Source: an uncultured Candidatus Saccharibacteria bacterium
GTDB taxonomy: Bacteria; Patescibacteriota; Minisyncoccia; Phycocordibacterales; GCA-2401445
Assembly (NCBI GenBank): GCA_964436015.1
Contig: CAYTAR010000002.1
Span: 9,521-73,520, forward strand
Reading direction: 5' to 3'
Length of the DNA stretch: 64,000 nucleotides
Part shown: piece after piece, positions 1 through 64,000 of the stretch
Numbering within the stretch: position 1 is the first letter of the stretch
Layout of the letters: every line of letters starts with the position of its first letter
Program-made: the position numbers and the translations under genes
The notes under the pieces: generated by a model
The model's database searches: none
The model's input: only the letters and a program-made list of their open reading frames with translations
What the model was told of the DNA's origin: nothing

Positions 1-1
1 C

Positions 2-1273
2 TTTTCAATCCTAACACTCTCCCTTATCGCCATAATTGGTGGTGTACTATACTGGTTTTTCATTCTCCCTCAAAGCGAAAATGAAAATATAACTGAAACA
101 CCAGTTGATCTTTTCCCTTTTGACCAAAGTCAGAATGGGGGACAAAATACGAATAATCAAAATGGAGGGGTTGTAATTCCCGACAGAACATCTCCGCTTC
201 CTATCCTTCGCCTTATTACACGTGAACCAGTTGCTGGAGCTACAGCATTTACACAAGCGAGCGCAACCCTCATCCGTTTTAACGAAAAGCGTTTGGGAGA
301 TATTTTTGAAGCAAACAACACCGATACTGTTGTTACCCGTATAGATAGAGAGGTAAGTGAGGGTATCTATGATTCACACTGGGTTGAAAATGGGAGTGGT
401 TTTATATTTAGGTATGTAGATGAGGGAAGTCAATCTATTCGTTCAATATATGGAAAATTGATACTAGAAACCCCTCCACCACCAACAGATGATGCGCCTA
501 TCCCTCTTCCTGAGTGGGTGTTTACCGCAAAACCACTCACGTGGTCCATCACAGACATTGCAGTCTCTCCTGATACCAATTCAATATTTATACTCAATAA
601 AACTACGGACGGTATTGAAGGGATTCTTGCAAAACCCGACGGTACTTCTGCAACAAAAATCTTTTCATCTCCACTCAGTGAATGGCTAGTCTCATGGACA
701 TCTCCAAATACAATACTTCTCATGAATAAACCATCGCACAACATCCCAGGGTATCTCTACACACTAAATACTACAAACGCCCGCCTTACGCGAGTACTTG
801 GCCCACTTCCTGGTCTCACTGGACTCATGAGTCCAGATGGGAAATACATACTCTTCGCGACAGGAGAAAGTAATTCTCTTGAAACAAAAATGATTGATTT
901 ACAAACTAATAACATTTTTACATTTCCCCTTCGCACGCTTCCTGAAAAATGTGTATGGGCTTCTTCCTCAACAACCCTCTACTGTGGAGCAGACCCACGT
1001 ATTGGCCTCAATCAGTACCCTGATGTGTGGTATAAAGGTCTAATCTCATTCTCAGATTCACTATACGAGGTTGATGTGCTCACATTCACACAAAAACAAC
1101 TTATCAATCCATTTGATTTTGCACGTGTAACAATAGATGCAACACGTCCATTTCTCTCTCCGAGCGAAAACTACCTTTACTTTACTAATAAAAAAGACTC
1201 CTCTCTTTGGAGCCTTGAATTAAAAAAAGAAGAAGCGGTAATTATTGAAGACCGAGTTTCTACAGAGAATTAA
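2..1273 (+). CDS. membrane-anchored beta-propeller protein (PD40/TolB-like blades); 5' end lies outside the window
   Basis: Frame 2 is open from nt 2, so the TTG at 293 is probably internal. N-terminal hydrophobic helix FSILTLSLIAIIGGVLYWFFIL. SPDGKYILFATGE..MIDLQTNN resembles PD40 propeller repeats. Confidence 0.6.
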   Translation, partial: FSILTLSLIAIIGGVLYWFFILPQSENENITETPVDLFPFDQSQNGGQNTNNQNGGVVIPDRTSPLPILRLITREPVAGATAFTQASATLIRFNEKRLGDIFEANNTDTVVTRIDREVSEGIYDSHWVENGSGFIFRYVDEGSQSIRSIYGKLILETPPPPTDDAPIPLPEWVFTAKPLTWSITDIAVSPDTNSIFILNKTTDGIEGILAKPDGTSATKIFSSPLSEWLVSWTSPNTILLMNKPSHNIPGYLYTLNTTNARLTRVLGPLPGLTGLMSPDGKYILFATGESNSLETKMIDLQTNNIFTFPLRTLPEKCVWASSSTTLYCGADPRIGLNQYPDVWYKGLISFSDSLYEVDVLTFTQKQLINPFDFARVTIDATRPFLSPSENYLYFTNKKDSSLWSLELKKEEAVIIEDRVSTEN

Positions 1274-1757
1274 TACCTGTCTCTACCACTTCCTTCTTAA
1301 ATTTAACCACTACGTGTCGTGTGGGGCCAACCCCAGCAGATTCTGTCTGTATATGCGCTTCACCTTGAAGAGTATTGTGCACAATAAGGCGTTCGTACGC
1401 ATTCATAGGAGGAAGTTCTACACTATACTCAAAAGATCGAGCTCGCTCTGCTGCAAGTTTTGCCTTCTTCTGTAGTTCGTCTACATGTTTTAGCTGGTAA
1501 TCATTTACATCAACAACGTACTCTTTCATCTCCTCCTCGGTAAGTCCCTCCTTATGAAGCGCAATTCTCTTTAAAAGGTGGTTAAGTGATGTAATGGTCT
1601 CTCCCTTATTACCAATTAGCAAACCAGATTCATTTGTTTTAATAGACAACCTCACTGCTCGCACAGCAGGCATTTCTTCTACAACCACATCAGAGTAACT
1701 GATGCCCATTTTGTTAAGTAATCCTTTTAACGTCTCAATAACTGTTTCTGTTTTCAT
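1260..1757 (-). CDS. khpB: KhpB/Jag RNA-binding protein (KH + R3H domains)
   Basis: KH-like LLIGNKGETITSLNHLLKRI and R3H-like PPMNAYERLIVHNTLQ. Classic position downstream of yidC. Confidence 0.8.
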   Translation of the reverse strand: MKTETVIETLKGLLNKMGISYSDVVVEEMPAVRAVRLSIKTNESGLLIGNKGETITSLNHLLKRIALHKEGLTEEEMKEYVVDVNDYQLKHVDELQKKAKLAAERARSFEYSVELPPMNAYERLIVHNTLQGEAHIQTESAGVGPTRHVVVKFKKEVVETGINSL

Positions 1758-2512
1758 TTGATTATGCTGTTACTATCATTATTAACCGCATCTCGCTTCT
1801 TTCGCAGGAACATTTCTTGAATAATGGTAAAAATATTACTCGTAACCCAATACAGTGCAACCGCTGCTGAAATGTAATATGCCACAAGAGTAATAACTAT
1901 CGGCATAACATAACGCATCTGTAACTGCATACTATGCATCACATCATCTTTAAATGTAGCATCCGCACTTCGCTTCTTTAACTTCGGAAGTGTAAGCCGT
2001 ATTTGTATGAACTGCGTTATTCCGGCAAGTAGGGCGAGGATAATACTCTTGCCCGTCATGTCTAATACTGAAAGAAAGAGTATATCTACACTTTCCGGCG
2101 CGGAGACAAAAGAATACAGAATATCAGTATCTATAACAGGAAAACCGTTCTTACTAAATACAAAATACAAACCGAGAATAATAGGGATTTGTAGAAATAT
2201 GAGAAAAATTCCCGCGAATGGGTTAAAGTTATTCTTTTTATATAACGCCATCATTTCAAGTGCCATCACTTGATTGTTACCTGCGTGCTTCTTTTGAATT
2301 TCTCTAATTTGGGGCTCTATTTCTTGCATTTTCATCTGAGCCTGAATAGATTTCTTCGTCAGAGGAAAGAGAATAAACTTAACTATAATTGTTAGCAGAA
2401 TAACCGCGACACCAAGGTCGTGAAAAGGAAGTACATCAAGTATAAAAATAAGTCCGTTGTATAAAGGAGTATATACAACGGCATTGAATACGGAAGATAT
2501 CATTGCTTCCAC
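1754..2512 (-). CDS. yidC: membrane protein insertase YidC (short form)
   Basis: Multi-pass membrane protein with FPLTKKSIQAQMKMQEIEPQIREIQKKH, the typical YidC loop. Synteny rnpA-yidC-jag. Confidence 0.85.
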   Translation of the reverse strand: MEAMISSVFNAVVYTPLYNGLIFILDVLPFHDLGVAVILLTIIVKFILFPLTKKSIQAQMKMQEIEPQIREIQKKHAGNNQVMALEMMALYKKNNFNPFAGIFLIFLQIPIILGLYFVFSKNGFPVIDTDILYSFVSAPESVDILFLSVLDMTGKSIILALLAGITQFIQIRLTLPKLKKRSADATFKDDVMHSMQLQMRYVMPIVITLVAYYISAAVALYWVTSNIFTIIQEMFLRKKRDAVNNDSNSIIK

Positions 2513-2537
2513 ATTCTACAGAAAAATAAGGTTTTAT

Positions 2538-2867
2538 TCAACCTTTTAAGGAAAGTTCTTTTCGATATTCTGCTACCAATTCTTCTAAAGATATATTTAG
2601 AGCCATTTTTGTAGGATATATAAGCAATATGCCATTTTTAGGAAGTGTAGGGAGTAGTTTGTAGAGAATGGCGTATACGCGCCTCTTAATTTTATTTCTC
2701 TCAACTGCGGTGTGTGCAACACGTTTTGGCAGTACTACCCCAAAACGGCTCGGGGTAGTACTGGTACTAAAGTACGTATACGAAAAAGAGGAAGACGCTC
2801 CGCGTCGCCCTCTTTCTCTGTTTTTCGTAAAAAAACTAGTCGGAACCCTCCTGGCTCGGGGAAGCAT
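2538..2867 (-). CDS. rnpA: ribonuclease P protein component
   Basis: FGVVLPKRVAHTAVERNKIKRRV motif. Lies downstream of rpmH. I prefer the ATG at 2867; the ORF-track start at 2876 would overlap rpmH by 8 nt. Confidence 0.8.
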   Translation of the reverse strand: MLPRARRVPTSFFTKNRERGRRGASSSFSYTYFSTSTTPSRFGVVLPKRVAHTAVERNKIKRRVYAILYKLLPTLPKNGILLIYPTKMALNISLEELVAEYRKELSLKG

Positions 2868-2868
2868 A

Positions 2869-3003
2869 CTACACACTCAGTTTTGCACGCCCCTTTGCTC
2901 TTCGTCGCTTTATCACATTACGTCCATTTTTTGACTTTGAGCGAACAAGAAAGCCGTGTGTTCCTTTACGTTTTTTGTTTTTTGGCTGGTATGTTGTTGA
3001 CAT
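2869..3003 (-). CDS. rpmH: 50S ribosomal protein L34 (44 aa; absent from the ORF track because it is under 60 aa)
   Basis: Hand translation of the minus strand gives [44 protein letters not shown], then a stop. Canonical rpmH-rnpA arrangement divergent from dnaA. Confidence 0.9.
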
Positions 3004-3168
3004 AGGGTCAAGTATATATTAAAGATTATTTTTTGCAACACATACCAACATACACTCGTCTTTGGGTAATCAACAGACTGTACACAGGTTATGAACAAGA
3101 CGTGCGTTTGGTCAAGTCTATCCATTTTTTCTCACACATATATAATAGGTGAACAATAATATATTTAT

Positions 3169-4515
3169 ATGTCTGATCTAAAACAACTTTGGGATAATAC
3201 ACTCGGTCAAATAGAACTTGAAGTTTCAAAGGCAAATTTCAATACATGGTTTAAAAATACAGATATTATTAAGTTTGAGGATGGGGTAATTTACGCAAGT
3301 GTACCTAACCAGTTTGTAAAAGACTGGCTTTCAAACAAATATCACAAGTTTATTCTTAGAATTTTACGAACATTGTCTGATCAAGTTCGTTCACTTGAAT
3401 TTTTAGTTGTTCGTGATGAACAAAAGAAAAAAGAACTGCTCAATCAACGATTTGTTATGCACACCAATGAGCTACCCTTAAACGAGCTCTATATTAATAA
3501 AGATGATAATTTGAACCCACGGTATACATTTGAAACATTCGTGGTTGGTCCGTTTAATGAACTCGCATTTGCTGCCGCACAAGCGGTTATAAAAGAGCCC
3601 GGGATAGCGTATAACCCGCTTTTTATTTGTGGAAATACTGGATTAGGTAAAACACACCTTATGCAAGCGGTAGGGAACTATGTAAAAAACAGTGATAAAG
3701 ACAAGAAAGTCTACTATGTTACTTCTGAGCGATTTGCGCTTGATTATCTAAACGCACTTCAAAATAACAAAGCTACCGTATTCAAAGAAAAATATAGAAA
3801 GTATGACATTTTAATAATGGATGATATTCAGTTCCTTTCAAAAAAAGAAAAAACTCAGGAGGAATTATTCCATCTCTTTAATAGCCTCTACGACAACAAT
3901 AAACAAATTATATTTTCATCTGACAAGCACCCGAACTACTTACCAAATATGGAAGAGCGTCTCAAGTCACGCTTTAGTGCGGGAATGATTGTTGATATTC
4001 CCGAGCCTGACCACGAATCTCGCATGGCAATTTTGAGAGAAAAAGTTAAGGTAAGTAACATCTCACTTGAAAACGATATTATTGATTACCTCGCGCAGAG
4101 CGTAGAAGGGAATATTCGTGAACTTGAAGGAGTACTTAACTCTATTGTGTGCCAAACACGCCTAAAAGCTCGTGATCTCACATTAAATGAAATTAAAAAT
4201 CTAATAAAAGATACCGTAAAGCCAAGAAAGATTGTTTCTGTTAAGGATATAATAAAAACCATTAGTGATTTTTATAGTATTGATGAGGAGATTGTGTACA
4301 AAAAAACAAGAAAAAAAGAAGCTGTTCGTCCACGACAGATAATTATGTATATTCTTCGGGAAGATTTTCACGCTTCGTATCCTTCAATTGGACAGAAGAT
4401 AGGAGGGAGGGATCACACAACAGTTATTCACTCATGTGAAAAAATTAAAAATGAAATAAAGCATGATTCAGTTCTTGCGCAAGAAATTCACCAGATTCGA
4501 ACGATGTTGAGGTAA
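3169..4515 (+). CDS. dnaA: chromosomal replication initiator DnaA
   Basis: Walker A GNTGLGKTHL, LIMDDIQFL, and C-terminal DNA-binding RPRQIIMYILRE..SYPSIGQKIGGRDHTTVIH. Confidence 0.95.
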   Translation: MSDLKQLWDNTLGQIELEVSKANFNTWFKNTDIIKFEDGVIYASVPNQFVKDWLSNKYHKFILRILRTLSDQVRSLEFLVVRDEQKKKELLNQRFVMHTNELPLNELYINKDDNLNPRYTFETFVVGPFNELAFAAAQAVIKEPGIAYNPLFICGNTGLGKTHLMQAVGNYVKNSDKDKKVYYVTSERFALDYLNALQNNKATVFKEKYRKYDILIMDDIQFLSKKEKTQEELFHLFNSLYDNNKQIIFSSDKHPNYLPNMEERLKSRFSAGMIVDIPEPDHESRMAILREKVKVSNISLENDIIDYLAQSVEGNIRELEGVLNSIVCQTRLKARDLTLNEIKNLIKDTVKPRKIVSVKDIIKTISDFYSIDEEIVYKKTRKKEAVRPRQIIMYILREDFHASYPSIGQKIGGRDHTTVIHSCEKIKNEIKHDSVLAQEIHQIRTMLR

Positions 4516-4754
4516 CTGTGGAAAGAGTGTTGAGTGTGTGGGGAAATTATTGTTAATAACTCGGTATAACTGTATCGGTTATACCCATAAAAATAATATA
4601 AGAAAAATACATACTCATTATTCCTATATCATACATATTTTTTCCCCACATATTTATTTATAAAACCTATGTATACCAACACTTAATTTACTAATCCACA
4701 TATCCCCATGTATAGTATTGGTATGAAATTAATTAATAAAAATAAACTACTAGT
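4516..4754. other. candidate oriC (dnaA-dnaN intergenic region; DnaA-box-like motifs plus an AT-rich stretch)
   Basis: TGTGGAAA at 4517-4524. TGTGGGGAAA at 4537-4546 has its exact inverted partner TTTCCCCACA at 4641-4650. TAATCCACA at 4692-4700. The segment between the boxes is strongly AT-rich. Confidence 0.6.
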
Positions 4755-5855
4755 ATGAAAGTTTCTTGCTCAAGAGAAAAAATAATAGACGCTGTATACA
4801 GAACTGAAAGAGCGACGGGTAAAAATTTATCACTTTCCGTACTTTCGTGTATTTTTATAGAAGCGAAAAAAGGTACTTTATTACTCCGTGCAACAAACTT
4901 AGATCTTGGTGTGGAAATATCAATACCTGCTAAAGTTGAATCAGAAGGAGTTGTTGCTGTTCTAGGAAATCTTTTTTCTCAAGTAGTTAATTCTGCAGTT
5001 AATACCGATACACTCCTTTTTGAGTTACAGGAAGGGGGATTAGTTATTACCTCTAAACACAGTGTTACTACTCTTACTACACAACCACACGAGGATTTTC
5101 CCACTATACCTCATATTACAGAAGAATTTTCTTCCTTTTCAGCACCAGCAAATCTTCTAGTTGAAGGGATGAAATCTGTTAATTTTTGTTCATCTAGTAC
5201 TACTATTAAGCCGGAACTTGGATCGGTATATATATATCAAGATTCGGGTGAGTTACTATTTGTGGCTACTGACTCCTTTAGGCTAGCTGAGAAAAAAATG
5301 AAGGTAGCAGTAGGAGAAGATATTAAACTACTTATTCCTAATAAAAATGTAATAGAGCTCATTCGTTTTCTTTCTGGAATTACTGATGATGTTGAGGTTC
5401 GGTATACAGAAAATCAAATTTCATTCTTACATAAAAATTATTATTTCACTTCTCGTGTAATAAATGGAACTTTTCCCGATTACCGACAAATAATTCCTAA
5501 AGAATATACCACCACGGTACGCTTACTCAAACAAGATTTTCTTGATTCACTCAAGAAAGCAAGCATTTTTTCTGGGAAATTTAATCAAATTAAAATAACT
5601 ATCAATCCAAAAGAAGGTTTATTTTCTATTGCAACCACTCAGGCAGATATTGGGGCACACACTGATGCTCTTACCGCTGAGACCACAGGTGAAGAGTTTG
5701 AAGCTCATTTTAATGAAAAGTATGTTTCAGATGTATTACCACACATTACGTTAGATTCGATTGAGCTTTCTTTTGCAGGGAAAGGACGTCCGTTGGTTAT
5801 TAAACCAATTCCACACGGTTCATTTTTGTATTTAGTAATGCCAATGAATAAGTAG
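4755..5855 (+). CDS. dnaN: DNA polymerase III beta sliding clamp
   Basis: 366 aa immediately after dnaA. Typical LRATNLDLGVE, FVATDSFRLA and C-terminal PLVIKP..YLVMPMN. Confidence 0.9.
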   Translation: MKVSCSREKIIDAVYRTERATGKNLSLSVLSCIFIEAKKGTLLLRATNLDLGVEISIPAKVESEGVVAVLGNLFSQVVNSAVNTDTLLFELQEGGLVITSKHSVTTLTTQPHEDFPTIPHITEEFSSFSAPANLLVEGMKSVNFCSSSTTIKPELGSVYIYQDSGELLFVATDSFRLAEKKMKVAVGEDIKLLIPNKNVIELIRFLSGITDDVEVRYTENQISFLHKNYYFTSRVINGTFPDYRQIIPKEYTTTVRLLKQDFLDSLKKASIFSGKFNQIKITINPKEGLFSIATTQADIGAHTDALTAETTGEEFEAHFNEKYVSDVLPHITLDSIELSFAGKGRPLVIKPIPHGSFLYLVMPMNK

Positions 5856-5856
5856 C

Positions 5857-6114
5857 ATGGCACTTCAGGGAATTACTCTTTTTCTTGAACGGTTTAAAAA
5901 ACTCAAAGCGCCAGAGAAGTATGTAAAAGAAGCGGTACAAAAAGCAGTGCAGGATATTTGTCTACTTACTATCCCTGTAGAGCAAATCTCAGTGTCAAAA
6001 AAAGGGGTTTTTATTTCTACTCACCCGCTCATTAGAACAAAAATTCACCTGGACAAGGAGTCCATAGAAAAGAAAATAGAAGAGTATTTAGTGAAAAAAA
6101 TAAATATTCACTAA
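5857..6114 (+). CDS. small protein, possibly DUF721/DciA-like
   Basis: 85 aa, starting 2 nt after the dnaN stop. The position and the ISVSKKGVFISTHPLIRTKIHLDKESIEKKIEEYL pattern recall DUF721. Weak. Confidence 0.35.
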   Translation: MALQGITLFLERFKKLKAPEKYVKEAVQKAVQDICLLTIPVEQISVSKKGVFISTHPLIRTKIHLDKESIEKKIEEYLVKKINIH

Positions 6115-8654
6115 TTCTGCGGAGTGCTTGAAAGGGTAAATGGAAGGGTAACTTCGCTTCTGTTATACACTGAATCGTAACCCACAATTCGTATTGAATT
6201 GCTTTGCTGAATTGAAGGGATGGAACTAGGAATAAATGTGTACGTAAAAGGTGCTCGCTGTACTGAATTTACAAATTCATTATTGATAAAAATATCAATA
6301 CGAGATAAAGGGTAGATATTTGAGTTTGTAACGGTAAAAGAGACAGGGGAATTGTTCTGATATGAAATAGTAGAATCAATACCAGTTACCAGTAGACGTG
6401 GTTGAGTCTCGGGGGTATGAATGGTATCAAATTCAGTGGGGATGGTGCTTGTGCTTGTTTCTGGAATGTTATTCTTTCTCACCCACTCTCGAACTGGGTA
6501 TTCCCACAATACATACTGCGATACTGATGCAGGATTCTCAGGAACTGGTCCTCGTGGATCATTTCTATCTACCCAATGTAAGATTGAATGAATATCAGTT
6601 ACCACACGAACCTCTTTTGTTTCTTCAGGGGTATACTCTGTTGCGAGTTTTTGAGAAATAGTGTCTATGGTGTACGTGGTGCTCCCCCTCCATTCTCCTC
6701 GAATAACTGGCTTTAAATCATTTTTATTCACGATAGGCTTTGGTTGGGGAAAATCTTCTTTTGGGTATGTAGTGAGCACTTCCTGAATAAATGCGTTCCA
6801 CAGTGGCGCAATAATCAACCCAGCAACCTTCTTATCCATTGGTCTATTGTCGTTGTTTCCAGCCCATGCACCAACAGCGATACGTGGAGTGTAGCCAATA
6901 ACCCACGCATCTTTGTAATCATTTGTGGTACCGGTTTTTACTGCTACATCATATTGAGAAAAATGAAGCGGAGAGTTTGATCCGTACGATGGAGCCCGGG
7001 CAACGTTATCAGAAAGAATATCGCTAATGGTGAGTGCAACATCTTCAGGTAAAACTCGATAAGGACGAGATCCTCCATCTTCAAATAGAACACCGCTTTT
7101 ATCTTCAATTTTAATAATGCTTCTATAAGGAACCCTCATTCCTTTGTTTGCAAATACTCCATATGCGCTAGTCATTTCAAGTGGGGTAACTTCTCCACCT
7201 CCAAGCACTAACGTGAGTCCATATTGGTCTACGCCTCCAAGGGTCGAAATTCCCATATCCTTTGCAGTTCGGAGTGAATCCGCAAGTCCTGCCAAATATA
7301 GTGTTTTTATCGCTGGTATGTTGATTGATTGGGCAAGCGCGTCACGTAGTGACATTGGTCCCCTGAACGCATTGTCATAGTTGCCCGGCATATAGCAGTT
7401 GGAATTACTGTATATTTTAGTGCCATCAGGGCGACACTCGGTTGAAAATTCTGTTTCGAGGTCAAACACAACTGTTTCTGGAAGAAACCCTTTTTTAAAT
7501 GCAGTTGCGTACACAAAAGGTTTAAAAGTTGAACCAGGCTGTCGTTTTGCGAGCGCAATGTTATAGTTACCGTCAATTTCTTTATCAAAGTAATCTCGAG
7601 AGCCCACCATTACCAAAATATCTCCAGTAGTTGCATCGATAGCAACAAGGGATGCATTTTCGGCATCAAACTGTTCACTGTTTGAAAGTGCGAATTTTTT
7701 TGCAATTTCTTCAGCTTTAAGTTGTAGATCGTAGTGAAGGGAGGTAATAACTTTTAGTCCGCCCTCTTGTACTGCCTTTTGACCGTACTTTAGTTCAAGT
7801 TGTTCAATGATGTAAAACACAAAGTGAGGTGCTTGTATTCCAATCTCGGATCGTGGGCGAAATTCTACCTCTTCTAAACTTGCGCCGTCGTACTCCTCCT
7901 GCGTTATAAATCCATTTTCAACCATTCGGCGCAACACGAGATTTTTACGATTATTCAAAGCTTCCACATTGTTTCCATATGGTGAGAAATATGTCGGCGC
8001 TTGTGGAATCGCAGCTAAATACGCTGCCTCTGCAAGCGTTACATCGTATGCGCGTTTTCCAAAAAAAGTGAGACTAGCCTGCTCAGCTCCATAAATATTA
8101 CCCCCGTAAGGTATTTCATTAAGGTAAATTGAAAGAATTTCATCTTTAGTAAGAACTTGCTCAAGTTTTAATGCGAGTACCCACTCTTTTATTTTACGTG
8201 AAATTTTCTTTTCTGAAGTGAGAACTGAGTTTTTAATGACTTGTTGGGTTATGGTAGAACCACCTTGAGTGTACCCGTCACGACCGAGGTACGTCAGCAC
8301 GTTTGAGAGTACTGCGCGGATAATTGCCTTGGGTTTAATTCCTTTATGGCTATAAAATTCAGCATCTTCAATTGCAACACTGGCATTTTTTATATTTCTT
8401 GAGATTTCCTCAAAAGGAACCACGGTTCTTCTAATGTCTTGGTGTACATCGTAGAGTAAATGTTCTCCCGTACGATCGTATATCTTGGTTGATTCGGTTA
8501 TTTTGCGCTCATCAAATGTTTGTAGGTCGGGAATAGGAAGTGTTGCAACCCACAGGAGGCCAGCGCCTCCCACCACGAGGCCTGATATGGCGCCAATAAA
8601 GATTAATTTTATTCCTATGTGCTTGATTGCATACCAATGCTTCCTTTTTTTCAT
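6111..8654 (-). CDS. class A penicillin-binding protein (glycosyltransferase + transpeptidase) with a C-terminal extension
   Basis: GT51 motifs EDAEFYSHKG, GGSTITQQ and RKIKEW. Transpeptidase motifs STFKP and KTGTTND. N-terminal TM helix. Confidence 0.9.
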   Translation of the reverse strand: MKKRKHWYAIKHIGIKLIFIGAISGLVVGGAGLLWVATLPIPDLQTFDERKITESTKIYDRTGEHLLYDVHQDIRRTVVPFEEISRNIKNASVAIEDAEFYSHKGIKPKAIIRAVLSNVLTYLGRDGYTQGGSTITQQVIKNSVLTSEKKISRKIKEWVLALKLEQVLTKDEILSIYLNEIPYGGNIYGAEQASLTFFGKRAYDVTLAEAAYLAAIPQAPTYFSPYGNNVEALNNRKNLVLRRMVENGFITQEEYDGASLEEVEFRPRSEIGIQAPHFVFYIIEQLELKYGQKAVQEGGLKVITSLHYDLQLKAEEIAKKFALSNSEQFDAENASLVAIDATTGDILVMVGSRDYFDKEIDGNYNIALAKRQPGSTFKPFVYATAFKKGFLPETVVFDLETEFSTECRPDGTKIYSNSNCYMPGNYDNAFRGPMSLRDALAQSINIPAIKTLYLAGLADSLRTAKDMGISTLGGVDQYGLTLVLGGGEVTPLEMTSAYGVFANKGMRVPYRSIIKIEDKSGVLFEDGGSRPYRVLPEDVALTISDILSDNVARAPSYGSNSPLHFSQYDVAVKTGTTNDYKDAWVIGYTPRIAVGAWAGNNDNRPMDKKVAGLIIAPLWNAFIQEVLTTYPKEDFPQPKPIVNKNDLKPVIRGEWRGSTTYTIDTISQKLATEYTPEETKEVRVVTDIHSILHWVDRNDPRGPVPENPASVSQYVLWEYPVREWVRKNNIPETSTSTIPTEFDTIHTPETQPRLLVTGIDSTISYQNNSPVSFTVTNSNIYPLSRIDIFINNEFVNSVQRAPFTYTFIPSSIPSIQQSNSIRIVGYDSVYNRSEVTLPFTLSSTPQN

Positions 8655-8735
8655 ACTATCCGACTATAGCATAAAAAATCACCATAAAACAGAATATGAG
8701 AGGACAAAGCGGGTTACATATGCTACGCTAGAAAC

Positions 8736-10118
8736 ATGGAAAAAAGGACACAAGTAAGCGACATAGACGAATTGCTCACTAGGGGGGTTGCAACGTTTAT
8801 TGATCCGAAAGGTGAGTTCAGAAAAAAACTTGAAGGAAAAGTCGCTGGAACATATACAAAAGATATTTATATTAAGTTTGGCGTGGATCCAACTCGGCCA
8901 GATATTCACCTCGGACATGCAGTTTTACTGAGAAAACTAAGGCAATTTCAGAATATGGGGTGTAAGGTAATTTTTTTAGTGGGTGATTTTACTGCACACA
9001 TAGGAGACCCGACTGGCAAGAGTAAGGTCCGTCCTGAACTAGAACAGGCAGAAATCGAAGCCAACATGAAAACTTACCTTGAGCAAATTGGTAAAATTCT
9101 AGATACTCGACCTGAAGTATTCACGTGGATTAGAAACTCTGATTGGTTTATTAACGTAACCGATCTTGCACCGCATCAAAAACTCTCAATTAAGTATCGG
9201 ATGATATCTGTGAATCCAAACTCGTTTATAGGTAAGTCTATACTCTTTTCTGAGACGCGAATGCAAAAGACGCATCTCAAAAAAAGCGAAATTACTGCGG
9301 TAACGTTAAAAGGGATGCTTTGGACACTAAAGCATATCACCCACGCTCAGTTAATTGAACGAGATATGTTCCAGGAACGCTTAAAATCTGGACAGGAGCT
9401 ATACATGCACGAAATGTTGTATCCAGTGCTTCAAGGTGTTGATTCATACGTTTTAAGTAAGGTATATGGATCATGTGATATGGAGGTTGGGGGGAGTGAT
9501 CAAGCCTTTAATATGATTATGGGAAGGAATATTATGAAAGTAAATAATATTCCTGAACAAGCGGTATTGAGTACGCATGTACTTGTGGGGACTGACGGAA
9601 GTTCAAAAATGAGTAAAAGCTTGGATAATTACATTTGCATCACCGATGCACCTGGCGACATGTTTGGAAAAATTATGTCCATTCCGGATACGGCTATTAT
9701 TGATTACGCTATTCTTGCAACGTACTTACCAGATAGTGAAATTCAAACTATACAGAAAAAAATTACAGAAGGATCAAAAAATCCCCGGGATATAAAAGCA
9801 GAGGTTGCTGAAGCGGTCGTGTCAATTTACCACGGAGTAGCTCAAGCAAAAAAGGCCCATGAGGATTTTATCAATACATTTAGTAATAAGAGTATTCCTG
9901 AAACAATGCCTCAAATAGAGGCACAAGCAGACCAGTTCCTTATCGATGTGTTAGTTAATTCAGAGCTAGTCCCATCAAAAGCAGAGGCTCGTCGGTTGTG
10001 TAATAGTGGGGCGGTTACGTTCCTTACAGAGAATAAAGTGTGTTCTCCAAAGGATATTGTTCAAGAAGGGGAGTATAAAATTGGTAAACACCGCTTCCTT
10101 CGGGTAACTATAAAATAA
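8736..10118 (+). CDS. tyrS: tyrosine--tRNA ligase
   Basis: HIGH-type motif IHLGH, KMSKS, and a C-terminal S4-like PSKAEARRLCNSGAV. Confidence 0.85.
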   Translation: MEKRTQVSDIDELLTRGVATFIDPKGEFRKKLEGKVAGTYTKDIYIKFGVDPTRPDIHLGHAVLLRKLRQFQNMGCKVIFLVGDFTAHIGDPTGKSKVRPELEQAEIEANMKTYLEQIGKILDTRPEVFTWIRNSDWFINVTDLAPHQKLSIKYRMISVNPNSFIGKSILFSETRMQKTHLKKSEITAVTLKGMLWTLKHITHAQLIERDMFQERLKSGQELYMHEMLYPVLQGVDSYVLSKVYGSCDMEVGGSDQAFNMIMGRNIMKVNNIPEQAVLSTHVLVGTDGSSKMSKSLDNYICITDAPGDMFGKIMSIPDTAIIDYAILATYLPDSEIQTIQKKITEGSKNPRDIKAEVAEAVVSIYHGVAQAKKAHEDFINTFSNKSIPETMPQIEAQADQFLIDVLVNSELVPSKAEARRLCNSGAVTFLTENKVCSPKDIVQEGEYKIGKHRFLRVTIK

Positions 10119-10149
10119 AACCCCTCAAACTTGAGGGGTTTTATTTTAT
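10119..10149. terminator. intrinsic terminator (bidirectional shape)
   Basis: CCCCTCAA-AC-TTGAGGGG, flanked by an A-run and TTTTATTTT. Confidence 0.65.
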
Positions 10150-10417
10150 AGTTCCTCAGGCTCTACGTCTGTAAGAGGAAGGTCTTCGTCATCTTCAAGG
10201 TCTCCAAAGGTATCTAATTCATCACCCAAGTCGTCATCAATATCTGCATCAGTCGTATCATCTTCTAGTGAAAATGAATGAAATACATTTTGAATGTCTA
10301 ACTCCATAAAAATTATTTTTTTTGATAATTACGTACGAGAGAGCAACCTCTCGCTATAGTTTTATCAAATCTCGTTTTACAATGCAAATTATTGTATGGT
10401 GTGGATAAAAATAACTA

Positions 10418-10915
10418 TCACCAACGTTCACTCACCATGCAGGTAAGTGCGATTCCAATAGCGTCAAATTCATCATCGGTACGCTTTTTAGAGGGGAGTA
10501 TCAGCATGCGCGTAATCATGTGCATCATAGCGGTTTTATCTCCGCGCCCATCTCCAGTGGTTGCAACTTTTATTTGGTTTGGGGTGTATTCAAAGAGAGG
10601 AATAGAATTTTTTTGAGCGATATACATAAGCGCGCCTCGAATTTCAGCTACTTTTGTTGCAGTTTTTTGGTTTTTTTGGAAAAAAACCTTTTCTAGCGCA
10701 ATCGCAGTGATTGGAAACTCTGCAAGTTGGGATTCAATTTCCGCGCACACTGTGTATAGTCTTTTTTCAAACGGTTCCTTTTTATCAGAGGTAATGCAGT
10801 CTGAGTGTAATACTTTTTCTTTGCTGGTATGTGATTTTTTCTCAAGAACACATATCCCAAGGCGGTCATATCCAGGGTCAATACCAAGAATTAAGATGGG
10901 TGCACTAGATTGCAT
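10418..10915 (-). CDS. ruvC: crossover junction endodeoxyribonuclease RuvC
   Basis: ILGIDPGYDRLGICVLE catalytic N-terminus. I prefer the start MQSSAPILILGIDPG at 10915 over the ORF-track start at 10984. Confidence 0.85.
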   Translation of the reverse strand: MQSSAPILILGIDPGYDRLGICVLEKKSHTSKEKVLHSDCITSDKKEPFEKRLYTVCAEIESQLAEFPITAIALEKVFFQKNQKTATKVAEIRGALMYIAQKNSIPLFEYTPNQIKVATTGDGRGDKTAMMHMITRMLILPSKKRTDDEFDAIGIALTCMVSERW

Positions 10916-11435
10916 TGGTATACACGTGTTGCACCTCCTCATTATCTTCAAGATCATCAATAAGAAGAGAGAGTTTTTCTCCATCTTCCTCGGTAATAGA
11001 AACCGTATTTACCGGAGTCCACTCGGAACCATTTTTCTTAAATGCCCACGTAACCGAACCAATCGCTCCAAGTGCACAGTTGTGCTTTGAAAGAATATAT
11101 TTAACTTCCTGAGCTGCTTTATTTCTATTGCTCGTAAGAGCTTCAATAATAATGCCCACACCACCAGGTCCATATGCTTCGTACTGTATAGTTTCCATGT
11201 GAGTCGTATCAGGGGACAGTCCTTTTTTAACCGCACGCTCTATGTTGTCATTTGGAACATTCTCTTTACGTGCCCGTTCAATAGCAGATCGTAAGTTCGG
11301 AGATTCAGTGTTTCCTCCTGCTATTTTTGCTTCTGTGGTGATTGCTCGAAGGAGTTTTGAAAACACCATGCTTCTCTTCGCATCACTCGCTGCTTTTTTG
11401 TGTTTTATTTTTGACCATTTATTATGTCCTGACAT
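10905..11435 (-). CDS. yebC: YebC/PmpR family DNA-binding regulator (short, 176 aa)
   Basis: MSGHNKWSKIKHKKAASDAKR..FSKLLRAIT and YEAYGPGGVGIIIEALTSNRNKAA. Synteny with ruvC and ruvB. Confidence 0.85.
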   Translation of the reverse strand: MSGHNKWSKIKHKKAASDAKRSMVFSKLLRAITTEAKIAGGNTESPNLRSAIERARKENVPNDNIERAVKKGLSPDTTHMETIQYEAYGPGGVGIIIEALTSNRNKAAQEVKYILSKHNCALGAIGSVTWAFKKNGSEWTPVNTVSITEEDGEKLSLLIDDLEDNEEVQHVYTNAI

Positions 11436-11437
11436 AC

Positions 11438-12466
11438 CTAGAGTAACTTATCTTGTAATGACTCAGGGATAGTGAATCCTAAGTGCTCGTATGCTCTCTT
11501 TGTTGCGATACGTCCCTTTGGTGTTCGTTCAAGGAGGCCGTTTTGTATGAGGTATGGCTCATACACCTCTTCAATCGTGGCGATTTCTTCACTTGTTGCA
11601 GCTGCGATGGTACTTACCCCAACTGGCCCCCCGTTAAATTTAGAAATGATAGTTTCAAGGATAGTACGGTCAGACGCATTAAGTCCGCGTTCGTCTATTT
11701 CAAGAAGAGCGAGAGCGTCTTTGACTGTTTTTTTGGTTAAAGGAGATTTAAGTACTTGTGCGTAGTCGCGACAGCGCTTCAGTAGGTAGTTTGCTATTCG
11801 TGGAGTAAATCTGCTCCGTGAAGCAATCTCAGTAATTCCTTCTGACTCAGCAGAAATACCAAGAATACGCGAAGATCGTTCAATAATAGAACTTATTTCT
11901 TCTGTTGTATAAAATTCCAAACGAAACACACCGCCAGAGAAACGAGAACGAAGTGGGGCAGAAAGGAGTGCGATGCGTGTTGTTGCTGCAATAAGTGTGA
12001 AAGGAGGAAGTTCTAATTGTACGGTTCGTGCGGAAGGTCCTTTACCGATAATAATATCAAGAGACCCAGACTCCATGGCGGGGTACAGTACTTCTTCTAT
12101 CGCTTTATTAAGGCGGTGTATCTCATCAATAAAAAGAACATCTCCTGGTGCTAGGTTAGTGAGTATTGATGCAAGGTCGCCCACCTTTTCAATAACGGGC
12201 CCCGAAGTAATTTTAATGTTTGCGTTCAATTCGCGTGCAATGAGGTGCGCTAAGGTTGTTTTCCCAAGGCCTGGCGGACCATAAAAAAGTATGTGCTCAG
12301 GTGGGTGGTTTCGCTCTTTGGCTGCAGAGAGTAGAATACGAAGGTTTTCTTTGATTGTTTTTTGCCCAATATACTCATCCCAGAGGTGAGGACGAAGTGT
12401 TTGGTCAAGAAAACGCTCTTCTTTTATGGGGTCTTGCGTATTTTTTTTCATAGTGTATAGTGCCAT
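11438..12466 (-). CDS. ruvB: Holliday junction branch migration helicase RuvB
   Basis: Walker [12 protein letters not shown], Walker [10 protein letters not shown], and [12 protein letters not shown]. Confidence 0.95.
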
Positions 12467-12526
12467 TCTACCATTTTTAGAGAGAGGGTAGAAAAGGTGA
12501 GTTGGTAAACGCGGAAGTAAGGGTAC

Positions 12527-12555
12527 TTGACAAGATTACCAATACATGATAAGAT
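12527..12555 (+). promoter_or_regulatory. sigma70-like promoter (TTGACA-17 nt-TAAGAT)
   Basis: TTGACA at 12527-12532 and TAAGAT at 12550-12555. No plus-strand CDS lies downstream, so it may drive the ncRNA candidate. Confidence 0.4.
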
Positions 12556-12631
12556 ACTCACCAGCTACATAAACGCTCGTTAACAGATTAAAAAACCGCG
12601 AACAGAGACGGTTTTTATTTTGGAACACTAT

Positions 12632-12804
12632 CCAGAGTACAAATCTCTAAGCAATTGATCCCTTTGGGATTATTAGGGCATATCCACGAGGACGTGCTGG
12701 TTACAGCGTAATGCTGTGTACTGGAGCTATCCTTAAAGACTTGCCTCACTTTTAGTCGTCCGTATTAAAAGTATTGCTTAGAGATTTGTGCGCTGGATTT
12801 TTTT
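12632..12804 (+). ncRNA. candidate structured ncRNA (about 175 nt; 24-bp closing stem; class unknown; 6S-like size and shape is one possibility)
   Basis: CCAGAGTACAAATCTCTAAGCAAT (12632-12655) pairs with ATTGCTTAGAGATTTGTGCGCTGG (12773-12796), followed by a T7 run. An internal hairpin CAGC-GUAA-GCUG has a GNRA loop. G-U wobbles work only on the plus strand. No ORF. Confidence 0.35.
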
Positions 12805-12859
12805 ATGAACTCTAGTGCCATTCTAGCACGTAGAAAAAAAAGAAAAAGTCTTGACTTCT

Positions 12860-14578
12860 CTAAATAACACCAGTACTCGCGGCGGCATCAATGTCAATAA
12901 CGCGACGTACCTCCTTCAAAGTAGTTACCCCTTGAAGAACTTTTACCGCAGCGTCTTGTTCCATAGTAAGAATACCTTGTTTGAGTGCTGCTGCGCGAAT
13001 TTCTCGTTCACTCGGGTTTTCTCGTACAATCTTTTCAATTTCCTCATCCATTAGAATCGCTTCGTACACTCCCACACGTCCTTTGTATGCCAAATGTTCA
13101 GATTCAAGGTCTTCTTTTTCTTTCCATATTGTTTGTGTTTGAATATTAGCCAAGTCCGGACGGTTTGTTATAGTTTTTAATATCAGCGTTAGCACCTCCT
13201 TGTCTTTACCTTCAAGAGGAACTTCAACCGCATTCTCTTTATTAACCTTACGGATAAGGCGTTGTGCCATGGTTGTGGTTACCGCAGAACCAATAACTTT
13301 TGGGTTAATTCCCATATCAATTAAACGGGGGAAGGCACCTGCGGCGGTGTTGGTGTGCAGTGTTGAAAACACTAAGTGACCCGTCAGCGCAGCGTTGATC
13401 GCCATTTCCGCAGTTTCTTTGTCTCTAATTTCTCCAACCATGATAATATCCGGGTCTTGGCGGAGCGCCGCACGGAGACCTGTGGCGAATGTATACTTAT
13501 CTTTTTCAGTTTGTGTTTGAACGATTCCAGGGAGGTGATATTCAATAGGGTCTTCAACGGTCAGGATTTTAATATCTGGTGTGTGCACTTTTCGTAGGAA
13601 TGAGTAGAGTGTAGTTGTTTTACCTGAACCAGTGGGACCAGTGGTAAGTATAAGTCCGTTAGGTCGTTCAATTTCACGCATAAGCACCTCAAAGAGGTGG
13701 GGTTCAATACCGAGAGACTCAATGGTTACTTGAATTGATTTTGGATCCAAGATACGCATCACCACTGATTCGTTGTATGCTCCAGGGAGGGTTGAGGTAC
13801 GAATTTGGATTTCTGAGTCATTTACTTTAATACTGAATCGCCCATCTTGTGCGGAATTTTTTACATTTAACATAACACCAGAGATGAGTTTAATACGAGA
13901 AAGGACGAGTCGATAGGTATTGTTATCAATATGCACAATTTCTGTGAGTACACCATCCAGTCGGTAACGAAGACGGACATACTCTTCTTCCGGTTCAAGG
14001 TGGATGTCTGACGCTTTGAGCGCAAGCGCACCCGCAATTATCATTTCAAACACTTTTGATATTTTGTAGCCCTTTTTTGCCTGTATCACATCAGTAACAC
14101 GGGTAGTAATATCAGCAATAGAAGAAACCTCATTGATCATTGCTCCAATCTCATCATTTGCAATATCAAGAACACCTTCTTTACTCTCAACGGTAAGTGA
14201 AATGTCGGCGTACCTACCCCATGCTCGCTCCAAGCTCTGCTCTGACGCAACAAACATGAGTACTTCAAACCCTTTTCGTTCCAAGTCCGCCTTAACCTCT
14301 TTTAATTTTTCGTTGCTAGGATCCTCCGTTGCAATACCTATTTTCCTTCCAATAAGACTGAATGGAGAAAAGCGGTTTTCTCGCGCCACTTTTTCAGGAA
14401 CTGCACGAAGCGCATCTCCATTAATGGACATTTTTGAGAGGTCTATGTAGGGAATACTGTAGCGGTTTGAAAGTATTTGCGCTAGATCTTCTTGTTCTCG
14501 CGCGCGGAGTTCCGCGAGACGCTTATTTTGCTTTTCATCATCAAATTGAATCATTGAATTATTATACCGTGGAGCCAC
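12860..14578 (-). CDS. pilB: type IV pilus / type II secretion assembly ATPase (PilB/GspE family)
   Basis: N-terminal T2SE_N-like region, Walker A GPTGSGKTTTL, and MVGEIRDKETA. Confidence 0.85.
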   Translation of the reverse strand: MAPRYNNSMIQFDDEKQNKRLAELRAREQEDLAQILSNRYSIPYIDLSKMSINGDALRAVPEKVARENRFSPFSLIGRKIGIATEDPSNEKLKEVKADLERKGFEVLMFVASEQSLERAWGRYADISLTVESKEGVLDIANDEIGAMINEVSSIADITTRVTDVIQAKKGYKISKVFEMIIAGALALKASDIHLEPEEEYVRLRYRLDGVLTEIVHIDNNTYRLVLSRIKLISGVMLNVKNSAQDGRFSIKVNDSEIQIRTSTLPGAYNESVVMRILDPKSIQVTIESLGIEPHLFEVLMREIERPNGLILTTGPTGSGKTTTLYSFLRKVHTPDIKILTVEDPIEYHLPGIVQTQTEKDKYTFATGLRAALRQDPDIIMVGEIRDKETAEMAINAALTGHLVFSTLHTNTAAGAFPRLIDMGINPKVIGSAVTTTMAQRLIRKVNKENAVEVPLEGKDKEVLTLILKTITNRPDLANIQTQTIWKEKEDLESEHLAYKGRVGVYEAILMDEEIEKIVRENPSEREIRAAALKQGILTMEQDAAVKVLQGVTTLKEVRRVIDIDAAASTGVI

Positions 14579-14630
14579 GTAAAGACGAAAAAAGTCTTGT
14601 GTACCAAAGGTTTTTGGAAGGGAGGAGACA

Positions 14631-14659
14631 TTGACATTTATAAAAAAGTATGCTATACT
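14631..14659 (+). promoter_or_regulatory. sigma70-like promoter (TTGACA-17 nt-TATACT)
   Basis: TTGACA at 14631-14636 and TATACT at 14654-14659, upstream of the 14713 CDS. Confidence 0.45.
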
Positions 14660-14712
14660 GTATTTAGGTATGGGTTTGTCAGTTTCCCTTGATAACTGAT
14701 AGAAAGGGCTTT

Positions 14713-15291
14713 ATGAAATTTGTCATTGTGTTGATGATGGGTGTTCTGTTTCTTTTGCCGGTGACGGCGACGGACACAAACCAACTCTCCGCGGTTCAAG
14801 CGGAGATCGCCGAAATGAAGCTCCAAATTCAGCTTGCGAAAGCTGAGTTGGAGCTTGAAAAACTTCGCGCCCAAAAGCAGAAGTTGGTGACTCCGCCGAC
14901 GGTTGTCACCAACGAAATCTCCCCTGTTCAAGCGGAAATTAAGAATCTCAAGGAGCAAGTAGCTCTTGAGAAAGCTCGCACCGAGCTCAAGAAAGTGCAG
15001 GCGCAGAGTCAGCCTGTTCATGCAAAAGTTGCTCAGTTTCCTGAAATTGAGCAACAGCGAGATTTTTATCTCGCTGCCTCAAAGGAGGCGAAGGCGCGTG
15101 CCGATTATTACCGGCACGAAGAGCAGGCGAGTAGGTACGCTCGCCGGGCTCTTGAGGAGCAGATCTCGGGATTCTTCATTGAATCCCCACATCGGAAGTA
15201 CACTATTCCGAATACGCCTTTTAGGGCTTCGTTCCGTAGTGCAAATTACGGATTCACCGCCCGAGGCGGAGTGAAGGTGAATAGCCGATAG
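14713..15291 (+). CDS. secreted coiled-coil protein with two internal repeats
   Basis: Signal peptide MKFVIVLMMGVLFLLPVTA. Repeats are SAVQAEIAEMKLQIQLAKAELELEKLRAQ and SPVQAEIKNLKEQVALEKARTELKKVQAQ. I prefer the ATG at 14713 over the track start at 14689. Confidence 0.6.
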   Translation: MKFVIVLMMGVLFLLPVTATDTNQLSAVQAEIAEMKLQIQLAKAELELEKLRAQKQKLVTPPTVVTNEISPVQAEIKNLKEQVALEKARTELKKVQAQSQPVHAKVAQFPEIEQQRDFYLAASKEAKARADYYRHEEQASRYARRALEEQISGFFIESPHRKYTIPNTPFRASFRSANYGFTARGGVKVNSR

Positions 15292-15306
15292 AGCAACCCA
15301 CACATA

Positions 15307-15332
15307 AACCAGCGCTACGCGCTGGTTTTTTT
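15307..15332 (+). terminator. intrinsic terminator
   Basis: AACCAGCGC-TAC-GCGCTGGTT followed by a T-run. Confidence 0.7.
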
Positions 15333-15364
15333 ATTGTCGGGTTTGTGTGTGCTAGAATGCGTGT

Positions 15365-15793
15365 ATGAGAGAGATAGGGAGTGTTGAGGAAATGCGAACG
15401 TTTGCGAGCAAGGTGGTACAAAAGCTCACCAGAGGTTCTACTGCAACCGTTCTTGCGCTGTCAGGTGATTTGGGGGCGGGGAAAACCACATTTGTACAAG
15501 GACTTGCGCGGTCACTTGGTACGAATGTAACCATCACTAGTCCGACGTTTGTTATTCTCAAACGGTATCCTCTGAGTAAGCAAGCGTTTGATACTCTGAT
15601 CCATATAGACGCATACCGGCTTAACAGTAGTAGCGAACTACAAAAGTTAGGTTGGGAAGAAATACTCAAGGACGCGGGGTCGCTTGTGGTTCTGGAGTGG
15701 CCTGAACGGGTGTCCGAGTGTATTCCTGATAATGCGCAGACTATTACTTTTACGCATAAAAATGAGGGTAGTCGAATAGTGTCATATGAGTAA
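15365..15793 (+). CDS. tsaE: tRNA t6A37 biosynthesis ATPase TsaE
   Basis: P-loop LSGDLGAGKTTFVQGLAR, SPTFVIL, HIDAYRL. Confidence 0.8.
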   Translation: MREIGSVEEMRTFASKVVQKLTRGSTATVLALSGDLGAGKTTFVQGLARSLGTNVTITSPTFVILKRYPLSKQAFDTLIHIDAYRLNSSSELQKLGWEEILKDAGSLVVLEWPERVSECIPDNAQTITFTHKNEGSRIVSYE

Positions 15794-18158
15794 AAAAACA
15801 GATAAAACAAGAATAATTCTTCTTGATGTACATGCAATTTTGCATCGTGCGTACCATGCGCTTCCCGACTTCTCTACTTCGGGCGGTATTCCAACTGGGG
15901 GCCTCTACGGAGTGTCTCTCATGTTGTTAAAATTGATTGAAGATTTTTCACCCGACTACATTATTGCGTGTTATGACTTACCAAAACCAACGTACCGCCA
16001 CGAGGTATACAAAGAGTACAAAGCGGGAAGGGTAAAGTCTGATGATGAGCTGGTGGTGCAAATTCAAAATTCACATAAGATTTTTGATGCACTTCATATT
16101 CCCATGTACAGCTGTGAGGGGTTTGAAGCGGATGATATGTTGGGAACTATTGTTGAACAGACAAAAAAGCAGAAGGATTTGGAAATAATTATTGCATCGG
16201 GTGATATGGACACACTCCAGCTTGTAGATGATAAAAAGGTACAAGTATACACGCTTAAAAAAGGCATTAAAGATACTATTTTGTATGACGAGGATAAGGT
16301 AAAAGAGCGGTTTGGTTTTGGTCCTGAATTACTCCCAGATTATAAAGGGTTGCGTGGTGACCCGTCGGACAATATTGTTGGAGTGCGAGGTATTGGAGAG
16401 AAGACCGCCACCGAGCTTATTATGAAATTCGGCACGTTGGAGTCTCTGTACAAAGTAACAAAGAAAAACCCCGATGCTCTCATTAAAGAGGGAATTAAAG
16501 AGCGTATGGTTGGGTTACTTGTAGAACATGAAGAGGAGGCATTGTTTAGCAAGATGCTTGCGACCATCAGACGAGATGCGCCTATTACCTTCACGCTACC
16601 AAAAGAGAAGTTTAAAGATATGCTTGATTTGGAGAAAGCAGACGCCTTTTTTCGAGAGTTTGAGTTTAGAACACTTGGTCCGCGGTTGCGTCACGTGCTC
16701 GGTATAACAAAAGAAGAGGAACAGACTCAAAAAAATACTTCACAGGTAACAGAAAACCCAGATGACACCGCGAGGGTTCAGCTGAAATTGTGGGTTTTGG
16801 ATTCAAATCATAGCCACGCGACGGTAGATGATGTGTATGCATACACAAAAACGACAACACTCAATGATGCAGAAAAAATAATTAATGACAGGTTGCATGC
16901 TGAAGATTCATATCGTGTGTATGAAGAGATAGAGAAGCCACTTATTCCCATAATTACAAAAATGCAGGAGAAGGGCATCATGATTGATCGTTCGTACTTC
17001 GCAAAACTTGGTGAGGATTATCACCACAAGCTCTCCGTACTAGAGAAAACCATTCATGCTGACGCGGGAGTTTCATTTAATATAGCTTCACCAAAACAAC
17101 TCGGTGAAATTCTTTTTGAAAGGTTGGGTTTGAAAGGGAAAAACCAAAAAAAGACCGCAGGTGGTGCGCTTTCTACCAAGGAGTCAGAGTTGGAGAAAAT
17201 GCGCGACATGCATCCGATTATCGGAAGCGTACTTGAGTACCGAGAGTTAGCAAAGCTTATTGGTACGTACGTGGATGTGCTTCCAACACTTGCTGATGCG
17301 AGTGATCGTATTCATACCACATTTGATCAGTGTGGAGCAGCAACTGGACGTATGGCATCTCGCGATCCTAATTTACAAAATATTCCGAATAAAACTGAAT
17401 TAGGGAGAGCAATACGAGGCGGGTTTGTTGCGGAGTCTGGATACGCACTTGTCGCGATTGATTACTCGCAAATAGAACTTCGGATTGCCGCGTTTCTCTC
17501 AAAAGATGAAAAACTTATTTCAATTTTTAAGAACAATGAAGATGTACATACCGCGGTAGCGTCCCAAGTGTTTAAAGTAAAAGAGAGCGAGGTTGATTCC
17601 GAGATGAGACGAAGGGCGAAGGTAATTAATTTCGGGATTATTTACGGTATGGGAGTAAACGCACTTAAACAAAATCTTGGGTGTGACCGTGCTGAAGCGC
17701 AAGCGTTTTATGAAGCATATTTTAATACGTTTAACGGGTTGGCAGAGTATTTGGAAAAAGTAAAAGAGTCAGCGCACCGTTTAGGTTACACCACGACTTT
17801 TTTTGGGCGAAGGAGGTACTTTGAGGGAATTCGTTCAAAGATTCCTTTTATTCGTGCATCTGCAGAGCGCATGGCGATCAATGCACCGATACAAGGTACT
17901 GGGGCTGATATTACCAAGCTCGCAATGATTGCGAGTGACGCGTTCATACGAACCCTTAAGAATACAGATGATGTTCGGCTATTGCTTCAGGTGCATGATG
18001 AACTAGTGTTTGAGGTAAAAAGTGATTTGGTTGCAACAATTATTCCAAAATTAAAAGAATCGATGGAGGGGGTAATTGATCCTAGTCAAACCGAAGGGGT
18101 GGTGTGTAAGACTGAGGCGTCAGTGGGGAGTAACTGGGGTGCACTAAAAAGAGTATAA
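15786..18158 (+). CDS. polA: DNA polymerase I (5' nuclease + polymerase domains; short central region)
   Basis: Motif A DYSQIELR, motif B RRRAKVINFGIIYG, motif C QVHDELVFE. N-terminal 5'-3' exonuclease region GVRGIGEKTATELI. Confidence 0.9.
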   Translation: MSKKTDKTRIILLDVHAILHRAYHALPDFSTSGGIPTGGLYGVSLMLLKLIEDFSPDYIIACYDLPKPTYRHEVYKEYKAGRVKSDDELVVQIQNSHKIFDALHIPMYSCEGFEADDMLGTIVEQTKKQKDLEIIIASGDMDTLQLVDDKKVQVYTLKKGIKDTILYDEDKVKERFGFGPELLPDYKGLRGDPSDNIVGVRGIGEKTATELIMKFGTLESLYKVTKKNPDALIKEGIKERMVGLLVEHEEEALFSKMLATIRRDAPITFTLPKEKFKDMLDLEKADAFFREFEFRTLGPRLRHVLGITKEEEQTQKNTSQVTENPDDTARVQLKLWVLDSNHSHATVDDVYAYTKTTTLNDAEKIINDRLHAEDSYRVYEEIEKPLIPIITKMQEKGIMIDRSYFAKLGEDYHHKLSVLEKTIHADAGVSFNIASPKQLGEILFERLGLKGKNQKKTAGGALSTKESELEKMRDMHPIIGSVLEYRELAKLIGTYVDVLPTLADASDRIHTTFDQCGAATGRMASRDPNLQNIPNKTELGRAIRGGFVAESGYALVAIDYSQIELRIAAFLSKDEKLISIFKNNEDVHTAVASQVFKVKESEVDSEMRRRAKVINFGIIYGMGVNALKQNLGCDRAEAQAFYEAYFNTFNGLAEYLEKVKESAHRLGYTTTFFGRRRYFEGIRSKIPFIRASAERMAINAPIQGTGADITKLAMIASDAFIRTLKNTDDVRLLLQVHDELVFEVKSDLVATIIPKLKESMEGVIDPSQTEGVVCKTEASVGSNWGALKRV

Positions 18159-18164
18159 AAGTAT

Positions 18165-18875
18165 ATGTTACAAGTGTTTTTAGGAAATGATAGGGAATCT
18201 GCTCGCGCGTCCGCAGAGAAGGCGTTTTCTGCCCTCATTTTAAAACGCAAAGAAGCGGAAGTGATACTTTTTGATGCTGATTCATGGGATGTGGAGAAAA
18301 TGAAAGCGCTCGTGGGTGCGCAGGGATTGTTTGAAAAAAAATATATTGTGCGAATTACCTATGCACTTGATACTAAGCTTAAAGCAGAGGAGTTTGAATC
18401 ACTCATAGAAGAGTGTGCTGAGTCGGAAAACGCGTTTGTGGTCTTGGAAGAGAAACTTTCTTCTGCACAAAAGAAGAAATGTCAGAAACACGCATATACG
18501 TTTGAAGAGTACACAGAAAAAAAAGAAGAACAAAGAATCAATGTATTTGGGCTGGCAGATGCTTTTGGGAATAAAGATAAGAGAAATTTTTGGGTGCTAT
18601 ATACGCAGTGCATTCGTGCGCACATCCCCCCAGAGGAGATACATGGTATTTTATTGTGGCAGGTGAAAGGCATTATCGCGACGTACAAGACAGACTCCGC
18701 ACAAGATGCGGGGATGAAGGATTTTTCATACAAAAAAGCGAAGCGGTTTGCTCAAAATTACTCTCTCATAGAGATAACTCATATCTATGACACGCTTATA
18801 GATATGTACCACAACGCACATAAGGGTAAGTATGATTTAAGTATTGCGCTTGAGCGGTTTGTGTTGGGGGTGTAA
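18165..18875 (+). CDS. possible DNA polymerase III delta subunit (HolA-like)
   Basis: Size, position after polA, and a general delta-like pattern (VFLGNDRESA.., LLWQVKGIIATYK). There is no strong motif. Confidence 0.35.
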   Translation: MLQVFLGNDRESARASAEKAFSALILKRKEAEVILFDADSWDVEKMKALVGAQGLFEKKYIVRITYALDTKLKAEEFESLIEECAESENAFVVLEEKLSSAQKKKCQKHAYTFEEYTEKKEEQRINVFGLADAFGNKDKRNFWVLYTQCIRAHIPPEEIHGILLWQVKGIIATYKTDSAQDAGMKDFSYKKAKRFAQNYSLIEITHIYDTLIDMYHNAHKGKYDLSIALERFVLGV

Positions 18876-18881
18876 GGGGGA

Positions 18882-19124
18882 TTAAAGAATGCCCCTTTTA
18901 GCCAAACAAACGTTATAAAGGTTCTCAAAATATATATAGCCTTCCTCACTAGTCATAAGTGCTAGCTCGCCACTATATTTTTCTTTCAAAGAACTGTTTT
19001 CCTTAATGACTTTTGAAAAAATACTATAATTCTGCGCGTAACAATTCTTTTTGATAGTTTCTACTCGAAATACAATTACCCATAAGGTGATAGAGTAGAG
19101 TAAACATATAAATAAAATTAACAA
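18882..19124 (-). CDS. hypothetical small membrane protein in an AT-rich patch
   Basis: 80-aa ORF with an N-terminal TM helix. No recognisable motif. Confidence 0.3.
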   Translation of the reverse strand: MLILFICLLYSITLWVIVFRVETIKKNCYAQNYSIFSKVIKENSSLKEKYSGELALMTSEEGYIYFENLYNVCLAKRGIL

Positions 19125-19161
19125 CCAGTATTTTTTAAGGAGGCCATAATCAGAGTAGCTT

Positions 19162-19209
19162 AATGTATAAATGATATAATTGGTTTACCAATTATATCAT
19201 TTATACATT
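19162..19209. repeat. perfect 48-bp palindrome (23-bp arms, 2-nt centre)
   Basis: AATGTATAAATGATATAATTGGT-TT-ACCAATTATATCATTTATACATT. Confidence 0.9.
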
Positions 19210-19346
19210 GCATTGTCAATAAAGAAACCAAAGAAATTAACATACCTGATATCAGTAATGAAGATATTTTAGAATGTATAAAATTTTGCATTAGATATAT
19301 TATAACACGAAAAAAGCATAGTAACAAAGCCAGATTTAAATCATAC

Positions 19347-19441
19347 CTAGGAATCGCTCCCTACAGGAACAGTACCCCAATTGGATTTTTTCTTCGTAGA
19401 GTACTACTCGAAAAAATACTCAATAGGGCTTCGATTCCTAC
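19347..19441 (-). repeat. tRNA-flank hairpin unit K (truncated variant; arms match the tRNA-Lys/Arg T arm)
   Basis: Arms are (C)TAGGAATCG and CGATTCCTAC. The core is about 90 percent identical to unit R at 24143-24237. It lies downstream of tRNA-Lys on the tRNA strand. Confidence 0.75.
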
Positions 19442-19497
19442 CCGCAGACACCCCCGTGTCTGCTTGGCCGAACTTTCGTTCGCTTCGCTTACTCAAG

Positions 19498-42981: not shown

Positions 42982-43815
42982 ATGAAATCGTTATATACCA
43001 CATTTAAACAGTCTTGGTACAGTCGCTCTTTTTACGCATCGCTTGCGGATGGATCCCTTTGGCATGCACTCCGTTACTTCGGCACATTTTCTCTTTTTGT
43101 AGGGGCTCTTTTTTGGGGAATACTGCTCGCGATTATGCTTATGCAGTTGAACCCAATACTTGATACAGTAATTAAAACATTTCCTGCGGATGTTGTAATT
43201 TCTATTATTGACGGTAAGGCATACGCGAACACGAGTGTGGTTTCTCCTGTACGTTGGCCAGATGCGTACATACACGAAGATGGATATGAGTGGGTAACCG
43301 TCATTGCGGTTGAGGGGGAACAGGATATCACTAGGTTATTTCAAGAGTACAGAACTTTGAGTGTTCTTACTCATGATACGTTTGCGATGAGAAATTTTGG
43401 TGACGGAACGATTACCTTATACCCACTTGCAGATGCAGAAGATGCGGAGTTTACGCTGGAGAGTGTTACAAATTGGATACAGGAACATGAGAATACGATA
43501 CGCCTTGCTAGTATTGGGATTGTGGCTCTTTTGATTATACTGTCTCCGTTCGTGGGTATAATACTGGTTGCTCTGAGTGCGCTTTTCGGATTTGTGCTAG
43601 TTGTTTTGGTTGCAGGGATGCGTGGTATTTCTCTTTCAGCAAAACAGAAATATCTTTCTGCAATGTATGCACTCACCCCTGCGTACACTCTCTCTGTAGT
43701 AGGATTTTTTGCTGGTATTTCTGTTCCACTACAAGTAATGGCTTTGGTGTACCTTATTACGCTTATTGTGTGTATAAGAAAAGAAATTACTCCGCCAGTA
43801 GTGCTTGGGGAGTAG
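42982..43815 (+). CDS. polytopic membrane protein (DUF1189-like?)
   Basis: 277 aa. An N-terminal SFYASL..ALRYFGTFSLFVGALFWGILLAIML pattern and C-terminal TM helices. The family call is weak. Confidence 0.5.
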   Translation: MKSLYTTFKQSWYSRSFYASLADGSLWHALRYFGTFSLFVGALFWGILLAIMLMQLNPILDTVIKTFPADVVISIIDGKAYANTSVVSPVRWPDAYIHEDGYEWVTVIAVEGEQDITRLFQEYRTLSVLTHDTFAMRNFGDGTITLYPLADAEDAEFTLESVTNWIQEHENTIRLASIGIVALLIILSPFVGIILVALSALFGFVLVVLVAGMRGISLSAKQKYLSAMYALTPAYTLSVVGFFAGISVPLQVMALVYLITLIVCIRKEITPPVVLGE

Positions 43816-44611
43816 ATTGTCCAATGTGGCGCTCTACATCTATTACGTTTCTTTCATCTTCATGACCGTGTCCGTATGTTTCAATTATTCCTACCATAAG
43901 CAACACACCGATACATACCAGCATAAGTTCTATGAATAGTTTCTTACGAGGTTGTGATTTAGTGAGAAAGCGAGGAACAAGGTCTGAAAGTATAACGTAC
44001 AGAATATTTCCTGATGCAATGCCTAGTAGAATTCCTGAAACTGCCGTTGCTGATTCAAGGAAGAGGTATCCAATTCCGACACCGATAAGTATGGTTGAGG
44101 CGGAAAGGGCATTGTAGAAAATGGCTTTGAATTTAGTATAGCCTGCATTGATAAGGATAAAGTATTCCGCAATTTCTTGTGGTAATTCATGTAAAAATAT
44201 TCCAATAGTTGCGGCAATACCAACCTCTGTGCTTACGCTGAATGCGGTGATAATAATGATTCCATCAACCATGTTATGGATCGCGTCTCCTAGTACAATA
44301 AATTTTCCATCTGATACGTGAGTATGCGCACACTCATCATTTTCATGGTGGTGGTGATACTGTTTAAGTACTCGTGATAGGATGATAAAGAACAAAAATC
44401 CCAATATGAGCGCATACATACCAGCTCGAGGCGCTTGTTCAAGTGTTTCGGGGATCAGGTCAAAGAATACGAGTCCTATGAGTACACCAATGGAGATACT
44501 TACAACATAGCGCACGTATTTTTGGAGTAGGTTGATGCGTGAGCATATAATGATGCTCCCGAGTGCGCCCAAAACAGTTATTACTGATGCGATGATGCTT
44601 TGTATGAGCAT
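43787..44611 (-). CDS. ZIP family metal (zinc) transporter
   Basis: HNMVDGIIIITAF, HELPQEIAEYFIL, and a His-rich loop YHHHHENDECAHTH. Confidence 0.8.
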   Translation of the reverse strand: MLIQSIIASVITVLGALGSIIICSRINLLQKYVRYVVSISIGVLIGLVFFDLIPETLEQAPRAGMYALILGFLFFIILSRVLKQYHHHHENDECAHTHVSDGKFIVLGDAIHNMVDGIIIITAFSVSTEVGIAATIGIFLHELPQEIAEYFILINAGYTKFKAIFYNALSASTILIGVGIGYLFLESATAVSGILLGIASGNILYVILSDLVPRFLTKSQPRKKLFIELMLVCIGVLLMVGIIETYGHGHEDERNVIDVERHIGQSTPQALLAE

Positions 44612-44656
44612 GAGAGTACTATATCATGTGGCAGTATGTGTTGCTATACTATAGGA

Positions 44657-45331
44657 ATGCGAGAATATAGGGGTGTATTTGTGTTTTTCATATTGGTCAT
44701 TCTTGCCGTCATCGCGGTGTTACTTTTTATATTTGGGAGAGAAATAGAACGCGCGCCATTAGTTATTGTGAGTAGTTCATATGAACAAACTAGTGTCTTA
44801 ACGCTTGTAAGTGGAGGGGTGGTTGCCGATGCTCGCATGTACTGCGAATCAGATGGGGGAGTTTTCAATGAGTGCGGGCCTTCTTTTTGTGAAATTACCA
44901 GTACAGGCAATCGAGAGTGCGTGTTTGATGGTGGGTGTTCACTCACTTGCACGTACCCACCGCCACCGATTACACTGTCCATCGTTCGACCTATTAGAGA
45001 AGCTGTCTTAGGAACTCGCTTTGCACTTTCATGGGAATTAGCAACAAAAACACCACCAGTTGCGGTGATTAGGTTAGTATCGTCTGACGCTACATATTCT
45101 TGGCCTGTGGGGGTGGTAAGAAAGGAAGTAATTGAGTTGGGTGAGTTTATGTGGAATACGGGACAGAGTATTGGTGGAGGTGAGCGGGAAAAGATTGAGG
45201 AGGGGGAATATTATTTCGTAATTGATGCGTATGACGGTGAGGTGTGCGTACTTAGTGATTGTGATGCGACAAGTTCAGCTTTTCTTTTTTCAGCAACAAG
45301 TTCCAGTTTTTTAATAAAAAAGATTGAGTAG
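44657..45331 (+). CDS. membrane-anchored secreted protein with a C-terminal Ig-like domain
   Basis: The start MREYRGVFVFFILVILAVIAVLLFIF is preferred. A Cys-rich segment, then ..FALSWELATK..EFMWNTGQS..EEGEYYFVIDAYDG, a domain shared with the next gene. Confidence 0.5.
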   Translation: MREYRGVFVFFILVILAVIAVLLFIFGREIERAPLVIVSSSYEQTSVLTLVSGGVVADARMYCESDGGVFNECGPSFCEITSTGNRECVFDGGCSLTCTYPPPPITLSIVRPIREAVLGTRFALSWELATKTPPVAVIRLVSSDATYSWPVGVVRKEVIELGEFMWNTGQSIGGGEREKIEEGEYYFVIDAYDGEVCVLSDCDATSSAFLFSATSSSFLIKKIE

Positions 45332-45369
45332 CAATTGTACACAGGAGAGTATTTGAGTGCTTAAATCTC

Positions 45370-45903
45370 ATGTATAATATATGCATGAGATACACAAGTA
45401 TTGTTTTTATATTGTCATTTGCCTTTCTTGGTACTGTTTCAAGTATGGGTATTGTGCATACGGTGTCACTCGATGCAAAACTGGGTTCACTTCGATCCGA
45501 GGTGATGCAGTTGCAGTATGAAGTTCAGAATGCAACGAAATCAACTGCAAAAAATGATTCACAACTTGCGTATAATGATGGACCTGTTGAGATATCAATC
45601 ATTTCTCCAGTAGACAGCAAGGATGTGTGTAGAGGGGATAAAATGTCTATTGCGTGGATAAATTCTGGATTAAGAGAGGTGGGGGTATCGGTTGTAAAAG
45701 AGAAAAGTAAAGGGGTGCAGATAGGAAGTGTTCCTGTACAGACAGGAAAGCCGAGTGAATTTTTATGGGATGCTGGTATGAGTATTCAAGGGGAAGAGTT
45801 GCCTGATGGGGAGTATAGTGTGATTGTGAGCGGGGCAAACGGACAGAGCGAGTTTGCGACGGACATATCATTAGAGCCAATTATACTTAAAACATGTAGT
45901 TAA
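45370..45903 (+). CDS. secreted protein, paralogous C-terminal Ig-like domain
   Basis: A signal peptide, then MSIAWINSG..EFLWDAGMS..PDGEYSVIVSGANG. A terminator follows at 45902-45927. Confidence 0.5.
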   Translation: MYNICMRYTSIVFILSFAFLGTVSSMGIVHTVSLDAKLGSLRSEVMQLQYEVQNATKSTAKNDSQLAYNDGPVEISIISPVDSKDVCRGDKMSIAWINSGLREVGVSVVKEKSKGVQIGSVPVQTGKPSEFLWDAGMSIQGEELPDGEYSVIVSGANGQSEFATDISLEPIILKTCS

Positions 45904-45954
45904 AAAACCGCCTTCGGGCGGTTTTTTGTTATACTGAGAGTGTTATTTATTAAT

Positions 45955-46371
45955 ATGTACAAAAGCATGTCGTTACTTCATGAGTTTAAAGAGTTTGCAC
46001 TTCGGGGAAATGTGTTTGATCTAGCAATTGGGGTAGTGATTGGAGGCGCATTTGGGAAAATAGTCACCTCACTCGTCTCTGACATCATCAGTCCAATTAT
46101 TGGGAAAATTACGAGTGGGGTTGATTTTAGCACCCTCTCATTGGTCATTGGGGTAGGCAGAGATGGGAGTGATATTGTTATCAAATATGGCTCATTTATA
46201 ACCGCAACCATTGATTTTGTTATTATTGCTTTTTGTATTTTCTTGGCAGTAAAGCAGGTGAATAGGTTTAAGAAAAAGGAAGAAAAGAAAGAATCAGAGA
46301 AAACGGTTGTGCCCCCTGAAGAGGTGTTATTATTGAGAGAAATTCGTGATCATCTAAAAAATACAAATTAG
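45955..46371 (+). CDS. mscL: large-conductance mechanosensitive channel
   Basis: [50 protein letters not shown] -10 element at 45930-45935 argues against the GTG start at 45940. Confidence 0.85.
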
Positions 46372-46432
46372 TGGCATCACTCAGTGTAACCTTGTATACT
46401 ATCTGAGTTATTAATATAGTTATTATCGTAGT

Positions 46433-47122
46433 ATGAAAAAATTTATTATCATTGCTGTGCTCCTTATTCTCGGGTATGTTGCATACTCATTCTTAACTTC
46501 TGGATCAGAACAAGAATTAACGGGTGCTGCGATAGTTACTCCTGGCGGAGAAATACAAGCACCTATTGATCTTTCTACCACAGACCAGTTTGGGGTGGTA
46601 GCTACCGAAAGTAGCATTAAGTGGGAGGGAAGCAAAAAGATTATTCTCAACTATTTTGACCGAGGAACTATCAATGTGTTGAGTGGAACCCTTGGTTTAG
46701 TTGACGGATCGCTTGCGGGTGGTGAGGTGGTGATTGATATGAGCAGTATTGTCGCAACCTCAAATGGTCAAAATGATAATACTAAGAATTCTGGATTGGA
46801 AGGCCATTTGAAATCAGCAGATTTCTTTGATGTTGCAGTGCATCCAACTGCAACCATTGTCATGACAAAGGTTGAAAAGACAAATGGTGCAAATGAGTAT
46901 TCAATCACTGGAGATGTTACCATCAAAGGAAAGACAAACTCGGTTACCTTTCCCGCAACAGTATCGCTTGTGAACGGTGTGGTTACAGGAACCGCTAAGA
47001 TTACACTTGATAGAAGTTTGTGGGATGTACGGTTCGGTTCCGAGTCATTCTTTGATAATCTCGGAGATAATGTCATAAATGACAACTTCACTCTTGATAT
47101 TACGCTTGTAGCAAAGAAATAA
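46433..47122 (+). CDS. YceI-like periplasmic/lipid-binding domain protein
   Basis: Signal anchor. SIKWEGSK.., LEGHLKSADFFDVAVHPTATI, YSITGDVTIKGKTNSVTFPATV. Confidence 0.8.
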   Translation: MKKFIIIAVLLILGYVAYSFLTSGSEQELTGAAIVTPGGEIQAPIDLSTTDQFGVVATESSIKWEGSKKIILNYFDRGTINVLSGTLGLVDGSLAGGEVVIDMSSIVATSNGQNDNTKNSGLEGHLKSADFFDVAVHPTATIVMTKVEKTNGANEYSITGDVTIKGKTNSVTFPATVSLVNGVVTGTAKITLDRSLWDVRFGSESFFDNLGDNVINDNFTLDITLVAKK

Positions 47123-47137
47123 AAGTATACAAAGTAC

Positions 47138-47171
47138 AAAAAAACCGAAGATACTATCTTCGGTTTTTTTT
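47138..47171. terminator. bidirectional intrinsic terminator
   Basis: AAAAAAACCGAAGATA-CT-ATCTTCGGTTTTTTTT. Confidence 0.8.
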
Positions 47172-47179
47172 GTAGCTAG

Positions 47180-47908
47180 TTATTCGTGAGAATAGAGATT
47201 AGAAACTTCCTCAAGTTGCTCTTTGCTTCCGATGTCAAACCAGCGTTCAGTAAAAGGGTATGCATACACACTTCGCTTTTCAACAAGCCAGCGAATAAAA
47301 TCACCTAAATTGTCGTGTGCTGAATATTCTTGCATCATAAGGGGAATGTCTCGCACATCTTCTTTTTTGAAAATGTAGCACGCAGTGCTCGCGAGGGTTG
47401 ATTTCGGATGTTCGGGTTTTTCTTCAAATCCGATAACTTTGTTGTCAGAATCTAGCTCAACAACGCCGAATTTCTTTGCAACTGCTTCTTTTTTCTCAAG
47501 ATCCCGTGATGCCACAACAGAAGCATTTGTTTTTTCAAATACCTGAATTAGTTCAGTAAGTGAGAATTCAAAAAGGTTGTCTCCTGCAATGACCATTACG
47601 TCGTCATCAGTACCAAAAATTTTCGATGCAAACGCAATTGAACCTACCGCTCCAAGCCGTGTTTCATTTGTTTTGGTGCCATCATTGATTATTTCCACCT
47701 TTCGAGGTGAGTGCTCCTTCCACTCAAGAAAATGAGTGTAGAATTTGTCATTGGTTATTATGTAAATATCAGAAATGTCTTTTGGAAGTTTATCCAGGAT
47801 GTGTTCAAGGAGAGGTTTATTTCCAACAGGGAGAAGGGGTTTTGGGGTGTTAAGGGTTAACGGATAGAGACGTGTTGCATACCCGGCGGCAAGAATAAGG
47901 CATTTCAT
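47180..47908 (-). CDS. sugar-phosphate nucleotidyltransferase (RmlA/GalU-like)
   Basis: MKCLILAAGYATRLYPLTLNTPKPLLPV (G-x-G-T-R-L type motif). The start at 47908 is preferred over 47971. Confidence 0.8.
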   Translation of the reverse strand: MKCLILAAGYATRLYPLTLNTPKPLLPVGNKPLLEHILDKLPKDISDIYIITNDKFYTHFLEWKEHSPRKVEIINDGTKTNETRLGAVGSIAFASKIFGTDDDVMVIAGDNLFEFSLTELIQVFEKTNASVVASRDLEKKEAVAKKFGVVELDSDNKVIGFEEKPEHPKSTLASTACYIFKKEDVRDIPLMMQEYSAHDNLGDFIRWLVEKRSVYAYPFTERWFDIGSKEQLEEVSNLYSHE

Positions 47909-48077
47909 ATTCTCCAAAGCATACCATAGCGTCCCTTTTTTGGTAAAGGAATAGTGTAATGCTATCCACATGGAAGACTGTCAAGATATAGGTAAGGGGA
48001 TACAATAGATATATCGACCCCCGAGGTTCGGTATTTGTCGTATCTCGACCCTCGAGATATGGCTTAAATAAAGAAAA

Positions 48078-48506
48078 ATGAAAAAAATGTCAGACAGATT
48101 CATAACACTCAAGGAAGCTGGTGAATTATCAGGATACAGTTCGGACTATATTGGTCAATTAATCCGAAAAGGAAAACTTCCAGGACAGCAGGTGTATTCA
48201 AACGTTGCCTGGGTAACGACACCTGAAGCTGTGCTTGAGTATATGGAGGGGAGTAAGAGAAAAACACAGAGAAACTCGGAAGATCTGTTATTGCGCATAT
48301 TGAGGGGTGCATACATGTGCGCACTCTGGTTAGTTATTGTGATAGGAGGAATGTTCAGTTTATTTCTGTTTTACATGACATCAGTAAGTATTGATGCACG
48401 ACTCCAGTCTGCTATTCAAACAGAAGTTGAAGAACGTATCGTTACTGAGTTTGCCCAAGATACGAATGAGCGTTTTGTTTCATTTTCTTCACACATATTG
48501 CAGTAA
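48078..48506 (+). CDS. membrane-tethered helix-turn-helix protein
   Basis: An excisionase/MerR-type HTH, FITLKEAGELSGYSSDYIGQLIRKGKLPG, followed by TM helix MCALWLVIVIGGMFSLFLFYM. Confidence 0.6.
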   Translation: MKKMSDRFITLKEAGELSGYSSDYIGQLIRKGKLPGQQVYSNVAWVTTPEAVLEYMEGSKRKTQRNSEDLLLRILRGAYMCALWLVIVIGGMFSLFLFYMTSVSIDARLQSAIQTEVEERIVTEFAQDTNERFVSFSSHILQ

Positions 48507-50447
48507 ATGATAATCGATAGACCAAAACAGCTGAAAACAGTAGAAGATGCTCTCACTATAAATATGAGAAGTTTTTCGGTGTATCGCATATTAAGTAATT
48601 CATTCAGAACAAGTTTTATGTATCGCGGGCTCGGGAGTCTTTTACTACTCTCGGTGTTAGCTCCCTCAGTGATTCCCGTTTTTGTATATGCTGACGAGAT
48701 ACCAGTAGCTACAGTAAGCACTTCAACCAAAGAGTCTATCGTGCAAGTGGACGTAGATCCTGTTGCTAAGGTTGATTCAAAAGCAGAAGAAACCATCGTT
48801 CCTGTAGATGATTCAGATGAAGGGGGTGTTGAGGAAAATGTGTCAGAAGAGAGTGGTGTTGAGATTAATGATTCTAGTATAGAACATGAGGAGATAGAAG
48901 AAGGTGATGTTAAGGAAAGTGTAATAGAGGAAGAAATCCAGCTGATAGAAATTGCAAGCTCAACGTTGTCTGTTGAGGATGTAAGTGCTACTAGTACCCC
49001 CGCAACCTCAACTCCAATAATAATGAATGAGGAGTCTCAAGTTGGTACTACTACAGTTAGTACTTCCACAACAACACTCGTAGCGAGTACAACAAAAAAT
49101 GAAATAGAAATTTCAGAGGATGAGGGAGTGGCAACAAGTTCTAATAAACTTACGGAAGAAGGTAATACTGCGGGCGCGAGCGGAACAAGCTCGCCCATGT
49201 TAACTGTTGATCCGGCAGACCTTATACCTCCTGATATTACTATTGTTGGCAATAACCCGGCGTTTGTGGCTGTTGGTGTGCAGTATGTTGATCAAGGAGT
49301 CCTTGTAAATGACAACAAAAGCAATAACTTGGGCCACACAATTCGTGTAAATGGTATAGAGGTTGATACGGTAACGCTTGATACAAGTACCACCAGTGAA
49401 TACGCAATAACTTATGTGGCGGTAGATCAAGATGGAAATACAGCAGTGGCAGTCCGAACGGTATTTGTTGGTATCGCAGAAAGTAGTATAGGGGAAGGCG
49501 TGTTAATGGAAAATGGTGTTGCGGGAGGAAGGGCTTCTTCAACTACAGATACCGTTGATGTGGTTTTTGAAGAAAACCATGATTTTGTACCCCAACAAAA
49601 TATTGAGTTTAATCTTTTGAATAAACATGTGTTTTCTGAATCTGATTGTGTGGTAGTGGGGAACGGTGAGTTTTACTGCGTAACCTCTGAGGATGCAAGA
49701 ACAAAGACAACAAACAACACTTCTCCAGTAGTGTTTGCAAAAAAATCAGACCAAGGGAATAAAGAAATATATTTCAATAATGGAGAATCACTTGTACAGA
49801 TCACTAACAATGACTTTGATGATGATCGACCCGTGTATGATGCAATTACTGGTATCATTGTGTGGCAATCACTCCGAGGCGATCGTTTGCAAATAGTATC
49901 CTACAATACCGTAACGGGAGTTGAGGTGGAGATTACTAATACTCCATATAACAACAGCAACCCTCATGTGCAGGGAACGACTGTGGTGTGGCAAGGGTGG
50001 GTAAATAATAACTGGGAAATATTTGTTGCTGATGCGACACGGAAAGCAGAAGACACTCTAGAGCCGGTAACGCGTAATGTGTGGAACGATATGTTTCCAC
50101 AGGTAAAGGGAGATATTGTCACCTGGCAGTCACGAGTAAATGATGCATGGAAAGTGTTTATCTATGATATCCGTACGAAAGAAATATCCGAGGTGGCTGT
50201 TCCTGCTGGGGGAAGTATTGAGAATCCCCGATTCGTTATTTTAGTTGAAAACAGACTTACGAATGGTGATGTAGAGACTTATGGGTATGACATTACTACG
50301 AAAGAAACATTTCCACTTGGTGCAGAGCGAAGGGCTACGCAAGAGATTCCAGAAAATCCGGCACAAACGGAGCCAACCGTGCTTCCTGTGGTGCAGGAGG
50401 TTAGAGCTCCGAAAGACGATGAGGGTGGAGTAGATGATACATTATGA
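48507..50447 (+). CDS. surface protein: acidic linker, Ig-like (DUF5011-like) domain, beta-propeller-like repeats
   Basis: Signal anchor LGSLLLLSVLAPSVIPVFVYA. PPDITIVGNNPAFVAVGVQYVDQGV..YAITYVAVDQDGNTA. Repeated xVWQ blades (IVWQSLRGDRLQIV, VVWQGWVNNNWEIF, IVTWQSRVNDAWKVF). The start may be internal (48564 or 48618). Confidence 0.7.
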   Translation: MIIDRPKQLKTVEDALTINMRSFSVYRILSNSFRTSFMYRGLGSLLLLSVLAPSVIPVFVYADEIPVATVSTSTKESIVQVDVDPVAKVDSKAEETIVPVDDSDEGGVEENVSEESGVEINDSSIEHEEIEEGDVKESVIEEEIQLIEIASSTLSVEDVSATSTPATSTPIIMNEESQVGTTTVSTSTTTLVASTTKNEIEISEDEGVATSSNKLTEEGNTAGASGTSSPMLTVDPADLIPPDITIVGNNPAFVAVGVQYVDQGVLVNDNKSNNLGHTIRVNGIEVDTVTLDTSTTSEYAITYVAVDQDGNTAVAVRTVFVGIAESSIGEGVLMENGVAGGRASSTTDTVDVVFEENHDFVPQQNIEFNLLNKHVFSESDCVVVGNGEFYCVTSEDARTKTTNNTSPVVFAKKSDQGNKEIYFNNGESLVQITNNDFDDDRPVYDAITGIIVWQSLRGDRLQIVSYNTVTGVEVEITNTPYNNSNPHVQGTTVVWQGWVNNNWEIFVADATRKAEDTLEPVTRNVWNDMFPQVKGDIVTWQSRVNDAWKVFIYDIRTKEISEVAVPAGGSIENPRFVILVENRLTNGDVETYGYDITTKETFPLGAERRATQEIPENPAQTEPTVLPVVQEVRAPKDDEGGVDDTL

Positions 50448-53400
50448 CCCTACGCGCATTGAGAAGAATTTGGGTGAATAAAAAAAAATGGGGAGCACGC
50501 ACGGTGGCGGTTTTTATTGTGTTCACTTTTTTGTTTTCTGATATCTCACAGTTTATTCGTATACCATGGGGTACTATTTTCAGAGCTGAAGCTGCACCTG
50601 TTTTGATTGAGGATACACTCACCATAGTAGATGACTCCATGTTGAATACTTCACCCACAACCGTTTTTATCAGTGATACGGTTGGGTATACTTTTTTTGT
50701 AGATAATGGAAATGCGTGTAGGTATGCCTCAACAACAGATGCGGGGGCTACATGGAGTCTGGCATACACCGTTGACTCGGTTAATACGACAGATTGTTTT
50801 CGTGTCGCGGTGTGGTATGACCAATGGACTCCTGGAGATGATACCGGTACGGTGATACATATTGCAACTCTCGATACGGGCGATGATGATATTTTCTATA
50901 CATCACTTAATACCGTAACTAATCAACTTTCCACAACAGTGATCGCGACAAATCAGGCGGGTACATTTGCTGCGGGTACTAACTATCATTCAATTACGAA
51001 AGGTGGTGATGGAAACTTGTACATGGCTGCAAATGATGCATCGGACAGTTGGATAGTTCGGTGTACGGGCACCTGTACGAGTGCGGGTAATTGGTCAGAA
51101 ATTGCTAATCCGTACGAATTACAGAATGATTGGCCACTTCTTGTGCCGCTTTTGAATGGAAACATAATGACCATACGAATGGATTTATCAGGAAATGATT
51201 ATGACTATAACATTTGGAATGGTTCTATATGGAGTGGATGGACAACTATCTTAACAACCGCGGGTGAGAATGCAACTTTTGATGCTCATTTTGGGGCAAC
51301 GATAGATAAGAGAACAGGGGATGTGTACTTTGTTGGGGTAACTGATAATGCGACGTTGGGAACCGATGACGATATTCGTACCGCATACTACAACCACCAT
51401 AACGGTACGTGGAGTGTGATGGGTAATGTGCTTACTAATGATACAAAAGGTATACGAGACGCTAAAATATTTTTTGACCAGAATTCTGGAGATGTGTATG
51501 TTACCTATTCCGCACTCACCACTCCAAATAGTGCGACAACTGGTAATGTGTACTATAAATATTCAACTGACGGTATGGTTTCGTGGAGCAGTGAGGTACA
51601 GGTAAATACCGTCTCAGGCAACTTGTTTGGTGCGGGACACAATAACTTAATGAGTACTGAGCGTGCATATGTTACATGGAAAAACATATCGGGCGATGAT
51701 TTGTTTGGAGAGACTGTAGTTAATCTTTCTCCGCCTGCGCTTGAGCAGTACTCATATCGATGGTACGAATCTGCGACAAGTACTGCTCCAGGTGCACCTC
51801 TTGCAAATGCAAACACGACCGCAACGTCAACAGAGAGGGGTACGCCATTTCGTCTCCGTATCGCTCTCGATATAGACGATTCAAAAATTGCTTCCAGTTC
51901 TCTCTCTTTTAAACTTCAATATGCAGAGCGGAGTGGGATTTGCGATATTTCTTTTACCGGGGAAACGTACACTGATGTTCTTACTTCAAGTGGGGCAGTG
52001 AGATTTTATGATAATACTGGTGTTGCCTCTGGGGTACAAGCGACGGTGTCTGCGAACGAACCTATTCCGAGTGAAGGTTCTTTTTCTTACCAGTCATATA
52101 TTGAAGGTGGGACATTTACTAATACGTATGGAAGTATCGCAACGAGTAGCGACGGCCTATGGGATTTTTCTTTAATCGATATTTCTTCACCTGAAGAAAC
52201 CCGGTACTGCTTCAGAGTGGTGTATGCGGACGGTAGCACGCTTGAATCATACTCTGTAATTCCTGAACTTATTACCCCATCGCGTCCACCAATTGTTACT
52301 CAGGCGCATTTTCATTTCAGAAATGATAACGGAGGAGAGGATGATGCAACGTCAGCTACAGGAGGGGTTGAGGATACAAATCTTTTTGGTGTATTTCCAA
52401 CCACCACAATACGTATGCGTATTGGAGTTGAAAATAGAGGGTTAAGCACATCAAGTCCAATTCAGTATCGTCTTGAGTACGCGGAAAAAGGCGCGAGTTG
52501 TGAAGTAAGTACAGGCTGGACTGATGTTGGAAGTTCTGGAGGAGCTTTCAATATGAATCCAATTGCAAACTTAACAGAGGGAGGAGATACTACAGATATT
52601 GCGATTGCGTTAGGAGGTGTGAGTACTAATGAATCTTATTTCGTAAGTCCAAACGGTGGTGTTCGAGATACAAATTCACAGACCAGTGCCATAACGCTTG
52701 GTCCTGATGAGTATACTGACCTTGAGTATTCAATTACCGCGACAGGTGACTCAAATGAGGGAACAACATACTGTTTTAGGATAACCGATGCAGGGTCGGT
52801 GATTGATAGTTATAGTGTGTATCCACAGATAACTATGGCTGCTTCAGTAGAAGTATCAACTATCGGTAGTCAGGTGACATCAGTCAATGCAGGAACTAAT
52901 AATTTTTATGTGGGTGGAGCTTTTGTGATAACTGATGGAATAGGAGGGCATTCTGTTACGAGTATTACCATTGCCGAACAGGGAACCGTAGATGCTGGAA
53001 GTAATATAGAAAACATACGCTTATACTACGATCTTGATACGACATTTCCATATGATTGTAGTAGTGAGTCATATGGGGGAGGTGAGTTGCAGTATGGCGC
53101 CACAAGTACCAGTTTTTCCTCCGCAGATGGGACCGCAACTTTTAATGGGTCAGTAGGCATCGATACTGATCAGTCATTATGTTTGTATGTAGTGCTTGAT
53201 ATTGCGAGTGGAGCGAGTGACGGCGAGACTCTTGAAATAGAAATTCCAAATGCAAGTACTGATGTTGTGGTAAGTGATAATCCATCAATTTCACCAACTA
53301 CCTTTGTTCGTTTAGCGGATACAACAACCATAAATAGCTCTGTATTAGATATGACTCATTTCCATTTTAGAAATAATGACGGAGGGGAGGGTGATGCAAC

Positions 53401-56400
53401 GTCAGCTACAGGAGGAGTTGAGGATACGCCGGTGACTGATTTGAGAAAAAACACACCAATACGTCTAAGGTTGCAGGTCGCTAATAGCGGAGGAGTGGGG
53501 GCATCTTCCTTGGCACTTCGTCTTGAGTATGGGGTGAAGGTGAGTTCGTGTAGCGCGGTTTCTGTATGGCAAGATGTCGGTGCCACTGAGGGGGATTGGG
53601 ACATGTATGATTCAACATTTCTTACTGATGGAGACAATACTACGGATATCGTACTTGGTATTGGTGGGGTGAGTAATGAGGGGGTAGATTTTCTTGATGT
53701 GAATGGTGGGGTAAAGGATACTTCCTCTCAAACTGCTCCATTTACGTTGGCTCCAAATGAGTATGTAGAACTTGAGTATTCAGTGTTCGCAACTGCTAGT
53801 TCAACAGCAGAGGGTGAATACTGTTTTCGGGTAACGAACCAAGGCACTCCACTTAATGTGTATTCAGTGTATGCAGAAGTAAGTATTGCTCCAAATCAAG
53901 ATTTTTTCATACAACGCGGTTTTGAGATTGTGAGTGGTACCAGTACTATTTTATACGCGGGAATAGATTACACTCCGCCACGGTTGGGTGGTCGTGCGTT
54001 TGTACGTATCACTAATACGCATCACACAGGCGCAGGGGACGATGATGGGGGAGGAACTCAGAATGCTGATGATGTAACCGCGTACATACTGAATCCTCAG
54101 GATATCGCTACCAGTATTACCATTGCGCGACCAGCGGCAGCGACAATAAATACTGGAGTAGCGTGGGAAATAGTTGAGTATCAAGGCTACCCAGGTGGAG
54201 GTAATGAAATGGTCGTACGCGAACAGGGAAATATATCCATGACAGGTTTATTTGCTACCACATCACCAATAAGTGGGGTGAGTAGCGACAGTGATGTAGT
54301 CGTGTTTATTACTGGAGCAATGACTCCTGATACTGGTACCGCTGATTACAATATGATGCAGGCAGTATCATCGTGGGATGTTCAAAGTCAGAGTGCGGTG
54401 TTTGAGCGAGGTGAGTCAGGAGACACTATCACTCTCAGTTATGCGGTGGTTGAATTTACTGGAAGACATTGGCGTGTGCAACGAGTTGCGCATAATTACT
54501 CGTCTGCTGTTGGCGCAGAGACGGAGACAATACCCTCTTCACTTAACAGTGTTTCTCGTGCATTTTTGCATACTCAGAAACTTGCTGGTGTGGGTGAGCA
54601 GGGCCTGGACGAATTTGGGCATACGGTTTGGATTTCTGGGGTTAATGAAATTTCATTTCAATTACAAAGCGGTGTAACCACACCAACCGCACACCGCTCG
54701 GTTGCATGGGTGATTGAGAATACGCAAGTTAATGGAACTCCAATGAATGTAATACAGTCAAGCGGTACTCAAAGTGGAGGAGCGGAGCCCAGCGTTGCAT
54801 CAATTGATATTGGCACTACGGTGGTTAGTATGGATACAACTTCTGTATTTACTAATTCTCGAGTGAATGGCACAAATACTGCATTCCCAAGACCGATACT
54901 CGCCGTGTATTTAATTTCCCGTACACAGTATCAATTTTGGATTAGTGATACAGGTGGGACGGTAACCTATCAAACTGAGGTGGTTGAGTGGCCAACTGCG
55001 CCAAGAAAGATAACCCAAAACTATTACCGAATATACGTGAATCAAGACACACTACTTCCGTCTGATGTGTGGCCGCAAGGAGCATCATCAATCGGGGAAA
55101 ATACAGTACTTTCACTCAATGATGTGCCTATTGATAGTGGAGATGTTATTCGTATACGTATGTCGGTGTTGGTTGAACAGGGGAATTTACCGGTGAACTA
55201 TCAATCATTTCGTTTGCAGTTTGGTGAACGCGAAACAACATGTTCCGCGGTAAGTGTGTGGCGCGATGTAGGACAAGTGGGAAGCACAACTGCATTATGG
55301 CGCGGATACAATAACGGCAGCGTCACAGATGGGGCAACGCTCTCAAGCGATCCTCCAAATGGAGGAGATTTGGTACTATCAGTTTCTGATAGAGCTGGTA
55401 CGTATGAGGAGTCAAATAATTCCGCGGTGAATCCATTTCCGGTATTCGCGGGAGAAGATGTTGAGTATGATTGGGTTGTTGAAAATAATGGAGCTTTGGA
55501 ATTGACACCGTACTGTTTCCGTATGGTTGAAGCAAATGGTTTGATGCTTGATGACTACGCTTACCACCCAACAGTATTTACCGCTGGGTATGAGGCGGTG
55601 AGCGAAGACTGGCGTTGGTTTGATGATGCTGAAAATGAGACTCCTCTATCAGCTCTTTCTCCAGAAAATTCTGCACCTATTGGAGTAGACTATGATACTA
55701 CCGTACAGTTGAGAGTGTTACTACATGAAATTGCAGGAAAAACTGGACCTCAATTAAAACTCCGTCTTCAGTTTGATGAGTCGGCAAGTTTTACCAATCC
55801 GCAGTTCGTCTCGAATGCGCTTGATTGTGCAGAAGGACTATCTCTCTGGTGTTATGCAGACGGTGGAGGAGTTGATAATGCAACCATAACGACCGCAGTT
55901 TTGACCAATGCAGATTCGTGCGTATCTGAAGTTGGTGATGGATGCGGAACGCACAATGAGCTTGCTACAACGAGTAGTTTATTTACTCATCAACCCAATG
56001 CAAACACAGAGTTTGCGTTTACCATTCGACATGTAGGAGCGCGTGCGAATACAGTCTATTTCTTCAGGATATATGATGTAACCAATGATAGATATGTGAG
56101 TGCAAGCACTACAAAAACGTACCCAAGCTTAGTTACTGAGGGCGCTGGACTTACGTTTACATTAAGTGGTGTTTCTTCGGGTGTAATAACTGAAGGTATC
56201 ACCACTGATAATGCAACAACTCCATACCATATTTCATTTGGCACGCTTCCTTTAAATACGGAGGTTGAAGTGGCGCAACGCCTCACCGTCACCACTAACG
56301 CAACCGAAGGATACCAAGTATTTATGTTTGCAAGGCAAGGATTGTTGTATGATACGGAAGAAATTACTCCAATTACTTCACTTAACTCAAACCCTTTGGG

Positions 56401-56665
56401 GTGGTCTCTTGGGTGCGATACTGGTTCTGTAACTGGTTGTTTCGGATATCATACAGGAGACGATACTCTTGCAGGTGGGTCGGTTAGATTTTCAGCAGAC
56501 GATACGTACGCTCGTTTGACTACGTCACCCCAGGAGATTATTTACAGCTCGCGTCCGGTTATAAACGAATCAACTGACGTGATCTTTAAAACGTGGGTAA
56601 ATGCAGATCAGCCTGGAGGGCTTTATGAGAGTAGTGTGGTGTATATTATTGTCCCTGTATTTTAA
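50444..56665 (+). CDS. giant surface protein (2073 aa): BNR/sialidase-like N-domain, five ~180-aa repeat modules, WxL-like C-terminal domain
   Basis: N-terminal TM/signal helix VAVFIVFTFLF. BNR-like STTDAGATWS and YSTDGMVSWS. Five modules each end in YCFR/YFFR. The last 170 aa are homologous to the C-terminal half of the 59565 and 60943 proteins. Confidence 0.85.
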   Translation: MTLRALRRIWVNKKKWGARTVAVFIVFTFLFSDISQFIRIPWGTIFRAEAAPVLIEDTLTIVDDSMLNTSPTTVFISDTVGYTFFVDNGNACRYASTTDAGATWSLAYTVDSVNTTDCFRVAVWYDQWTPGDDTGTVIHIATLDTGDDDIFYTSLNTVTNQLSTTVIATNQAGTFAAGTNYHSITKGGDGNLYMAANDASDSWIVRCTGTCTSAGNWSEIANPYELQNDWPLLVPLLNGNIMTIRMDLSGNDYDYNIWNGSIWSGWTTILTTAGENATFDAHFGATIDKRTGDVYFVGVTDNATLGTDDDIRTAYYNHHNGTWSVMGNVLTNDTKGIRDAKIFFDQNSGDVYVTYSALTTPNSATTGNVYYKYSTDGMVSWSSEVQVNTVSGNLFGAGHNNLMSTERAYVTWKNISGDDLFGETVVNLSPPALEQYSYRWYESATSTAPGAPLANANTTATSTERGTPFRLRIALDIDDSKIASSSLSFKLQYAERSGICDISFTGETYTDVLTSSGAVRFYDNTGVASGVQATVSANEPIPSEGSFSYQSYIEGGTFTNTYGSIATSSDGLWDFSLIDISSPEETRYCFRVVYADGSTLESYSVIPELITPSRPPIVTQAHFHFRNDNGGEDDATSATGGVEDTNLFGVFPTTTIRMRIGVENRGLSTSSPIQYRLEYAEKGASCEVSTGWTDVGSSGGAFNMNPIANLTEGGDTTDIAIALGGVSTNESYFVSPNGGVRDTNSQTSAITLGPDEYTDLEYSITATGDSNEGTTYCFRITDAGSVIDSYSVYPQITMAASVEVSTIGSQVTSVNAGTNNFYVGGAFVITDGIGGHSVTSITIAEQGTVDAGSNIENIRLYYDLDTTFPYDCSSESYGGGELQYGATSTSFSSADGTATFNGSVGIDTDQSLCLYVVLDIASGASDGETLEIEIPNASTDVVVSDNPSISPTTFVRLADTTTINSSVLDMTHFHFRNNDGGEGDATSATGGVEDTPVTDLRKNTPIRLRLQVANSGGVGASSLALRLEYGVKVSSCSAVSVWQDVGATEGDWDMYDSTFLTDGDNTTDIVLGIGGVSNEGVDFLDVNGGVKDTSSQTAPFTLAPNEYVELEYSVFATASSTAEGEYCFRVTNQGTPLNVYSVYAEVSIAPNQDFFIQRGFEIVSGTSTILYAGIDYTPPRLGGRAFVRITNTHHTGAGDDDGGGTQNADDVTAYILNPQDIATSITIARPAAATINTGVAWEIVEYQGYPGGGNEMVVREQGNISMTGLFATTSPISGVSSDSDVVVFITGAMTPDTGTADYNMMQAVSSWDVQSQSAVFERGESGDTITLSYAVVEFTGRHWRVQRVAHNYSSAVGAETETIPSSLNSVSRAFLHTQKLAGVGEQGLDEFGHTVWISGVNEISFQLQSGVTTPTAHRSVAWVIENTQVNGTPMNVIQSSGTQSGGAEPSVASIDIGTTVVSMDTTSVFTNSRVNGTNTAFPRPILAVYLISRTQYQFWISDTGGTVTYQTEVVEWPTAPRKITQNYYRIYVNQDTLLPSDVWPQGASSIGENTVLSLNDVPIDSGDVIRIRMSVLVEQGNLPVNYQSFRLQFGERETTCSAVSVWRDVGQVGSTTALWRGYNNGSVTDGATLSSDPPNGGDLVLSVSDRAGTYEESNNSAVNPFPVFAGEDVEYDWVVENNGALELTPYCFRMVEANGLMLDDYAYHPTVFTAGYEAVSEDWRWFDDAENETPLSALSPENSAPIGVDYDTTVQLRVLLHEIAGKTGPQLKLRLQFDESASFTNPQFVSNALDCAEGLSLWCYADGGGVDNATITTAVLTNADSCVSEVGDGCGTHNELATTSSLFTHQPNANTEFAFTIRHVGARANTVYFFRIYDVTNDRYVSASTTKTYPSLVTEGAGLTFTLSGVSSGVITEGITTDNATTPYHISFGTLPLNTEVEVAQRLTVTTNATEGYQVFMFARQGLLYDTEEITPITSLNSNPLGWSLGCDTGSVTGCFGYHTGDDTLAGGSVRFSADDTYARLTTSPQEIIYSSRPVINESTDVIFKTWVNADQPGGLYESSVVYIIVPVF

Positions 56666-56673
56666 TACTATAT

Positions 56674-57690
56674 ATGTCTATTTGGTATACTAGAGGTATG
56701 AGATTATTTGTTCTAGGATTCATATGTTTTGTGAGTGCATTTTTTATTACGCCAGAAATTGCATTTGCAAAGTACATACAAGTATCACCTATTGTAATAA
56801 ATAAAGATTTGCAAGCTCGTGATATTATCCGTGAACAAGTGGTACTGAAGAACACCTCTCCTGCAAAGTTAAATGTGTATACATTTGTTAACAATGTTAC
56901 TTCTGGAACGGAGGGGGGTATTGAGGCATTTCTTGATTATCAACAATCAGAAAAACAAAAGTCGTTGGCAAACTGGATTGAGATTTCACGCGGAGTGATT
57001 GAATTGATGCCAGGAGAAGAAAAAGAAATTGAATTTATTATTAAAGTGCACCATGAGGCTACTCCAGGCGATTATCATGCATTGATTTCTTTCGGAACTG
57101 GAACCAATAGAGATGAGGCTGAACAGCGCCTTACACGAGAGTCATCGGTGATGGTTGTTGGGTCAGTAGTGAAAAATACAAGAGAGCTCCTTCAGGTGAA
57201 AAAATTTACCGCGGGGAATTTATTTTTTTCAGGAACTGATGCGGAGTTCACATACACCCTTCAGAATAATGGTGATGAGGTAATTATCCCTGATGGAGAA
57301 ATCTTGCTTTATGATAGGCGTGGAATTGAGATTGGTGCAATGCGCGTTAACGGACAGGGAGAGAGTATCTTGCCAGGGGAAGAAAAGGAGTTTGTTTCAA
57401 CATGGAGCGGTGAATATAGTCTCGGTCGGCACAAGGCGTACTTGAGTGCAGTGTATGGTGCACAGAAGAAAAACTTGACTGATACCACCTACTTTTTTAT
57501 GTTGCCATGGAAGCAGTTATTACTGTTGTTTACTGTACTTATGTTCTTTACGGTGTATGTTATGCATGTGATTCACGATAAATTTTTTCAAAAGAGAAAA
57601 AAACAGGTTCAATTCAACCGTGTATCTCGTCCAGTAACGCCTCCGGTCCCAGGGGTTGGTGTGATTAATCTCAAACAATATGAGGATTAA
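56674..57690 (+). CDS. CscA-like surface protein (DUF916/DUF3324-like Ig domains + C-terminal TM anchor)
   Basis: Signal peptide. YIQVSPIVINKDLQARDIIREQVVLKNTS..WIEISRGVIELMPGEEKEIEFIIKVHHEATPGDYHALISF. A second Ig-like domain. C-terminal TM helix LLLLFTVLMFFTVYVMHVI followed by a KR-rich tail. Confidence 0.6.
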   Translation: MSIWYTRGMRLFVLGFICFVSAFFITPEIAFAKYIQVSPIVINKDLQARDIIREQVVLKNTSPAKLNVYTFVNNVTSGTEGGIEAFLDYQQSEKQKSLANWIEISRGVIELMPGEEKEIEFIIKVHHEATPGDYHALISFGTGTNRDEAEQRLTRESSVMVVGSVVKNTRELLQVKKFTAGNLFFSGTDAEFTYTLQNNGDEVIIPDGEILLYDRRGIEIGAMRVNGQGESILPGEEKEFVSTWSGEYSLGRHKAYLSAVYGAQKKNLTDTTYFFMLPWKQLLLLFTVLMFFTVYVMHVIHDKFFQKRKKQVQFNRVSRPVTPPVPGVGVINLKQYED

Positions 57691-59365
57691 GTCGGCACAC
57701 AACAGTTGGTTTATAAGGGTAGGAATTGTATTAGTTTTAGTGTGTAGTATTGGATTTTTTTCTTCTTACACGCACGCCCAGGCACCCGCGTCGCTCTCAT
57801 TAAGTGTCACCCCTCCTTTGTTCCAACTCACTACTGCTCCAGGAGAGTATTGGGCGAGCAGTATAAAAGTCATCAATGCCAATTCATATCCATTAACCAT
57901 TGTTGCTGAAGTGGTTAGGTTTGATGCGAGTGGGGAAAGTGGTAATGCTAAATTTTTACCTGTACTTGGCACAGAAGGTGAAGGTAGCACACTTGCGGAT
58001 TGGATTACTCTAGAAGAAATTGAGTTAACTATTCCACCTGAGCAAAGTGCGGTAGTTCCATTTTCAGTACGTATACCACAGGACGCTCCTCCAGGAGGGC
58101 ACTATGCGGCGATACTCATTGGGAATAAATCTGTAAAAGAAGCGGGAGCAGGTCCGCAAGTCGGAGTGTCATCTTTTGTCTCCTCTTTGTTATTTGTTCG
58201 TATTGCGGGTGATGTTGTTGAAACAGGTTCTATTAGAGAATTTTCAGCAGATTCTCTTTTTTATCAAAAGCCAGAAACTTCTTTTTCATTACGGTTTGAA
58301 AATACAGGGAATGTTCACTTGTTGCCACAAGGTGAAATCACCATTTACAACATGTGGGGAAAGGAGAGAGGAGTAATTCCGATAAATCAAAAAACAGATT
58401 TTGGAAACGTACTTCCTCGGTCCATACGAAAATTTGATTTTACTTGGGCGGGGGAGCAAAATCCTCTTGAAGTAGGAAGGTTTTCAGCTGTAGCGATTCT
58501 TACCTATGGGCAGGAGGAAAGAAAAAGTGTGTATGCAAATACGTACTTTTGGGTGATACCCGTGATACCGGTGCTGATTGTCCTCGCTTCAATTTTTGGA
58601 ATTATTGTTTTTGTATCATGGATGGTTAAGTTGTATATCAGACGCGCTCTTGAGCTCCGAGGTATATACATGAATCCTGATGATTTTTTGTCTCCACATA
58701 TGAACACGTCAAAGGTGGATATGAAGATGCTGGTAAACCCTGTTGTGGAAGGAGTTATGGATTTACGTTCAGCTACTTTTCGTGATTCTCTTAGACATAA
58801 GAAAGATATTGTAGAGCCTGCCTCTATGACATATAAAGATTTCTTTAAGAAGTACAAGCGTTTCTTTGTGAGTGTGGCAGGACTCACAATGGTTGTGTTT
58901 ATTTTTATGTTTTTCTTTACTCACGTTCTCGTTCCCGAGCGTGCATTTGATATTACCTTGAATAAGGAAGATGGTGAGGTATCTATTAGTTCGGAGGAGC
59001 TCATTAAGGATAAGCTAGATGAGCAGAATAATTATTTTAATTCAAGTCAAGAAGAGGTTTCTTCTAATATTGCTTCTGGCGAGGTTCAAAGGATTACTAT
59101 TGAATTATTAAATAACACGGGAATTCCAGGCAGGGGTGCTGAGATTGCAGTACTACTTGAACAGAATGGATACAGGATTCAGAAGGTCGGTAATAGTAAT
59201 GAAGAAATGGAAGAAAATCGGGTGTACGGTAATTTTACTGATCCACTTATTGTAGAAGTCATTCAAGATGTTGAAAATATTACCGATAAAGTTTTTACGC
59301 AGATTGATTCAGGGTACACTCAAGGTCAAGCAACAAACACTCTTGTTTTTATTATTTCAAAGTAG
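57680..59365 (+). CDS. CscA-like surface protein with TM anchor and a C-terminal LytR_C-like domain
   Basis: SLSVTPPLFQLTTAPGEYWASSIKVINAN..WITLEEIELTIPPEQSAVVPFSVRIPQDAPPGGHYAAILIG. TM helix VIPVLIVLASIFGIIVFVSWMV. C-terminal RITIELLNNTGIPGRGAEIAVLLEQNGYRIQKVGN. Confidence 0.6.
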   Translation: MRIKSAHNSWFIRVGIVLVLVCSIGFFSSYTHAQAPASLSLSVTPPLFQLTTAPGEYWASSIKVINANSYPLTIVAEVVRFDASGESGNAKFLPVLGTEGEGSTLADWITLEEIELTIPPEQSAVVPFSVRIPQDAPPGGHYAAILIGNKSVKEAGAGPQVGVSSFVSSLLFVRIAGDVVETGSIREFSADSLFYQKPETSFSLRFENTGNVHLLPQGEITIYNMWGKERGVIPINQKTDFGNVLPRSIRKFDFTWAGEQNPLEVGRFSAVAILTYGQEERKSVYANTYFWVIPVIPVLIVLASIFGIIVFVSWMVKLYIRRALELRGIYMNPDDFLSPHMNTSKVDMKMLVNPVVEGVMDLRSATFRDSLRHKKDIVEPASMTYKDFFKKYKRFFVSVAGLTMVVFIFMFFFTHVLVPERAFDITLNKEDGEVSISSEELIKDKLDEQNNYFNSSQEEVSSNIASGEVQRITIELLNNTGIPGRGAEIAVLLEQNGYRIQKVGNSNEEMEENRVYGNFTDPLIVEVIQDVENITDKVFTQIDSGYTQGQATNTLVFIISK

Positions 59366-59564
59366 GCTATCCACAAATAGTAGGGAGGGCATTTTAAAAT
59401 ATCAACTATAATTACAGTAAGGACCATGTCCTTTTCACCGCTTGGTGAATCGTGCCAGGATGTGTGTCCTATGACGTCGTAGGATAGAGAGGAATTTTTC
59501 CTCGGTATCTTATATTATCAGTAGGTAGTAGTGCCACCTACCGCTAGTTCTTAGAAAGCATTAT

Positions 59565-60704
59565 ATGAATAGCACATACGTATTTGAGCACATCAAGACC
59601 CATAAGTATCTAGCACTCATTGTGTTAGCGGGACTCTTAATGTGGTCAGTCGGCTTGCCTGCGTGGGCACCCATGGCGCAAGCAGCAGCACTCACCAACT
59701 TCAGTGATACACTCACTGATTCGGACGTGAGTGCACCATCTAATCACACGATTGCCTATACGACACCAAACGGTGTCTCGGCAGGAGAGACGATTGTGAT
59801 TACGTTTCCTGCAGGGTTTAACTTAAGTGATTTGTCGTTTAACGACATTGACTTATATGCAGGATCGGAACGAACACTTGGGTCTTCACCTTCAGGTGCA
59901 ACGTGGGGGGTTGCGACAACGTCAACCACTATTACGTTCACTTCAGGAACAGACACTATTGCGTCAAGTACTGCAGTCGTGATTGAGATAGGTACACATG
60001 CAACAGCTGGTGCAACGGGGGATACACAGATTATTAATCCAGGGTCACCTGGCACGCAAATTATCAACGTGTCATCGGGATCAGGAATTGATTCTGCGGA
60101 TACCCGCGTCTACATCATTGATGATGTTGTGGTCACTGCTTCAGTTAACACCACCTTCCTCTTCTCCATCACTGGAGTAGCGAGTGGTGCATCAGTTAAC
60201 GGAAGTCCAACAACCACTGCAGATACAACCACATCAACATCGCTTCCGTTCGGAACACTTAACGCGCTTCAGTCAAAAACTCTTGCGCAAGATCTTTCAG
60301 TAACCACTAACGCAGCAAACGGCTTCGTAGTAACAGTACAGCAAGATCAAAATCTTCGTTCCGCAACGAATGCAGATATTGATGGGTTCATTGATGGGGC
60401 GTATACAAACACTCCAGCTGCATGGGTACAACCATCAGGGTCCCTTGGACAAGAGTGGACATACGGTCACTGGGGTTTAACATCAGAAGATGCTGATTTA
60501 AACACTGATGAATTCGGATCCGATTTGTGGGTTGCAGCGTCAACTACACCTCGGCAAGTCTTCTCACACAATGCACCGTCAAATGGTACAACACCAAACA
60601 GTGGTTCTACCCGAGTCGGTTTCCAGATTGAAATTACTTCACTTCAGGAAGCTGGTACGGACTACACGAACACACTGACGTACATTGCAACGCCGACGTT
60701 CTAG
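59565..60704 (+). CDS. secreted protein with a variable N-domain and a WxL-like C-terminal domain
   Basis: Signal peptide ending AQA. AALTNFSDTLTDSDV. The C-terminal half FLFSITGVASG..FGTL..LSVTTNAANGFVVTV..AGTDYTNTLTYIATPTF parallels the WxL-domain layout. Confidence 0.6.
   Translation: MNSTYVFEHIKTHKYLALIVLAGLLMWSVGLPAWAPMAQAAALTNFSDTLTDSDVSAPSNHTIAYTTPNGVSAGETIVITFPAGFNLSDLSFNDIDLYAGSERTLGSSPSGATWGVATTSTTITFTSGTDTIASSTAVVIEIGTHATAGATGDTQIINPGSPGTQIINVSSGSGIDSADTRVYIIDDVVVTASVNTTFLFSITGVASGASVNGSPTTTADTTTSTSLPFGTLNALQSKTLAQDLSVTTNAANGFVVTVQQDQNLRSATNADIDGFIDGAYTNTPAAWVQPSGSLGQEWTYGHWGLTSEDADLNTDEFGSDLWVAASTTPRQVFSHNAPSNGTTPNSGSTRVGFQIEITSLQEAGTDYTNTLTYIATPTF
60101..60704 (+). repeat. 604-bp exact direct repeat, copy 1 (copy 2 is 61491-62094)
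   Basis: A line-by-line comparison of both copies found no mismatch. Identity starts at TACCCGCGTCTACATC and ends at the TAG stop. Confidence 0.9.
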
Positions 60705-60721
60705 ACGTACTTAGAGCACGC

Positions 60722-60750
60722 AAAAATCCGCTGTAAAGCGGATTTTTGTT
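60722..60750 (+). terminator. intrinsic terminator
   Basis: AAAAATCCGC-TGTAAA-GCGGATTTTT. Confidence 0.75.
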
Positions 60751-60942
60751 TGTCTGAGACAGTGTGTCCTTGAAGTTAAGGTTGTCTTTTATGTTCGTTA
60801 TCCACAACCAGAAAAGAATTTTTGATAAAAGTCAATTATACTGTACATATTACTGGCGTGTGTCTTTTACACATAAGGTGAGTGGTTGTGAGACTGAGGG
60901 TCATCAGTAGCACATAGATTATCAAGTATATAGTTTATTAGT

Positions 60943-62094
60943 ATGAGTACATATTTTATTTTACACCATATGCGAGGAGGCAAGGCGGTAGGAGCAGTGC
61001 TCCTAATCGCGCTTCTTGCGTGGTCAGTCGGTGCGCCGGCATGGATGAATGTTGCACAAGCAGCAGCACTCACCAACTTCAGTGATACACTCACTGATTC
61101 TGATGTGGGGGCGTTAAGTAACCACACAATTGCGTTCACTACTCCAAATGGGGTTGATGCAGGACAGACTATTACTGTTACCTTCCCAGGAGGTTTTGGT
61201 CTTGGGTCTATAACTGAGGATGATGTTGACATTGATAGTGCAGGAACTCCGCTCACTACTGCAGCGGATTGTTCGGGAAGTGAGGAGGCTGGGGTTGGTA
61301 TTTCAGGACAAATTATTACGATTGATATTTGCTCCGGAGATGGAGGGGACATTGCGTCTTCTACTGCGGTGGTAATTAGAATTGGAACGAATGCGGTTGA
61401 TAGTGGAACAGGAACAAACCAAATTACAAACCACGCAACTCCAGGTACATATATTATTGCAGTTGGAGGGACAATGCAGGATTCAGGTTCTACCCGCGTC
61501 TACATCATTGATGATGTTGTGGTCACTGCTTCAGTTAACACCACCTTCCTCTTCTCCATCACTGGAGTAGCGAGTGGTGCATCAGTTAACGGAAGTCCAA
61601 CAACCACTGCAGATACAACCACATCAACATCGCTTCCGTTCGGAACACTTAACGCGCTTCAGTCAAAAACTCTTGCGCAAGATCTTTCAGTAACCACTAA
61701 CGCAGCAAACGGCTTCGTAGTAACAGTACAGCAAGATCAAAATCTTCGTTCCGCAACGAATGCAGATATTGATGGGTTCATTGATGGGGCGTATACAAAC
61801 ACTCCAGCTGCATGGGTACAACCATCAGGGTCCCTTGGACAAGAGTGGACATACGGTCACTGGGGTTTAACATCAGAAGATGCTGATTTAAACACTGATG
61901 AATTCGGATCCGATTTGTGGGTTGCAGCGTCAACTACACCTCGGCAAGTCTTCTCACACAATGCACCGTCAAATGGTACAACACCAAACAGTGGTTCTAC
62001 CCGAGTCGGTTTCCAGATTGAAATTACTTCACTTCAGGAAGCTGGTACGGACTACACGAACACACTGACGTACATTGCAACGCCGACGTTCTAG
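60943..62094 (+). CDS. secreted protein, a paralog of 59565 with a different N-domain and an identical WxL-like C-terminal domain
   Basis: Shares AAALTNFSDTLTDSDV after the signal peptide. The last 604 nt are identical to 60101-60704. Confidence 0.6.
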   Translation: MSTYFILHHMRGGKAVGAVLLIALLAWSVGAPAWMNVAQAAALTNFSDTLTDSDVGALSNHTIAFTTPNGVDAGQTITVTFPGGFGLGSITEDDVDIDSAGTPLTTAADCSGSEEAGVGISGQIITIDICSGDGGDIASSTAVVIRIGTNAVDSGTGTNQITNHATPGTYIIAVGGTMQDSGSTRVYIIDDVVVTASVNTTFLFSITGVASGASVNGSPTTTADTTTSTSLPFGTLNALQSKTLAQDLSVTTNAANGFVVTVQQDQNLRSATNADIDGFIDGAYTNTPAAWVQPSGSLGQEWTYGHWGLTSEDADLNTDEFGSDLWVAASTTPRQVFSHNAPSNGTTPNSGSTRVGFQIEITSLQEAGTDYTNTLTYIATPTF

Positions 62095-62119
62095 TGCGCT
62101 TATATACAAAACTATATAC

Positions 62120-62155
62120 AAGAATTACACCCGCGAATGCGGGTGTAATTCTTTT
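62120..62155 (+). terminator. intrinsic terminator
   Basis: AAGAATTACACCCGC-GAAT-GCGGGTGTAATTCTT followed by TT. Confidence 0.75.
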
Positions 62156-62209
62156 GCGAGGACTGAAGAGAGTGGTATTATTGATGTGTTACTAACCAAT
62201 ACTACGTTC

Positions 62210-63289
62210 ATGACATTTATACTACGAAACGATCGCACACTATTCAATATACTATTATTTTTTGTACTGAGTATTATTGGGCTTGCTTGCTTGCCCACTT
62301 CAGTGTTTGGGCAGTCAAGCTCAGGTATTAGAGTGCAGCCTTCGTTTATTGAAGAGGCGGTTAATCCGGGGGATACGTACAGTGAAATACTTCAGATAAA
62401 AAATGAGAGTGATGTTGAGGAAACATACTATGTAAGTGTGAGGAATATAAAAGGATTAACTGGTAATGATAATGCTCCAGTGTTTGCAGATGAAGGTGAA
62501 GTCACTGGGCTTGAAGTTGCTTCATGGGTTACTCTTTCAGCAGACAGTGCGACCGTTCTGCCTGGTGAAACCGCACAGATTCCTTTTAGTGTTGTGGTAC
62601 CGAAAGATGCGTCTCCGGGGAGTCATATAGGAGGAATATTTGTGACACGGACCCCTCCACGACTACGTGAGACTGGAGCAGGAGTGGGTATTCAAGTAGT
62701 CAGTATTCTTAGTATGAAAATAGGGGGAGATGTAATTGAAACTGCGCGTATCAGAGAGTTTTCTTCTGATAAAAACATATACAGTACCCCGAAAGCAGAA
62801 TTTACCGTAAGTGTAGAAAATGAGGGAAATATTCTGATTAGACCACAAGGGTTTATAGAAATAACTAATATGTTTGGCGAGCGGGTTGCTCAGCTTAAGA
62901 TTAATGAACGAGCAGGTGCGGTGTTACCAAAAGCGGAACGTAGATTTTCAGTGGAGTGGGAGGGGGATAGTCTCTCTTTTGGAAGATATCAAGTACATGC
63001 AGGTCTGGTGTTTGGAGATTATGGAAGACAGAATATTGAAAGTAATTTATTTATCTGGGTTCTTCCTATGAAAATTATCACGCCTTTTCTTGGCGGACTG
63101 CTTTTCCTTGTGTTTGTAATTTATATCAGTATTCGGATACATGTCAGAAATAAGTTACGTACTGTAGAGAGAACTCATGCACGATTTGTTCATGATGAGG
63201 CGCCGTTGTCAAAATTGACTTTCATTGCTGTCGCAGTACTTGCGTTTACAATTCTTTTCCTGCTAGGAGTGTTTATCTTTTTCGCATAA
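62210..63289 (+). CDS. CscA-like surface protein (third paralog) with C-terminal TM anchors
   Basis: The start MTFILRNDRTLFNILLFFVLSIIGLACLPTSVFG at 62210; the track start at 62075 lies upstream of a terminator. GIRVQPSFIEEAVNPGDTYSEILQIKNES..WVTLSADSATVLPGETAQIPFSVVVPKDASPGSHIGGIFV. Confidence 0.6.
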   Translation: MTFILRNDRTLFNILLFFVLSIIGLACLPTSVFGQSSSGIRVQPSFIEEAVNPGDTYSEILQIKNESDVEETYYVSVRNIKGLTGNDNAPVFADEGEVTGLEVASWVTLSADSATVLPGETAQIPFSVVVPKDASPGSHIGGIFVTRTPPRLRETGAGVGIQVVSILSMKIGGDVIETARIREFSSDKNIYSTPKAEFTVSVENEGNILIRPQGFIEITNMFGERVAQLKINERAGAVLPKAERRFSVEWEGDSLSFGRYQVHAGLVFGDYGRQNIESNLFIWVLPMKIITPFLGGLLFLVFVIYISIRIHVRNKLRTVERTHARFVHDEAPLSKLTFIAVAVLAFTILFLLGVFIFFA

Positions 63290-63290
63290 A

Positions 63291-63692
63291 ATGAGACGAA
63301 AGAGTAACAAAATAGAACATAATATCAGGTATGCACTAGCGATTGGAGCGACCGTGCTGTCGCTTACCTCCCTTGTGTATCGGGTTGATACAAGCATGCC
63401 AGGAGCGTCTACTTTGGTGGGAAATGTAGTTGGTGTTACTGCTCAGATTCCCCCGAATGAATTAAGTAGACTCGCACAACAGTTTGATGAAAAAGATAAG
63501 GAATTGAGTGCTCGCGAAGCTGAAATTGCGGATCGTGAGCGAGCGCTCAATGCACTACTTCGTAAAGGGAATGAGAGGGGTGTGATTGCAAATTATGCTT
63601 TTGCGGGTGCGCTTCTTCTTCTCTTTATTCTTGTAGGAATTAATTTCTACCAAGATTGGAAAGGAAGAAAAATTCCTAGACAGAGTGTATGA
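63291..63692 (+). CDS. small membrane protein with a coiled-coil segment
   Basis: 133 aa. An N-terminal TM helix, LSRLAQQFDEKDKELSAREAEIADRERALNALL, and a C-terminal TM helix. Confidence 0.5.
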   Translation: MRRKSNKIEHNIRYALAIGATVLSLTSLVYRVDTSMPGASTLVGNVVGVTAQIPPNELSRLAQQFDEKDKELSAREAEIADRERALNALLRKGNERGVIANYAFAGALLLLFILVGINFYQDWKGRKIPRQSV

Positions 63693-64000
63693 GGGCCTTT
63701 GGTATAACTCTGGTGGTGATAATTGCATCAGTGGTAGTCACAAGTCTTGTAGTGCGTGCCACCGAGTATGTATCTAGCAGAGGATTAACCGCGAACGTGC
63801 ATTCAATTAGCACTATGTGCAAGCGTGGTATGACCTATGTACCAACAGAGCAGGGAGGGTTTTGCATTGATATATTCGAGCGGTCAGCTGGTTCTCGTTG
63901 TGTGTATGATACTCCTGAAAATAGTATTCAAACGGGACAAAATATTCAGATTATGGAATGTGAAAGTGAGTCTGTAAGGGGACGTATTCCATGGGTAAAT
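63689..64000 (+). CDS. membrane-anchored protein, possibly SUMF1/FGE-type domain; 3' end lies outside the window
   Basis: ATGA start/stop overlap with the previous gene. The frame is open to nt 64000. TM helix FGITLVVIIASVVVTSLVV, then CKRGMTYVPTEQGGFCIDIFE. The family call is weak. Confidence 0.4.
   Translation, partial: MRAFGITLVVIIASVVVTSLVVRATEYVSSRGLTANVHSISTMCKRGMTYVPTEQGGFCIDIFERSAGSRCVYDTPENSIQTGQNIQIMECESESVRGRIPWVN

Follow-up and report, generated by a model that had tools for sequence, protein, structure and literature searches.

6S RNA binds the RNA polymerase (RNAP) holoenzyme that carries the primary sigma factor and templates short product RNAs, and its hallmark is a large, largely unstructured central bubble that mimics an open promoter. 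It was described as a rod of about 160-200 nt whose closing and apical stems are interrupted by bulges or loops (PMC8876501), and the shortest known 6S RNA has about 160 nt (PMC9130861). In Actinobacteria, the RNAP core is bound by Ms1, a lineage-specific RNA which is defined by synteny, is missed by the 6S model and carries extra hairpins (PMC9130861). In the literature searched, we found no description of a CPR 6S RNA or of a structured RNA like the one reported here, and very few descriptions of Patescibacteria non-coding RNAs beyond the universal ones. The ultrasmall Patescibacteria (CPR) account for a very large share of bacterial diversity; they have hardly been cultivated, their genomes are tiny, and few regulators can be recognised in them. 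The locus described here lies between ruvB and pilB in a 64,000-nt stretch of DNA (the window), and it encodes a structured non-coding RNA about 170 nt long (12630-12805, plus strand), whose family keeps its position and strand in Parcubacteria/Paceibacteria-type Patescibacteria. It is almost certain that this is a real, conserved sRNA gene on the plus strand; the transcription, the ends and the abundance of the RNA were all inferred from the sequence.

A TTGACA-17-TAAGAT promoter had been reported here in an initial annotation made from the window's letters. The element was recovered (TTGACA at 12527-12532, a 17-nt spacer and TAAGAT at 12550-12555), and it also carries a TG at 12547-12548. 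It was the sole sigma-70-like site in 12300-13000. The match alone was within chance (1 found vs 1.1 expected); among the 94 homologous loci, however, 85 have a promoter of the type TTGACAT-N14-TaTGCTAnnnT on the RNA strand, at a distance of 8-185 nt on the upstream side of the RNA, and this recurrence places the promoter beyond chance. Transcription is predicted to start near 12562, and the primary transcript is probably about 245 nt long including a dispensable leader. Within the leader, a U-run reaching 12621 comes after a weak hairpin rich in A and U (AAAAAACCG...CGGUUUUU, 12590-12616). Folded alone it reached -11 kcal/mol (z = -1.85), and the RNA domain was undisturbed by it in the 245-nt fold. 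The leaders of relatives ranged from about 0 to 180 nt and were unrelated in sequence. The hairpin with its U-run (12590-12621) was rejected as an attenuator or terminator, as it is weak and was missed by the terminator scan; a looser scan (hairpin plus U-run) flagged just 20 of 44 long leaders. At the other end, the T7 run noted after the long helix was confirmed, and together with the closing stem P1 it forms an intrinsic-terminator-like 3' end. A U-rich tail immediately after P1 was found in 51 of the 94 homologues, and others have a separate downstream terminator (e.g., L011 and L017). The locus thus has its own promoter and a 3' end made of a stem and a U-run, in agreement with the earlier proposal of an independent structured plus-strand RNA. 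Elsewhere in the window, a promoter of the matching type (14631-14659) drives a protein gene.

Table 1. Positions of the RNA gene, its helices and the flanking repeats, counted from the first nucleotide of the window.
Feature	Position	Strand	Description
13-mer direct repeat TAGTGCCATTCTA, copy 1	12458-12470	-	minus-strand reading TGgTAGAATGGCACTA, extended -10-like
Sigma-70-type promoter with extended -10	12527-12555	+	found by sequence scan; recurs in homologues
5' leader (predicted)	12562-12629	+	variable, outside the conserved fold
P1, 5' strand	12630-12655	+	closing stem; inner 13 nt AUCUCUAAGCAAU (12643-12655) conserved in sequence
P2 hairpin	12656-12672	+	UGAUCCC-UUU-GGGAUUA; small, variable
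Px, 5' strand	12676-12680	+	GGGCA; partner 12742-12746
P3 arm	12689-12733	+	covariation
Px, 3' strand	12742-12746	+	UGCCU; partner 12676-12680
P4 hairpin	12749-12771	+	CUUUUA...UUAAAAG; variable loop, contains CGUCC
P1, 3' strand	12773-12798	+	closing stem (AUUGCUUAGAGAU...)
U7 tail	12799-12805	+	with P1, intrinsic-terminator-like 3' end
13-mer direct repeat, copy 2	12813-12825	-	TGcTAGAAT; downstream of the RNA, antisense-facing

Folding of the plus strand gave -76.5 kcal/mol, compared with -41.2 ± 4.4 kcal/mol for shuffled sequences (z = -8.0). As shown in Table 1, the fold is closed by P1, which in the window has 26 nt per arm (92% paired) around an interior of 117 bp. The initial annotation had drawn this helix between 12632-12655 and 12773-12796. 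A recount by hand gave the same 22 Watson-Crick pairs, one U-G (12638/12790) and one A-G (12636/12792), and the helix proved two pairs longer, extending to 12630/12798. Its small hairpin AUCCC-UUU-GGGAU is real and is P2, and its CUGG/CUGG pairing (12697-12700 with 12721-12724) matches a conserved part of P3. In the P3 arm, AGGA (12689-12692) pairs with UCCU (12730-12733), with C12693 bulged and a UA bulge at 12728-12729; GUGCU (12694-12698) pairs with GGAGC (12723-12727), and G12700 pairs with C12721. Two details were revised. The apical loop, which had been read as a GNRA tetraloop, is the pentaloop GUAAU of a variable hairpin, ACAGC-GUAAU-GCUGU (12703-12717). The proposed GGACG/CGUCC helix was absent from both the MFE fold and the family consensus, in which GGACG belongs to the AGGA-C of P3 and CGUCC to the loop of P4.

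A covariance model, R1, was built from 19 relatives, and the family alignment comprised 94 sequences with a consensus fold. The R1 search found a single copy, no more and no fewer, in every one of 94 loci from Patescibacteria at 78-142 bits, and the match in the window covered 12630-12802 (plus strand) with 139.7 bits. Weak matches were obtained at the equivalent place in the more distant loci L019 and L040, no match was obtained in 60 non-CPR ruvB loci, and a pattern scan of viral contigs gave matches in 2 contigs only. In essentially every locus with enough flank, ruvB was upstream and divergent and pilB was downstream and convergent, which also held in 75 loci fetched by the RNA pattern alone. 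Measured from P1 to P1, the core spans 123-177 nt across the family, with a median of 153 nt.

In the consensus fold, P1 has 26-34 bp with a conserved 1x1 mismatch; its inner 13 bp are conserved in sequence and its outer part covaries freely. It leads into a tight three- or four-way junction, where P2 and P4 are two small hairpins of arbitrary sequence. The irregular arm consists of Px, an internal loop of about 3x3 (about three mostly unpaired positions per strand between Px and P3) and P3, which carries an AGGA-C/CUA-UCCU bulged helix plus a GG/C element. AGGA, GG, C and UCC were invariant or near-invariant even in 19 genome-derived sequences that had been chosen independently of the RNA sequence. 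Inner P1 and the bulged helix of P3 were invariant or nearly so, and the junction and internal-loop strands were poorly conserved. Of 92 distinct homologues, 85 have a hairpin of at least 3 bp at the position of P2, and these hairpins are unrelated to one another in sequence and loop; L014 and L016-L018 lack it, and in variants of this kind only 3-6 nt are left unpaired on the junction's 5' side. Loop sequence varied in P2, in P4 and at the apex of P3, UUCG being the commonest apical loop, with UUUA and GUAAU also found.

Conservation of the helix in relatives, on which the initial annotation had made its RNA depend, was found together with covariation. The consensus pairs were formed in 93.8% of the cells, compared with 84.0% in shuffles and 37-54% when the partners were slid by 1-3 columns. 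Double changes were present in 30 of the 38 pairs, a number reached by none of 500 shuffles, and a MAFFT alignment that had not been fitted to any structure gave compensatory changes in 29 of 38. Among the helices, P1 was paired in 97.6% of cells (double changes in 15 of 18 pairs), P3 in 92.3% (7 of 11) and P4 in 84.7% (4 of 5). The columns of Px (64-67 with 167-170), which lay outside the structure used to fit the alignment, showed as many as six pair types, and each pair had 33-49 double changes. This covariation indicated that Px is formed in the selected state. In L001 and L002, inspection by eye suggested that the P4 loop forms a pseudoknot with the 5' strand of the junction; this was discarded, as it was absent in other subgroups (e.g., L146 and L132).

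Family-wide, GU/UG pairs outnumbered AC/CA pairs by 501 to 81, so the RNA is placed on the plus strand of the window, the strand that the wobble pairs had been said to favour. A minus-strand transcript had been raised as a caveat, and it could be a pilB 3' UTR or terminator, or a long structured ruvB 5' UTR starting from TGcTAGAAT (12821-12830). The minus strand folds well (-64.3 kcal/mol, z = -7.6), pilB and ruvB are both encoded on it, and in the window it has an extended -10-like element close to the RNA on the downstream side. This element belongs to the motif that had been noted near 12469 and 12822 and that does occur twice, as a 13-mer. The opposite-strand -10-like motif was found downstream of the RNA in 9 of 94 loci only, and the second copy in the window is therefore lineage-specific. 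Together with the wobble counts, the conserved promoter in the plus orientation, R1 scores of only 20-56 bits on the opposite strand and the lack of a U-run after the stem on the minus strand, this makes a minus-strand origin very improbable, and the caveat is largely resolved.

The wobble counts also bear on the idea that the locus is constrained as DNA, either as the terminal inverted repeats (TIRs) of a miniature mobile element with the 13-bp repeats as its target-site duplication, or as paired protein-binding sites. The locus does contain a 26-bp inverted repeat around a 117-bp interior and exact 13-bp direct repeats around a 355-bp block, and the sequence conservation of the arms could reflect a shared DNA-binding protein. 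DNA-level constraint, however, would equalise G-T and A-C, against the 501 and 81 counted, and covariation extends to the internal helices (P3, Px and P4). MITEs occur in many dispersed copies, and their TIRs are directly flanked by the target-site duplication. Here every locus had a single copy, always in the same syntenic position, and neither the rest of the 64-kb window nor related loci totalling about 1.2 Mb contained another. The direct repeats enclose the promoter, leader and RNA and not the inverted repeat, being 160 nt and 15 nt from its arms. A MITE was rejected on these grounds, and we give hardly any credence to a DNA-level feature of either kind.

The gap between ruvB and pilB had been called free of ORFs. 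It contains three minus-strand ORFs of 30-44 aa, but none of them had a counterpart conserved at the homologous position in relatives and no conserved peptides were found, so the RNA locus is regarded as non-coding. On the plus side, the next gene is the convergent 3' end of pilB, and the RNA is therefore not cis-regulatory. A cis-regulatory leader or riboswitch was rejected, since no same-strand gene lies downstream and the nucleotides of the junction and loops are poorly conserved. An oriC or DnaA-box cluster at this site was also rejected: the gap has no DnaA boxes and the GC skew does not switch at 12.5 kb, and the replication origin is more likely nearer the start of the window, beside dnaN. 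The conserved arm sequence, considered as a target pairing site, had no occurrences beyond chance elsewhere in the 64-kb window.

Searches for known families were negative. With Rfam 15 (4227 families) at gathering scores, the window and 16 loci gave no match. At E <= 10, the 441-nt gap and 27 homologous loci gave no 6S and no credible match, the only matches being chance ones to a snoRNA, a miRNA and a tracrRNA fragment over the promoter. Divergent syntenic homologues (L019, L040, L014 and others), taken as possible intermediates towards 6S, were also without a 6S signal, and ARAGORN with the Rfam tRNA and tmRNA models found nothing in 12300-13000. The 6S and SRP matches that the initial annotation had looked to Rfam for were thus not obtained, nor was any other family. 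The RNA family is absent from Rfam 15.

The best reading of these data is a new family of stand-alone, trans-acting, protein-binding sRNAs. No gene follows on the strand of the RNA, the RNA is a rod whose two ends are tied into a long stem, its promoter is of a near-consensus housekeeping type, and its conserved nucleotides are nearly all in helices and bulges and not in loops or junction strands. From these four features together, we consider it fairly probable that the RNA acts in trans by binding a protein, and not through base-pairing, ligand sensing or catalysis.

That the RNA is strictly linked to ruvB, and that its -35 overlaps the ruvB start codon in many loci, argues against a purely trans role, and the RNA could instead act locally. 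It would then be mainly a regulator of ruvB, and possibly of pilB, through opposed promoters, mutual exclusion or antisense pairing, with the structured body merely stabilising and terminating the transcript. At 52 of 76 loci, ruvB takes its in-frame ATG from the CAT within the TTGACAT of the RNA, and 48 of 82 leaders have an opposite-strand TGCTATAAT/TGCTATACT, where chance would give about 2.5, at a fixed spacing of 24-25 or 46 nt from the RNA's -10. With the start-codon overlap and the opposed -10s, the ruvB and RNA transcripts would overlap head to head, and the two promoters offer a clean natural case of overlapping convergent promoters. The window, however, is uncoupled. Its first 13-mer closely precedes the start of ruvB (ATG at 12451 or 12466), in a TGnTAGAAT-then-ATG layout that also precedes tsaE (15350-15367), and the ruvB start with its TGgTAGAAT is 50-75 nt outside the RNA promoter. 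The leader in the window has no opposite-strand -10, and yet the RNA body is conserved in full (139.7 bits). Moreover, a role as stabiliser and terminator leaves the invariant bulges, the covariation of four helices and the fixed helix spacing unexplained, the overlapping leader is the least conserved part, and the linkage, invariant as it is, may just mirror the equally conserved pilB-ruvB order. A mainly local regulator is therefore improbable in our judgement.

For the preferred trans-acting RNA, the most likely single partner would be RNAP, and the RNA would be a lineage-specific decoy of the 6S/Ms1 type. The segment from the junction to P3, which is weak, A-U/G-U-rich and of fixed length, may be the part that RNAP opens, and the bulged helix of P3 may serve as the recognition element. 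Two non-continuous helical arms with the termini in a closing stem match the general description of 6S RNA (PMC8876501). Against a decoy of RNAP, the central bubble is missing, P2 and P4 fill the junction strands, Px is formed, some members are short (123-140 nt core), and the Rfam 6S models were silent at E <= 10. The decoy mechanism specifically is possible but rather doubtful, and the explanation as a whole, a conserved sRNA family with an RNAP-decoy role, is held tentatively.

The partner may also be a protein other than RNAP, with the RNA acting as a scaffold, a decoy or in a chaperone-like way. It could be a dsRNA-specific or bulge-recognising protein, as in Y RNA-Ro or SRP RNA-Ffh, or the RNA could be a stable RNA processed by RNase III. 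RNase III prefers duplexes of at least 20 bp, and the near-perfect 26-34-bp P1 is a plausible substrate. The conserved helices and bulges, the variable loops and the locked termini count here as they do for the RNAP decoy, the 13-bp inner P1 and the AGGA-C/CUA-UCCU helix resemble two protein-recognition sites, and the missing central bubble suits such a partner better than it suits 6S. As stated, however, the idea is not specific. The genes within about 10 kb of the RNA are all housekeeping genes (ruvC, yebC, ruvB, pilB, tsaE, polA, holA-like, tyrS, PBP and dnaN) and include no candidate partner, and no RNP RNA, Y RNA and SRP included, was matched in Rfam. We regard a trans-acting RNP RNA with another partner as somewhat unlikely.

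Taken more broadly, the chances are nearly even that the family is a new class of CPR housekeeping RNA, either a 6S replacement without a pre-opened bubble or an RNP subunit, which is physically wired to the promoter and start codon of ruvB in most lineages. The RNAs of such a class would be rods built around a four-way junction, in which two helical sites are recognised by sequence, and in its 6S-replacement form it would bind RNAP in genome-reduced Parcubacteria/Paceibacteria-type episymbionts. An sRNA with a strong promoter and a constrained structure, kept at one locus throughout a class, is a candidate for a global regulator or for a subunit of an RNP. Should RNAP be its partner, the principle of 6S and Ms1 would be extended to CPR bacteria with a new architecture, and if it has another partner, a new RNP would be defined. 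The covariance model, the 94-sequence alignment and the consensus fold can be used for genome annotation, for look-up in groundwater metatranscriptomes and for the design of pull-downs.

Among the known systems, SRP RNA has a domain IV with symmetric and asymmetric loops and a GNRA/GGAA apical tetraloop. The 4.5S or small bacterial SRP RNA was rejected, since the apical hairpin is the most variable part of the new RNA and no Rfam SRP match was found. Like 6S (ssrS; RF00013, and 6S-Flavo, RF01685), the new RNA is a stand-alone sRNA with a long imperfect closing stem formed from both ends, a second irregular arm capped by a variable loop, and mainly structural conservation; it also shares a strong housekeeping-type promoter, possible 5' and 3' extensions and a gene order conserved within the taxon. 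The overlap in size is partial: the family core of 123-177 nt lies mostly below about 160-200 nt, with the window copy inside this range and some members (123-140 nt core) shorter than the shortest known 6S RNA. In place of an open bubble the new RNA has a tight junction, P2, P4 and the covarying Px, and its inner closing stem is conserved in sequence. With no large open central bubble and no match to the 6S models, the '6S-like' label proposed initially fits just the rod shape and, in part, the size, and a 6S-like function is conceivable.

Ms1 resembles the new RNA as a lineage-specific, rod-like sRNA with conserved flanks and extra short hairpins to which the 6S model is blind, but it has about 300 nt, keeps the central bubble and has been shown to bind RNAP, and the new RNA has no sequence or model similarity to it. 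Bacterial Y RNA (YrlA-type, Ro/Rsr) likewise has a long terminal stem with a sequence-conserved helix, which binds protein in Y RNA, a multi-helix module on top and a U-rich 3' end. The new RNA differs in lacking the tRNA-like conserved loops, its hairpin loops being variable; no Y RNA or YrlA was matched in Rfam, and no rsr/TROVE gene was present in the 20 kb examined. With the orphan motifs of the Breaker/Weinberg type, the new RNA shares covariation support, restriction to a taxon, a gene-like arrangement that is not a 5' leader and an unassigned function, and it is set apart from them by its place outside Rfam 15 and its origin in Patescibacteria.

The DNA between ruvB and pilB carries a gene for a structured small RNA (12630-12805, plus strand), and this gene is almost certainly real. 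The initial annotation, which had proposed an orphan promoter and a structured RNA there, was borne out with support beyond what the sequence alone could give. The promoter TTGACA-17-TAAGAT was present at 12527-12555, with a TG at -15/-14, and was the single sigma-70-like site of this kind within 12300-13000. The long helix was genuine as well: its arms, 12630-12655 and 12773-12798 (26 nt, 92% complementary), are separated by 117 nt and directly followed by a T7 run. The RNA fold reached -76.5 kcal/mol on the plus strand (z = -8.0 versus dinucleotide shuffles) and -64.3 kcal/mol on the minus strand. The apical loop, first read as a GNRA tetraloop, is the pentaloop GUAAU, and the proposed GGACG/CGUCC helix was absent from both the MFE fold and the conserved fold. 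The leader from the promoter to the closing stem P1 folded weakly alone and left the RNA domain of the window undisturbed; leader sequences of different lineages were unrelated. The gap, described as free of ORFs, does hold three minus-strand ORFs of 30-44 aa, none of which is conserved, and a small-ORF comparison with relatives found no conserved peptide encoded by the RNA locus.

Features of the window and helices of the RNA (window positions)
Feature	Position	Strand	Remarks
dnaN	4755-5855		
Inverted repeats	10106-10153; 19162-19209		two, 23 nt, perfect, 2-nt spacers; the first with a GAGGGG/CCCCTC core and flanking A and T runs
RuvC ORF	10418-10984	-	
YebC/TACO1-family ORF	10905-11435	-	176 aa, short for its family; 80-nt overlap with RuvC ORF as listed
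ruvB	ORF to 12466, likely start ATG at 12451	-	Pfam RuvB_N, AAA_lid_4, RuvB_C
ruvB–pilB gap	12467-12859		between ruvB and PilB-type T2SSE ATPase
P1			closing stem, 26-34 bp; outer part covaries freely
Junction			tight, after P1; linkers ~1-3 nt
P2			small hairpin of arbitrary sequence; in 85/92 sequences, absent from L014 and L016-L018
Px	12676-12680 / 12742-12746		alignment columns 64-67 and 167-170; covariation
Px, small internal loop, P3			irregular arm
P4			hairpin CUUUU...AAAAG, loop variable
PilB-type T2SSE ATPase	12860-14578	-	
Promoter divergent from pilB	14631-14659	+	TTGACAT-N14-TATGCTATACT, perfect
192-aa ORF	14713-15291	+	driven by the preceding promoter; signal-peptide-like N terminus; internal 33-nt repeat (14775-14807 / 14907-14939); no Pfam match
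tsaE start region	15347-15367	+	TGcTAGAAT, 6 nt, ATG; layout as upstream of ruvB
SAM-I (S-box) riboswitch	28250-28349	-	64.1 bits; in a Patescibacteria genome
tRNA gene cluster/repeat regions	34780-35240; 36570-36950; 38550-38960; 42070-42870		six CTTAGTAACTTGTGACC boxes, both orientations
Repeated tRNA 3' halves	34835; 35011; 35217		CGATTCTTACCGGGGGCACACG, three copies
Tandem duplication	42137-42436 / 42510-42809		373 nt, perfect

The closest RuvB relatives among one-genome-per-species GTDB contigs were Patescibacteria MAGs (66-78% identity) labelled Minisyncoccia, Nomura-, Ryan-, Zambryski-, Kaiserbacteria and similar. A homologous element was detected upstream of ruvB on the opposite strand in 18/18 such loci by BLASTN, nhmmer or inspection, each with a TTGACA-N-TGnTAnnnT promoter on the element's strand. 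A DNA pattern made from the two stem arms only retrieved at least 120 additional contigs from metagenomes, with groundwater a frequent source, and just two "viral" contigs. The covariance model R1, built from 19 sequences with a MAFFT alignment and an RNAalifold consensus, gave exactly one strong match per locus in 94 sources (78-142 bits; 139.7 bits at 12630-12802, plus strand, in the window), while the opposite strand of these sites scored merely 20-56 bits. No match was found in 60 ruvB loci of other phyla. Weak R1 matches stood at the corresponding place in two loci of Parcubacteria type that are more distant (L019, 31 bits; L040, 22 bits), whose stems have the same architecture and entirely different sequences.

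Conservation and covariation of the helix in relatives, a check named beforehand, were confirmed in the 94-sequence alignment. Standard pairs filled 93.8% of cells, compared with 84.0% for shuffled partners and 37-54% when the partner was slid by 1-3 columns. Both-sided changes occurred in 30 of the 38 pairs, and none of 500 shuffles attained any observed measure. On a structure-blind MAFFT alignment, compensatory changes were already seen in 29 of the 38 pairs. Strong covariation was seen in Px as well: each pair had 33-49 double changes and up to six pair types, although this helix was no part of the model to which the alignment had been fitted. The inner 13 bp of P1 (AUCUCUAAGCAAU/AUUGCUUAGAGAU) are conserved in sequence, and the P3 motif AGGA-(C)-NNNNU-GG ... 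C-UGGNN-C(UA)-UCCU is almost invariant, capped by a variable hairpin with UUCG as the commonest loop. Outward from P3, positions 1-2 are often paired, 3-5 mostly unpaired and 6-12 mostly paired, and the 3' strand from P3 to P4 measures 14-15 nt in all 92 distinct sequences. The RNA defines a structured sRNA family of Patescibacteria that is both new and well supported.

The argument that the wobble pairs work only on the plus strand held family-wide: all helices together contained 501 G-U/U-G cells versus 81 A-C/C-A cells. This indicates that the structure was selected as RNA on the window's plus strand, and neither on the minus strand nor as duplex DNA. The promoter recurred in 85/94 loci, 8-185 nt upstream of the R1 match. 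In the window a second promoter of this type, the one divergent from pilB, drives a protein gene, so the type is the lineage's general strong promoter. A U-rich tail immediately follows P1 in 51 of the 94 sequences, and others have a separate terminator slightly downstream.

Known identities were also compared. Neither the window nor 16 loci gave a match to any Rfam 15 family at the gathering score. With permissive filters (E <= 10), no 6S, SRP, Y RNA, RNase P or tmRNA was found in the 441-nt gap and 27 homologous loci, in agreement with the initial remark that SRP, RNase P and tmRNA signatures were lacking; ARAGORN was negative on the gap. A 5' leader was rejected because no gene follows the RNA on its strand, and a MITE because the element is a single copy at a fixed site. 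The gap is not a replication origin either, since it has neither DnaA boxes nor a skew switch. The cumulative GC-skew minimum lies at the window start and dnaN is nearby, so that the chromosomal origin is probably located in the first 4 kb or shortly ahead of them, and the RNA gene would thus lie ~8-12 kb from oriC.

In essentially every locus with enough flank, including the 75 retrieved by the RNA pattern alone, ruvB was upstream and divergent and pilB downstream and convergent. In 52/76 loci the in-frame start codon of ruvB, on the opposite strand, coincides with the CAT in the RNA's -35 (TTGACAT). Moreover, an opposite-strand extended -10 (TGCTATAAT or TGCTATACT) occurred in 48/82 leaders (~2.5 expected by chance) at a fixed distance of 24-25 or 46 nt from the RNA's -10, and TGCTATAAT is likely the ruvB promoter. 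These results indicate that in most relatives the RNA and ruvB promoters point towards each other, giving transcripts with overlapping 5' ends (for example L002:2795-2835, L132 and L116, compared with window 12451-12560). A local role of the RNA in ruvB control, for which this interlock speaks, is a main rival reading and is judged improbable. The window is an exception to the interlock, with the ruvB start 60-75 nt outside the RNA promoter. Here the -10-like element noted as a repeated 12-mer proved to be an exact direct repeat of 13 nt, TAGTGCCATTCTA (minus strand TGnTAGAATGGCACTA), at 12458-12470 and 12813-12825, bracketing a 355-bp block of promoter, leader and RNA. Both copies read on the minus strand as an extended -10 followed by ATG GCA CTA, as if the ruvB promoter and start region had been duplicated in this lineage only. 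The caveat of a minus-strand transcript is largely resolved, as only 9/94 loci had any -10-like motif at the second repeat position.

Between the RNA promoter and P1, the leaders of one subgroup (L089, L090, L098, L112, L116, L118, L143, L146, L149, L152 and L155) contain two or three tandem DnaA-box-like repeats (TTATCAACA / GTATCAACA / CTATACACA), 11-12 nt apart, and after them another -10-like element, TAGTATAAT; nothing comparable occurs in the window. The repeats point to DnaA-type control, of either ruvB or the RNA, in this subgroup. Elsewhere in the window, the layout before tsaE and ruvB suggests that this genome has mRNAs with no leader or almost none, and the two inverted repeats are probably bidirectional terminators between convergent genes. 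The YebC/RuvC overlap and the short YebC could reflect a frameshift, a start-site problem or a truncated gene. The tRNA repeats, the duplication and the CTTAGTAACTTGTGACC boxes may have been left by integrative elements or by some other repeat system.

6S RNAs are rod-shaped and ~200 nt long, and their two helical arms, which are not continuous, enclose a relatively unstructured central bubble; the apical arm contains a -35-like region, the 3' strand of the bubble a -10-like one, and the template for product RNAs is the 5' strand of the bubble together with the neighbouring strand of the closing stem (PMC8876501). The shortest known member has ~160 nt (PMC9130861). Like them, the Patescibacteria family has a strong promoter, two interrupted arms and termini locked in a closing stem, and it is conserved in structure rather than in sequence. 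Its sizes reach the 6S range only at their upper end, and some members, with a core of 123-140 nt, fall below the ~160-nt minimum. Because the defining open bubble is missing, the 6S covariance models fail and some members are too short, the "6S-like" label does not extend to 6S membership. A trans-acting, protein-binding role is favoured, with modest confidence. An RNA polymerase (RNAP) decoy mechanism can be put forward only tentatively; RNAP might be able to open the segment from the junction to P3, which is weak (A-U/G-U-rich) and constant in length. A protein partner other than RNAP is a main rival reading and equally tentative. Ms1 of Actinobacteria is a lineage-specific RNAP-binding RNA with extra hairpins that was missed by the 6S model and recognised through synteny (PMC9130861), and by analogy a 6S- or Ms1-like function of the Patescibacteria RNA is possible.

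Follow-up and report, generated by a model that had tools for sequence, protein, structure and literature searches.

A 16-kb gene cluster of an ultrasmall CPR bacterium probably encodes an adhesive Pam-type pilus, a thin filament with a giant protein at its tip

Pam pili are filaments of Candidatus Mycosynbacter amalyticus (Saccharimonadia) that have been studied by cryo-EM (bioRxiv 10.64898/2026.03.03.709456). PamA and PamB each consist of a nine-strand N-terminal domain, a conserved linker and a C-terminal incomplete Ig-like domain. The source is a preprint that is not peer reviewed, and the chaperone mechanism that it proposes is an AlphaFold3 prediction. It mentions neither WxL/DUF916 nor Paceibacteria. 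WxL/WxLIP clusters (CscA type, DUF916-DUF3324-TM), in turn, have been described in Lactobacillales, Enterococcus and Listeria (PMC1534035, PMC10599100; PDB 9i25, 9i1y).

Our results suggest that a 16-kb cluster probably encodes a thin adhesive filament of the Pam type, with a giant protein at its tip, on an ultrasmall CPR bacterium. A check of the open reading frames in the window (the whole 64-kb stretch of DNA that was analysed) places all nine genes at the coordinates of a preliminary description, on the + strand, as are all features below. The three paralogs and the common C-terminal domain (CTD) that it had noted are also where it put them. In an HMM search the entire window contains exactly three CTD carriers and three WxLIP-like paralogs. 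Signal peptides show that the components are exported by Sec. Pilin and WxLIP-like genes occur together in 68 of 80 loci. The preliminary description knew of no such system in this lineage, a statement that has been overtaken by the 2026 preprint on CPR Pam pili.

The two ~380-aa proteins would be the shaft pilins, and we refer to them as pilins A and B. Pilin A (379 aa, 59565..60704) carries a signal peptide, and its AF2 model (pLDDT 85.6) has nine strands at residues 44-184 and the CTD at 198-379. In the DNA, the nine-stranded N-terminal sandwich covers nt 59688-60104 and the Pam-type CTD, which NCBIfam also detects, nt 60156-60701. Between the two lies a conserved linker or donor strand (nt 60105-60155; AF2 model and conservation). 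Residues 185-197 are unstructured in the monomer model yet conserved. The linker of the ~380-aa proteins shows a pattern of alternating invariant residues, and its conservation equals or exceeds that of the domains. The proteins end in TYIATPTF, without a hydrophobic tail, and pilin A has more than 1,700 homologs. Pilin B (383 aa, 60943..62094; assigned by comparison with pilin A and by NCBIfam) is 77% identical to pilin A overall, with diverged N-terminal domains. From the start of the linker to the stop codon the two genes do not differ at all: nt 61491-62094 are 100% identical to nt 60101-60704. This identity over the last 604 nt is absent from the preliminary description.

Each pilin gene is followed by a terminator-like hairpin. 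The one after pilin A (60720..60752), which resembles an intrinsic terminator with a U-run, has a 13-bp stem and a dG of -22.4 kcal/mol (z -6.9), and 0 of 200 shuffles fold as well. After pilin B (62120..62157) a 15-bp stem precedes U residues, and the z-score of the region is -4.3. A terminator after each pilin gene fits a high output of pilins compared to the accessory genes.

To which family does the ~190-aa CTD belong? The only NCBIfam match of both pilins is NF058581 (CPR_Pam_pilin_C), with E 0.0014 (18.8 bits) for pilin A and E 4.3e-4 (20.4 bits) for pilin B, far below the curated cut-off of 55 bits. Among relatives, however, 26 of 46 close and 38 of 48 divergent sequences (64/94) match at E<=0.01, the best at E 1.5e-10, and across the family the matches cover profile positions 7-148 of 148. 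Since the assignment to the Pam pilin family rests on consistent sub-threshold matches, it describes homology at the superfamily level and not curated membership. Judged by sequence, the CTD forms a divergent branch within the C-terminal domain family of CPR Pam pilins. A Pam pilin (25PZ/25QA) was returned neither by the PDB sequence search nor by Foldseek of the pilin model.

The preliminary description had read the CTD as following the layout of a WxL domain. Part of this stands: the motif-by-motif colinearity with WxL is reproduced and beats 150 of 150 shuffles. Membership in the WxL family is not supported. No PF13731 match at E<=1 was found in window proteins or in 48 relatives, a 65-sequence WxL HMM has no match within the window, and the hhalign probability of CTD versus WxL is 0.7% with shallow and 11% with deep profiles. 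At both WxL motif positions the CTD has F or Y in place of W.

The third CTD carrier is the 2073-aa giant protein (50444..56665), which we characterised by repeat search, CTD alignment and linker search. It consists of an N-terminal signal/anchor, a weak BNR-like region (E 0.016), five ~175-aa repeats (nt 51746-52267, 52301-52834, 53351-53884, 55016-55573 and 55601-56128) and a C-terminal Pam-type CTD (nt 56066-56662). The repeats, which the preliminary description had missed, share an invariant Y(C/F)FR motif and contain Cys pairs ~90 aa apart. That the protein ends in the same domain as the ~380-aa proteins, as claimed previously, is borne out: its last ~200 residues align with the pilin CTD from end to end at 30% identity, with invariant positions in common. 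The TRVxIIDDVxVTA linker, which all shaft-type CTD carriers retain, was not found in the giant protein, where repeat 5 abuts the CTD, nor in its positional equivalents in four related loci (L006, L063, L027, L074). Because it has the CTD without the linker, we propose that the giant protein is an acceptor-only subunit and the putative tip adhesin.

The remaining large genes encode three paralogs with signal peptides: a 338-aa protein (56674..57690; two Ig-like domains, TM 274-292, basic tail), a 561-aa protein (57680..59365; TM 292-310 and 395-413, followed by an extracytoplasmic LytR_C) and a 359-aa protein (62210..63289; two C-terminal TM helices), for which the ATG at 62210 is the start of the deposited protein. 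They are homologous to each other (56674 versus 57680, E 8e-24; 57680 versus 62075/62210, E 2e-48; 56674 versus 62075/62210, E 4e-25). Hydropathy gives a signal and one TM helix for the 338-aa protein and a signal and two TM helices for the other two, in agreement with the topologies claimed for all three, and the LytR_C-like end noted for the 561-aa protein exceeds the Pfam cut-off (E 1.2e-5, 26.6 bits).

Pfam across the family, a sequence profile against the PDB, profile-profile comparison and structure all uphold their proposed likeness to CscA. Against DUF916 (PF06030), window proteins reach 14.9-20.4 bits, under the gathering score of 27.3 bits, but 48 of 51 family members match it, the best at 2.1e-7. 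Pfam WxLIP_PGBD is matched by the 338-aa protein (E 0.0016) and the 561-aa protein (E 0.028), and the family HMM recognises the 338-aa protein with E 1.7e-82. The profile of the 359-aa protein finds EfmWxLIP1 in the PDB (E 1.6e-4), and hhalign aligns the 359-aa type to genuine WxLIP over 240 columns spanning both domains (95.9%, E 5.8e-9). The top Foldseek matches of the 359-aa AF2 model (pLDDT 88.7) are 9i25_C and 9i1y, the E. faecium WxLIP (E 2.8e-12), and the alignment to 9i25_C spans both domains in 262 columns. Next come the chaperones CfaA, CsuC, Caf1M and FimC (E 1e-10 to 1e-8), and also RbmA. DUF3324 (PF11797) is matched by 0 of 51 family members. The N-terminal PGBD motif NQIDKxxxYFDLK, whose pattern fits two of three genuine WxLIPs, is found in 0 of 51 CPR members, and hhalign puts a gap at its site. 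The three paralogs are thus homologous to WxLIP but divergent from it (DUF916, a second Ig domain and a TM anchor).

Gene order suggests a division of labour. A 359-type gene lies immediately 3' of a pilin in 44 loci. In merged loci the 338-type ortholog comes after the large CTD protein, in 21 type-2 loci it lies 5' of a pilin, and 561-type orthologs come after the 338-type gene in L006, L021, L027, L063 and L074. From this arrangement, the 359-aa type would appear to work with the shaft pilins, and the 338-aa and 561-aa types, as a pair, with the tip subunit. We propose that the 359-aa protein is a dedicated membrane-anchored chaperone of the shaft pilins, that the 338-aa protein, also anchored in the membrane, chaperones or tethers the tip subunit, and that the 561-aa protein is a chaperone or cell-envelope tether, with LytR_C as a candidate link to the envelope.

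Four further genes flank these components. The first (48078..48506; Pfam, NCBIfam, hydropathy) encodes a small HTH protein whose C-terminal part holds a membrane segment (hydrophobic segments within residues 71-103), with a weak Pfam HTH_17 match (E 0.0054) and an excisionase-type HTH. Its stop abuts the start of the 646-aa gene, and in L009, L021 and L057 its homologs adjoin p646-like or WxLIP-like genes. It is a candidate regulator heading the cluster. The 646-aa secreted or anchored surface protein (48507..50447; Pfam, NCBIfam, gene order) consists of an acidic low-complexity region, an Ig-like domain (Pfam Bact_surface_Ig-like, E 6.7e-10) and beta-propeller repeats (TIGR04275, E 1e-11), in keeping with the DUF5011-like Ig domain and propeller suggested before. 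The CTD HMM finds no CTD in it. In about 25 related loci a giant-like gene has a p646-like gene directly 5' of it, and hence the 646-aa protein is a conserved partner of the giant protein. At the other end, a 133-aa coiled-coil membrane protein (p133; 63291..63692; TM at 99-117 by hydropathy), with only a weak Pfam match (Metal_resist), comes after the 359-type gene in 42 related loci and is a conserved accessory. The last gene (63689..64000), cut by the end of the window, encodes the N-terminus, with a TM anchor, of an FGE-sulfatase/SUMF1-like protein. The earlier SUMF1-like call agrees with its orthologs in L004, L005 and L006, in which Pfam detects FGE-sulfatase (E 6.5e-10 and 1.5e-14) and which come as two to three tandem paralogs after p133.

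How could these proteins make a filament? [quoted passage not shown] Subunits and helpers are all exported through Sec. The WxLIP-like trio would be membrane-anchored counterparts of the PapD/FimC chaperones, and a strand of the helper's first domain would cover the groove in the CTD of each subunit that has just been secreted. Later the helper strand would be displaced by the linker of the next subunit, and the filament would therefore grow at the membrane without an usher. By homology to PamA/PamB, the linker of one pilin would insert into the CTD groove of the subunit before it. The result would be a linear filament, and pilins A and B should be interchangeable in it, since they do not differ in linker or CTD. 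The 2073-aa protein would only accept a strand and hence sit at the distal end, where the propeller-like region and the five repeats would act as the adhesin. One of the three WxLIP-like proteins probably retains the last subunit and tethers the filament. We infer polymerisation, chaperone capping and the tip position.

One could also argue, as the preliminary description did, that a single anchoring system statically displays three cargo proteins. In such a WxL/Csc-type complex each WxLIP-like protein would insert a strand into a CTD and hold one cargo non-covalently, with no polymerisation. The homology of the paralogs to WxLIP in sequence and structure fits this idea, as does the 1:1 count of anchors and CTD carriers, three of each. 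For WxL systems it is predicted that the WxL sandwich is completed by a strand of WxLIP, a complex of WxLIP with a long WxL protein has been solved (9i25), and the colinear motif likeness of CTD and WxL exceeds that of all shuffles. Nevertheless, we consider static display unlikely. The CTD matches the Pam pilin model and not the WxL model, and the WxLIP signature NQIDKxxxYFDLK is missing from every one of the 51 members. In most loci there is a single WxLIP-like gene for each pilin, yet the terminators are strong signs of pilin over-expression, and homologs in M. amalyticus form filaments. A conserved, strand-like linker would have no role in static display. We prefer a polymerising donor-strand-exchange pilus because this conserved donor linker is present in the ~380-aa proteins and absent from the giant protein.

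A cell-envelope layer or cellulosome-like scaffold, in which the ~380-aa proteins form a two-dimensional layer or matrix with dockerin- and cohesin-like proteins, is very improbable. Genes for dockerin- and cohesin-like proteins are conserved just downstream of the cluster genes in related loci, the N-terminus of the dockerin-like protein resembles the pilin N-terminal domain, and the very large pilin family shows signs of high expression. The dockerin and cohesin genes lie outside the window, however, and are missing from type-2 loci. Furthermore, Pfam and NCBIfam detect neither S-layer nor SLH-type domains, a relative of the CTD has been shown to build filaments, and one acceptor and one donor per subunit predict linear chains, not sheets. 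A sortase-assembled Gram-positive pilus does not fit: there is no LPXTG-like motif in the cluster proteins and no sortase domain in the cluster (motif scan; Pfam), nor any sign of isopeptide chemistry.

With 231 relatives in species-representative genomes, the module is widespread among Patescibacteria. In the 79 loci that were kept and listed, all titles that name a taxon name Patescibacteria, and a few say only "bacterium"; named homologs come from Paceibacterota, Parcubacteria and Kaiserbacteria. The link between WxLIP and the Pam pilus appears to be undescribed, and helpers that are relatives of WxLIP join two surface systems that had been described separately. It is possible that Firmicutes WxL/WxLIP (Csc) clusters and CPR Pam pili are two branches of one ancient usher-less family that uses membrane-anchored chaperones and donor-strand complementation. 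The Paceibacteria-type cluster might then be an intermediate form, because its helpers are recognisable as DUF916/WxLIP and its clients are Pam-type pilins. If CTD and WxL domain were also homologous, the "non-covalent anchoring" of WxL proteins would amount to a pilus of one subunit, and the main difference between pilins and WxL proteins would be the donor linker that the pilins had gained.

Chaperone-usher pili (Pap/Fim, Caf1, Csu, CFA/I) resemble the cluster in the PapD-like fold of the helper, the presumed assembly by donor-strand complementation and exchange, a tip adhesin that ends in a pilin domain but lacks a donor strand, and a terminator after the major-subunit gene. In contrast to these pili, there is no outer membrane and no usher here, the chaperones are membrane-anchored instead of soluble, and the donor strand would be an internal linker between domains, not an N-terminal extension. 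No cluster protein has a PapD, fimbrial or usher match in Pfam.

With WxL clusters the locus shares helpers that are homologous over both Ig-like domains and have a C-terminal TM anchor, a set of small clients plus one large client (N-terminal binding domains, common C-terminal domain) with an anchored helper, and a helper strand predicted to complete the C-terminal sandwich of the client. It differs in its host (a CPR bacterium, not a Firmicute), in a client domain that the WxL model does not recognise and that has F/Y for W at both motifs, in the missing NQIDKxxxYFDLK, and in three helper paralogs with different membrane tails. Unlike WxL clients, the clients here carry a donor linker, which implies polymerisation.

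The Pam pilus differs from our cluster in several points. Its hosts are Saccharimonadia or Microgenomatia and ours is a Paceibacteria-like lineage; its tip is the 25.6-kDa PamT and ours a 2073-aa multi-repeat protein. The two pilins here have an identical linker and CTD, and one helper has LytR_C. The reported pam operon neighbours are ATP synthase, CorB and MFS genes; here there is no ATP synthase near the cluster, and the neighbours are instead p133, FGE-sulfatase-like paralogs and, in relatives, dockerin- and cohesin-like genes. The CTD reaches only ~20 bits against the curated Pam model and hence represents a divergent subfamily. By the published description of PamA/PamB and of the helpers PamC, PamD and PamR, the two systems agree in the following respects. 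Both have Sec-exported two-domain pilins (N-terminal domain, linker, CTD) of ~39 kDa (PamB and PamE, 38.7 kDa), two co-encoded major pilins and an acceptor-only tip subunit, which is proposed here. Both interleave the pilins with two-Ig proteins that have C-terminal TM helices, both lack an usher, and both are restricted to CPR bacteria.

The ten ORFs at 48078-64000 on the forward strand quite probably encode a pilus that is assembled by donor-strand exchange without an usher; its chaperones would be anchored in the membrane, its tip formed by a giant adhesin and its shaft by two interchangeable pilins. All ORFs point in the same direction and are separated by small gaps or overlap. The first three encode an HTH and TM protein of 142 aa (48078-48506), a 646-aa protein (48507) and a 2073-aa giant protein (50444-56665). 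They are followed by two of three paralogs (338 aa, 56674; 561 aa, 57680), two pilin-type proteins, A and B (379 aa, 59565-60704; 383 aa, 60943-62094), the third paralog (359 aa, 62210), a coiled-coil membrane protein of 133 aa (63291) and a truncated last ORF (63689-64000). We place the start of the cluster at 48078 because the next gene upstream (47180-47971) encodes a nucleotidyl transferase and runs the other way, with YceI, MscL and ZIP genes farther upstream. The ORFs, the three paralogs (E 8e-24 to 2e-48 among each other) and the C-terminal domain (CTD) shared by the pilins and the giant protein were all recovered as the preliminary description had them, and its membrane topologies agree with hydropathy. 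According to our HMMs, each module is present in exactly three copies within the 64-kb window.

At 50444-50447, 57680-57690 and 63689-63692 the start of one gene overlaps the end of the one before (ATGA-type or by 11 nt), which suggests translational coupling. In contrast to these overlapping neighbours, each pilin gene is preceded by an intergenic region of 200-240 nt. A tRNA-Pyl called by ARAGORN (anticodon CTA, 57968-58043, minus strand) lies antisense within the 561-aa ORF and is almost certainly a false positive. An HTH-domain gene is found at the cluster edge both here (48078-48506) and in the genuine WxL cluster of an Enterococcus innesii plasmid (8228-9688). Reportedly, an HTH-only c-di-AMP receptor mediates adhesion to epithelium by L. 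plantarum, in a 2026 paper (PMC13522541) that discusses WxL extensively (86 mentions).

The three paralogs, which we call helpers, are homologous to WxLIP, the DUF916-DUF3324-TM protein. They had been proposed to be CscA/WxLIP-like, and as homology this holds across the Pfam, PDB profile, hhalign and Foldseek comparisons. Each helper matches WxLIP_PGBD (PF06030, formerly DUF916), although always below the gathering threshold; family-wide, the model is matched by 48 of the 51 members (best E 2.1e-7), and one helper relative is already named "DUF916 domain-containing protein" by NCBI. The only significant PDB sequence for the family profile is EfmWxLIP1 (E 1.6e-4). When the helper family is compared by hhalign with an alignment of genuine WxLIPs, drawn from WxL clusters annotated on plasmids of Enterococcus, Lactiplantibacillus and Listeria, the match covers 240 columns and both Ig-like domains (95.9% probability, E 5.8e-9). 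The best Foldseek matches of a helper AF2 model (pLDDT 88.7) are the E. faecium WxLIP entries 9i25_C and 9i1y (E ~3e-12), of which 9i25 is "WxLIP bound to long WxL". They are followed by the chaperone-usher chaperones CfaA, CsuC, DraB, Caf1M, CupB2, FimC and SafB; RbmA is among the matches too. In the first domain, a conserved loop (147-161) of low confidence precedes a strand at about residues 160-171. Among the 51 family members, the WxLIP signature NQIDKxxxYFDLK is absent and the DUF3324 Pfam model finds no match; in NCBIfam, no Pam-chaperone model is matched by the family.

In the Pam pilus, two pilins, PamA and PamB, were found by cryo-EM of filaments of Ca. Mycosynbacter amalyticus, a parasite belonging to the Saccharimonadia (10.64898/2026.03.03.709456). 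The same operon encodes PamC (WP_260763277.1) and PamD (WP_260763284.1), FimC/PapD-like chaperones with a C-terminal TM helix, as well as PamT, a tip pilin without a linker, PamE, a minor pilin, and PamR (WP_260763282.1), a TM-anchored, RbmA-like tether (10.64898/2026.03.03.709456). The assembly pathway is a proposal based on AlphaFold3, and the preprint mentions neither WxL nor DUF916 nor Paceibacteria (10.64898/2026.03.03.709456).

Our cluster is related to this system through the CTD. The sole NCBIfam match of both ~380-aa proteins is NF058581, "CPR_Pam_pilin_C, Pam pilus system pilin subunit", a model derived from the 2026 bioRxiv preprint (10.64898/2026.03.03.709456). NF058581 also matches 26 of 46 close relatives and, among the divergent ones, 38 of 48 (best E 1.5e-10), and one match spans profile positions 7-148 of 148. 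Since every score is below the curated cut-off of 55 bits, we regard the CTD as a divergent branch of the CPR_Pam_pilin_C family. When the PDB was searched with the pilin and with alignments of the pilin and of the CTD, only noise came back, and the PamA/PamB entries 25PZ and 25QA were not recovered.

The CTD had also been described as WxL-like. The motif correspondences could be reproduced (PFG with FG, VTTNA..GF.VTV.Q with VTDNRGT..GW.L.V.Q, DY..TLTYI.T with Y.TTLTW.LS in CTD and WxL, respectively), but identity with the WxL domain was not detected. Neither the window proteins nor 48 divergent relatives match PF13731 (WxL) at E<=1, and an HMM of 65 genuine WxL proteins has no match within the window. 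The hhalign probability is 0.7% with shallow profiles and 11% (P 0.0027) with deep ones, where the alignment is colinear across 114-178 columns. Its score of 27.9 exceeds those of all 150 column-shuffled controls (maximum 21.0) and of the reversed control (14.2). Because an unrelated pair of profiles, WxL and the helper family, reached 28.6 on a 17-column patch, we hold homology between CTD and WxL domain to be suggested but unproven.

How the subunits could polymerise is indicated by the linker between the two pilin domains. The AF2 model of pilin A (pLDDT 85.6) consists of a signal helix, nine strands in residues 44-184, a segment without secondary structure (185-197) and the nine-strand CTD. 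In this segment invariant residues alternate (V-x-I-x-D-x-V-x-V-T-A-x-V), and its mean conservation is 0.78, compared to 0.75 for the CTD and 0.64 for the N-terminal domain. Such conservation would be expected of a strand that is buried in the assembled state alone. The pilins have a mass of ~39 kDa, like PamB and PamE.

The last 604 nt of the two pilin genes (60101-60704 and 61491-62094) are 100% identical, from the linker codons to the stop codon exactly, while the 5' halves, which encode the N-terminal domains, have diverged. Hence, the polymerisation module is homogenised, whereas the exposed domain can change. Co-assembly of both subunits in one filament, which has been reported for PamA and PamB, would be in keeping with this. 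The pilin pair of the closest relative (L006) has the same pattern, with CTDs that are closer within than between genomes. Gene conversion is therefore more likely than an assembly artefact. A strong hairpin with a U-run follows each pilin gene (z -6.9 and -4.3). Terminators are usually placed in this way for a major subunit that is made in excess over accessory proteins. A scan for consensus promoters performed no better than on shuffles and missed both real terminator hairpins.

The giant protein is best read as a tip adhesin. Over its last ~200 residues it can be aligned in full with the C-terminal half of the two pilins. Of 1,557 representative clusters with a CTD we surveyed the best 150, and in all but one of these 150 the CTD extends to the last residue. 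Of 149 sequences examined, 138 were complete, and 123 of those are two-domain pilins of 300-450 aa. In carriers of 457-1,022 aa, the TRVAIIDDVxVTA linker is retained, as is the last part of the pilin N-terminal domain. The giant protein does not have the linker: its fifth ~175-aa repeat, with a Y(C/F)FR motif, abuts the CTD directly. The linker is likewise missing in every protein at the same position of related merged loci. The smallest of these proteins have 437 aa and one repeat (L027, L074), the largest more than 1,694 aa (L006), and as a tip class they share a C-terminal ending of their own, (I/V)VYI(V/A)(V/T)P(V/I)F. Such a protein would accept a strand but have none to donate, and could therefore be a subunit only at the distal end. 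Its analogues would be PamT, FimH or PapG and, in WxL clusters, the "large WxL protein". CTD representatives of 219-250 aa were considered as PamT-like; most are 5'-truncated fragments, and only P0386 is both complete and linker-less. The N-terminal domains of larger CTD carriers vary (LVIVD propeller, Laminin_G_3, Listeria-Bacteroides repeat, Y_Y_Y), and one matches the NCBIfam "TafC family fimbrial protein" (E 4e-11).

One could also argue that the cluster serves for static display of the WxL type, which would explain why the helpers are homologous to WxLIP. The conserved linker, the linker-less tip class and the relationship of the CTD to Pam are left unexplained by static display, and we consider it unlikely.

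The pilins have more than 1,700 homologs, hypothetical wherever named; Paceibacteria-type lineages account for more than 1,500 clusters at 50% identity, annotated as hypothetical only. A relative is encoded in 231 stretches of species-representative genomes, and among those listed all titles naming a taxon are Patescibacteria (Paceibacterota, Parcubacteria, Kaiserbacteria, Nomurabacteria, Minisyncoccia and some generic Saccharibacteria labels). With 231 relatives the module is common, which by the standard of the preliminary description counts against its novelty, but it is essentially unannotated.

A helper is also encoded in 68 of 80 pilin loci, and among 79 loci two gene orders are found repeatedly. 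Type 1 consists of a pilin, a 359-type helper, the 133-aa protein and two or three FGE-sulfatase-like genes, and continues with a dockerin protein, HSP20, a cohesin-like protein and a ~5,600-aa protein. Type 2 consists of a 338-type helper, a pilin, and proteins like the 646-aa and the giant protein. Several sampled genomes have both types at separate sites. The window and L006 (72% pilin identity) have a merged cluster with this order: giant, 338, 561, pilin, pilin, 359, p133 (the 133-aa protein), FGE. The 359-type helper lies directly downstream of a pilin in 44 loci, and the 338- and 561-type helpers come after the tip-class protein; these positions suggest dedicated helpers for shaft and tip subunits.

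The conserved set downstream of type-1 loci (L006 13851-16199, L004 14010-21059, L005 14470-21155) comprises a ~615-aa protein that combines an N-terminus like the pilin NTD with a type I dockerin, an HSP20, a ~510-aa cohesin-like protein and the ~5,600-aa protein (DUF2341). By synteny it probably lies just past the 3' end of the window, and its dockerin and cohesin-like genes are a possible cohesin-dockerin pair in CPR bacteria. These nearby genes and a YweA-like N-terminal domain would suit a surface-layer or cellulosome-like structure, which we regard as very improbable. Sortase-type and classical chaperone-usher assembly are excluded, as the cluster has no LPXTG, sortase or usher.

Two or three membrane-anchored FGE-sulfatase/SUMF1-like paralogs are conserved beside the pilin-helper-p133 module (63689-64000 in the window, with orthologs in L004-L006). 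In L006, two of them (12149-12973 and 12992-13846) have an identical C-terminal stretch of ~130 aa, a second 3' homogenisation of tandem paralogs in this locus type. For PamA, a sugar-like modification of Ser356, seen as a glycan-like density, has been reported (10.64898/2026.03.03.709456). By analogy, it is conceivable that the FGE-like paralogs modify the pilins; the canonical FGE target motif (C/S)xPxR was sought in the pilins and is absent. A secreted CAP-domain protein (PF00188) is encoded directly upstream of the pilin in L004 (4614-5750) and L005 (8465-9655). A separate sortase and a SpaA/SdrD_B-type protein are found nearby in L005, and some such genomes may carry a second, sortase-type surface system.

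CPR bacteria (Patescibacteria) make up a large share of bacterial diversity and mostly live on host cells. To our knowledge, their attachment machinery is barely known. Our results extend the range of the Pam pilus to Paceibacteria-type lineages, and the modular logic of the cluster offers candidates for host recognition that can be tested: a tip class that only accepts strands and varies in repeat number (437 aa up to over 2,000 aa), shaft pilins that combine a homogenised polymerisation module with a diverging exposed domain, and three specialised membrane-anchored helpers.

The kind of system was already described in 2026, and the cluster is a divergent variant from a different CPR lineage. 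It differs from the described Pam pilus in its tip class, its accessory genes and the concerted evolution of its polymerisation module. In the literature we searched, no paper connects WxL or WxLIP with chaperone-usher assembly or with CPR. The demonstrable homology between helpers and WxLIP ties Pam pili to the WxL clusters of Firmicutes, joining a CPR filament system to clusters that serve adhesion and virulence in Enterococcus, Listeria and lactobacilli. It also suggests a principle common to both, namely that an anchored chaperone provides strand complementation.

Follow-up and report, generated by a model that had tools for sequence, protein, structure and literature searches.

Tandem pilin-like genes of a Paceibacteria-type bacterium with a C-terminal half that appears homogenized by gene conversion

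Tandem paralogues can be held alike by recombination within a genome; such concerted evolution was reportedly described for Campylobacter flaA/flaB by Meinersmann and Hiett in 2000, and gene conversion in bacteria generally is said to have been treated by Santoyo and Romero in 2005. In the Neisseria pilE/pilS system, many silent, promoterless donors diversify the variable part of the pilin. A CPR-specific fiber, the Pam pilus, has been described in Ca. Mycosynbacter amalyticus (PamA/PamB, WP_260763287.1 and WP_260763280.1; Troman et al., bioRxiv 10.64898/2026.03.03.709456). Pam pili follow a tip/shaft/terminator logic, with partial module sets in the acceptor-only tip and donor-only terminator proteins (PamT, PamR, PamE), and their hosts are mainly Saccharimonadia and Microgenomatia; Paceibacteria are not mentioned (bioRxiv 10.64898/2026.03.03.709456). 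The Firmicutes, in turn, carry WxL/WxLIP (Csc) clusters (Hassan, Chaudhuri and Williamson 2023, PMC10599100), in which WxLIP, made up of DUF916 (PF06030), DUF3324, and a C-terminal TM helix, is predicted to complete the sandwich of the WxL protein by one strand (PMC10599100).

Here, we describe two tandem pilin-like genes, A and B, in a 64-kb window, by which we mean the whole stretch of DNA that was analyzed (Table 1). We regard these paralogues as likely shaft-type subunits of a Pam-like donor-strand fiber in an ultrasmall Paceibacteria-type (CPR/Patescibacteria) bacterium, their C-terminal halves homogenized by gene conversion.

Table 1. Features of the pilin-like locus, with positions in the window
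Feature	Position	Strand	Description
Giant 2073-aa secreted protein, candidate tip adhesin	50444..56665	+	~200 C-terminal aa (56066-56662) are a pilin-type C-domain
WxLIP-like/PapD-like two-domain membrane-anchored protein, candidate pilin chaperone	56674..57690	+	
Second WxLIP_PGBD-like membrane protein with LytR_C domain	57680..59365	+	PF13399 26.6 bits, above cutoff
Pilin-like gene A, 379 aa	59565..60704	+	ORF; signal peptide (AQA/A), beta-sandwich N-domain, linker, C-domain
44-nt identical block, copy 1	59679..59722	+	Exact match at 61057
Converted tract, copy 1	60101..60704	+	604/604 identical to 61491-62094
Terminator-like hairpin after gene A	60720..60749	+	13-bp stem, U-rich 3' side
Pilin-like gene B, 383 aa	60943..62094	+	ORF; architecture as A; aligned to A
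44-nt identical block, copy 2	61057..61100	+	Exact match at 59679
Converted tract, copy 2	61491..62094	+	604/604 identical to 60101-60704
Terminator-like hairpin after gene B	62120..62153	+	15-bp stem, then UUUU; -27.8 kcal/mol, z -6.3
Third WxLIP_PGBD-like protein, C-terminal TM segments	62210..63289	+	PF06030 20.2 bits, below threshold

An AF2 model of the gene A product (pLDDT 82.5) consists of a helix (residues 4-28), the N-domain (44-184), a conserved linker modeled as unstructured coil (185-197), and a beta-rich C-domain (198-379). The model agrees with the layout of a Pam pilin, namely a signal peptide, a sandwich of ~9 strands, a single linker strand, and an Ig-like C-domain. The first-pass annotation had called the N-terminal domains of the two proteins unrelated; they are in fact homologous, with 51% amino acid identity over 121 residues (E 7e-30), and represent one family-wide fold. 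That family is large, since clustering at 90% identity leaves at least 1,741 clusters, and the 1,741 homologues of the gene A product are mostly named Ca. Paceibacterota or Parcubacteria. Across it, mean amino acid identity is 59% in the C-domain versus 44% in the N-half, and the most conserved segments are the linker and the N-terminal strand, where the 44-nt block lies. Pfam searches with both pilins and 32 family members gave no meaningful match, PDB sequences searched by profile contained none at E<=10, and in fold searches the pilin model retrieved nothing more specific than generic Ig-like folds of adhesins and pilins.

The C-terminal halves of the two genes match at 604/604 bases, and at an offset of 1,390 nt this tract is the sole long exact run. 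It opens with ACCCGCGTCT near the end of the last N-domain strand, a few residues ahead of the conserved linker, and runs on through this linker and the entire C-domain to the stop codon, as first reported, its final base being the G of TAG. Its edges are abrupt, as expected of gene conversion: sequence of ~55% identity borders the single exact run, and beyond the stop codons the flanks are unrelated. The 44-nt string shared near the 5' ends, also reported initially, is present exactly twice, at 59679 and 61057, and encodes QAAALTNFSDTLTDS, which spans the signal-peptidase site and the first mature strand. Between these blocks lie 126 and 130 codons, close to the diverged stretches of about 125 and 130 residues originally estimated. 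Two points in the first-pass annotation need amending. The direct repeat that it put at 1.39 kb is 604 bp long, 1,390 bp being its period, and the export signal that it took to be constant is shared in its cleavage region and first mature strand, while the signal peptides themselves differ. The potential of the 604-bp repeat for deletion or amplification is real in principle.

The tract also stands out at the codon level. Among codons for identical amino acids, 200/200 are the same in the 604-nt tracts, against ~45-50% everywhere else. Judged from these comparisons, a chance origin of the identity can be excluded, since the N-halves of A and B are just 55% identical in nucleotides and the orthologous C-halves of a sister genome just 74.5%.

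That sister genome, Ca. Paceibacterota LejiaA_42_15 (L001), carries the same gene pair at a syntenic locus with the order kept. In the N-half, the B genes of the window and L001 are 68% identical in nucleotides and 69% in amino acids, and they pair in NJ trees with 100% bootstrap, as against 0% for the two window genes together; A-type orthology between window and L001 is weakly resolved (bootstrap 9%). The C-half tree instead unites the two window genes (100%) and the two L001 genes (100%). Nucleotide identity in the C-half is 100% within the window pair, 93% within the L001 pair, and 74.5% between genomes, with dS values of 0, 0.20, and 1.31, respectively; dS in the N-half is ~2. N-halves thus group by gene type and C-halves by genome, within-genome paralogues being closer than between-genome orthologues and the trees incongruent with the flanks, a pattern that strongly supports concerted evolution by gene conversion. 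Phylogenetic incongruence with L001 therefore supports the gene conversion between the tandem genes that had been proposed from the window itself. The C-half of the L001 pair is made up, mosaic-like, of blocks 84-99% identical, and its boundary falls within ~6 codons of the window's, which points to repeated conversion events. Conversion appears to have recurred in both lineages, as read from these two, with one sister genome carrying the tandem arrangement.

The same data bear on two other explanations of the identity. Extreme purifying selection on the nucleotides themselves, through an RNA element or an overlapping gene, would need no recombination, and the tract does lie in the half that is more conserved family-wide (59% versus 44%, as above). 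Between genomes, however, this half has diverged to 74.5% nucleotide identity with ~50% of its amino-acid-identical codons codon-identical, and Rfam has no match in the tract; the synonymous divergence (dS 1.31) effectively refutes such constraint, and we give it a negligible probability. It is also highly improbable that the exact identity, or the duplication, arose from repeat collapse or a mis-join in metagenome assembly. The source is a MAG-type contig of 140,670 nt, a perfect 604-bp repeat exceeds short-read size, and an assembler could merge copies of 95-99% identity into an exact repeat, so that "100%" may be an overestimate. However, L001 was assembled independently and has both genes in order, and its C-halves differ at scattered positions that collapse cannot yield. 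Moreover, the ORFs of A and B are both intact in the window and differ in N-half, upstream region, and terminator.

Paralogues at separate loci behave differently from tandem ones. In 19 other genomes, where such paralogues lie ~35-40 kb apart if both are on one contig, the C-half shows no excess identity (residual z ~0-1.4, one 2.4), whereas the tandem pairs reach residual z values of 5.8 and 4.4. Homogenization of the C-domain across the whole family was considered and rejected, as separate-locus paralogues show none. The 44-nt block, for its part, comprises 14 consecutive identical codons, with a chance of ~1e-5 to 1e-6 at the background rate, and the L001 gene pair is not identical there; for these reasons it is probably a second, short conversion tract.

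The first-pass annotation had viewed the conserved flanks as the pattern expected if the exposed domain is diversified through gene conversion or the exchange of cassettes. The data indicate the reverse, in that the constant half is homogenized and the variable half is not shuffled. Programmed variation of this type, with the flanks as recombination handles for swapping N-domain cassettes as in Neisseria pilE/pilS, seems very unlikely to us. The more variable segment does sit between conserved blocks, deletion or duplication could run via the 604-bp direct repeat, and the Cys-loop motif of B, typical elsewhere of a separate-locus subfamily, hints at past segmental exchange; a weak local signal likewise gives a hint that the B N-domain might be a mosaic of a "Cys-type" paralogue. 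Yet the N-domain of B is vertically inherited, pairing with its orthologue as described above (69% amino acid identity, 100% bootstrap), and L001 has both N-domain types in unchanged order. The search for silent cassettes that the annotation had proposed yielded no further copies of either block in the 64-kb window: each occurs just twice, tblastn detects no partial copies, and there is no second pilin locus, unlike in genomes with two loci. The window holds just two genes of this kind, each full-length and equipped with a terminator. The proposed dN/dS comparison shows no sign of diversifying selection on the N-halves, the ratios being 0.10-0.31 (that is, ~0.1-0.3 and not >1) at saturated dS. 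Scanning metagenomes with pilin B brought up no close relatives, the best standing at 52%.

The likeness to pilE/pilS extends to pilin gene conversion and to conserved segments around variable ones; it ends with the two expressed-looking genes found here, the lack of silent copies within 64 kb, and the fact that conversion affects the constant part. Campylobacter flaA/flaB offer another parallel in that tandem paralogues for subunits of one extracellular polymer are kept alike by intragenomic recombination, leaving within-genome paralogues closer than between-genome orthologues. In our case, however, just the linker, the C-domain, and the 44-nt patch are homogenized while the other domain is ~50% diverged, and the product would be a CPR pilus-like fiber rather than a flagellum. 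We consider this a clean but ordinary instance of gene conversion, a process that is itself textbook biology; its occurrence here is a caution to assemblers and annotators rather than a new mechanism.

NF058581 (CPR_Pam_pilin_C) is the sole NCBIfam match, with sub-threshold scores of 18.8 bits for gene A and 20.4 bits for gene B against a curated cutoff of 55 bits. It matches 16/32 family members at E<=0.01 (best 2.5e-5) and 7 of the 10 distant relatives at 19-35 bits. Every match falls below the NCBI cutoff, which places these sequences outside the model by that criterion, and the scores together suggest consistent remote homology to NF058581 rather than membership. Among the window's proteins, the NCBIfam models for Pam components, PamC, PamD, PamR, and PamT included, have no match.

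The pilin-type C-domain is also found outside the pair. In tblastn and blastp comparisons, the giant protein upstream aligns to pilin residues 181-379 (E 3e-8), and its C-domain covers the full NF058581 model (4-148/148; 22.3 bits, E 1e-4), as does that of its L001 orthologue (36 bits, E 6.9e-9). More widely, 416 representative proteins, with lengths of 66-5,226 aa, have this module at their very C-terminus. Of the pilin modules, the giant protein has the C-domain only, while a 614-aa L001 protein has a signal peptide, N-domain, and linker only. The operon further encodes PapD/FimC-like chaperone candidates with a C-terminal transmembrane helix; structurally, the best match of the chaperone-like neighbor is EfmWxLIP1, and the product of the gene between it and gene A matches PF06030 at 14.9 bits, below threshold.

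Several features of the locus resemble those of Pam pili. In both, conservation is highest in the linker and C-domain, one operon holds two shaft pilin genes, and a C-terminal TM helix is found on PapD-like chaperones, which here are candidates; the C-domain-only giant and the L001 protein limited to signal peptide, N-domain, and linker would fit the tip/shaft/terminator logic. The locus departs from them in its Paceibacteria-type host, in pilins with an identical polymerization module (sequence identity is low between PamA and PamB), in a tip candidate that is a 2073-aa giant, and in its three WxLIP-like proteins, one fused to LytR_C. Chaperone-usher pili (Pap/Fim) are comparable in the PapD-like fold of the chaperones, which are candidates here, in the donor-strand logic that would apply here, and in a tip adhesin with a pilin domain, for which the giant protein is a candidate. 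Differences from Pap/Fim include a monoderm-type CPR host without usher or outer membrane, chaperone candidates that are membrane-anchored, pilins with two domains, and a donated strand that is presumably internal and not N-terminal.

The neighboring genes also raise the prospect that the two proteins are not pilus subunits but components of a CPR equivalent of the WxL/Csc surface complex of Firmicutes. They would then be wall-associated proteins that do not polymerize, every one of them bound to a membrane-anchored WxLIP by strand complementation, and the repeat would still be explained by gene conversion. Three neighbors have sub-threshold WxLIP_PGBD matches, and the make-up of the locus fits the published layout of small proteins, a large protein, and DUF916-like TM proteins (PMC10599100). 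As in WxL clusters, the large protein shares its C-terminal domain with the small ones, and one neighbor, structurally closest to EfmWxLIP1, combines two Ig domains with a C-terminal TM helix. The pilins also have a conserved W-G-L at residues 303-305, although this is their sole WxL-type motif, where the WxL domain (PF13731) has two Trp-x-Leu motifs. PF13731 itself matches neither pilin and 0/32 family members at E<=1, and at family level the Pam pilin C domain alone matches. The small proteins of this locus carry an N-domain and linker in addition, and a polymer is not described for WxL proteins. Overall, the inter-domain linker, together with relatives that have the C-domain only or the N-domain plus linker only, fits a head-to-tail polymer better, and we consider the non-polymerizing alternative unlikely.

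We therefore return to the Pam-like fiber as the favored reading and outline how it might operate. After export through a Sec signal peptide, the Ig-like beta-sandwich N-domain would form the exposed, variable part of each subunit; the highly conserved linker, with its alternating hydrophobic residues, would be the donated strand, and the C-domain would be the acceptor. The A/B duplication probably predates the split from the sister genome, after which non-reciprocal homologous recombination would have repeatedly copied the linker and C-domain of one paralogue onto the other. In the window genome, the last such conversion would be so recent that 604 nt remain identical, and another tract, 44 nt long or longer, may cover the start of the mature protein. 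Tract limits appear to coincide with the limits of homology, at the stop codon on the 3' side because the downstream flanks are unrelated, and at the last N-domain strand on the 5' side because the paralogues there drop to ~55% nucleotide identity. The boundary may have been set by selection or by mere proximity and homology.

Taken with the Pam-like C-domain and the neighboring genes, the architecture of the tract suggests that the converted segment covers the polymerization module. The earlier proposal of a constant docking domain agrees with this, as the linker plus C-domain looks like a docking/polymerization module. Both subunits would then carry one shared module, and we infer that they could use common WxLIP/PapD-like chaperones, be interchangeable in one fiber, and display two N-domain surfaces. 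The identical tract independently supports the model proposed for Pam pili in which linker plus C-domain constitutes the polymerization module, and the locus naturally marks the part of a CPR fiber subunit that acts as one unit. Pam-like loci appear to reach Paceibacteria-type genomes, in which a large and well-conserved family has so far gone unannotated.

The WxLIP-like flanking proteins hint at a tie to the Firmicutes WxL clusters. We speculate, with considerable doubt, that the Paceibacteria-wide family bridges Pam pili and Firmicutes WxL/WxLIP (Csc) as one ancient monoderm machine in which domain-bounded conversion is selectively maintained. If so, membrane-anchored PapD-like (DUF916-type) chaperones would load subunits by strand complementation, and keeping donor strand and acceptor identical would let two surfaces be mixed freely in one fiber, with the 604-bp repeat also permitting subunit loss or amplification.

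Some smaller features of the locus complete its description. A consensus terminator scan detected neither of the hairpins that follow genes A and B, and folding alone revealed both; the one after A has a free energy of -28.6 kcal/mol (z -6.8), and 0/200 shuffles fold as well. The third WxLIP_PGBD-like gene has an uncertain start, its mechanical ORF beginning at 62075, within gene B and its terminator, and an L001 orthologue occupies the equivalent position. Lastly, the N-domain of B contains a Cys pair that A lacks and that is common to the L001 orthologue and a subfamily of 10 other sequences. In other genomes, the subfamily with this B-like Cys-loop motif sits at a separate locus.

Direct comparison of the tandem pilin-like genes A and B found 604 of 604 positions equal in their 3' halves, and this identity reaches exactly to the stop codon, as the first-pass annotation had stated. 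With the genes offset by 1,390 nt, this tract is the single long exact run. Its start is marked by ACCCGCGTCT (codon 180, T-R-V-Y-I-I-D-D...) and its end by the final base of the TAG stop, beyond which the two flanks bear no relation to each other. The previously reported 44-nt string near the 5' ends is likewise exact in both genes, occurs only twice in the window, and comprises 14 identical codons in succession. No third copy of either block was detected in the 64-kb window. The N-terminal domains, initially described as unrelated, are instead homologous: the stretches between the blocks share 51% identity over 121 aligned residues (E 7e-30), and the proteins can be aligned over their full length.

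Features of the pilin locus, its L001 counterpart and the pilin model (window positions unless indicated)
Feature	Position	Strand	Description
Pilin-like gene A	59565-60704	+	ORF, 379 aa
Pilin-like gene B	60943-62094	+	ORF, 383 aa
604-nt tract	60101-60704; 61491-62094
44-nt block	59679; 61057
Giant-protein gene	50444-56665 (L001 864-7085)		2073 aa, upstream
Giant protein, C-terminal domain	56066-56662		homologous to pilin C-domain, E 3e-8
First WxLIP-like gene	56674-57690		two beta-sandwiches, C-terminal TM helix (model, pLDDT 87.6)
Second WxLIP-like gene	57680-59365		sub-threshold WxLIP_PGBD match
Further WxLIP-like gene	~62210-63289		sub-threshold WxLIP_PGBD match
tRNA-Pyl (cta)	57968-58043	-	ARAGORN; probably false positive
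SAM (S-box) riboswitch	28250-28349	-	64 bits
614-aa protein gene	L001 15851-17695		downstream
Pilin signal-peptide helix			AF2 model; AQA|A cleavage motif in sequence
Pilin N-domain	residues 44-184		AF2 model; beta-sandwich, confident
Pilin linker	residues 185-197		AF2 model; coil
Pilin C-domain	residues 198-379		AF2 model; beta-rich

A syntenic locus (L001) in the Ca. Paceibacterota MAG LejiaA_42_15 (GCA_040879725.1) matches the window in gene order across >15 kb, the tandem pilin pair included. We compared the N-halves (variable N-domain side) and C-halves (linker and C-domain) of the four genes. Within the window, A and B share 55% nucleotide (53% amino acid) identity in the N-half and 100% in the C-half; the L001 pair shares 59% and 93% nucleotide identity, respectively. 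Between genomes, the B genes are 68% (nucleotide) and 69% (amino acid) identical in the N-half and 74.7% (nucleotide) in the C-half, and the A genes 74.5% (nucleotide) in the C-half. Neighbor-joining trees of the N-half unite the two B genes with 100% bootstrap support and within-genome pairs with 0%; those of the C-half unite each within-genome pair with 100%. Because the N-halves pair B with B across genomes, the duplication is older than the split of the two genomes, and since C-halves cluster by genome and N-halves by gene, the C-halves were homogenized separately in each lineage. C-half dS is 0 for the window pair, 0.20 for the L001 pair and 1.31 between genomes (N-half dS, ~2, is saturated). 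Among codons specifying identical amino acids, codon identity is 43-53% in all comparisons outside the tracts; inside them, the window pair agrees at 200/200 such codons and the L001 pair at 165/187.

These sequence comparisons show that the shared C-half reflects concerted evolution by gene conversion, and not selection or chance; the conversion between tandem genes raised in the first-pass annotation is borne out by the dS of 0 and by the conflict between the trees. In L001, the tract is pieced together from blocks with 98-99%, 84-88% and 93-98% identity, as a mosaic, and its 5' edge lies at most about 6 codons from that of the window tract, which together indicate several conversion events of differing age. 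The L001 genes are not identical across the 44-nt block, and we therefore take it to be a second conversion tract, short in length, and not a sign of nucleotide-level constraint. An assembly artefact may lie behind the exactness of the A/B identity, but would not explain the 93%-identical, difference-bearing tract of the sister genome; the repeat itself is genuine. Gene conversion of the classical kind, acting on tandem paralogues, accounts for it cleanly, with nothing new in mechanism. The closest functional analogue is Campylobacter flaA/flaB, also tandem genes, which encode subunits of one filament.

The cassette exchange originally proposed to diversify an exposed domain received no support: no partial or silent copies of the blocks were found by tblastn in the 64-kb window, the N-domains are inherited vertically, and N-half dN/dS is 0.1-0.3 (with dS saturated).

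A tandem arrangement is seen only in L001/L002 when 80 loci of GTDB species representatives are compared. Nineteen other genomes carry two family members at separate loci, spaced about 35-40 kb where both lie on one contig. In these, C-half likeness is not above N-half expectation (residual z about -1.3 to 1.4, one 2.4), and the tandem pairs reach 5.8 and 4.4. Homogenization is therefore a property of the tandem pair, in keeping with a conversion process that depends on homology and distance. The spacing of single-pilin loci recurs in many Paceibacteria-type genomes (L010/L070, L011/L017, L018/L035, L034/L062, L036/L038, L057/L078, L061/L079 and others); L034/L062 has mildly raised C-half identity (79%, z 2.4).

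The family spans at least 1,741 clusters (E<=1e-3, among 8,000 candidates scored), with named members in Ca. Paceibacterota, Parcubacteria, Kaiserbacteria and Nomurabacteria. The label "uncultured Candidatus Saccharibacteria bacterium", under which many related MAGs were submitted (binchicken TPA assemblies), may be generic; close relatives go by Paceibacterota, Kaiserbacteria or Nomurabacteria. Pfam searches with A, B and 32 family members returned no meaningful match. The sole curated family matched was NCBIfam NF058581 (CPR_Pam_pilin_C), always below its 55-bit cutoff: A and B score 18.8-20.4 bits, and 16 of the 32 members and 7 of 10 more distant relatives match. The Pam pilus, described in 2026 by cryo-EM of Ca. 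Mycosynbacter amalyticus, assembles by donor-strand exchange from pilins with an N-domain, a strand that serves as linker, and a truncated-Ig acceptor at the C-terminus, using membrane-anchored PapD-like chaperones (bioRxiv 10.64898/2026.03.03.709456). That preprint mentions neither the Paceibacteria-type lineage of this family nor WxL or DUF916. Our AF2 model (pLDDT 82.5) has four parts. Family-wide conservation peaks at residues 39-56, which form the first mature strand, and at residues 176-200 around the linker, which shows an alternating pattern (V-x-I-x-D-x-V-x-V-T-A-x-V-x-T-x-F-x-F). By profile similarity, we regard the family as a divergent, sub-threshold relative of Pam pilins.

B carries a cysteine pair (alignment columns 239/269) that A lacks. 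This pair and a 2-aa insertion are common to B and its L001 orthologue and typify a coherent Cys-type subfamily (L027, L029, L031, L032, L038, L048, L067, L070, L071, L078), which forms the second pilin at a separate locus in at least five other genomes. Because the B N-half overall is no nearer to this subfamily than to Cys-less members, B may be a mosaic of old origin.

Besides the linker, the entire C-domain and the stop codon, the converted tract takes in the N-domain's final residues, and we infer that it corresponds to the polymerization module. Its boundaries could reflect a homology cliff: conversion would initiate and extend only in the C-half because this evolves more slowly (family-wide mean amino acid identity 59% versus 44% for the N-half), and would have to end at the stop codon because the downstream flanks are unrelated. 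Alternatively, selection could favor donor and acceptor surfaces that stay identical, making each subunit compatible with the other and with the same chaperones, and oppose N-domain homogenization. Either option predicts two freely interchangeable shaft subunits displaying different N-domains. What the observation chiefly offers is an independent line of support for the modular model of CPR pilins, together with a lead on a possible Pam/WxL connection.

Gene context supports a predicted fiber-assembly locus. The membrane-anchored neighbors resemble Firmicutes WxLIP proteins; no paper linking WxL to donor-strand assembly was found in the literature searched. The C-terminal domain of the giant upstream protein matches the full NF058581 model (E 1e-4 in the window, 6.9e-9 in the L001 orthologue). 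This module occurs in 416 representative proteins library-wide (E<=1e-3; 66-5,226 aa), at the extreme C-terminus among the 150 matches listed, which suggests a general unit for docking diverse passengers onto the fiber. The 614-aa L001 protein shares the signal peptide, N-domain and linker of the pilins (31% identity, residues 13-218) and lacks their C-domain; its C-terminal portion differs and matches Dockerin faintly, and it is a candidate fiber terminator or anchor. Cohesin- and dockerin-like genes come next, along with one for a 5,649-aa protein. The window orthologue of the 614-aa protein would fall past the window end. A single locus encoding acceptor-only, donor-plus-acceptor and donor-only proteins would fit the tip, shaft and terminator logic of donor-strand pili. 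A strong predicted hairpin with a U-rich tail lies after A (folding z -6.8) and another after B (-6.3), consistent with separate termination of the two genes and probably with high expression.

In the second WxLIP-like protein, a LytR_C domain (26.6 bits, exceeding its cutoff) accompanies two internal TM segments; for something chaperone-like, such a fusion is unusual. The tRNA-Pyl call inside the ORF of this protein lacks Rfam support at the gathering threshold. Elsewhere, the window contains a SAM riboswitch and seven ordinary tRNA genes dispersed over 19-42 kb.
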